Positions 1-64,000 of a stretch of DNA of 64,000 nucleotides are shown here, in pieces. Origin of the DNA: Malacoraja senta. Lineage: Eukaryota. Position numbers and translations under genes: made by a program. The notes beneath the pieces are model-generated. The model made no database searches. It was given only the letters and a program-made list of their open reading frames with translations, and had not been told where the DNA came from. Numbering within the stretch: position 1 is the first letter of the stretch; the number at the start of each line of letters is the position of its first letter. The DNA is taken from NCBI GenBank assembly GCA_038087875.1, contig CM075977.1, positions 111,352,001 to 111,416,000 of the forward strand. Reading direction: 5' to 3'.

Positions 1-5
1 CTCAG

Positions 6-105
6 TCACACAGAGTTATATGGTTCTGATCCTGTGGACCCCTCTAGGATTGAAAACCGTTTTCCTTTCAGTGATGTGTGTTATCTTCTACCGTGACAAA
101 CTCAG
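6..105 (+). CDS. Gene A transmembrane exon of a Siglec-15-like receptor (VTQSYMVLILWTPLGLKTVFLSVMCVIFYRDKL); Ig exons lie upstream of the window
   Basis: ctcag acceptor and ag|gtatgc donor; 100 nt, phase 1 to 2; clearly paralogous to the TM exons at 26086-26185 and 52071-52170; hydrophobic stretch with central Lys. Confidence 0.85.
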
Positions 106-888
106 GTATGCAATATTGATTTTCTATGCCTGGAATATAAACTCAATGGCCTTTGGGGTGTGATTGAAAAATGTGAGGCTTCCTAGGCCGCGCCAACCAT
201 CGATCATCCATGCACTAGTTCTATCCATGCGGTCACAGGGAGCACGTGGGAAATGCGCACAGACAGCACCCGTGATCAGGATCGAACCCGGCACTGCGCT
301 ACAAGGCAGCATCTCTACAACTGCGTCACCGTGGTACCCCTGTCGCGTTGGCAATACATGGTTCAGGTGCATCATGTACCTACAGATGGAAGAACAGTTT
401 CTTACCCGCTCAGACGCTTTGAGAAACCCCTCAAAAGATAAGAATGTATTCCCGATCCTCCAGTCTACCTTGATAGGGCCCTTGCCCTCTGCCCTTTCTC
501 TGTAAGACTATATTCTGCACGGCTTGGGTCTATGGAATAATTTATCTGGATGACACGCGAAACAAAGTTTTTTTCCTCGTATCTGTGTCAAGGTGACGAT
601 AATAAACCAATACCATACCTTGCTGCAGGTCAGACAATCTTCCTCACTGTCAACACAACGACCAATATACGTGTCCCCTGTTAAGTTAATCACCTGTTTC
701 GCATATTGATGTCCACGTCAAATTTAGTTGTCAAACGCTGACCTTGACAATAACGTCTCCCCCCTGGAGAATTCCGTTCAAATCTCCGTCCTAATCACTT
801 TAAGTGACGGCTTTGAATGGATGTGCCAGAAATGGTCTTGTGGTACAATTACCGTGGCTTGTTTTAATTGGTCTTGTTGTGTCCGCAG

Positions 889-904
889 CCAGCGTGGAGA
901 CTGA
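889..904 (+). CDS. Gene A terminal exon; direct splice from TM gives tail SQRGD*; alternative phase-1 frame stays open to 965 (SVETDPSEEAEQTSVPTAMEPASQ*)
   Basis: ttgttgtgtccgcag acceptor; homologous to 53666, 35991 and 61521 (shared GAGACTG core). Confidence 0.65.
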
Positions 905-1625
905 TCCATCCGAGGAAGCTGAGCAGACCAGTGTTCCGACTGCAATGGAACCTGCCTCGCAATGAAGTCCGCCGTTCCCACCTGCTTTTGCGGTCTGGCT
1001 GATTTTGTCGACCTTTGGTTGTCAATCATATTAATTCTCCGACTCGCTTTTAATCTTTGTGTAATATAATAAAATGCAGTACTAGTTCAAAAAAAAGGTT
1101 TTGTACTCCGAGAGGGTTTGATATCTGGAATATGCTAGTAAACAAAGTGGTGAAAATGAGATACACCAAAATGTACGATAGACGTTTGGACGCATGAACA
1201 GGCTCTTAATTAGGAAATAGTTGGAAGGATAGACAAAGTGCTGCAAATTCTCAGCTCCTTGGAATGGGACCGGGCACGAAGTGTCACGTTTCCATGTCCT
1301 ACAGATTTGCTGCCTGATCCGCTGAGTTACGCAAGTACATCGTGTCTATCTTTGGTATACACCGGCATCAGCAGTTCCCTCTTATTACAAGTTGGAAGGA
1401 TATGGATCTAATTGGGACCAACTGGAATAATGTACATAGTTAAAGATGTTCATATCGACATTATTGTCCGAAGGGCCAATTTCCTCACTGTACAATCCTC
1501 TGACACGTTGACTCCAGAAGCATGTCCAAACCTCCCTGCTGTGGCAACCACTGGATCCTGACCAACTTATTTCTAGTCTGTTCAAGAAGGAACTGCAGAT
1601 GCTGGAAAATCGAAGGTAGAAAACA

Positions 1626-1805
1626 TTGCTGGAGAAACTCAGCAGGTACGGCAGCATCTATGGAGCGAAGGAAATAGGCAACGGTTCGGGCCGAAACCCT
1701 TCTTCAGACTGATCTTCTTCAGTCTGAAGAAGGGTTTCGGCCCGAAACGTTGCCTATTTCCTTCGCTCCATAGATGCTGCCGTACCCGCTGAGTTTCTCC
1801 AGCAA
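1626..1805. repeat. Inverted pair of Penelope-associated terminal repeats (87-bp arms, 6-nt loop)
   Basis: 1626-1712 is the reverse complement of 1719-1805 with 2 mismatches; same repeat family as 14850-14940, 38170-38250 and 42820-42950. Confidence 0.8.
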
Positions 1806-4800
1806 TTTTGTCTAACTTATTTCTAGTCCCTTTCTTCGTAGTGCTCTGCTTATAAATCTCAAATAATGCATTTAGCACGCAAGGAACACAAGCTTATTAT
1901 TAATGCAGTTGGCTTAATTTAAAATATTTACAACCTTCGAAGTAAATTTTAATGGAAGTGCGATAAATCGAAAATGCTAATTAAATTCACTTATGCAATA
2001 CATGGAGAATTTTAATTTTGAATGCAGTATGCTTTATTTCGTATATGTACAAGTCTTTCAATATATTTGAATGGGAGAGCAACATGGAACAACATATAAA
2101 ATGGTTATTAAATTCAGCTATACAAAAATTATTTGATTTGCAATAATTGGAGTTTTTCTATTAATTCAATGACGTTCTGAATTGCTTTCAACATTTCCAA
2201 AGCACCATTCGGCCCATTGGGTCCATGGCCACACCGATCATTTGATTCATCTCCAGTTCTGTTTCTTTGTTACCTGTTATCTTGCACAAATCTCAGTCCA
2301 TTCCCCGCCATTCTCCAGCCAATCACCATAGCGCTTGATCTTAGTTTAGAAATACAGCATGGAAACTCCTTCGGCTCACAGACTCCACGTCCACCAACGA
2401 TCACCCGTCCACACTAGTCCCATGTCATTCCATTTACTCATCCACTCGCTATACACTAGGCGAAATAGACAAGGGACAATTGATTTACAGACCCGCGCGG
2501 TCTTGGGATGTGGTTAGAAACCGGGGCACCCGGAGAAAATCCTCCGGCCACAAGCAGAACAGCAGAGACAGGAGCTCAGTTTGACAAGTTGGTGCCTGCT
2601 ATTAGGGTCATAGAACATGCAAATAGGCCTTTCGGCCCCACTCGTTGATGTTACCCAAGATGACCCACCTAATTTGGACCCATTTGCCTACGTTTGACCC
2701 ATTATCCTTCTAAATCTTTTCTACCCATTGACCCATAAATCTCTCAACGTTTCATATGCTAGTTGTTTGTGTTTCCCAAGCTGAGCAGATACTGTGGGAA
2801 TACGGAACCTTAGTGTTTAAAGGGGCGTGGGATCCGTGCCCGGGTTAAAATAAAGGAACACACAAACCCGGGACACTGTTTCTCAGAGGTATTACGAAAA
2901 TGTGTGTCTTGGTGTGTTCACAAACTTTGACCCACAACTAACAAAGAAAATTCCAATCAAACTCAAATCACTAATCCCGTGTTAATCATATCACCCATGT
3001 GCCTGTCCCAACCAGACCTTATGCTTTAGAGATATAGCGTAGAAACAGGCCCACGACGTCCCCGCCGACCAGTGAACCCGGTATTAACACTATCCTGCAC
3101 ATCGGAGAAAACCCACGCGGTCACAGGGAGAACATACAAACTGCGTACTGACAGCACGCATAGTCAGGATCGAACATGGCACTATAAGGCAGCAACTCCG
3201 CGGTTGCTCCACTGTGCCGCCCCAAACTCTTCTTCAAACTTCTGAAGATGGTGTCCAGTGACATCTCCCCTCTGCCACTGGATCTTTCAGTTTCTGACCC
3301 ATGGACCAAAAGCAGCGAAGATAGGCGACAAAACAACCTCCACAATAACTCTCAACAGAGGTGCCCCGCACGGATGTATTGGCAGTATTCTCTATTCTCC
3401 CTAGAGTCGCGGTTGTGCGGACAAATTCTGCTCTAGATCATTTACCAGTTTGGAGATGACACCATTGTAGTTGGACGATGTCAAAAAATGATGTGATGGT
3501 GTACAGGATGGAGAAAGAGAGCGTAATGTGTCCTGGACCAACCACGCTGATGCTACAGCAAAAAGCTGATATTTTACTTCCTCGAGAGATGAAGGGAGTT
3601 GAGCACGTCCCCAATAACAATCCACGGGGTGGTAGGAGCCTGGGTGGTTTTGCTTGGCGTAATGCTGGAGGCAGATGCAATAGTGGCATTCAGGAGGCTT
3701 TTGGATAGGCAGGTGGATATGCAGGGAATGGAGGGATATGAATTAAAAGCTGGCTGGTTATAGTAGGTCGTGGCATCGTGTGCAGCACAAACCTCTAAAC
3801 CCCATTCTCCTGCCTTCTCCCCATAACCTAAGACACCCGTACTAATTAGAATCTATCAATCTCCGCCTTAAATATATAAATTGACGGCGATCCACAGCCT
3901 TCCCTGGCAACGAATTTTACAGATTCGTCACCCTCTGATTAAAATAAATGCATCCTCATCTACTTTCTAGAGGTACGTGCGTTTATTCTGATGCTCTGGC
4001 ATCTGGTTCTAGGCTCTCCCACCAGTGGAAACATCCCCTCCACATCCACTCTATTCAAGTCTTTCGCTATTCGGTCAGTTTCAATGAAGTACCGCCTCAT
4101 CCTTCTAGAATTCCGTTTCCGATTTACCCGCTGTTTTCAGACTATTGAACGATCCCCCCACATACTAGGGTTTAGTCCCGATCTTACAACCTAGATGAAT
4201 GTGGACATATTATATGGAATTGTGATCCTATAATGCTCTAAAAGTATATTCTGCCCTCTAGTATATTTCTCCCCGCACGACCCATTACATTTATATATGG
4301 CTTCGTTATACTCATGTAGAGTAAGATTTCGTTTGACTGGATAGCACACAAACAAAATACTTTTCACGGTGTCTCGGTAGACATTACAATAAAAAAAAAC
4401 AATATCAACATCTCAATGGCCAGTCTTCCCATTGTTTCTCGACCCCAGTTCTCCTGCCAACCGCCATCAAGTTTCAGCTCAACCAAAGTCCCTTCCATAC
4501 TGTCCGCCATTATACTCTACCACCATACTGTTCACTAGTCACTGCTATTTTTCCCCCACTGCCTAATTAACCAATCACTCCAAAAATGACCCAAAGTCCT
4601 GGAGTAACCCAGCGGCTCACGCAGCATCTCTGGACGACGTGGATAGCTGATATTTCGGGTCGGAAACCTTCATTATTCTGAATCGTCAGCTATCCATGTC
4701 TTCCAGAGATGCTGCCTGACCAGCTGAGTTACTCCAGCACGTTGTGTCTTTTTTTTGTAAAACAGCATCTACAATTCGTTGTGTCAACCAATCATTCGTG

Positions 4801-4834
4801 TTTCAATCCCAGTGTGCCATGAACCAATTATTCT

Positions 4835-5130
4835 TAGTTTAGTTTAGTTTAGAGATACCAGGTGGAAACAGGCCCTTCGCCCCACCGAGTCCGCGCCGAC
4901 CAGAGATCCCCGCACTTTAACAACTTCCCACGCACACTGGGGACAATTTCAAAATGCGCCAAGCCAAATAACCTACAAATATGTACGTCTTTGGAGTGTG
5001 GGAGGAAACCGGACAATACCCACGCAGGTCACAGGGAGCACATACAAACTCCGTACAGACATCACGCGTAGTCAGGATCGAACACGGGTCTCTGGCGTTG
5101 TGCGGCCGTTCCTCTACAGTTGCGCCATCG
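4835..5130 (-). mobile_element. tRNA-derived SINE (HE1-like), representative minus-strand copy
   Basis: Head with A/B-box-like motifs on the minus strand and (ctaaa)n tail; many related copies across the window. Confidence 0.75.
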
Positions 5131-5389
5131 TGCCGCCATTTTTTACTCTTATTTGACTCGCACCGTCCGATTAACCAATCACCCGCCACGTTTGTTGTGT
5201 TTTCAGACCACCATGAGCAGGGTCACCTCACCTCAACCAAAAATTATTCTCTCTGATTTCCAGTTTCCTCCACGGAGCCAACACTTTCTAATTAAGACAC
5301 GAGTTATGGAATTTTCTTTTTTCGGGTTTCTCAGGCTAAGACCACATTGTCTACCAAGTTGGGCTCCACCAGTCCCATCACCATTACAT

Positions 5390-5695
5390 TTGGCGGCAAG
5401 GTGGCGCAGCGGTAGAGTTGCTGCCTTACAGCGCCAGAGACATGGGTTCGATCCCGACTACTCTCGGTGCTGTCTGTGCGAGTTTATACGTCCTCCCCGT
5501 AACCTGCGTGCGTTTTCTCCGGGATCTCGGGTTATCTCCCACACTCCAATGACGTAGAAACTTGTAGGCTAATTGGTTTGGTACAATTGTAAATTGTCAC
5601 TATTAAGTAGTGTGCGGGTTTCGCTGGTCGGCGCGGACACGCTGGATTAAAGGGCCTGTTTCGATTTAATCCGTGTCTCTAAACTAAATTAAACT
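5390..5695 (+). mobile_element. tRNA-derived SINE (HE1-like); further plus-strand copies at ~6795-7030, 14530-14830, 16780-17085, 25675-26015, 35535-35815, 44085-44395, 61955-62215
   Basis: GGTGGCGCAGCGGTAGAG A box, GGTTCGATCC B box, ctaaactaaa tail. Confidence 0.8.
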
Positions 5696-6129
5696 GAGAA
5701 TGATTGGTTCATGGCACACTGGGAGTGAAACCACGAGTAATTGGTGCGGAGATCGTTTGCTCGGTACGGACAGGGTGGGCTGAAGGGCCTGTTCCGGCGC
5801 TCTATCTCTAAACTAAACTAAACTAAACTAAACAGAGACAATAGAGCAGGAGCATCCAATTCCATCCTTCAGTTTTTTCCTCCACTCAACACAGTTCAGA
5901 CTAACTCCAGGATCCTGCTCCCTGTCCTCCCCGTATCAAGCATTCACAGATTCATATATAACATGTCCAAATCCCGACCCCACTCATTGCATTATCTAGG
6001 GATATGGGGGAAAGCAGAAACGGGGTACTGATTTTAGAAGAACAGCTATGATCATATTGAATAGCGGTGGTGGCTCGAACGGCACGACTACTCCTGCACC
6101 TATTTTTCTATGTTTCTGTGTTTCTATTA

Positions 6130-6190
6130 ACCACCACGAGCAGTCTGCTTTATTTTACCCGCCGCAATATGGGAGCGGCTCAATCAGGGG
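6130..6190 (-). pseudogene. Orphan terminal-exon paralog D (minus strand) with upstream intron homology to ~7270
   Basis: gttgtgaccgcag acceptor resembles gene A ttgtgtccgcag; 6130-6240 is homologous to 14300-14390; 6700-6760 reverse complement matches gene A intron 690-750; AATAAA downstream. Confidence 0.5.
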
Positions 6191-7186
6191 CTGCGGTCAC
6201 AACTCCAACCATGATTGTATTGCGCGGGTATTTTAATGATGACGACACGGCCTACACCTTTCCCAGCCACAGGCAAGCGAGCCACGGCCATGTCTGAAGG
6301 ATCAGGTAAATTGGTCTAATCAACCTTCAATTAGCCCGATCCTACAGACATACCCGTTATAATACCTGGAGTCCAGAGGGGAGGTGGAGGTTCTTGATTA
6401 GTAACGGCGGGACGACAATGGCGTTATGGGGAGAAGGTTGGACAGTGTGGATGCGAGGAAAAGGTAGCTCAGCCATGATTAAATGGCGGAGTAGACTTGA
6501 TGGACCGAATTGCCTAATCCTGCTCCTAGAATTTATGAAGGTTACATTAGAGAGGAAATGAGGAAGCTATGAATCTGTGGTGGACGATTCTAGAGCCCCT
6601 TGTTGGTCTCTTGAAATAAAGCCCATCGGGCGATTTCACCTTGCATCTTTCCCTGCCTCTGACCTGCTGCATAAATTGGTGATGTTTGCATAGGTCTAAC
6701 TCGGGGAGGGTAATATGTTGACAGGTGATTGAACCTTAATCGGTACTAACAAAGTCCATAATATACAAAGTTTCCCAAATACCTTTGCTTTGCATGGGCG
6801 GCACGGTGGGACAGTGGGACAGTGGTACACGGCGGTAGACTTTCTGCCTTCCAGCGCCAGAGATCCGGGTTCCCTTTCCTTCCACATCCCAAAGACGTAC
6901 AGGTTTCTAGGTTAATTGAATTCGCTAAAGATTATAAATTGCCACGAGCGTGCAGGGCAGTGTTAATGTATGGGGATCGCTGGTCGGATGGTGGCAGGGC
7001 CTGTTTCTGCGATTTATTTCCAAAACTAAAACTTTTCAAATCGAGTCCTGGTTATGTTGGGCTGGCACCTTCTTGCAGTGTGGAGCCATGGTGGTCTTTC
7101 CCCAATTTCTATTGCAGTTTTCGTGATGAGCAAGAACTGGAACAGGCCCTCATATCTGGGTCTTTCTTTTAAAGGTCTTTACTTAC

Positions 7187-7245
7187 ACATAGTTGATGGG
7201 TTCCAGGCTATGATACTTGCGCTCAGCAGGATCGACCTGTGTTTC
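7187..7245 (-). CDS. Candidate 59-nt cytoplasmic 'middle' exon of paralog D
   Basis: ctctctggtcaag acceptor and gtaagt donor; length converts phase 2 to phase 1; region homologous to TM-downstream introns of B and C. Confidence 0.35.
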
Positions 7246-7772
7246 CTTGACCAGAGAGTGAAAACTAGAATCACCTCAGAAACGGGCCCTTCGGCCCACG
7301 GCGACCACGCCAAACAGCGGGGTCCGACTTCCTTTACAGAGTAGGTAGACATAAAAATGCTGGAGAAACTCCCGAAACGTCGGCAATTCATTATCTCATT
7401 GGATGCTGCCTCACCCGCTGACCTTCTCCAGTACTTTTGGTCTACCTTCGATTTCTCCAGCATCTACATTTCTTTCTTAAATATTCCTTTACAAAGTGAT
7501 TTACCACTGTTATGGCAATTTACACGTGCACCAAGCAAATTTACCTACAAACCTGTCCGTGTGGGAGGAAACCCAAGCACCCGCAGTCGGGGTCGAAACC
7601 GGGCCTCCGGCGCTTCAAGCGCTATAAAAGGCATCAACGCTACCACTGCGCCTCCGTGCAGCCCGTTAGACATCCCTGATGTCTCTTATTTTACTCTGGC
7701 GCGTTAACGTCCAGACCCCGCTTTCGCAAATCCCAGTCTCTTCATCCTCTTTTGAAAAGAGAAAATGATTAA

Positions 7773-10700
7773 ATATTTTTATTTTATTAGAAGTAAGTAC
7801 AATTGTATACAATTATATTTTCATAATACGTTTTATGTACAGCTTCTTATTTAAAAAAAATTGTAATAAAGAAGAAAAAGAGAAAAGTTAGATAATGAAA
7901 AATAGAAAAATGTGAGATATATAGTGTGTGAAAAAGAAAAATAGAGAGTGAAAAAAGAAAGTTGAGATACTAAGCAGAAGAAAGAGAGTAAAAGAAGAAA
8001 AGAGAAGAAAAGAAAATAGAAGTAAGGAGATCATTTATAATCTTGACCATCCCCAGTCACGGATTAGCTTTTACACCTGTGTTGCACCATATGTTTCCAA
8101 AAAGACGACAAATGGAGACCAACTCGTTATGAATTGGTCAAATTTATCTATTAGGAGGAATTGCATTTCCTCAAGATGTGCGGTATCCAACATACTTGCA
8201 ATCCACATTTTGAGCGTTGGTATTGGTGTATTTTTCCAAAATTTCAATATTCATTTTTTTGCTATTATTAAACCATAATTAAAAATTGACTTTTGAGATG
8301 AGCTCAATTTGTTCCCGTCTTCCATTACCCCAAATATAATCAATTCGTTATTGGGTTCCATTTTTGTCTTAAATAATTTTGTAAATATTTCGAAAATATC
8401 ACTCCAAAATCCATGAAGTTTTATACAAGAAACAAAAGAGTGTGTTATAGTTGCGTCTTGGGTTAAACATTTATCGCAAATGGGCGATATATTTGGATAA
8501 AATTTATTTAATCTTATTTTTGAGTAATAAAATCTATGTAAAATTTTAAATTGGATTAGATTATGTCTTGCGTTAATCGAACACTTGTGAATGTATGTCA
8601 AATACATTTCCCATGTAGCCTTCGTAATTTTTATCAATAATTCCCGTTCCCACTCTTCTCTAATTACCTCGGTCACAGGTAAATCTATATTTAAGATACT
8701 ATTATATAAATATGATATTAATTTTTGTGTATCAGCTTTTATATTCATTACTTCTTCTAGTAAATCAGGAGTTATTTTTGATATCCCTGTATGTATGTCT
8801 TCAAAAAATTACAAATCTGAAAATATTTAAAATAATGAGTGTTTTTCAGTTTAAATTTAAATTATAATTGTTGAAATGATAATAAATCTCCCATTTCATA
8901 CATGTCCCCGATCCTTTTAATTCCTAAACTTTCCCATTGATTATATATTTTATCCATCATAGATGGTTTAAATAAAGGATTATTCGCTATCGGTGTTAAC
9001 AATGATAGGTTTCTTAATTTTAAGGATAATTTTATTTGTTTCCATATTCTTATTGTATCCTGTATAATTGGGTTCTTCTTATATATTGTATTGTTCATTG
9101 TTTTCGGGGAGAAGAGGATTGTTCCTGTATTACAAGGATAACAATCCTCTTTCTCCATTTTTATCCATTCTGTCTGTTGAGTTGAACTATCCAACCAGTA
9201 AATTATATTCTTAATATGTATTGCCAAATAGTAATACAAAATATTTGGGAGTGAAAGTCCCCCGACATCTTTTGGTTTACATAAGTGTTCTTTTTTAATT
9301 CTATGTGATTTATAATCCCAAACAAAATTAGTAATATTAGCGTTCAGTTTAGAAAAAAAATATTTTGGTACATATACTGGTATAGACTGAAATAGGTATA
9401 ATAACTGTGGTAGGAAGCTCATTTTAATAGCATTTATTCTGCCTATTAATGATAAAGGGAGTGTTTTCCAAAATTTTATCATTATATTAAGTTTATTTAT
9501 TAAGGGTATAAAATTGGCATTGAATAAAGCTTTATGTTTTCTAGTAATCTGAATACCCAAATATTTGAATTTTTCTGTTGCTATTTTAAAGGGGAATTTC
9601 AATAAGTGTGTAGATTCTTGAGGTTTTAACGTCATGATTTCACTTTTGTTCCAGTTTATTCTATATCCAGAAAAGGACCCAAATTCCTCTATTAAATTTA
9701 ATAAATTTGGTATGCTCGTTTGTGAATTTGTTATATATAACAAAATATCGACTGCATACAATGAAATTTTATTATTTGAGTCCCTAGTATTATAACCCTG
9801 AATATTCGGATAGCTTCTTATACTTTCAGCCAGAGGTTCTATGCAAATAGCAGGGGTGATAAAGCACATCGCTGCCTATTACCCCTTGATAATTGAAATT
9901 TTTTAGATAACATGCTGTTAGTTAATATTCTTGCCATCGGTTTATCATATAATAATTTCACCCATGCAATAAAATTCTCTCCCATATTAAATTTTTGTAA
10001 TACTTTGTATAAATACTGCCATTCTACCTGATCAAATGCTTTCTCTGCGTCCAAAGAAATAATTGCTGTCTTCTTCCTCCACTTTATGTGAGTACATTAT
10101 ATTAAACAGGCGTCTCAAATTATTAAATGAATATATTTTGGGTATAAACCCCGTTTTATCAGGGTTTATCAATTTACTAATATATTTGCTTAGTCTTCTA
10201 ACTAAAGTCTTTGCTAGAATTTTCTGGTCTGTATTTAAAAGTGATATAGCTCTATATGAACCCGGTTCCTCTAGATCTTTATCTTTCTTTGGAATAAGCG
10301 TAATAGTTGATTCTGCTAATGTTTCAGGTAATTTATTTTCTTTAAAAACGTAAGTATATAAATTAAATAGATAGGGGGTCGTTATCTCATGAAACGTTTT
10401 ATAAAATTCATTACTAAAACCATCTGGTCCCGGTGTCTTACCATTTTTCAGCGATTTTATTGTTTCACCTATTTCTTCGATTGTAATTTGTGCTCCTAGT
10501 TCTTCTTGTTCCAAAAGGTCAAGTTTTGGTAGATTACATTTATCTAAAAAGTTAGTAATTTTACTATCTTCTGTTTTGGTTTATGATGTGTATAAATTTT
10601 GATAAAATTCAGCAAATCTTTTATTAATATATTTAGGTAGTGTTAGTAATTCACCATTCTCGGATTTAATTTTATTTATAGTATTTTCCTTTTCCTGTTT

Positions 10701-13700
10701 TTTCAGTTGACGCGCCAACAGCTTATGTGGTTTGTCACCAAACTCAAAATGTTCCTGTTTTGTAATTTGGAATAATCTTATTACTCTTGACGAGAGAATT
10801 CGGTTAAGTTTAAATTTCAGTAGTATTATCTTATTATGTTTATCTATAGTGGGATCTTTAGCATTATCTAACTCTAACTGTCTTATTTCTTGTTCTAACA
10901 GCATCTGTTCTGTTTTATTCTTCTTATTTTGAAAAATGTCATATGAAATTATAATTACTCTAATAAATGCTTTAAAAGTTTCCCATATTAAAGAAGGTGA
11001 GGTACCTGGTGTATCATTTATCTCAAAAAATGATATCATTTGTTGTTTCAAATATTGATAACCCTGTAAGTCATTTAATATATATGTATGAAACCTCAAA
11101 AAAAAATCTTTCCCGGCATTCCTTCAAATTTTACAAAAAAAGTAAACAGAGAGTGATCAGAAATACTACTAATATGGTATGTTGGGTTAATTATATATGG
11201 CATTAATTTCCTATCCACTAAAAAATAATCAATTCTTGAGTATGTTTTATGTACCGAAGAGTAAAACGAGTATTCCCTTCCTGCTGGGTTAGCAGATCTC
11301 CATACATCTGTTATGTTAGTATTTTTTTTATATATGTATTTAGAAATTCACTAGTCTTAGATTTTATATTACTCCTTCTTTGTTTTGCTGATTTGTCTAA
11401 GTATGGATCTAAAACAAAGTTGAAACCCCTCCTATTATAACATTTTGATAATTAAACTCCAGTATTATATCTATAATTTTCTCAAAGAATTGAGGGTTAT
11501 CAAAATTCGGAGCGTAAATATTTACCATAGTTATTGGGGTAGCATAAATTTCTCCCGAAACTATGATATACCTTCCCTCTTTATCTGATATAGTATTCTT
11601 TAATTTGAACGGTATACCTTTTCGAATAAGAATAGCCGTACCTCTAGATTTAGAAGTAAATGACGAATAATATGTTTGGCCTATCCACTTCGCCTTTAAT
11701 CTCATTTGTGTTTCCTGTTTCATGTGAGTTTCTTGCAAGTAAATTATGTCGCTTTTCAAAGATTTTAGGTGAGCAAAAATTTTACCCCTCTTTATTGGTT
11801 CATTGGCACCCCTTATATTCCAACTACAGAATGTGATTCCTCCATTCTTTATTTGTCTATCGTCTTGCATTGTATATCAAAGTAATATTCTCGAATCATA
11901 TGGTGCAAACAAATACCTCCGTGTTCTGGACGTTGGGTGGTCATTCCAAATTTTTAAGTTTACATTACATCTCCTTCTCCAAAAGTGCCTTAGATAAAGC
12001 AAGAAAAGTTGTGATTTACAATTAATTAAACACAAACTAAGTAAATACAAATTTGTATAGTGATTTTTTTTTTAAAGTGAAATTAAGGTATCTAAAAGCA
12101 GGTACCTTAAAGACAAATAGCCACCTAAGGTGGCGAAAGAATTATAGACTTCCCTTGATGTTATTTTACATTGAGCCCCAATCCCTTATAAACACCTCGT
12201 AAAAAAAACTACAAACCGTCTCATATCTTGTTTATTCTTGTTTAACTTTATCAAACTAGCGTTAGTATAAAGCCCCCCCCAAAAAAAAAAAAAAAAAAAC
12301 GCAAAGATAAAATATTAAAAAGTAAAAAAATAATGTAATTAAAAAGAAAAAAAAAACCAAATCCAAATATAAAACACAACCTATTCTCATTTCTATAAGT
12401 ATTTGTACCGTACCAATTTATCTAACCAGCTACCCTACAAGCAGGTACCGAGGGGTTAACCTCATTCCTGGATTTTTTCCAAGTTTATGTTGCGTTCCCA
12501 CCCAAAAAGAAAAAAAAACGTTAGTAATGTTATGGACATTTTGGTTAATTACAATTTATAAGCAATGGTTTATTCATGATTATTCATATTTACTACACAC
12601 ACTCACAAGTCATTAGTTTTGTTAAAGTTAGTTAGTTAATTGTAATTAGCATCGTCCCTGTTCCTTGTACAGTTTCTTCATGTTTATCTTTGAGCTTTTC
12701 ATTCAAGGTTAAACAATGTTCTCAAATACACATTCCAGACAGATAAGCTCAGTAACTGGCTGAAAAATCCACCAGTTCCAGCTCCATCTTAGAAATTAAA
12801 AAGTTCCTTGTTCTTTCTTTTAGTCGTCTTCTTCCGATGTTTCCGATGCTTTCCTCATGATATCTTCTGCATATTTAAACACTTTTTCTAGGTCCGTAAA
12901 TGATCGCTCAATTCCGTTATAAGTAATTTTCATTTTTGCTGGGAAAACAACTCCATATCTGACTTTAGAAATACCCCTCAATATGTTTCTTGTCGGTGTA
13001 AACAAGTTCATTCTCTGGACAATCTCTGGAGGATAATCACGGAACAATCGGATGTTTTCCCCACGATATATCAAATTTTCACCATGAACAATCTTCTTCA
13101 GTATAGATTCCACTGAAGAAATATCAAGAAATTTCACAATTATCTGTCTTGGAGCAGCATTTATGCCTCTTGAGACACGTCCAACTCGTTGAACAGTATC
13201 TATTCTTAGTTCTTCCGGCAGTTTAAAAACCTCTTTGAGTAATTCAGTAACGAAAGTACGTGTTTGAGATACATGTTCTTCTCGTCCTTCTCTTACTCCA
13301 ACGATTCTCAAATTCTGCCTTCTCGCTCTCGCTTCCAAGTCCAAACATGTGTCAGTCATTCTTGCCAGCTTTTCTGCTTCATCTTTCTTTGATTTTTTCA
13401 GACTGTTTACTTCCATGATCATCTTTCATATTACTTTCCATCTCTTCCATTCTCTCGTCAATGTTGTCCATCTTAGCATTTACACCAACAAATTTCTTAT
13501 TATAGTCCTTTTCAATTCTAACAATTTCTGAGTTAAGTTTTTTATCACTCATTATGTTGCTTCTTCAGCTCCTTTAACTCATCACAGGCACCATCAATTT
13601 TATGAGAGAATATTTCCATATTATTCTCCATACTCTTAATTGTAGTAGTAATTTCTACAAACATTTCCTTTACCTCCAGTTCTTTCTTTCCTCCTTTTGT

Positions 13701-14038
13701 AGCCATTTCCAGCACAACTCCTTGGCTGTCGGACTCCTCCTCGGAGCCTTCTTCAGTTGTTTGCAGAGTATCCAAAACACTTTTCAGCTGGAGGCTTATA
13801 GCGGCTTTTTTTGGTGCTCGTGAGCAGGTCCCCTTTCTCATTTAAAAGTCCCGATTTTTACCGCGATTTTACCGCGATTTAACGTCGTTATCTGATGATG
13901 TTTTCCTTATGCAAACCAAGCAGCTCCGTTGAGTTATTTTTAGATTCAATCCCAACTTTAAAACGGCTTTTTGAAAAAATTTACGGGAGTAGAGCTCAAT
14001 GCAGCGCCCTCAATGTTCCATGGCGCTACCGGAAGTCC
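7773..14038 (-). mobile_element. Full-length L1-clade LINE (fish L1/Swimmer type), ORFs frameshifted: ORF1 13841-12820; ORF2 11870 to ~8050 (APE endonuclease + RT)
   Basis: 15-bp TSD AGAGAAAATGATTAA at 7758-7772 and 14039-14053; 5' end GGACTTCCGG; ORF1 DLEARARRQNLRIVG; EN ITFCSWNIRG; RT YRAISLLNTDQKILAK, DAEKAFD; A-rich 3' end. Confidence 0.95.
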
Positions 14039-14195
14039 AGAGAAAATGATTAATGAAAGAATATCCGATCCTGGAATTGGAATTGGAATTGAGGTGTGGC
14101 CGAGAGTGCCGCCCCTCACCGTCGGTGAAAAATTCCCCTTCAGTATGAACAGCGGTGGCAACGAAGGGACTTTCCCGATCAACAGGCGCGCTTTC

Positions 14196-14349
14196 TCATT
14201 CTTCCTCCTCCCATAATTTGGACAAACGATCTCGGTGGAAGCTCCAAGGAACTGTCGAAATATCTCCCCGAAGTGAGTCTGAAAGACTCGTTACATCAGC
14301 AGTATTCTTTATTTTACTAGCCGCATGTAAAGAGCGTCTCAATCGAGGG
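14196..14349 (-). CDS. Candidate terminal exon of gene B (phase-2 frame open: SPRLRRSLHAASKIKNTADVTSLSDSLRGDISTVPWSFHRDRLSKLWEEEE*)
   Basis: ggagttgtgacctcag acceptor homologous to paralog terminal-exon acceptors; first such exon downstream of the B TM exon; intervening intron is filled with TEs. Confidence 0.4.
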
Positions 14350-14849
14350 CTGAGGTCACAACTCCAATGATAATTGTAATGCGCAGATATTTATACAGAG
14401 AAGTATCAAACTGTAGGACCAAGCGGTTAGTTGTGCACCAACTAACCGCTTGTGCACCAGCTGATTTCAGCAGAAATGTTTTAATAATATCTTGCCAAAG
14501 GAAACTTGTGATTAACTGCCCACATGACGGGTACAGCGATACAGCTGTAGAGTTGCTTATCTTACAGTGTCAAAGACCCGGGTTCGATTCTGACCTCGGG
14601 TGCTGTCTGTCCGGAGTTTGTACGTTCTACCCGTGACCTGCGTGGGTTTTCTCCGGCATTTTTTATTTCTTCCCACACTCCAAAGACGTATAGGTTTGTA
14701 GGTTAATTGACTGAGTAAAAATTGTAAATTGTCCCGAGTGTGTGCGCGGGGGTGGCTAGTCGGCGCGGACTCGTTGGGCAGAAGGGCCTGTTTCAGTTCT
14801 GTATCTCTAAACTCATCTAAATTAAACTTAAACTAATGCTAAGATGGAC

Positions 14850-16465
14850 ACAAAAAGTTGGAGTAACTCAGCGGGTCAGGCAGCATCTCTGGAGAAAAGG
14901 AAAAGGTGACGTTTCGGGTCGAGACCCTTCTTCAGACTGAGAGTCAGTGGAAAGGGAAACGAGAGATATAGACGGTGATGTAGAGAGATGTAGAACAAAT
15001 GAATGAAAGATATGCAAAAAAAGTAACGATGATAAAGGGAACAAGCCAGTGTTCGCTGTTGACAAGTTGAAACGAGTACAGACAATGACACTCAACAAGA
15101 CTAGCGTTGAAGCTATTACCACGACTCGGGTGGGGGAGGGAGGAAAGAAAGTGAATGCATAGGTTAATTGAAATTAGAGAAATCATCATTCATACCACAG
15201 GGTCGTAAGCTGCCCAAGCGAAATATGAGGTGCTGTTCCTCCAATTTGTGTTTGGTCTCACAATGGAGGAGGCCTAGGACAGAAATGTCAGTGTCGTAAT
15301 GGGAAGGGGAATTAAAATGTTTGGCAACCGGGAGAGCAGGTAGGGCGAAGTGGACGGAGAGAAGCTGTTCAGCGAAACGATCTCCCAGTCTACATTCAGT
15401 CTCGACCAAGGTCCACACCTTGAACAACGGAGACAATAGATGAGGTTCGAGGAGGTGTAAGTGAACCTCTGTCTAACCTCAAAGGATTGTCAGGGTCCTT
15501 GGTCAGAATCGGTGGTGGGGGGTATAGGGACAGGTGTTGCATCTCTGTGGTTGCAGGGGAAGGTACCTGGGGAGGGGGTGATTTGGGTGGGAAGGGGTGA
15601 GTTAACCAGAGAGTTGCGTAGGTAACAGTCTCTGTAGAAGGCGGAAAGGGATAGAGATGGGAAGATGTGACTAGTGGTGGGATCCCGTTCGTGGTGGCGT
15701 AAATAGCGGAGGATTATGTGATGTATGCGACGGCTGTGGGGGTAAAAGGTAAATGGCCTGTCCCACTTGGGCGTCATTTGCACGTAATTTACGCGACATC
15801 ATTTACGCGTCTCGACGAGCGCAATGCGCACATGGTGCATGGTGATGTAGGCAGTGACGCGCAGTCGCACGCTGCCCCCCAGGATTTTGGGATGTACAAA
15901 ATCTTTGTGCGCCGTCTGCGTGATGTGCAAATGACGCCCAAGTGGAACAGGCCCTTAAGGATTTGGTCCCTGTTGCGACTGGGTTGAAGGGAAGCCAGGG
16001 CGGAGATGTGGGGTACTGAGGAGACATGTGTGAGGCAATATTCTATGATGGAAGAGGGGAATTCCCGTCCCCTAAAGAATGAGGACATCTCGGATGTCCT
16101 GGTGTGGAACACCACATGTTGGGTGCAAATACGGCGTAGAATGAGGAATTGGGAGTTGTGGATAGTGGATTTGCAGGAAGTAGGATGTGAAGAGGTGTCG
16201 TCTAGATATTTGTTGGAGCCTATACGTTTATGATAGGCATCAGTCGATGGTCTATCTCCTGTGATGGAGACAGTGAGATCAAGAAAGGGGAGGGAGGTGC
16301 CAAAGATTGTTCGAGTCAATTTCAGTGCACGATGGAAATTGGTCGTGAAGTTAGGGAGGTCTATGAGTTCTGCATGGGTGCAGGGGGTAACATTGATGCC
16401 ATTGTCAATGTAACAGAAATAGAGTTCGGGGATAGGGCCAGTGTACACCTGGAAAAAGCGTAATG
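14850..16465 (-). mobile_element. Degenerate Penelope-like retroelement (RT thumb + GIY-YIG endonuclease + terminal repeat)
   Basis: LPFLDLTVSI, YLDDTSSHPTSCK, SQFLILRRIC; endonuclease C-terminus PVAKHFNSPSH...LEEQHLIFRLG. Confidence 0.85.
15753..15955. mobile_element. PIF/Harbinger-type MITE nested in the Penelope element
   Basis: ~30-bp TIRs (ggcctgtcccacttgggcgtcatttgcac / gtgcaaatgacgcccaagtggaacaggcc); TAA TSD at 15750-15752 and 15956-15958. Confidence 0.85.
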
Positions 16466-17779
16466 TTAGCTGTGTGTTTATACATAAACACATTTATAGC
16501 TTTTGTTTCAGGTTGTTTATCTCGGCAAACCCTTAGGCAATTGTCATCAAACTCTTCTATAAATGGAAACCCTGTTGCACCTTGTCCATGCTGACCAAGT
16601 TAGCATTCTGGGCTTGTCCTATCTGCCCACATTTGGCCAATAATCCTCTAATCCCTTCCTGTGCATTTCCATATATATGTCCAAATATCGTTTGAAAGTG
16701 ATCATTGTATCAACTTCTATACTTTCCTCCGGTGGCTCAATCTGGATACAGATTATCCCGGTGAGTGAAAATATTGACCATCAGGGGTGGCACAGTTGCG
16801 TACTGGTTGAGTTGCTGCCTTACAGCGGCAGAGACCCGGGTTCGATCCTTACTATGGGTGTTCTCAGTATGGAGTTTGTACCTGGTACTCTGTGACCGCG
16901 TGGGGTTTTCTCCGGATGCACCGGTATCCTCCAACATTCCAATGGCGTACAGGTTTGAAAGTTAATTGGTTTCTGTAACTTGTCACTTGTATGTCACATA
17001 GAACTAGTGTATGAGTGATCTTTGTTCGATGTGGGCTCAGTGGGCCGTAAGGCCTGTTTCCACGCTGTATCTCTAAACTAAACTAAAAGACCCCCCTTAA
17101 ATCTCTCCCCTCTCACCTTATGCCTATGTCCACGAGTTTTTGAATCCTTTGCCCTGGGAAAAAGACTGTGAGGGTTCACTTTATCCATGCCCCTCGTGAT
17201 CTTGTGCACCTCAATAAGGTAATCCATCAAGGTCGGCTGCAGGAGGTTCCCTGGGATCTAGACATCCAAGGAAGATGATGGCTGGAGGCCCTGCAGCAGC
17301 CTGGTGCTCATCTGGATCGGGCGCCACTCATAAGACCTGGAGTGCAGACTGGACTTTTAAATGGCTCCAAAACCTTGCACCGCTTGCTTACAGTCTCAGT
17401 GGACTATTTCTGTACACTTTGCTAATCGGGGATTGTGGTTAGGTATTGCAATATGGCATTAGAGACCCTTGGACTATTCTTGATTGGACATTACTGGACT
17501 TTTTCTTGCACTAAACGCTATTCACATTGTTCCCTTTATCATGTATCTGTACACTGTGGATTGCTCGATTGTAATCATGTATTGTCTTTCCATTGACTGG
17601 TTAGCACATAACAAAAGCTTTTTACTATACCTCGGTACACGTGACAATAAACTAAATTCAAAACCTTACTGGACTGTCTGTAAGGAAAATAATGTCACTG
17701 TGTGTTTGCACGTGACAAACATTGAACAAGGCACGGCATTTCCTTCCATTGCTACGCAGAAGATACACAACTCTATCTC

Positions 17780-18730
17780 CCCCTGAAGCCCCAAAACCGA
17801 TCAAATATGCTTAACCTTATCCGCTGCCTCGAGGATCTAAAGTGTTGGATGGCCCAGAACTCCAACTAAACGAGAGTAAGTCTGAGGTCATCCTTCTCGG
17901 CCCCTCGGACTCAATCAAAATAATAGCAGGCAGCCTTGGAAGCCTTACCCCATTACTCAAACCTCACGTCAAAAACCTTGGCGTAATAATTGACTCGGCA
18001 TTGAAATTTGACAAACAAGTCAATGCCGTGGTAACAGCTAGCTTCTTCCAGCTTCGGACTATAGCTAAAATAAAAATAATTCCTCCAGTTTGATGACCTC
18101 GAAAAGATCATCCACACATTTATCTCCTCCCGCTTAAATTACTACATCTCCCTCTACACTGGCATCAGCCAATCTTCCCTGTCCCGCCAGCAACTGGTAC
18201 AGCGAGACTCCTGACGGGCACTCGAAAAGGGGACCACATCACCCCGATCCTGGCTCTCTCCACTGGCTCCCTGTGCGGTTCCGAATAAATTTCAAGATCC
18301 TCCTTTATGTCTACAAAGCCCTCAATGGGCTTGCCACCACCTACATTAAAAGTCTCCTCACCCATCTCCAGGTCCTTCAGATCGGCCGACTTGGTGTTGC
18401 TGAACATCCCGCGGTCTGGGCATAAGCTCAGGGGCGACCGCGCCTTTGCGGTTGCAGCTCCTAGACTGTGGAACAGCATCCCTCTTCCCATCAGAACTGC
18501 CCCCTCCATCGACTCCTTTAAGTCGAGACCAAAAACTCATCTCTACTCCCAAGCCTTTATTGACGTCCTCTGAACGAGGGCTATATGTATGTATTGATGT
18601 TTGTATTTAATCTATGAACCACTGTTGTTTGTTATACTATTCTTATACCAATGTAAAGCACTTTGGCCAATGAGAGTTATTTTTTAAATGTGCTATATAA
18701 ATAAAAGTGACTTGACTTGACTTGACTTCC
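17780..18730 (+). mobile_element. 5'-truncated L2 LINE (RT C-terminus and 3' end)
   Basis: LNESKSEVILLG, VKNLGVIIDS, LHWLPVRFRINFKIL, GDRAFAVAAPRLWNSIP; (gactt)n tail. Confidence 0.9.
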
Positions 18731-18974
18731 TGCCTTCTCCCCATATACCCTCTCCGCTATTTTAAGAGCCCTATTTAGCTCTCTCTAGAAAGCATCCAGA
18801 GAACCCGCCTCCACCGCCCTCTGAGGCAGAGAATTCCACAGACTCACCACTCTCTGTGAGAAAAAGTGTTTCCTAGTCTCCGTTCTAAATGGCTTACTCC
18901 TTATTCTTAAACTGTGGCCCCTGGTTCCTGGTTTCCCCGCTGTATCTCTAAATTAAGCTAAACTAAAAATAAAC

Positions 18975-20800
18975 TTGGACACACGGAGAATGTGGCAATG
19001 TCTGAATAAGATAACAGGCTGCAAAGCACAGTCGGGCAACGTCATTAGTCATAATGCGACGCTACCCGATCAACTGAATGCTTTCTCTGCTCGCTTCGAG
19101 CAGAAGGCCAACAGGGCGGAGTCGCCTGGACTTCAGACTCCAATATGCTTCTCTTCGGCCTGATTGTAGCAGAGGTTCGATTGGCCTTCCTGTGGGTAAA
19201 CCCACGAAAAATGACTGGCGCAGTCGAAGTTCCTGGCCGTGTCCTGAAAAGCTGGGTGAACCAGATAACGAGAGTATTCGGTGTAATCGCTGACATCTTT
19301 AATCACTCCCTCCTTGTTCTGATGTACCCACCTGTTTCAAGAAGATCACCATCATCCCAGCACCAAATAAAAACAAGACCCCATGCCTAAACGACTACGG
19401 TCCAGTGGCCTTGACATCCACCACCATGAAATGTTTGGAGAGGATAGTTATGGAATGTATTAAGTCTGGTCGTCCCAGCAGCCTTGACCCACTGCAGTTC
19501 GCCTACCTCTACTACAGGCTTCACGGACGATGCCATCGCCCTAGCCTTACACTCCTGCCTGCAACACCTGGATATCAAAGACACCTAGGTCAGACCTATT
19601 CAAAGACTACAGCTCTGCCTTTAATATCATTATATATTTCCAACCTAATCACCAAACTCGCGGGACTGGGGGTCAGCGCTCATCTTTGCAAATGGATCCT
19701 CAACTTCATTACCAACCGACCCCAATCCATTAGGATAGGGATCAAATCATCGTCCAGTATAATCCTTTACACTGGCGCTCCGCAAAGGAAGCGTTCTCAG
19801 CCCCATTCTTTATAACTTGTACATCCTTGTAGCCACGTATAAATCTAATTCGATTTTCAAATTTAAAGACGGCACCACGAGTGTGGGTCGGATATCATAT
19901 AATGATGAGATGGAGTACAGTTGGGAGATTAAGAACCTCGTGTGCTGTTGTTCAGACAATAAACGTTCTCTTAATGTCTGCAAGACAAAGCAAATCGTGA
20001 TCGAATTCAGGAAGCGAAGAGATACACAGACTCCAGTTAGCCTTGATGGTGCCGAAGGAAAGATGGTTGAAAACCTCAAATTCCTATGAGTTAATATCCC
20101 CAGCAACTTTTCCTGGACCACCCATATTGAAGCAATGACCAAGAAAGTACACTAGCGCCTCTACTTCCTGAGAAGGCTTAGGAAGTTTGGCATTTGCCCT
20201 ACAACTCGCACTAACTTCTACAGATCGAAGTTAGGTTTCGGCCCGAAACGTTGCCTATTTCCTTCGCTCCATAGATGCTGCTGCACCTGCTGAGTTTCTC
20301 CAGCATTTTTGTGTACCTAACTTCTACAGATGCGCTTTGGAAAGCATTTATCATGTTGCGTCACAGCTTGGTTTGGAAACAGCTCCATCCGAAACCGCAG
20401 TAAATTGCAGAGATTTGTGGACGCAGCCCAGACCATCACACAAATCAATTTCCCTTCTATTGACTCCATTTATACCTCACGCTGCCTCGGCAAGGCCAGC
20501 AGCATAATCAAGGACGGGTCGCACCCTTGCCACCCTCTTCTCCCCTCTCCCCAGCCAAAAGGTAGAGAAATGTGAAAACGCACCACACCAGATTCAGGAA
20601 CAGTTTCTTCCCAGTTGTTATCAGGCAACTGAATCATCCTACCACGACCAGAGAGCAATGCTAAGCTACTATCTACCTTTTTGATGACCCTAGGGGTCTC
20701 CTTGACCGGACTTTGCTGGGTTTACCTTGCACTAAACGTTATTCCCTTATCATGGATATATACTCAGTAAATGGTTCGATTGTAATCATTCAACCTTTCT
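18975..20800 (+). mobile_element. Degenerate Rex1/Babar-type LINE RT
   Basis: VALTSTTMKCLE, LDPLQFAY, LCKWILNFITNRPQS, LNVCKTKQIVIEFRK; multiple stops and frameshifts. Confidence 0.8.
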
Positions 20801-20824
20801 GCTGACTGGTTAGCATGCAACACA

Positions 20825-23243
20825 TATAATAAGAAATTTACTGGTGTAAATGATAAGATGGGCGACTATAATGGACTCGCTGGATGTCCCTATCCAGCTA
20901 TCTATCAAGTTAAACAATTAATCCAATAAAGACCCGGAGACACGAGATGTCGTTGATTCTTTACTGTATTCAACTGTTTAACTTGATAGATAGCTGGATA
21001 GGGACATCCAGCGAGTCCATTATAGTGAAAAGACAATGCGTCTAACAAACTGGTGGGTAGGATGGCATTAGATTGTGCGCTTGGAATTACATTCTACACC
21101 ATGTGGTACTCTCCCTGAACTGGACTTCCTGGATTATGATAACTTCCTGCCTAACAGGAAAGGTAACTTAAAGCTGTAGGAACCTGAATATCCAGCAGGT
21201 GGCATTAATACCTGTAAACAGAAAGTGGTCCAGCATAGCGACCTTGATGAGAGAATGGAAGAGATGCAAAATGACATGAAAGAGATGATTACGGAAATAA
21301 ATAGTTTGAAAAAATCAAAGAGAGCTGAAGAAGAAAAGCTTGCAAGAATGACTGACAAATGTTTGGACTTGGAAGCGAGATCGAGAAGGCAGAATTTGAG
21401 AATTGTTGGAGTAAGAGAAGGGCGAGAAGGACATGGATCTCAAACACGTACTTTCGTTGCTCAATTACTCAAAGATGTTTTTAAACTGCCGGAAGAATCA
21501 AGAATAGATATCGTTCACCGAGTTGGACGTGTCTCGAGACATAAATGCTGCTCCAAGACAGATAATTATGAAATTTCTCGACATCTCTTCAGTGGAATTT
21601 ATACTGAATAAGATTGTCCATGGGGAGAATTTGATATATCGTGGGGATAATATTCGATTTTTCCGTGACTATCCTCCGGAGGTCGTCCAGAGTAGGAACT
21701 TGTTTACACAGACAAGAAACATACTGAGAGGAATACCCCAGGTCAGATATGGGATGGTCTTCCCAGCAAAAATGAAAATTACTTATAACGGAACTGAGCG
21801 CTCATTTATGGATCCCGAAAAAGCTTTTAAGTATGCAGAAGATATCGTAAGAAAAGCGTCGAAAGCATCGGAAGAAGATGTCGAGGAGGTGGAAGATTGA
21901 ATTTCTTAACTTTTAAGATAGAGTTTGGAACTGGCTAAGATGGTGGATTTTTCCAGACAGTTACCGAGCTTATCTGTCTGGAATGTGTATTTGAGACATT
22001 GTCCATGTTTCACCTTGAATGCAAAGCTCAAAGATAAACAAAAGGACGTTGAATATACAGAAGTAATGAAGGAATGTATAAGGGACATGGACGAGATAAT
22101 ATTAGTACTAACTGTTGATTTAAGAAAATATCTAACCATTATATTCTAATTATAATTAACCAACTAATTTAACAAATTTAATAATACTCATTATTTGTGA
22201 GTGTATGTAGTAAATATGAACAAATCATGAATAAACCATTGCTTATAAATAGTAATTAACCAAAATGTCTATAACATTACTAACCGTTTTTTTCTTGTGT
22301 GGGAAGGAGTTAGGGGCAATATAAACTTGGAAAAGATCCAGGAATGAGGTTTTGTTTAACCCCTCGGTACCTGCTTGTATGGTAGTTGGTTAGATAAATT
22401 GGAAAGGAATAAATACTTATAGAACTGAGAATATGTTGTGTTTTATATATATATATATATTTTTTTTACTTTTTTATATTTTTTCTCTGAGTCTTTTTGG
22501 TTTTTACTAGTGCTAGTTTGATAAATTTAAATAAGAATAAACAAGATATGAGACGGTCTGTAGCTTTTTATGAGGTGTTAATAAGGGATTGGAGTTCAAT
22601 GTAAAACAACACCAACGGAAGTCCATACATTTTTCGCCACCTTAGGTGGCTATTTGTCTTTAAGGTATCTTTTCTTAGATACCTTAACTTTGTATTTGCT
22701 TAGTTTCTTTGTAATCAACTTTAAATCACAATTTTTCTTTCTTTATCTAAGGTACTTTTGGAGAAGGAGATGTAATATAAACTTAAAAACTTGGGATGAC
22801 CACCCAACACCCAGAATTCTGAGGTATTTGTTTGCACCATATGATTTAAGAATACTATTTTGATATATAATGCAAGACGATAGACAAATAAAGAATGGAG
22901 GAATCACATTCTGTAGTTGGAATATAAGGGGTGCCAATGAACCAATAAAGAGGGGTAAAATTTTTGCTCACCTAAAATCTTTGAAATGCGACATCATCTT
23001 TTTGCAAGAAACCCACATGAAACAGCAAACACAAATGAGATTAAAGGTGAAGTGGATAGGTCAATATTATTCGTCATTTACTTCTAAATCTAGAGGTACG
23101 GCTATTCTTATTCGAAAAGGTATACCTTTCAAATTAAAGAATACTATATCAGATAAAGAGGGAAGGTACATCATAGTTTCGGGAGAAATTTATGCAACCC
23201 CTCTAACTATGATAAATATTTACGCTCCGAATTTTGATAACCC
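20825..23243 (+). mobile_element. Second, partial L1 copy (ORF1 3' part, spacer, EN start), inverted relative to 7773-14038, runs into the gap
   Basis: High similarity to 11400-13505, with the same MQDDRQIKNGGITFCSWNIRGANEPIKRG; interrupted by an insertion at 20867-21237. Confidence 0.9.
20867..21237. mobile_element. 371-bp solo-LTR-like insertion with internal perfect 52-bp inverted repeat
   Basis: GCGAC duplicated at 20862-20866 and 21238-21242; termini TATAATGGAC...GTCCAGCATA; IR 20865-20916 / 20975-21026. Confidence 0.6.
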
Positions 23244-23443
23244 NNNNNNNNNNNNNNNNNNNNNNNNNNNNNNNNNNNNNNNNNNNNNNNNNNNNNNNNN
23301 NNNNNNNNNNNNNNNNNNNNNNNNNNNNNNNNNNNNNNNNNNNNNNNNNNNNNNNNNNNNNNNNNNNNNNNNNNNNNNNNNNNNNNNNNNNNNNNNNNNN
23401 NNNNNNNNNNNNNNNNNNNNNNNNNNNNNNNNNNNNNNNNNNN

Positions 23444-24480
23444 TGGCGTTTGTGATGTCTTCAATTAATTCTAGTATTGCAAGTGATGTTGATCTATTTG
23501 TTCTGAATCCATATTGACTTTCTGTTAATAATTTATTATTTTCTACAAATTTGTCTAGTCTATTATTAAACATTTTTTCTAATATTTTGGAAAATTGTGG
23601 GAGTAAGGAAACAGGTCTATAGTTTGTAAAATGATGCTTGTTCCCTGTTTTGTATATTGGTATTATTTTTGCTACTTTCATTTTAATTGGAAAAGTGCCG
23701 GTCTGGAAGGATAAATTACAGATGAATGTTAAAGGTTTGGAGATCCCCTCAATGACCATCTTAACTAGCGACATGTCAATGTCATTGAAATCGGTAGACT
23801 TCTTATTTTTACATGTTTTGACAATATCCAGCAGTTCTTTCTCTTCTACTGCCGTAAGAAACATAGAGCAGGGATTTCTTTCCACTAATTTCTCAGGTGT
23901 TTCTCCAGATGTCCCTGAATCAGGGATTTGTTTAGCCAGGTCTGGTCCAATATTAACAAAAAAATTATTAAAGCTATTAGCTATATCTTCCATATTGTAA
24001 ATTTCCTTATCCTTATCAATAAAATACTTCGGGTAATTTGTTCTCCCCGGACCATTTCGGATAATGCTATTAAGTATGCTCCATATTCTTTTTATGTTGT
24101 CTTTATTGTCATCTAATTTCTTCTTATAATAATCTTTCTTGCTTTCTCTTATGATGTAAGTTAATTTATTTTTATACTTTTTATATTTATTTTCTGTATC
24201 TTTAGTTCTCTCTCTTATAAAATCTCTGTATAGGCCATTTTTTTTTTACAAGCATTTTGTAATCCCTTTGTAATCCATGGACATTTAGTATATTTTGATT
24301 TTCTATTATATTCTTTAATTGGACAATTTTTATCATATAATAACTTAAACATATCAATAAATGTTTCATAAGCACTATCAATGTCTCTTTTTTGGTATAT
24401 TATATCCCAGTTTTGTGCCAATAGATCCTTTTTTAGTGCATTGTCACACAATTATCACACAATTAGATTAATTTGAATCA
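23444..24480 (-). mobile_element. AT-rich LINE RT fragment of the CR1/L2 group (Crack/Daphne-like)
   Basis: FNNFFVNIG, KVAKIIPIYKTG, NYRPVSLLPQFSKILEK, QYGFRTNRST; subclade assignment is tentative. Confidence 0.75.
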
Positions 24481-26085
24481 TATTAGGTTGCTAATATCTT
24501 GGATTGCTCAACTCTACAGATTAAACTGGATGTCAGAGAAGGGGGGTAGTTGTGGATGTTTAATCATGACCCAAACATATGAGCGAGCTGGACAAAACAT
24601 GCTGCAATAACTCAGTGGGTCGGGCAGAATGTCTGGGGAAACGGAATAGGTGACGTTTCGGGTCGAGACCTTTCATGGCCGAGCTTATAGCTTTTGGGGC
24701 AGGACTGTGTAGACCAGGAGACGGGTGTACCATTGGTCTGGGTTAACGTATGATGAGCGTTTTACGGCACCGTGCCTGTACTCGCTGGAGTTTAGAAGGA
24801 TGATAGTGGACCTCATTGAAACTTACAGAACAGTGAAAGGCTTGGATAATGTGGATGTTGAGCGGATGTTTATTGTGAGAGTCTAGGACCAGAGGACATA
24901 GCCTCAAGATTAAAGAACGTTCCTTTAGGAAGGAGACGAGGAAAATGTATTTAGTCATAGGCTTGTGAATCTGTAGAATTCTGCCACAGAAGACTGTGGA
25001 GGCCAAGTCAATGGATATTTTTAAGGCAGGTATACATAGATTCAAGTTCCAGTCCACATTTATTCTGACATGCACCAATTAAGGTACAGTGATATTTGAG
25101 TTACCATGCAGCCATATAATTAAAAGGACACAATACACGATAGAACTTAACATAAACATCCACCACAGTGATCACTGTGGAGGAAGGCAATAAGTACGGG
25201 TTAGTACGGGTCTTAAGGGTTATGGGGAAATAGCAGGGGGATGGGGTTATCAGGGAGAGATAGGTCAGCCATGATTGAATGTCGCAGTAGATTTGATGGG
25301 CTGAATGGCCTAATTCTGCTCCTGTCACCTTATGATCATGCTTTTTCAATCCCACCTGGGGCTGTGATTAGGACTTATCAACGTGTCTCAGTGCAGGTGG
25401 AATGGGCAGAGACAGCAGTGTCTTGGGCTTCTACTCCGGCGAGGAACCAGTGATTTGCCAGGCATATATAGTGTGTTTGCATTTATGAAGGCAATTCAAC
25501 GTGGAAATATACAAGAGTTATCAACAGCAAAAATAACCTTTTTGAATTGCATCACAGTTATAATGTGGATAGTGAAAGCAGGAGAATGGGATTGAGGGAA
25601 AGATAAATGCGCCTTGACCGAATGACGGAGACTCGATGAGCCTTATGGCCTATTACTGCGCCTATGACTCATGAACGAACCACTTCCCAACACACGGTGG
25701 CGCAGCGCTGGAGAGTTGCTGCCTCACAGCGTCAGAGACGAGGGTTCGACCCTCTCTACCAAAGATCATCTTTGCTGTCTGCAGGTCCTGTCTGTACGGA
25801 GTTTGTACGTTCTCCCTGTGACCAGCGTGGATTTTCTCAGAGATCTCCGGTTTCCTCCCACGCTCCAAAATCGTAGAGGTTTGACGGCTAATTGGCTTGA
25901 TATAATTGTGAATTATCCCTGGTGTATGCAGGATGGTGTTAGTGTACGAGGATCGCTGGTCGGCTCTGACTTAACGGGCCTGTTTCCGCACTGTATTTTA
26001 AAGGGAACTAAACTAAACGCACAAAAATTCTCTGTTAATTATGTATCGGTCATTTAGATTGAAAGGAATGTATAATGTTACATAC

Positions 26086-26185
26086 CTGAGTTTGGCACTA
26101 CAATAAATGAAAGACATCACGAACAGGGCAAAGGTTTTCAATCCAAGCGGAATGCACAAGATCACAATGGGGGCAACCTGTGTGA
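26086..26185 (-). CDS. Gene B transmembrane exon (VTQVAPIVILCIPLGLKTFALFVMSFIYCSAKL)
   Basis: cttcag acceptor, ag|gtatgt donor; 100 nt, phase 1 to 2; in frame with V2; Lys in TM. Confidence 0.9.
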
Positions 26186-28396
26186 CTGAAGAGAGAGTGA
26201 GAGAGGTCAAACAAGACTCTAGCAAAGAGAGTGAGAGAGTACTAATGGAGGCTGCTCATTTGTAGATGTGGTGATAATGTGTCGCTAAACAGCAGAATTA
26301 TTCTGAAGGAAGTGAGGGTAATGCGTGTGAGTGAAAGAATAAGAAAAGGGAGATTAAAAACCACATAGCAATCACGGCGACAGGAGTTAAGACGCGATTG
26401 TATAACGTTCCTCCTGTACTAACAATTGGCAACGTGCCATTTCAAACGGCTGCGAACTGAAGTGCTTGAAATAGGTGGTAAATCCTAGAGCGATGGGTTA
26501 ATATTGTAAATGTGCAGTATCATTGGTAAGACGCCAGTATTCACATTAGCACAGTAAACATCACAGTCACTGGTGTAACTGGATGAAGCAGGAACTGCGG
26601 AGAGAGAGATAGAACTAATATTTCAGGTCAGTGAAGGAACTCTATATTTCCAAATCTACTTTTTGCTGTTTTTCTGTTTTCAATTAACTCAGTGACTAGC
26701 GCTCCACGTCCCCTGGGGCCGGCTGGTGGTGGTGGTGGTGGTGGTGGTGGTGGTGGGGGGGGGGGGGTCCACACATATCCTACATCTACATATCCTAACA
26801 CAGGTCTACATACTGGAGCCGAGTGCATCTTCACCGTACTCCCTCGACACCATTCATATGTTTATTGTGCAAAACGCAAAGAGATGGAGTAAGGCGGTGG
26901 GTGAGGAAGCATCTGTGGAGGCAATGCACAGGAGATATTATGGTCGGGAGCCCTTGAGAACGATTGCATTGAGGAGAGAAAGCGGGTAGAGATTCGGGGC
27001 GGGGCAATGTGATTGTTGATTTCTCAATTTGCGTTAAGAATAACAAAGCTGCCCTCAGTTCTGCAGGTGGAATCTCATCCAGACCCCATATAATTATACA
27101 GTATTGAGACATTTTTATTGACGTACACAAATAATCTCTTAATACAAATTAACTAGCTAGAGCAGTTCTGGTCTCTTGTACATCGGCTCATCGGCCTTCA
27201 GTGGAACATACACACACTGCCAGATCGCTCCGATCATCTACGGTGCCCCAACTTCTCATAGTTAACAAATACTCTGCTTTTACGCCTTGTTCACCCATGT
27301 GGCATACTTCACATTTAATCTCATTATTAGTTTAATTTAGTTTAGTTTATTATCACGTGTACCTAGCTACAGTGAAAAGATTTTATGGCTGCCGCGTTCC
27401 ATCTGCCGCGTTCCCACCCACCATCTGGCCTGCCCACACCTACTGAACCTTCTTTACATCATCCTGCCCACCCAGAGTCTCACCTTCTCTATTGTCATCC
27501 GTCAGATTGCAGCTCCGTCATTTGAACATTCAGTCAAAACACTAATACATGTAGGGACTAAATGGGGCCGCTGCATTGCACGCTATGGTATCCCATTGGC
27601 CACAATTGGTCAACCTGCGAGAGATTCGTTTATTCCCAACTTGCTATCTCGTCCGAGAACCAATTTTCAATCACGGGCGCATGGTACCCTACGTCGGACT
27701 ACTCCGAATTGCAGATTGTTGACTAATCGCCCATGCGGGACTTGACCGAGATTCTTCTGAAAATCCAAACACCCCACATCAAATAGCCTTCATCAATTCT
27801 ACTCATCACATCTTGCATAAATCCACGCTGAACATAAAACATAGAAAACTGGAGCACATGAACCGGCCCTTCGGCCCACAGTGTCTGTACCACATATTAT
27901 GCCAAGCAATACTAATCTCGTCTGTCTGCACGCAGGATCCATACCATCCTATTCCCTGCATATCCATGTGCCTATCTAAAAGTCTCTTAAAAGCCACCAA
28001 TGGATCTGCTTTCACCACCACCACTGACAGCGCGTTCCAGGCACCCACCACTCCCTATGTAAAACAACTTGCCCCGCACACCTAATTTAAACGTTGCCTA
28101 TTTCGCCTGCAACCTAAGCCCTCTAGCCTTTGTCTTCTGTTCTGCTATTACATGTTTCATTATGAGGTTCAGTTTTCAAAGGCTGACGGAGATCTTTCTT
28201 AGCAATTTGCCGAGCAGACTACGTTAGTTTAACAAGTCCAGGTCAATGTAGTTACTGCAGCGTGTGGCAGCCGAGATCCCGCCCCCAGGTCCCTGATCTT
28301 CAACTTTACGATCCGAGAGGCGGGTTTTCTGTTCCTGTTCCCCTTCCTCCCTCTACTCCCTGCTGTGCACTGCAGAATGCGGCGATGGTTTCTTAC

Positions 28397-28777
28397 CGGG
28401 TGTGACCCGCAGCCGGAGCTCACGCTGGTACTGATGAATAAACGGAGGGTGTACAATATGAAGGTATTTTGCATCCGGTTTCCTGATCTGCACCAGACAC
28501 AGGTAGCCGTGACTGTCCTCCACACTCAGCTGCTTTATCCTGGTTGAGGCGTTTCCCAGCTTTGGGTCCCCGACCAGCTCGAACCGAGTTGCACCGTTCT
28601 CCGCCGCCCAGGATCCATCAGCTTGGTGTCTGAACGTGACGATGTGTTGGTAGGGATCCTTCCTCATCCATGTGACCGCGAGAGGGGCGTGCTTGAGCGG
28701 AGGCGGTGGGAACACACATGATAATGTAGCCGAAGCCCCCTCAGTCCCAGTCACCACTGAGACATTCCCGCCGGAAG
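28397..28777 (-). CDS. Gene B second V-set Ig exon (V2)
   Basis: ccttccctcag acceptor, g|gtaag donor, phase 1-1; ATLSC...VTWMRK...NASTRIKQL..ED..GYLC V-set motifs. Confidence 0.92.
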
Positions 28778-29079
28778 CTGAGGGAAGGACAGACACCGGA
28801 ATGTATCAGCGCTCTGTGGGTGAATTATTTTAACATTCTAGCAAGTCTCCACCATCTCCATGCATGTTTGTTCGTCTAATTCCAGTTCAGATTTAGGTGC
28901 CCTTAGAATAACCCCAACAAAGTCTAGATAATCCACATATAAACCATTTTTGGTAACAACGCTGAGCAATTCCTCGAATGTATACGGGACGGTTTTTTAA
29001 GCCAATATGTAGAAAAAAAGGACTGGTGGGCAGGTCATCCTAGACTGGGCATTGTGTTGTGCATCAATGACCACAATAT

Positions 29080-31290
29080 GATGGAATTCTGTATTAAGAT
29101 GGTGAGCGACACGGTTAATTCGCAGACTAGGGTCTCGAACTTAAAGAAAGCAGACTTTGATGGTATGAGACGGGGATTGGCTGGGATAGACTGGCAAATG
29201 ATACTTAAAGAGTGACGGTTGAGATGCTATGGCAAAGATTTGAAGATCACATAGATGAATTACATTTGTTCTTCCCAGCCTGGCGCAAAAATAAAACGGG
29301 GAAGGCGGTTCAACCGTGGCTATCGTGGCAAATTAAGGATAGTGTTAAATTTAAGGAAGAGGCATATAAATTGGCCAGAGGAAGCAGCAAAGCGGAGTAC
29401 TGTGAGATGTTTAGAATTTAACGGAGGAGGTCAAATGGGTTAATTAAGTTAGGGAAAATAGAGCACGAAAGAAAGCTTGCGAGGAATATAAAAACTGACT
29501 GTAAAAGCTTCATTACATATGTGAAGAGGAAAAGATTAGCGAAGACAAATGTTGGTCCCTTACAATCAGACAGATGACTTTATAATGGGAAATAAGGGAA
29601 TGGCAGAACAGTTAAACGAGTAGTTTGGTTTTGTCTTCGCTAAGGAAGATACAAACAATCTCCTAGAAATACTAGGGGACAGATGATCTAGTGGGAGGGA
29701 GGACTGAAGGGAATCCACATTAGTCAGGAAATTTCGTTACGTAAACTATTGGGACTGAAGGCAGATACATTCCCAGGGCCTGATGGTCTGCATCCCAGAG
29801 TACTCAAGGAGGTGGTCCAAGAAATCATGGATGCATTGGTGATGATTTTCCAATGTTCTCTCGACTCTGGATCAGTTCCTGTGCACTGGGGGGTTGCTAA
29901 TGTAACTCTACATTTTAAGAAAGGAGGGGGAGATAAACCAGGAAATTATAGGCAGCTAGCCTTACGTCGGTAGTGGGGAAGATGCTGGAGTCGATGATTA
30001 AAGGTATAATAGCAGCTCATTTGGAAAGCAGTGACAGGATCGGTCAAAGTCAGCATGGATGTATGAAGCGGAAATCATGCTTGAATAATTTTCAGGAATT
30101 TTTTGAGGATGTAACAAGTAGAATGGATAAGGAAAGCCAGTGGATGTGGTGTATCTGGACTTTCAAAAAGCCTTTGACAAGGTCGCACACAAGAGTTTAG
30201 TGTGCAAACTTAGAGCACATGTTATTGGGGGACAGGTATTGACATGGAGAGATAACTGGTTGGCAGGCTGGAAGCAAAGAGTAGGAATTAATTTGTCCTT
30301 TTCAGAATGCCAGACAGTGACCAGTGGGGTGCTGCAAGGCTCAGTGCTGGTACCCCAGTTATTTACAAAATATATTAACGATTTAGATCAGGGAATTAAA
30401 TGTAATGTCTCCAAGTTTGCGGATGATACAACGCTGGGTGGCAGAGTGAGCAGCGAGGAGGATGCTATGAGACTTGGATATGATGGGTGAGTGGGCAGAT
30501 GCATGGCAGATGCAGTAAAATGTGGACAAATGTGAGGTTGTCCACTTTGGTAGCGACAATAAGAAGGCAGATTATTCTCTGAATGGGATTAGGAAAACGT
30601 TAGGCGCAACGAGACCTGGGTGTGCTTGTACACCAGTCACTGTAAGTAAGCATGCTTGTACAACAGGGAGTGAAGAATGCTAGTTGGCCTTCATTGAGAA
30701 AGGATTTGAGTTTAGGAGCATAGATGTCCTACTGGAGTTGTACAGGGCCCTAGTGAGGCCACACCTGGGGTATTGTGTGCAGTTTTGGTCTCCTAATTTG
30801 AGGAAGAACATTCGTGCTATTGAAGAAGTGCTGTGCATGTTCACCAGGATAATTCTCGGGATGGCGGGACGGACACATGAGGAAAGAATGGGTCGATTGG
30901 GCTTGTATTCCCTGGAAATTAGGTTGAGAGATGTTGAGAAAGGATCTTATAGAAACGTTTAAAACATTCTTAAGGGATTGGACAGGCTAGATGCAGGAAA
31001 ATAAAATGTCCCGATGTTGGGGGAGTCCAGAACCAGGGGCCACAGTTTAAGATTAACGCTTACGCTATTTAGGACTGAAATGAGGAAAAACTATTTCACC
31101 CAGAGATTTGTTAATCTGTGGAATTCTCTGCACTGGACGTTTTCAGGAGAGTTAGATTTTGCTCTTAGGGCTAACGGAATGAAGGGATATGGGGAAAAAA
31201 GCAGGAACGGGGTACTGATTTTGGATGATCAGCCATGATCATATTGAATGGCAGAGCTGGCATGAAGGGCCGTATGGCTATGTTTCTTTC
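29080..31290 (+). mobile_element. Degenerate CR1 (HER1-like) LINE, RT region to 3' end, in gene B intron
   Basis: GPDGLHPRVLKE, DVVYLDFQKAFDKV, SGVLQGSVL, SKFADDT; 3' end gatcagccatgatcatattgaatgg. Confidence 0.9.
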
Positions 31291-31841
31291 TATGTTTCTT
31301 AAGTGAGCAGCTTCTTGTTTCTCAGCTCCAGCCATGAGGCCCCATTAGACTATCCCTGGATAGTGATATCTAAGACCACTGCAATGTGTACTCTGCTATC
31401 AAAAACATAATTCCCTCCTCCTCTGTTCCTCCCTCTCTATCCAACCATTAGCGCCTGTTTCATGGAGCGTCGAGCAGCTAGTTCTGTCCCTCCCGTAGTC
31501 ACTTTTCTATAATGTCTATAACATCCATTATTCAAGGGCGGCACCGTGGTGCATCCGTAGAGTTGCTGTATCACAGCGCCAGGGACCCGGGTTCGGTCCT
31601 GACTAGGGGGTGCTGTCTGTATGGAGATTTTTAAATTATCCCGTGACCTCGTTGGGTTTCCCGTGTGCTCCTGTTACCTCGCATTGTGCAGCGGGATTCA
31701 CTGGAAAGGGAGTAAGAGCAAAAACCCGGCGCCTCACACCGAGACGTGCTTGCTCAACATTTATTGATCATCAGCGCGCCAGGGAAGCGTTTGACCCGTG
31801 CGATCTGGGCACAGCTACAGCATTTAAGCATTGTTTCTTAC

Positions 31842-32201
31842 ATATCACAGTCAGGCGTGTTGGGACCACAGTGTGAAATGGTCCAATATTGAGGTTCACT
31901 TGGCACCGAAACCTAGCACCATCGTCCTCCCGGCACAGTCGCTCCACCATTATCGAGACATTCCTCTGTCTGAGGTTCCCTGCGAATCTGAACCGACTCC
32001 CTCCGGCCTCCTGTGTCACTTCATCGCACCGTGAGTAGCCGGGACCGGGATATGTACAGTTAAAAACAACGCTCTCAGCCCCGGATTTTCTCTTGTGCCA
32101 CAGCACGGAGCCGGTGAGGATGTGATCAGTGGGTGGGTGGGTGAATGTACACGGCAACACAGCGGAGGCCCCTTCCACTGCAGACACAGCTATTGTCCAA
32201 C
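31842..32201 (-). CDS. Gene B first V-set Ig exon (V1), Siglec-15-like; 5' boundary lost in gap
   Basis: WTIAVSAVEGASAVLPCTFTHP...VFNC...SRC...RFRFAGN...VERL..EDD..RFRCQVNL; t|gtaag donor, phase 1. Confidence 0.9.
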
Positions 32202-33572
32202 NNNNNNNNNNNNNNNNNNNNNNNNNNNNNNNNNNNNNNNNNNNNNNNNNNNNNNNNNNNNNNNNNNNNNNNNNNNNNNNNNNNNNNNNNNNNNNNNNNN
32301 NNNNNNNNNNNNNNNNNNNNNNNNNNNNNNNNNNNNNNNNNNNNNNNNNNNNNNNNNNNNNNNNNNNNNNNNNNNNNNNNNNNNNNNNNNNAGAGAGAGA
32401 TGAGTCAATGTTAGAACAACTGGGGAACATATCTGCTGTTTCAGAGCTGCACTGCCTGGTGTGTAGTCACAAGTGCTACCGTGTGCGATGTCCGTGTGCG
32501 TGACTTCTACAGTAACATAGGGGAGTGGTTTCCAGACCGGGAGATATTGGGGGTGGCGGGAGTGGTATTTGCAGATGGGGGTAGTGGGGGGGGGGGGCGG
32601 TGGATGTGTGGTATTTTCGGATGGGTTGGGAGGGGCGAGGGGGGCGGGGATGGGAGGGCGGGGGTGGGGGTGCCAACAGCAATGAATAACCAGAAGACAG
32701 CCACTGAGGTCCAATTCTGGGGCAGGGGATGGGCTGTCTATAATTCGTGTCTGAATCTTGGGTCGGTTGTCTATATATAAATACCATTGTATTTTTTTCT
32801 GGATGAACAGCGATATTTGAACATTGTGTAACTCGGATTTGGTACAAAGGCGTTTCTGGAACTCAGTCCGTGTGACAGTATGGTTACAGCAGGAAAATGG
32901 GACATTCGGCCCCTTCCTCTATGAAAGAGCAATATTATCAAACCTATTCACCTGGACCAATAGACCCGCAAATGCCTTCGTTTCTGAGGCATTCCTCATT
33001 CCCTTAAAACGCTGCAGTTTTATCACTCACGCTTTCCTCCCCCATCCCCACTTCCATCCGGCCCTATGTTGCAGACCAGTGAGGAACATTGTTTCTTCGA
33101 ACCTACTTGACCAATCGCATTCCATCTGTAACTTCTTCTTGTTCCTTTCACCGACGGGAACAGCCTCACTCTGTTTTACACCCTTCATAATTTTACATAC
33201 CCCAATCGGGTCTCCTTGCAATCTCCACTTGCTCCGCTAATAAATAAGACTGTGATCTCCTCTGCTCTTAATTCCAACTCCCCATTTTCGCTTGCATCGA
33301 ACAACATTCCACCCACTTACCCGTCAAGTGTCCCACTCTGGGTTGGAAAGGATTGGTCCGTGTGCAATTGTATCCACCTACTCTGCCGCCGGTTGACCCG
33401 CACGGAAGGAGTGAAGAGAATCATCAAGACCTCATCCACTCCCTGGCAAGGGCACTCAGTGACGGTCAAGATCAGTATATTTCCCACCGCCGACTGACTT
33501 CGGTGGGAGCTAAAGTACAGACAGCTGGAGCACTGGCAGCATCCGATGAGACAAGGAAGGGAAAACACCTAC

Positions 33573-33633
33573 TGTAACCCAGGACTGACACCGAGAGCAG
33601 GACCGAGCAGAGACAGACCCGGAGAGAGCGCAT
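33573..33633 (-). CDS. Gene B signal-peptide exon (MRSLRVCLCSVLLSVSVLGY)
   Basis: 61 nt, phase-1 donor gtaggt; paralogous to 43836-43896 including the 5' UTR actgaagtgttggcgATG. Confidence 0.88.
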
Positions 33634-33709
33634 CGCCAACACTTCAGTGTGGTGTCCACCTCACCGACTGCTGTTTAAGTGCTGGCACTGAAATACAGAA
33701 GTAGCTTAA

Positions 33710-33731
33710 ACTTCCTCTATATTTCCCGTAA
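33710..33731. promoter_or_regulatory. Putative PU.1/ETS site (AGAGGAAGT, minus strand) next to a GAS/STAT site (TTCCCGTAA) upstream of gene B
   Basis: Exact motif matches ~80-100 nt upstream of the ATG; function is inferred. Confidence 0.4.
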
Positions 33732-35990
33732 AGCCACGGGGACTGTTGAAACTATAGCTGGCGGTAAGTGATTTCACACTGACCAAGCACAGACTGGGGG
33801 ATCATTTTGCTGCATACCTTCACAGTGTGCCTTAGCCTACCTGATCTCACTGTTGCTGAACAATGTAATTCCTCCCATTCGCATACTGACCTTTCTGTCC
33901 CGCCCCCCCCCCCCACTGTCATGGTGAGACTAAACGCAGATTGGAGAAACAGCACCTCATATTAAGCTTGGGCATCTTACACCCCAGAGGTATGAATATT
34001 GCTTTCCCTAAATTCAAGTACTCTTTTAGGACCCAGTGGAGAACGACTGGAAAGCTCATAAGAAAGGGGAACGTTGATTCTGAGGCGAAGGTTACGTGTA
34101 ATATTAAAAGAAAGTGCACTTTTTTTCTGTGGCTATATAAATAAGAGAAGGGTCGTAAGGGACGTGTACGCCTCTACAGAATAGGCCTGGTGATTAAATA
34201 ACAGGAAACAGAGAAAAGGACGTGTGGTGAATAATCTTCTACACCAATGTTCCCGTGGGCAGCACTACACATAAAATAACAAATGTACTCATTTTATATA
34301 ACACGCTGGACGGTGTAACTTGTCTTCTGTTCCCATTTTCTTGAGTTGTTGCGATGTTGTGAAAAAAGGTCAGGAGCTGTTGAAATTGTTAACTTGCAGC
34401 AATTAACTTCAGGCAGATCAAGGTCAGATTCATGGGTATATATATTGCTGAAGGGAGGGCCCGTCAAAAACAAAGATGGACTCGGCCAAGGAGGTGGGGG
34501 GAGGGGGGGGGGCGGCGGGGCGCCGAGAACAAAGAGAGTTCACTGTATCTAAACTAGGTCCTTGTGACAATAAAGTATCATTACATTATTGGATTAGAAG
34601 TAACTGAACTTCAATTGATGGTGAAACTGTGTGCATTGGAAAGTGATTCAAACACTTGAGACATCCCAGTCGAACCGGTCTTTTTCTCTCAGCCACCAAC
34701 ACCGCACTATCACGTTGCTGATTTTAAGAGGTCGTTGTGCAGAAAGTTGCGCTGTCAACGTTATAAGAATAACAGTACTAATCAGTCAGTAAAAACAGTC
34801 AGTACTATGGGAGTCAGTGTCTACTGCAAACCTACTGACTCCCATAGCTATCTGGACCACACTTCTTCCCACCCTGCTGCCTATAAAGACTCTATCCCCT
34901 AATCCCACTCCCCCCTATAAGTCACATATGCGTCCAGGATGATGTTTTCCAAACTGGATCATCGGAGATGTCCTAACTCATTAGGAAACGGGGGTTCCCC
35001 TCTTCTCACAAGCGCCTCCTCGAAACCCCGCAGCTCCGCCCTTGCTCTCCCTCCCTCTATTCGCAACCAGGACAGAGTCCCCCTTGTCCTCACCTTCCAC
35101 CCCATCAGCCGTCGATTACAGCATATAATCCTCTGTCATTAGCGCCACCTCCAACAGGATCCCACTACTGGCCACATCTTTCCATCTTACTGTCTCCGAC
35201 TGCATTCTATTTCTGCCCCTCCCACTCCCCTGACATCAGTCTGAAGACGGGTCTCTACCCGAAACGTCACCCATTCCTTATCTTCAGAGAGGCTGCCTGT
35301 TCCGCTGAGTTACTCCAGCATGTTGTGACTTCCTTCGATTTAAACCATAATCTGCAGTTCTTTCCGACATAATATTATCTGCGGGCTGTGAATGGAGATG
35401 CCAGAAGAATACTAGAGATGAACACTAAATGTGGGGGGAATTCAGCGGGCCAGGCAGGATCATCGGAAGCTAATAACCCTTTCAGGTCGAGACCATTCTT
35501 CAGCTGCAAAAGGTCCGGACGTGCAGGGACCGTCTCAGGGCAGCACAGTGACGCAGCGGTAGAGTTCCTGGCTCACAGCGTCAGAGACCCAGGTTTGATT
35601 CTGGCCAATGGTGTTGTCCGTGCGGAATTTGTACGTTTTTTCTGTGAACGCGTGGTTTTTCTCCGGGTGCTCCGGTATCCTCTGCACTCCAGCGACGTAC
35701 AGATTTGTGGGCTAATTAGCTTCGGTAAAAATGTTAATTGGCCCTTATGTGCTAGTGTACTCGGTGCAGAATCGATGGGCCGAAGGGCCTGTTCCCGCGA
35801 TGTATCTCTAATATCTAGTCTCTTATCCATCTTCCTCCACAACGTTTCAGAGGGTCGACCGGCCGTGTTTCTCCTGCACGCTGTTTTTCCCCCTTCAATA
35901 TTCAACCATTTGTAGTCCCATGTATCGCCAAAGGTGGTGCTATTACATAATTACCGCGGCTCATATTAATAGCTCTTGTTGCGGCACCAG

Positions 35991-36160
35991 GCAGCGTCGA
36001 GACTGGCTCATCGCAGGAGGCTGAGCCCAGTGTTCCGGCCACAATGCGCAGCCACCCGCCCTGCCCGCATTGAAATTCAAGCTGTATTGGCAAATTCTCT
36101 GAAATATATTTATGTCATCGCTATTAATATCCCGACTCGCTTTCATTTCTGTTTTCCCAT
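35991..36160 (+). pseudogene. Orphan terminal-exon paralog E
   Basis: 35950-36160 is homologous to gene A 840-1070 (caccag|gcagcgtcgagactgg; attaatatcccgactcgc); no TM exon found upstream. Confidence 0.6.
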
Positions 36161-37431
36161 ATTACATAACAGTTTGCGACATTTTCCCGGAAACCTAGTC
36201 ATTTCCCAGGACCTGGACTCCTGTAAGTTTAATGTGGATGAGAGATCCGAGTCCTGTGATGGGTTTAAATGGTGGGTGGGATCCTCGGACGTCCGTGAAC
36301 ATCAAGGATGGGCGTCAACGGGAGCCGCGGTCTGGGAAAGGTAGTCAGGGAACCCGGGCCCATTAATTGCCCTCAGAAAGTAGCTTCTGGCCCCGTCTGT
36401 CACAATGAGGAGCAGAAACCGGTCAGATGTGTCACAATGAGAGAAAGAACCGGCACCGGAAATTTACAGAGAGAGCATGCGCGGTCCCGGTGTGTTGCGG
36501 GGTACTCAGGTAGCGCGTGCCTCAGAGAGTTGAAAGGGACCGCGGAAAAAATGTTCCCGGGCTGATTCAAAGGAACAGGATACATGGAAACAAATCGAGG
36601 TGACGGTTACCTGGGAGTGAGATGCAGCCTGAAATAAACTGATTGGGATTATTCCTTAAATCTTTTCACTGTACCTCGAAACACGTAACAACAATAATAA
36701 ACTAAATGAATGTATAATTAATGTGAATGGGTGGTTGATGGAAAGCGCTATATAAATAAAATGTATTATTATTATTTTTATTATGGTTGGTTCAAACTCG
36801 AAGAGCAGGATGTCGTTTTTGGGTGCCCTATTTCTCTTTTAGTGTTGCTCCATCGCCCTGTCATATGTCTGCACCCCTTCAGCCATTCATTTGCCCGCTT
36901 CCCCAACGTGTTTGAATCGCATTGAAACATCTACTGAGCCGCTGATTTAACAATTGGTTCCCTCATCATTGATGCAGATTGTGACACAAGCAAAGATTTC
37001 TCTGTTACTTCACATATCACCACAGATAACTGTTTTCTCTTCGCTCTGTCATATCCGTCTCACACTGCTTGAGTTTGGTAGAAAGTGAAGACTTTTGGAT
37101 AATTCACTAAAGTGTTCACTAAAGTGCTCACTATATTACAATTGGGATGGCGTGAAGGCAGTCTTTGGTGTTGTTCTTTTACGTTCTACGAATTAGTTTG
37201 CTCGCTGTTCTTCCTCTTGTTATCACTGGGACATTAATGTTAGTTTTGTAATTTAGCACCTCCTGAACTTTCTGCAGCAAATGTAGAAAGCAACTTCTGC
37301 ATTTCAGGGTCTGGAAATATACTGCCCTGAGAAATGAGGTCACAGCACTATGGTGCTGGTGAACAAGTGCCTGTGGGGTTGTCATTGCAGGGTCCTGCTG
37401 TCGCTCCAATTGCAGGGTGACAATGGGTGAT

Positions 37432-40400
37432 TAGTAAGATTAAACGAGAACTTACCAGTTTGAAGTTTGATCTTTATTTTGTGAGGAGTTACGTTGGTGA
37501 TTACGTAAAGAAGACCCGTCAGGGCGCCTACGCGTCAATCTTCAAAGCAGCGGTGTGAAATCACAACCAACAAGAACGAGTAATATAGTAACCTAATAAA
37601 ACGAGTAAATTAATAACTTCCATCTGACCTTTATGATAGAGGGTTGAGTGTGGTGGGCACATAATCACCAACGTAACTCCTCATAAAATAAAGGTCAAAC
37701 TGCAAGCTGGTAAGTTCTCGTTTAATCTTACTATTTTACTTCGTAGTCACGTGCGTGACTACGTGAAGATTTTAAAGCTTTGTGATTTCATGCCGCAGAT
37801 ACAAATCCCGGCTTCTCACTGCATTGATTGACTCGGAACGAGAAATCATCAATAATGCATTAATAATAACATTTGTACAACAAATGCAGTAATTCATGTA
37901 TTTTAATAATGAATTTAATAGGATCCCCTTTAAACCAGAGGAATTTATTCAGAGCTTAAATTAGTTTCTGCAAACAGTCCCGCATTAACAATAGGCCGAT
38001 GGTAAAACTGTGGAAACGTCAACTCATTGGACAACCCGGCGGCTGCGAGAATATGGTCGACGGGGACGTCCTTCGCCCTGGCCTCCGACGTTGCTGCTGC
38101 CCAAGACGATTGGGACGTAAAACATCAGTGTTAATACCTGCAGCTATCAAGACTTGTTTTAGCCATCTTGAGAATGCTGGAGAAACTCAGCGGGTGCAGC
38201 AGCATCTATGGAGCGAAGGAAATAGGTAACGTTTCGGGCCGAAACCCTTCGGTTTCTCTTGTGTGGTAAACAATCCAGTTTCCATATTTCGTAAGATCTT
38301 TGTAACCTCAATGTATTGTAACAAATATGCCTTAATACAGAGACATGGCTCCGTTGGATATGCTGACAAAACAATTCTGAATCCTGTCACACCTGGCCTA
38401 CTTTATTTCAGTAGGTCATGAATGTAAAACATAACATTACCTTCAGCTACTTCCATCCTGTCTATTTGCCATTTTTTGCAATGTCTGCCCTCGCTGTGCT
38501 GTTACTAATGCCATTAACATGACCACTTTCATACTGAGTTTGTCCAAAGGCATAGACATACCAGGGGACCATTCACGAAGTAGCTTAAGAACCACACTTA
38601 CATCCCAGATTGCCATGTACCTAGGCTTAGGAGGTCTGGAATTAAAAATGTCTTTCATTAATCTGGAAACAAGTGGATGAGACCCAATAGGATTTCCTTC
38701 TGACTCCACAAATAAATATGAGGACAATGCACTCCTGGCTGAATTAATTGCTCTATAACCCAACCCTTCATCGTAGTAAAGTGTTGACAAAAACTCTAAA
38801 ACATTTGAGATATCTGCCGTACAATATTCAACATTCTTTTGTACACATAACTTTTCCTATTTCTTAATATAAGAAAGGTACTGCTTTTGAGTGCTCTTCC
38901 TCCAGGCTGCCGTAAGCATGTCCACAGTACACACAGACAGTCCTCGCCCGAGAAAAGACCTTCTTAAAACCTGCAAATTAACAAATCCAAACGTTCATAT
39001 AATGGATGTTGTTCTCCTGTTACCGGATGCAGTAGTAAATCCCTTCTTTTTGGGACTTTCATCAAAGGCTGTGTCGTCAATTCTAATATTAACGGAAACC
39101 ATGGCTGTGTAGGCCACGCTGGTACCACCAATACCCCTGAAGCAGTATCTTGCCTGATTTTAAGCAAACACCGTCTTATGAGGCAGAAAGTTGGAAATGC
39201 ATACAAAGACATACCACCCCAATGTAGCGAGAAAGCATCAATCGCTACTGCACCTGGATCTGGTTCCCATGACACATATCTCGATAATTGATGATTTAAT
39301 CTAGATGCAAATAAGTCGATATCTGGCATTCCAAATCTGATTACTATGTCATTGAATACCTCACGATTCAACATCCATTCTTTGTTATCATGGAATTTTC
39401 TTGACCTGGTGTCTGCTATAATATTCAATCTACCTGGTAGATAAATAGGTGAAATCCAAATATTATTTTCAATACACCAAGACCAGATTTGATTAGCCAA
39501 TTTGTCACATGACACCGACTTGATTCCACCCATATGATTAATATATGCAACTGCTGTTGTGTTATCAATTTGAAACTGAACATGCAGGTTAGTCGTGTTA
39601 GAGCAATAAGCTTGCAGTCCATAGAAACCTCCTAAAAGCTCCAAATAGTTAATTCCCCATGTCTGCAGTAACAATGACTCTTCCTGATTCCATCTGCCTC
39701 TGCAGTTGGATACCAAATCAGTTGCACCCCATCCTAGTGCACTGACATCAGTTTGTAATATCATGGAAGGCTGTTCAATCAGTACATTACTGAAACTGCT
39801 TGAGACATGTAGAATCCACCAATGCAAATCAGAAACAGCATTTGTTATTAAAATATCTATCAAAATGGCCACCATGCGTTCTCAGTGCCTGTTCTTTTGC
39901 TCTCTGTAACTGCTGGTAATGTAATGGCCCATATTGTACTGCTGGGAAAGCTGCTACTAATTTCCCCAGCACTCTAGCCACATATCTAATTGAAGGTTTT
40001 TGCTCATTTAACAGCTTAATACAATCCTCAATCAACTCCACCCTTTTTTCACTGGGCAAAGTAATTTCTATGTGAACTGAATCAATTGTGAAACCCAAAT
40101 AATCAACTGATGTATGTGGTGTTAACCTTGATTTCTTTGGATGAATTAGAAACCCCAAACTTTCAAAAGTGGATTTAACAACTGAAACAGATAATTCTGT
40201 TGACTCTTTTGTTCGTCCTATAATCAGGACATCATCCAAGTACGCCATTACCATATGCCCCTGGCTTCTCAACAGTCCCATAAATGGTTTTAACAATTTA
40301 GTGAATATTCTGGGAGCTGAAGTTAACCCATTAGGCAGAGCTTTAAACTGCCATAACTGGTTCATCCAGGTAGTTGCCGTATAACATGCTTTTGAAATAA

Positions 40401-53665: not shown

Positions 53666-53681
53666 AAAGGGCGGAGACTGA
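53666..53681 (+). CDS. Gene C terminal exon; direct splice gives tail RKGGD*
   Basis: gtttcgtcctctgcag acceptor; GGAGACTGA conserved with gene A. Confidence 0.65.
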
Positions 53682-54629
53682 GCCATTGCAGGAAGTTAAG
53701 AAGACCATTTTCTGACCACAATGTACACCATCTCCCTCCCTTGAGATCCGATCTACGACGAACTTGCGATTACAATCATTAGTTTTATCCAATGATATCC
53801 ACTGAGAACCTCATCCCGTTGATAATCCCGAGAGCAAATTCCCTGTGTCACTTTGTGGGAATAGCTGAGTCCTCTGTGTGCCTCTGCAAAGCATTTGCTC
53901 ACGAATCACCTGCCTGCTTAACTTTCCTCGTATGTTGCAAACATACTTGGCTAATAAAGTATTACTGTGATTGTGATTGCGATTGATTTTGATTTGCGTT
54001 ATTGATGTCAATAAAGACGGCAGTGGGAAGAGATGTGCTTTGCCGCTATCCGCCGTTCCACTGCCGCCAGAGTCTACTGTAGTCCATTATTGTGCATGAA
54101 GGCTTCATTGTCCGGTACAGAGAGGAAATGTTCATGTCGTGGAAGAACGAGAGAGGGCGGCACGGTGGAGCAGACCAAGGGTCCACCAGGTCCTCGAAGG
54201 TCCGCAGGTTTCCACGGTTGGAGCTCCCGAGGTCGATCGCTGGCAAAGGGGTCGCGAGCTCCGCGATTTTAAGTCCGCAGGCTCCCGCGTTTGGAGATCC
54301 CAAAGTCGATCCCCAGCAAGAGGCCGCCAGCTCCTCGATATTAGGCCGCAGTGCGGACGGGGATAGGATAGGGAAGAAATCGTATATACGTCGGGGTACA
54401 GATTAAAAACATGTTTCCCCCAACCCCAGCCCCCCTCCCACCACCACCACCACACACGCATAATACACAACTAAAGGTACACTAAAACATACATTTAACA
54501 AGAGACTAAAAACAACAAAGAAGGAAAAAGACGAGGCAGACCGTTGCGAGGCAGCCATAGTAACGTGCCACCTGGTGACAAGTATTTCTTCATGTCCGTT
54601 AAAAACCCGCACGTGCTGTAGCAATTAAT

Positions 54630-57600
54630 AGTAAGATTAAACGAGAACTTACCTGTTTGAAGTTTGATCTTTATTTTATGAGGAGTTACGATGAAGGGCT
54701 ACGTGAAGAAGACCCCGTCCAGCCGCACACGCGTGAATCTTCAAAGCAGCGGTGTGAAATCACAGATAATAATTACTGAAGTATGATAGTAAGATACGTG
54801 AAGACTAGAACTACCAAATGACCTTTATGAGGGGTGGGAGTGGAGGGCACGTAGTCCCTCATCGTAACTCCTCATAAAATATAGATCAAACTTCAAACTG
54901 GTAAGTTCTCGTTTAATCTTACAATTTTACTTCGGAGTCACGTGAGTGACTAGGTGAAGATTTTAAAGCTCTGTGATTTCATGCCGCAGATTCAAATCCA
55001 GGAGTCTCACTGCATTGATTGACTCTAAATGAGTAAAGCAATCAACAATGCATAACCACAACATAAATGCAATCAGTTAATGGTTAATTTATCACAACAA
55101 TAGTAACCCCTTTATCACAAGGGGGAACTTAATATTGAATCCAAAACAGCACCACCAAATAACCCAGGTTCTGTAATCTCCTTATGGTAATACTTGTGAA
55201 TCATCCGTTCACTTGTCCTGCGGCCGCCAGGATATGATCTATTGGGACGTCCAAATCCTTGGCCGCCGATGTTGATGCCGCCCTGGTGGAATGAAATTTA
55301 AATTTGTCAGTATCAATACCTGCATCAACCAACACCTGCTTCAGCCATCTTGAAATAGTCTGAACCGACACTTTCTTATGCGTTTTTTTATGGCTGATAA
55401 AGAATGCTGATTCTGCACCTTTTAAGGTTCTGGTGGCTTCAATGTAACATCATAAATGTGATACTACACATAGACGTGGATCCGTAGGATATGCTGAAAA
55501 AAACAACTTACACCCTGTGACTCCAGGTCTACTCTGTTTAAGGAAATCATAGACATAGAACTTAATGGCATCTGCTGCTATTTTCATCTTGTCTATTCGT
55601 AGTTACTGCAATGTTTGCACTCTCTGTGCTGAAACCAGTGCCATGAGCATGGCTACCTTCATGGTAATTTTGGCCAAGGACAAAGCTGCAATAGGAGTCC
55701 ATTGACGAAGGGGCATTAGTACATCTCTTACATTCCAGATTTCTGTATACCTGGGTCTAGGGGGCTTAGAATTGAAAATTCCCTTCATAAATCTACAGAC
55801 CAAAGGGTGTGACCCTACAGGATTTTGTTCTGATTCCCTCCATAGATGTGCAGAGAGGGCACTCCTTGCAGTATTGATCGCAGTATAGCTTAACTGCAAA
55901 TTAAAATATAAAGAGTTGACAGAATGCTGAGATGTTTGCAGTGTGATATGTAATATTCTGCCTTAAGCAAAACACCTCCCATTTCCTTATGTAAGAAATG
56001 TACTGCTTCTGGGTACTATCCCTCCAGGCTGCTGCAATAACATCCACAGTACGATCTGATAGTCCTCTTCCGAGATATGGCCTCCTGAGAATCTGCAAAT
56101 CAACAAACCAATATGACAATGAAATGATGCGAATCACCAGTTACAGGGTGCACAAGCATGTTTTCCTGTTTGGGAATAATCATAAGGGGCTTTGTGATCA
56201 TTTTTAACACCAGAGGGTACCACGGTTGTGTAGGCCAGTCTGGTACCACCAATACTCCTGAAGCGGAGTCCTGTTTGATCTTCTGTATACTTTGACTAAT
56301 GAGGCAAAATGGAGGAAATGCATACAAAACATTCTACCCCAATGCAGCGAGAAACATCCACCGCTACTGCCCCAGGTTCAGGTTCCCATGACACATATTT
56401 AGGTAATTGGTGGTTAAGTCTGGATGCAAACAAGTCAATCTCTGGCATCCCGAACCGTGCAACAATGTTAGTACATTTGTCACGATCCAACATCCATTCT
56501 GTATTGTCATTGCATTTACGTGACCTTGTGTCTGCAACTATGTTGAATCTACCTGGTAGGTAGATTGCAGAAAGCCAAATGTTTCTGGTAATACACCAGG
56601 TCCAGATCACGTTTGCCAATCTATCACAAGATTCTGACTTGATACCACACATATGATTAACATATGTTACTGTTCCGTAGTGTTGTCAATCTGTACCTGA
56701 ACCTGCACATTTTGCATATTAGAGCAATAAGCTTTGAGCCCATAAAATGTTCCTAAAATCTCTAGGTAATTGATCCCTTGTTCTTGGAGCAAAGGTACTT
56801 CCTCCAAATTCCATCTACCTCCACAGCTGGAAGTAGTATTAGTAGCTCCCCAACCTAGAGCACTTACATCAGTCTGTAGAATAATGGAAGGTGCTTCAAC
56901 CAGAATTCCTCTGGAAGCATTTGAGACACTCCTGATTCACTATTGTATTTCAGTAATAGCTGCAATTGGCAATTGCATGGGTCTGTCAAAATGCCCTGAA
57001 TGTCCTCAATGCCTGTACCTTTGTTCATTGTAATTGCTGATAATGCAGCGATCCAAACTGTACAGCCGGAAATGAAGCAATTAGTTTGACAAGCACGATT
57101 GCTACCTGCCTAATTGAGGGTTGGTGCTGTGTAATTAGCTTAATACAACGTTCAATTAACTGCAGCCTTTATCCTTGGGCAGAGTCACTACCATGTGTTC
57201 TGAATTAATAGTGAAACCCAAGTAATCAATTACTGTGCTTGGTAATATTTTGGACTTAACTGGATGGATAATCAATCCCAGCCTCTCGAAAATGAGCGTG
57301 ATTCTTGACACTGATGCTTCTGTTGTAGCCCGACTGTCTCCCACAATCAGAATATATCCAAATAGGCCAATACCAAATGCCCCTTAGCTCTTAGTAGTGC
57401 TAAGATTGGTTTTTAATAATTTGGTAAATAGTCTCGGAGCTGAGGTTAAACCATTAGGCAAATGCTTTAAATTGCCATAATTGACTCATCCAGCTACGTT
57501 TTAAGTATCTCTGATCATTACCATGCACAGCCACAGTAATATGCATCCATATAGCATTTTCTTGAAATTAGCTGTATAGCGTTGGCAAATGTCTCCATTT

Positions 57601-59601
57601 TAAAATGTTTATGCTGTACAAAAGGGTTAAGACTTGTCAGATCTAGAATAATTCTACATCCGCATCCTTTTTTTTTTGCTCTAGAAAAATACTTGACACA
57701 AACTGGTGGTGTTGGTCAACTGACTTCTCAATTACACCTTTTTTACACAATATTTCAAGTTCTGCCTGAATCTGCATATTCTCTTCTTTTGAGAAAATAC
57801 GTTACCGGCTTGAAATATGCTGAGTAGGAGGATCCAAATATGGATAGAATTTAATTCTAAACCCCACAATACTGCACAGTATGAATGCACCAGATATTAT
57901 TTTTTGCCATTCTTTTGGGAAGAATTGTAATCTTCCTCCAACTTGTAAGTGTGAAACATTTAATATGTCTCTTACAGGACCAGTCCCACCTACCTCGGGG
58001 TTTGCCGATGGCAATTGTTGTCCCCTGCTCTTAATGGGAATACTGTAACCTCCACGTGTCCCAGGAGCAGTGCGCCAATAACGCATACATGGGAAAGACC
58101 GATTTGTCCCTTCAGCGGCCCCAGTCACCACACGTCGGTAGGGAAAAACTGCCTTCGAATTGATCTGCCAAGCACCGGTGGTTTCATCATCCTCGCGGTT
58201 TTTGCTTCTTCATTCAGGTCTTTTAACCTTTTGGTTAGATTCTCTCAAAAAAGCAGATTTAGGCAATTGAATATTGGATGGGTTACAGAGCCCCGCAAAC
58301 TTAGTGTGTATGTTAGGTCTTATAGCACTTCTACGAATACAGTTTATTTCAAAGCACGCACTACACATGATGCAGACACGTGGTCCTCATCCAAGCCTCT
58401 GGCGAAAGCCTTAATGCCTGACCCCAGGAATACCAACACCCGCTGTAATTTCATTTCTTGTGCGCGTACTGCAATGCCCAAATAGCCCCATATTACATTA
58501 CTCCCGACTGGGACTGCTAGCTAGTTTCATATTTTTTGACAGTCTCATCCATGGTCAGTTCATGGAGCTGATGGGAGAGCAAGTAATTTATTGTCATTGC
58601 TGATTCATCTCCCAATGGTTCCACTGTTAGTCTGGCAACGACAAATTTTAGTGCCAGACCTGGCATTTTAGGCTCTGTTATTGGGCTCTGGTCCTCATAT
58701 GATTCATCATCTGAATCTTGCTGCATACAATAGGCCTCCTCATGGAGGGGGCGATCTTGCATCCTGTTTCAGGTGTTTCAAGCGCTGGCTCTCCCATAGG
58801 CCCACGCATAGTAAACTCTTTTTCAGGTGCTCGTCGCGCGGGCTCTCCTGTAGGCCCACGCATAGGCAGCCCTCTTTCAGTTGCTGCTGGCGCTGGCTCT
58901 CCTGTAGGCCAATGCCTAAACTGTCTCCTTCAGATATTGTTGGCGCTGGCTCTCCTGTAGGCCAACGCCTACAGGCCAACACATAAAATGCCCTTGTTCA
59001 GGCATTGATGGCGCTGGCTCTCCTGTAGGCCAAATCTGAAGCGGACCTTTCCCAGGCACTCCCTGCGCTGGCTCTCCTGTAGGCCAACGCTGAGCCGGAC
59101 CTTTCCCAGGCACTCCCAGGACCTTTCCCAATCTCCCGTAGGCCAACGCGTACCCGAGTAGACAAAATGTCTGCCTGAGGCGGGAAATCTCCGGGTATGA
59201 CTCCTCAGAGTCTACTGGCCGCACGGACGTTTGCCTGGCCTTGTGCCCTAATGGCGCTATAACGGTACTTATTTTAACCGCTTCTGTAGTCGATGGCCTC
59301 GCTGCCACCGACTCCTCAACCGGGCGCCCGCTACTCGCAGACCCTCGGTCTTCTCGAGTTTTACCTGCGGTACGCCTCCCTTACGCCCTGTCTCCATTCT
59401 AACTTGTGTTGTCTTACAACTACAAGTTTCTCCGAAGAAGGCGACCTGAAAGCGAAAGTGAAACCACTTACCTTCAGGCTTTTTAAACTTACCGCTTGCT
59501 CCTCTACACACGGGCGCTGCGCTATGCGTCTGACGATATGACGCGTGTGCGGCTGGACTGGGTCTTCTTCACGTAGTCACTCACGTGACTCGGAAGTAAA
59601 A
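54630..59601 (-). mobile_element. Second DIRS1-type retrotransposon, degenerate, with minisatellite in the gag region
   Basis: Same terminal motif taagattaaacgagaacttacc; ICR ~54860-54960; YR INTARSALS/HPLVCRFMKG; DLFASRLNHQ; RT remnants; right terminus cttcttcacgtagtcactcacgtgactcgg. Confidence 0.9.
58775..59150. repeat. Variable-length minisatellite with core CGCTGGCTCTCCTGTAGGCC (about 8 units)
   Basis: Core repeats every ~40-55 bp inside the DIRS gag region. Confidence 0.85.
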
Positions 59602-60499
59602 TGATTGCCAGGAAGTCAATCCTTCTGTGCAATGTTAGAGTCACGGTGTCTGACAGAAAGAGGCTCTTCGGCTCGGCATATGCTTGGCCATCATCGGATC
59701 ACCATTTTTTAATCCCATTTACCAGCACCTGGTTCGTTGCCTTCTACATCTTTATAACTGGTGAACTCGTGAAAGTCTATTCAGGTAATAACAAGGAACT
59801 GCAGGGGCTGGTTTATACCAAACAAAGACACAGAATGCTGTAGTAGCTCAGCAGGTCTGGCAGCATCTTTGGTGAATATGAACAGGTGTGCGATCATAGA
59901 GCATGTGAAGGTGCAACTCTTTCCATTGACTGGATAGCACGCAACAAATACGTTTTTCATTGTACCTTGGTACACAGGGCGATAAACTAAACTAAACTAT
60001 ACAAGATTACAATCAAGCCGTCCATAATGTACCGAAAAGGGGATTACCGTTTAGTTCTAGATAAAGTCCAGTAAAGTCCGATTACAGATAGTCCGAGGGT
60101 CTCCAATGAGGTAATGGTAGTTGTCTAGTTGATGATAGATGGTCCAGATGCCTGTTGGCAGCTGGGAAGAAACTATCCCAGAATCTGGAGGTGTACGTTC
60201 TCACTCTTCTGTACCTCTTACCTGAAGGAAGAGGGGAGACGAGGATGTGTCCGAAATGAGACTCGTCCTTGCTTATGCTGGTGGCCTTGCCGAGGCAAAG
60301 CTGGCAAGTGCTAGTTGGGTGCCCATGTGCAGAAATCCCGAGGGGGGGGGACACGTCACCCCCATGTTTTGAGAGGTGGGGGACAACCCCCCCCCCATGT
60401 TTTGAAATTCGTTGAAAAATAATCTATTAAAATCTCCGTTTAAAAATCGGTAGACTGGGTAGCGATCTTGTTGTGCAAGGCCCTTTGCGATAGTGACGA

Positions 60500-61150
60500 T
60501 AATATGGTGGAATTCGGCATTAGGATGGAGAGCGACACGGCGAATTCAGGGACTAGCGACCTGAACTTGAAGAAAGGAAACTGGCGGTAGGAGACGGGCA
60601 TTGGCAAGGATAGACTGGCAAATGGTGCTTATAGAGCTGACGGTGGAGATGCAATGGTAAAGATTTAAAGATCGAATGGATGAATTACAATTGTTCATCC
60701 ATGTCTAGCGTAAACATAAAACGGGGAAGACGGATCAAGGCTAACGAGGGAAATTATGGACATGGTTAAATGCAAGGGAGAGGCAAAGATGACTGCGAGA
60801 AATTTCGAATTCAAAAGAGGAGGTCAAAGGGGTTAATTAAGAGGGGCGAAATGGAGCATGAGTGGAAGCTTGCGGGGGAAAATGGACTTTGAAAGCTTCT
60901 TTAGATATGTGATGTATAAAAGATTAGCGAAGAAAAATGTAGGTCCCTTACAGTCAGAAAGAGGTGAATGTATAATGGGAAACGAGGAAATGGCAGACCA
61001 GGTAAACGAGTATTTGGTCCCTTACAATCAGACAGATGACTTTATAATGGGAAATAAGGGAATGGCAGAACAGTTAAACGAGTAGTTTGGTTTTGTCTTC
61101 GCTAAGGAAGATACAAACAATCTCCAACAAATACTAGGGGACCGAGGATC
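60500..61150 (+). mobile_element. CR1 (HER1-like) internal fragment
   Basis: Homologous to 29080-29700; 61014-61125 identical to 29552-29663. Confidence 0.8.
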
Positions 61151-61520
61151 TAGTGGGAGGGAGGAATACTAGTACTATGCAACATACCAGGGACAATTTA
61201 CGAGTTTACATCAGCAAAGTAACCTACAAACCTGCACGTCTTTGGAGTGCGGGAGGAGAACGGAGCTCCCGGAGAAAACCCACGCAGTGCACACTGCACA
61301 CAGACAGCACCCGTAGTCAGGATCTATCCGCTTGTCTGGCACTGCAAGACAGCACCTCTACCACTGTGCCACCGCGCCGCGGAAGTGTCTACGCTCTAAT
61401 GAGTTCAGTTGAAGTCACGGACCAACCCCCGTCAAAGATTTCTGCTGGCGGTTAACTGAGTGGTTGTATTTGTACCATTACCCACCCTCACTCAGGTCAT
61501 GTTCTTTCTGTTCATTGCAG

Positions 61521-61804
61521 AAATGGTCGAGACTGATAGATCGCAGGAGGATGGGAGGACCAAATTTTCGAACACCGTGTACACCCAACCGGCCGTCCCG
61601 GTACTGAAAGCGTACACCGACCTGCGCCGCACCTACGATCGCAATTTTTCGTTGCGTGCCATCGTATCGACTGACAATTTCATCCGGTTCATAAATGTCA
61701 CAGCTGATCGCCATGTCGTTCTGTGGGAATCGCTGAATTCTACGCTTGCTTTTTGCAAAGCATTTGCTCGTGACTCAACTGCCTGCCTTATTTGTTGCTA
61801 TTGA
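61521..61804 (+). CDS. Extra terminal-exon paralog F; phase-1 frame open and Tyr-bearing (EMVETDRSQEDGRTKFSNTVYTQPAVPVLKAYTDLRRTYDRNF...); phase-2 frame gives RNGRD*
   Basis: ttctttctgttcattgcag acceptor; 61385-61800 homologous to 53530-53940 (gagttcagttgaag, ttgtaccatta, tgcaaagcatttgctc). Confidence 0.55.
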
Positions 61805-62474
61805 TTTCTGTGGAGACGGCAGGAGGGTGTGCCATGCGTTGCCCCGTGACGAGAGCCAGCGTCCGCGTTGCACTGTCACCAGTGTCTACATTAGTCCATT
61901 ATTCTGCATGTTTTCAGAATACGGACATTGCTGACGAAAAAGCGGCGCACAAAGGGGCGGCACAGTGGCGCAGTGGTAGAGTTGCTGCCTTGCAGCGCCA
62001 GAAACACGGCTCGATCCTGACCAGGGTTGCTCTCCGTGTGAAGTTTTTACGCTCTCCCTGTGAACGCGTGGATTCTCTCCGGGTGCTCCGATTTCAATCC
62101 TCATCCAAAAGACGTGCATGTTTATCGGTTAATTGGTTCCTGTAAATTGACCCGTCGTGCATAGACGATGGCTGGTCAGCACTGACTCGCTGGGCCTAAG
62201 GGCCTGTTTCCACGGGAATAAAACTCCGGGAGTCGGTCACACTCGAGACCTTGGTGCCGGACTATCAGATTTTCTCGACGATTCGATTTAATTCTATACC
62301 AATGCATTTAATTCATTTCTTAAGATGTGTCTTCGTTTTATACTCAATATTCCAGTGAACACAGTGAATGGTTTCGGGGATGAGCGGTGGTGGGAACAGG
62401 GGCCACCGGCGAGTCATAGGAAAGGGGTAAGGGATTTTTGGTTGCGCTGCTCTTAATCTGAAGCATTTATTAGC

Positions 62475-63516
62475 AAAGTAACAAAATTTTGAGATTTTAA
62501 AAATCAAGTCTGCAATTTATCCCATCAGATAAAGCATAAAATGAAGTTTAATTTGACACCTAATTCACTTTCATACCTTCAGTATTAAAAAAGTTATGGC
62601 CATTGTCATACTCGGAAATTTGCATCTTGTTCCCTATTGCTTTTCCATTGACTCAACTCAAAAGCTGTGATCGAGGACAGTCAAAAGCCCATAACTTTCT
62701 TAATAATTAAGAGAACTGAATGACATTTTCAGTTATTATAGATTGAAGCATTTTGAAGCAAATATGAAACAATCTTACTTGGATGACCTGAAATTAAAGC
62801 ATATAATTGGTTAGTTACCTAATTGTAGCTAATTACAAAAATCAATTACTAGATCTAAACATCTATCAATTTCTTAAGAATAGATTAACATTTTTAAATA
62901 GCCTAAGTGTCCAAATAACATTCACACAACAATTCACAATATAACATGATTTTTAAATCTCATTGTCAGGAATTTATAGACCAAATGGAAGGAATTTAGT
63001 GTTTAATTCACGTAAATTAATGGCCATTTAAATCATCTTGCGAGTGGGATTTTGTGGAACGCGATCGTTTGGAACGTTGCATTTGCGGTGAATTTAAACC
63101 CCATATCGGCAGGAAAAATACTGCCGGTTCGTATATTTACATAATCACATTTTCGCAACGTAAAATTTTGATTAAAGGCTTCCTTAGAAGCAAGTTTATA
63201 TGTAAAATAAGCGTCTTTTTTTTAACCTGTCCCGTGCGTGAAATCCGTCCCCGTTGTCGGCGTTGACGGCTTTAGAAGATGCTATTTAATTTACTCCAGT
63301 TATTAAATTATCCAGTGCGGTTTGAAATAAATTTAATAAAAACGATGTCGAATCGATTTTTCTTCAGCTTCTAAACAGCCAGTTCAAAATCGATTTGAAT
63401 AGGCTGGAGAAATACCGCATTTTAAACCCGCCCCCATCTCAAAGGCGCCAAAGTCGCACACACGGGCAGTGACAGAACTGCAGCGCCGCTGAAGGTAAGT
63501 TTTCTAACATACCTAC
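62475..63516. mobile_element. Probable non-autonomous DNA transposon, AT-rich
   Basis: No ORF; right end ttttctaacatacctac with a degraded counterpart (gtaacaaaa) at the left; family not assigned. Confidence 0.35.
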
Positions 63517-64000
63517 ATTTATAATCAATTAATTAGAAACGATTTAAAAAATAACAAAATGGCTAAAATGGTTATTAAATTCACTTACCTAACATTTATG
63601 GTTTGTTTCATTTGGTGAGAATACTTCAATTCAACTTATGTTCTGAATTACTTAATACAATACTAATTATGCTATTGGGCCCATTGGGTTCATGCTTGCT
63701 CCCAATAGAGCTGTCCCATCGACCCTATTCACTCACTTATTTTCTTGCAAGGCTTGTTCGCTCTCACCGATTCCAGTCGACTGGGAAATATACCACATGG
63801 CGCAGATCGAAGATCACCCAGGAACTGTGGAGGTAATTGCGGAGGGCATTGGCCTGGCGCTCTCTTACAAGTAGAGGAACGTCCAGAACTCTGCCGGCAG
63901 CAAACTAAATCCCACCATTGATTGAACGTCGCCTTCATACACATTGCCCGTCGGTGAACTGGAGAAGGGAACAATGTTATTGGATTAATGAGACGATGGG

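Follow-up and report, generated by a model that had tools for sequence, protein, structure and literature searches.

The locus described here raises the question of whether cartilaginous fish carry a multigene receptor family derived from Siglec-15 and, if so, how that family acquired its domain layout. Siglec-15 is usually counted among the few conserved Siglecs, as a single V-C2 gene found from fish to humans, and the fast-evolving paired Siglecs are usually viewed as CD33-related. A preliminary description of the 64,000-nucleotide stretch of Malacoraja senta DNA analysed here (the window) had proposed a hidden, lineage-specific family of activating receptors in which a second V-set domain replaces the C2 domain. 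Our preferred reading, to which we assign a probability of about 0.72, is that the window contains part of an elasmobranch family of type I receptors descended from Siglec-15, with a signal peptide, two V domains (V1 and V2), a lysine-bearing transmembrane (TM) segment and a stub tail.

The window holds part of a tandem cluster. Genes A (plus strand), B (minus) and C (plus) fall inside a 54-kb interval and alternate in orientation, as expected from the earlier proposal of expansion in both orientations, and every exon coordinate of the preliminary description that could be checked falls on a real exon edge. The cluster is full of retroelements. Gene C consists of the following features, listed with an assembly gap and a partial exon copy that lie within it.

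43836-53681, plus strand: gene C, whole (leader, V1, V2, TM and terminal exons)
43836-43896, plus strand: leader exon, 61 nt, with ATG, 20 codons + 1 nt and a phase-1 donor (A|GTGAGT)
45868-46039: assembly gap covering the V1 acceptor together with a portion of intron 1 and the initial V1 bases
46040-46424, plus strand: visible part of the V1 exon, 128 codons + 1 nt, donor G|GTGAGG, Siglec-15-type V-set
46208-46210, plus strand: CGT codon, Arg replacing the first Cys of the extra C' pair; relatives and the orthologue keep Cys
46364-46366, plus strand: CGT codon, Arg at the position equivalent to human R143 (alignment column 'CRVE')
49044-49445, plus strand: V2 exon, phase 1-1, 402 nt; its V-set domain has a long F-G loop
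49694-49903, plus strand: partial copy of the V2 exon (3' third) with a different F-G loop, its own donor and no acceptor seen; thorny skate has the copy too
52071-52170, plus strand: TM exon, 100 nt, phase 1-2, Lys codon at 52118-52120
53666-53681, plus strand: terminal exon, finishing an Arg codon and then encoding K-G-G-D-stop

When spliced, gene C encodes a protein of ~321 aa that can be aligned along its entire length with complete RefSeq models from other skates and rays. Residues 1-300 align with RefSeq P0004, P0009, P0013 and P0018, and identity to thorny-skate P0003 is 87%. The ~960 coding nt spread over five exons are free of stops and frameshifts, and all visible splice sites are intact. 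The leader is 88% identical to that of gene B and 97% identical to the thorny-skate orthologue, and the TM exon is 94% identical to its thorny-skate counterpart. Pfam V-set scores are 34.6 bits for V1 and 47 bits for V2; the AF2 models reach pLDDT values of 86 and 87, respectively, with the C' and C'' strands present in V2, and Foldseek returned 7zoz as the best match to V1. Homologues of gene C terminate in KRED, KRQD or KSGD. The sequences flanking the gap are collinear with one orthologous thorny-skate locus (L001, 17328-17906 and 19130-20895). Their order and orientation agree with that locus, and the orthologous protein shows that the junction codon alone is missing.

Gene B lies on the opposite strand and is also interrupted by a gap.

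33633-26086, minus strand: gene B, whole (leader, V1, V2 and TM exons)
33573-33633, minus strand: leader exon, 61 nt, donor GTAGGT
32202-32391: assembly gap covering the V1 acceptor and ~5 V1 codons
31842-32201, minus strand: visible part of the V1 exon, Siglec-15-type V-set, Pfam V-set 30.4 bits
28397-28777, minus strand: V2 exon, 381 nt, phase 1-1, Pfam V-set 48 bits
26086-26185, minus strand: TM exon, 100 nt, Lys codon at 26138-26136

The reading frame of gene B is open through 279 codons, up to the TM donor, and the joining of its exons across the gap is putative. Motif and peptide searches of the minus strand below 26086 found no terminal exon. Two complete proteins of ~320 aa had been proposed; this stands for gene C but not for gene B, where the frame is still open at the TM donor. 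Similarly, the proposed GT-AG sites and compatible phases match wherever they are visible, but both V1 acceptors are hidden in gaps and a canonical AG is unverifiable there. A third assembly gap (23244-23443) borders a LINE copy and affects no exon. Similarity between B and C is confined to the exons and short flanks and lies far above chance.

The remaining features belong to gene A and to one isolated 3' end.

6-105, plus strand: TM exon of gene A, 100 nt, with its Lys codon at 53-55; the exons preceding it fall to the left of the window
889-904, plus strand: gene A terminal exon, finishing a Ser codon and then encoding Q-R-G-D-stop
61521-61536, plus strand: orphan terminal-exon look-alike, N-G-R-D-stop; upstream exons absent from the window

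The third TM exon of the preliminary description, that of gene A, is therefore present and has a terminal exon of its own. The several orphan 3' ends reported there reduce to one: of the three terminal exons identified, that at 61521-61536 alone is an orphan. The thorny-skate homologue of gene A, P0007, has the C-terminus KSGD. Apart from a 7tm_1 gene, neither the window nor L001 contains a flanking gene that is informative for SIGLEC15 synteny.

An alternative is that the window copies are decaying pseudogenes and that none encodes a functional receptor. In its favour, no terminal exon can be recognised for gene B, whose V1 carries Gln (CAA, 31902-31900) in place of the essential Arg, gene C has lost a conserved Cys, and retroelements occur throughout the cluster. 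The thorny-skate orthologue of gene C is itself a pseudogene, with a 10-nt deletion and an in-frame stop. Between the two skates, exons (90-97% identical) and introns (90-93%) are conserved alike, with omega ~0.58. Since conservation is equal in exons and introns and the orthologue is a pseudogene, purifying selection on the window copies is not demonstrated. Collinearity with the thorny-skate locus stops at window position 53134, and the terminal exon of gene C was not found in that locus; a 14-26 nt match near L001 ~1080, considered as a candidate, is a retroelement zinc knuckle. Against decay stand the uninterrupted coding sequence of gene C and the 279 open codons of gene B. Between B and C, dN/dS is 0.56 in both V exons at a dS of 0.29. 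The Lys codon and PLGLK are also retained in all three TM exons. On balance, wholesale decay is unlikely. Under the preferred reading of a receptor family, the cluster would evolve by birth and death, and individual copies, B above all, may be heading towards pseudogenes.

We next consider the origin of the V-V ectodomain. V2 is a V-set domain in both genes, as its Pfam scores of 47-48 bits exceed the cut-off of 26; all four Ig exons of B and C do so. Its topology comprises nine strands, including C' and C'', which is the V type, and the best 50 PDB fold matches are all IgV. The preliminary description held that this second V-set had replaced the C2 domain, by exon shuffling in this lineage. 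Canonical tetrapod and teleost Siglec-15 is V-C2-TM and the window genes have a V domain at the C2 position, as that account would have it. However, V-V-C2-TM proteins occur in Callorhinchus, Heptranchias, Mobula and Narcine, which span chimaera, sharks and rays, and those of Callorhinchus and Mobula, like a lungfish V-V-C2-TM relative, have a TM Lys. In our tree, the window V2 domains and the second V of the chondrichthyan V-V-C2-TM proteins form a clade with support of 100/98. This sister relationship indicates that V2 coexisted with C2 before the C2-less form arose, and replacement is disfavoured as improbable. A grouping of the window V1 domains with the first V of the V-V-C2-TM proteins is not rejected (AU p = 0.43). 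Because V2 groups with the second V of those proteins and the V1 grouping is not rejected, C2 was most likely lost from a V-V-C2 ancestor, judging from the sequences, rather than replaced by V2. The proposed origin is thus a V-V-C2 Siglec-15-like ancestor that would have lost its C2 exon.

The likeness of V1 to Siglec-15 was borne out by both sequence and structure. In a phmmer search of PDB sequences, 7zoz (Siglec-15) was the best match to V1 (E = 5e-12), with the second at 9e-5. Foldseek likewise placed 7zoz first (TM-score 0.78-0.80), followed by sialoadhesin. V1 and Siglec-15 have the motifs LPC(T/S)FTHP and YxCRVE(L/F) in common. The extra Cys pair of the V domain is complete in gene B, and its first Cys has become Arg in gene C; the essential F-strand Arg is kept in gene C V1 but is Gln in gene B V1. 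In the tree, the placement of V1 relative to canonical Siglec-15 V domains is a polytomy. These data also bear on whether the window genes belong to another V-type receptor family of fish, such as the skate MDIRs (CD300/pIgR/TREM-like) or NITR-like receptors. MDIRs are a skate family with activating and inhibitory receptors, V2 has weak pIgR matches (E ~4e-5 for a single pIgR domain), and NCBI names some members of the present family 'pIgR-like' or 'HAVCR1-like'. However, the best sequence and fold match of V1 is Siglec-15 by a wide margin; pIgR reaches only E = 0.09 and CD300 is not among the best 60 PDB matches. The best single-domain PDB match of V2 is also the Siglec-15 V domain (1e-6), and no Raja eglanteria MDIR protein is among the V2 matches. 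Both V domains fall in a clade made up almost wholly of Siglec-15-named proteins rather than in a non-Siglec family, and membership in an MDIR or NITR-like family is very improbable. That these are conventional V-C2-TM genes with a C2 exon overlooked or unassembled is extremely improbable: the window does have three gaps, but the V2-TM interval is gap-free in both B and C, the phase of the V2 donor fits that of the TM acceptor directly, V2 is joined to TM with nothing in between in over 20 RefSeq models of other species, the thorny-skate V2-to-TM intron is collinear with no extra exon, and tblastn of the window with C2 probes from eight relatives detected neither a C2 exon nor a remnant of one. 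The preliminary description was thus correct that no C2 exon lies between V2 and TM. The tblastn search as a whole, with 15 relative-derived probes for a C2 remnant or ITIM-tail exon, returned the three TM exons and a weak match at 855-947 only.

The TM segment is similarly Siglec-15-like, as had been proposed. A central Lys (AAA) lies within PLGLKT in all three TM exons, and Siglec-15-named proteins have PLGIKV in birds, ALGAKT in a frog and ALGIKL in lungfish. Genes A, B and C combine a charged TM residue with a short tail, which is an activating-type layout. In Siglec-15, the TM Lys pairs with DAP10/12, and R143 is essential for binding sialic acid (PMC7226832). The encoded protein would consist of a signal peptide, a membrane-distal Siglec-15-type lectin V1, V2, a TM segment with central Lys and a tail of ~10 residues. 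By analogy with Siglec-15, we infer that members with the Lys, including A, B and C, signal through pairing of this residue with the TM Asp in an adaptor of the DAP12/DAP10 type. Our literature search turned up no publication on DAP12 for cartilaginous fish. Members retaining the F-strand Arg, such as gene C, may bind sialylated ligands through V1, and those that have lost it, such as gene B with Gln, may have a changed or lost specificity. Gene C V1 is a candidate sialic-acid-binding domain by the same analogy. Zebrafish Siglec-15 bound poorly to the glycans tested (PMC7226832), so an intact Arg is no guarantee of lectin activity.

To place the window genes among their relatives, we searched the homologue database with the V2 open frame. 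NCBI models from 12 or more species of rays, skates and sharks have the same V-V-TM layout, so the family is not hidden; automatic annotation already models it. Our literature search found no paper on chondrichthyan Siglec-15-like genes, and as far as we found the family is present in automatic annotations without description in a paper. Neither did the statement that Siglec-15 is generally one conserved gene hold, as the hit list contains many Siglec-15-named variants from bony fishes, lungfish and salamanders, some of them with V duplications or ITIM tails. The family also has inhibitory members. Little-skate P0005 (Lys) and P0051 (ITIM-like) have ectodomains that are 83% identical and are unrelated beyond them, and ITIM-like tails are also found in P0053, P0054, P0057 and P0060. 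Inhibitory members were found in related species only and none lies in the window. The proposal of a lineage-specific activating family thus stands for its activating-type members but not in its exclusiveness, as ITIM-tailed members exist too and the family is spread across sharks and batoids. Judged from sequence, it is a paired-receptor family of sharks and batoids with birth-and-death turnover.

The F-G loop of V2 varies in length from 9 to 32 residues and is rich in Tyr, His and Pro in batoids. The frequency of the majority residue is 0.14 in the loop vs 0.69 in the framework. V2 combines a conserved framework with a hypervariable F-G loop. It is conceivable, though doubtful, that this germline-diversified loop forms a second, CDR3-like ligand site and that the family is a germline variable receptor repertoire. 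If this is true, then a conserved V1 sensor of sialic-acid 'self' would be coupled to a diversified V2 in activating and inhibitory versions, the family would be the elasmobranch equivalent, derived from Siglec-15, of KIR, NITR and CD33-related Siglecs, and the extra V2 3' cassette (49694-49903) would record past loop swapping.

On the preferred reading of a Siglec-15-descended family, it is the Siglec-15 branch itself that would have given rise, in sharks, skates and rays, to a clustered, fast-turnover paired family with a V-V ectodomain, and the V-V module would be no younger than the common ancestor of elasmobranchs and chimaeras. The significance lies in gene-family evolution, with no bearing on practice. 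For comparative immunology, the family offers a defined set of cartilaginous-fish receptors that are candidates for DAP12-type activation, lectin domains with and without the Arg as a natural series, and a case for dating the current two-domain form of Siglec-15.

Siglec-15 of bony vertebrates resembles the window genes in its Siglec-type V domain (both motifs, the essential Arg in gene C and the extra Cys pair in gene B), its phase-1 Ig exons and its central TM Lys in a (P/A)LG(I/L/F)K motif. It differs in having a single C2-set where the window genes have a second V-set, a tail of ~50 residues rather than a ~10-residue stub, and one conserved gene rather than a rapid-turnover multigene cluster in which some members have lost the Arg. 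The chondrichthyan V-V-C2-TM proteins (Callorhinchus LOC103174418, Mobula hypostoma LOC134346377 and Heptranchias 'Siglec-12 X3') share the order of the two V domains, with their second V sister to the window V2, and have a TM Lys in the Callorhinchus and Mobula forms. However, they keep a C2-set between V2 and TM, their first V is ~30% identical to the window V1, and their TM motif resembles that of Siglec-15 less closely than the window motif does. Skate MDIRs are likewise a multigene V-domain family of skates with activating and inhibitory members, but their V domains have been described as CD300/TREM/pIgR-like, whereas the window V1 is Siglec-15-like. Mammalian CD33-related Siglecs, PILR and KIR are also clustered and fast-evolving, with activating and ITIM forms of near-identical ectodomain and repeated Arg loss in some copies. 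In contrast to these, the present expansion is independent, arose on the Siglec-15 branch in another host lineage and is built on V-V rather than V-C2n.

The window, vertebrate DNA rich in repeats, contains three N gaps, which we left as N with no sequence filled in. A six-frame and tblastn survey of the 64 kb found two kinds of Ig-type exons in two copies each, three copies of a TM exon, and one additional partial copy of the second Ig exon's end. We took exon edges by direct reading of the sequence, as follows.

Exons of the Siglec-15-like V-V-TM(Lys) receptor genes A, B and C
6-105, plus strand, gene A TM exon
889-904, plus strand, gene A terminal exon
33633-33573, minus strand, gene B leader
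32201-31842, minus strand, gene B V1 exon, visible part
28777-28397, minus strand, gene B V2 exon
26185-26086, minus strand, gene B TM exon
43836-43896, plus strand, gene C leader, 61 nt, donor A|GTGAGT, phase 1
46040 (gap end)-46424, plus strand, gene C V1 exon, visible part
49044-49445, plus strand, gene C V2 exon, 402 nt, phase 1 to 1
52071-52170, plus strand, gene C TM exon, 100 nt, phase 1 to 2
53666-53681, plus strand, gene C terminal exon, 16 nt
61521-61536, plus strand, terminal-exon look-alike without partner exons in the window

Gene A is represented in the window by its TM and terminal exons only. The preliminary description had placed landmarks at 6, 26086, 33633, 43836 and 53681, and all are exon edges here; the gene cluster itself is real and was correctly read.

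Because both V1 exons begin at a gap, the V1 acceptors of B and C are out of sight. Both flanks of the gene C gap match one orthologous thorny-skate locus, L001, in the same order and orientation. L001 is collinear with window positions 42144-53134 at 87-93% identity, introns included, and the orthologous protein has only one junction codon upstream of gene C's visible V1. The gene C leader and V1 are therefore parts of a single gene, whose V1 exon is present almost in full. About five codons of gene B V1 fall inside the gap, and leader-V1 continuity across it is plausible. The third gap (23244-23443) is clear of all exons and borders the second of two LINE copies. These L1-like copies (11494-13464 and 21241-23243), in opposite orientation and 83-92% identical, encode ORF1 RBD, endonuclease and RT.

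The spliced gene C product consists of 20 leader residues, one junction codon and 300 more residues, and can be aligned from one end to the other with complete RefSeq models of other skates and rays. It is 87% identical to the thorny-skate model P0003, with the same V1/V2 junction sequence. The stub tails end in QRGD (gene A) and KGGD (gene C), close counterparts of homologue tails ending in KRED, KRQD and KSGD. When translated in a second frame, the three terminal exons (897-917, 53674-53694 and 61529-61549, plus strand) have an acidic motif in common (ETDPSEE, ETEPLQE and ETDRSQE), which is similar to a horn-shark isoform's long tail (E = 0.002). Similarity between B and C is confined to exons and short flanks (78-88% DNA identity), with a dS of 0.29 and a dN/dS of 0.56 in each V exon. 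The two genes lie head to head, and the 10 kb between them contain a retroelement (37433-42143; RVT_1 open frame 39829-40632, minus strand), an insertion absent from the orthologous thorny-skate locus, with a relative at 54629-57797.

All four Ig exons of B and C exceed the Pfam V-set gathering score. Among solved structures, the best sequence match of V1 is the Siglec-15 V domain (E = 5e-12; sialoadhesin, 9e-5). Its AlphaFold model (pLDDT 86) has Siglec-15 (7zoz) as top fold match, with a TM-score of 0.78-0.80, followed by the sialoside-binding domain of sialoadhesin. We aligned V1 with Siglec-15-named proteins of mammal, bird, frog, coelacanth and bowfin and with one unnamed characiform-fish protein that shares their V-C2-TM(Lys) layout. 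Common blocks are LPC(T/S)FTHP, R(F/Y)xLxGNxRxxDxS and YxCRVE(L/F). At the position of the essential Arg, equivalent to human Siglec-15 R143, the residue is Arg in gene C (46364-46366) and Gln in gene B (31902-31900). Of the additional Cys pair typical of the Siglec-15 V domain, gene C has lost the first member, still present in its own orthologue. All three TM exons carry a central Lys within PLGLKT; Siglec-15-named proteins have PLGIKV (birds), ALGAKT (frog) and ALGIKL (lungfish).

V2 is a genuine V-set domain. Nine strands, C' and C'' among them, are present in its model (pLDDT 87), and the 50 best matches in a fold search were all IgV domains. Across the family the V2 framework is conserved (majority-residue frequency 0.69) and the F-G loop is hypervariable (0.14; 9-32 residues long). 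A partial V2 copy at 49694-49903 (plus strand) comprises the 3' third of the exon: the F-strand end, a different F-G loop, the G strand and its own GTAAG donor, with no visible acceptor. Since thorny skate also has this copy (L001 22275-22490), it is old, and could represent either a relic or a spare loop cassette.

We built a tree of 80 V domains (IQ-TREE, LG+C20), in which many forks are unsettled because the alignment is short (124 columns). Family V1 domains form a clade (100/98), as do family V2 domains (100/99). Both fall within a group (SH-aLRT 90) whose other members are nearly all Siglec-15-named proteins, from bowfin, coelacanth, sturgeon, paddlefish, carp, turtle, frog, bird and mammal, separate from an outgroup of unnamed multi-domain proteins. 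The tree does not fix the branch point of V1 relative to canonical Siglec-15. Forcing V1 together with the first V domain of chondrichthyan V-V-C2 proteins lowers the log-likelihood by 1.5 units, and the AU test does not reject this grouping (p = 0.43). In lungfish and in the characiform fish, the two V domains are sisters, indicating independent duplications.

V2 had been proposed to replace C2, and the tree argues for C2 loss instead, since V2 groups with the second V domain of chondrichthyan V-V-C2 proteins (100/98). V-V-C2-TM proteins include Callorhinchus LOC103174418 (once named Siglec-15), Mobula hypostoma 'Siglec-15 X2', a Heptranchias ITIM form and a Narcine protein, with a thorny-skate multi-V-C2 model and proteins of lungfish and a characiform fish as further cases. 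On the simplest reading, a V-V-C2 Siglec-15-like receptor would have existed before the elasmobranch-chimaera split, and the C2 exon would then have been lost, giving the window's V-V type, before the divergence of sharks and batoids. No C2 remnant or ITIM exon was found in the window by tblastn with C2-to-end probes of eight relatives and tail probes of seven.

With V2 as query, a database search brought up 48 proteins, several for each of about a dozen elasmobranch species (Amblyraja, Leucoraja, Rhinoraja, Hemitrygon, Hypanus, Mobula, Pristis, Heterodontus, Hemiscyllium and Pristiophorus). Their names at NCBI vary between 'sialic acid-binding Ig-like lectin 15', 'uncharacterized', 'sialoadhesin-like' and 'HAVCR1-like', and the complete models are mostly leader-V-V-TM(Lys)-stub, as in the window. 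Automatic annotation has therefore already picked up the family, which the preliminary description had called hidden. An exhaustive V1 search (146 hits) added the V-V-C2-TM proteins named above, and also relatives that have the same leader and V1 but whose TM is uncharged and whose long tail carries ITIM-like motifs; these occur in little skate, Narcine, Mustelus, Hemitrygon and Heterodontus. Little skate P0005 (Lys) and P0051 (ITIM) are 83% identical across the whole ectodomain and unrelated beyond it, a hallmark of paired receptors. The ITIM-tailed partners of the Lys forms make the proposed activating family a paired one.

Siglec-15 depends on its TM Lys to associate with DAP10/DAP12 and on R143 to bind sialic acid (PMC7226832). 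By analogy, the TM Lys here should recruit a DAP12- or DAP10-type adaptor, and Arg-bearing V1 domains should bind sialylated ligands. The functional status of individual window copies is uncertain. All five gene C exons are intact, yet the product has one unpaired Cys. Gene B lacks the essential Arg, no terminal exon for it was detected in the window, and read-through of its TM donor would add 24 residues. In the thorny-skate assembly the gene C orthologue is disabled: 10 nt are deleted in the region of the V2 F-G loop (L001 ~21955), and the TM exon carries an in-frame TAG (L001 26035-26132). NCBI model P0003 ends in V2, missing the conserved TM exon. Some 4 kb downstream of that exon is a 7tm_1 (GPCR) gene (L001 30472-31973); by tblastx this stretch gave only short matches to the window (25-42 residues, either strand), one set at 60151-60276. 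Between gene C and its orthologue omega is 0.58 and exons are no better conserved than introns. With the orthologue disabled, selection on the window copies is not demonstrable from this pair. The state of the copies is consistent with birth-and-death evolution.

A literature search found no paper describing this elasmobranch V-V-TM(Lys) Siglec-15-like family. By its published description as CD300/pIgR-like, the skate MDIR family does not match V1. The textbook form of Siglec-15 is V-C2-TM(Lys). Siglec-15-named or -like genes outside elasmobranchs are more varied than this (database models P0077, P0050, P0096, P0068, P0084, P0170 and P0151): lungfish (up to seven V domains) and a characiform fish have independently duplicated V domains, salamanders have V-V-ITIM forms, and paddlefish and carp have ITIM tails without the TM Lys.
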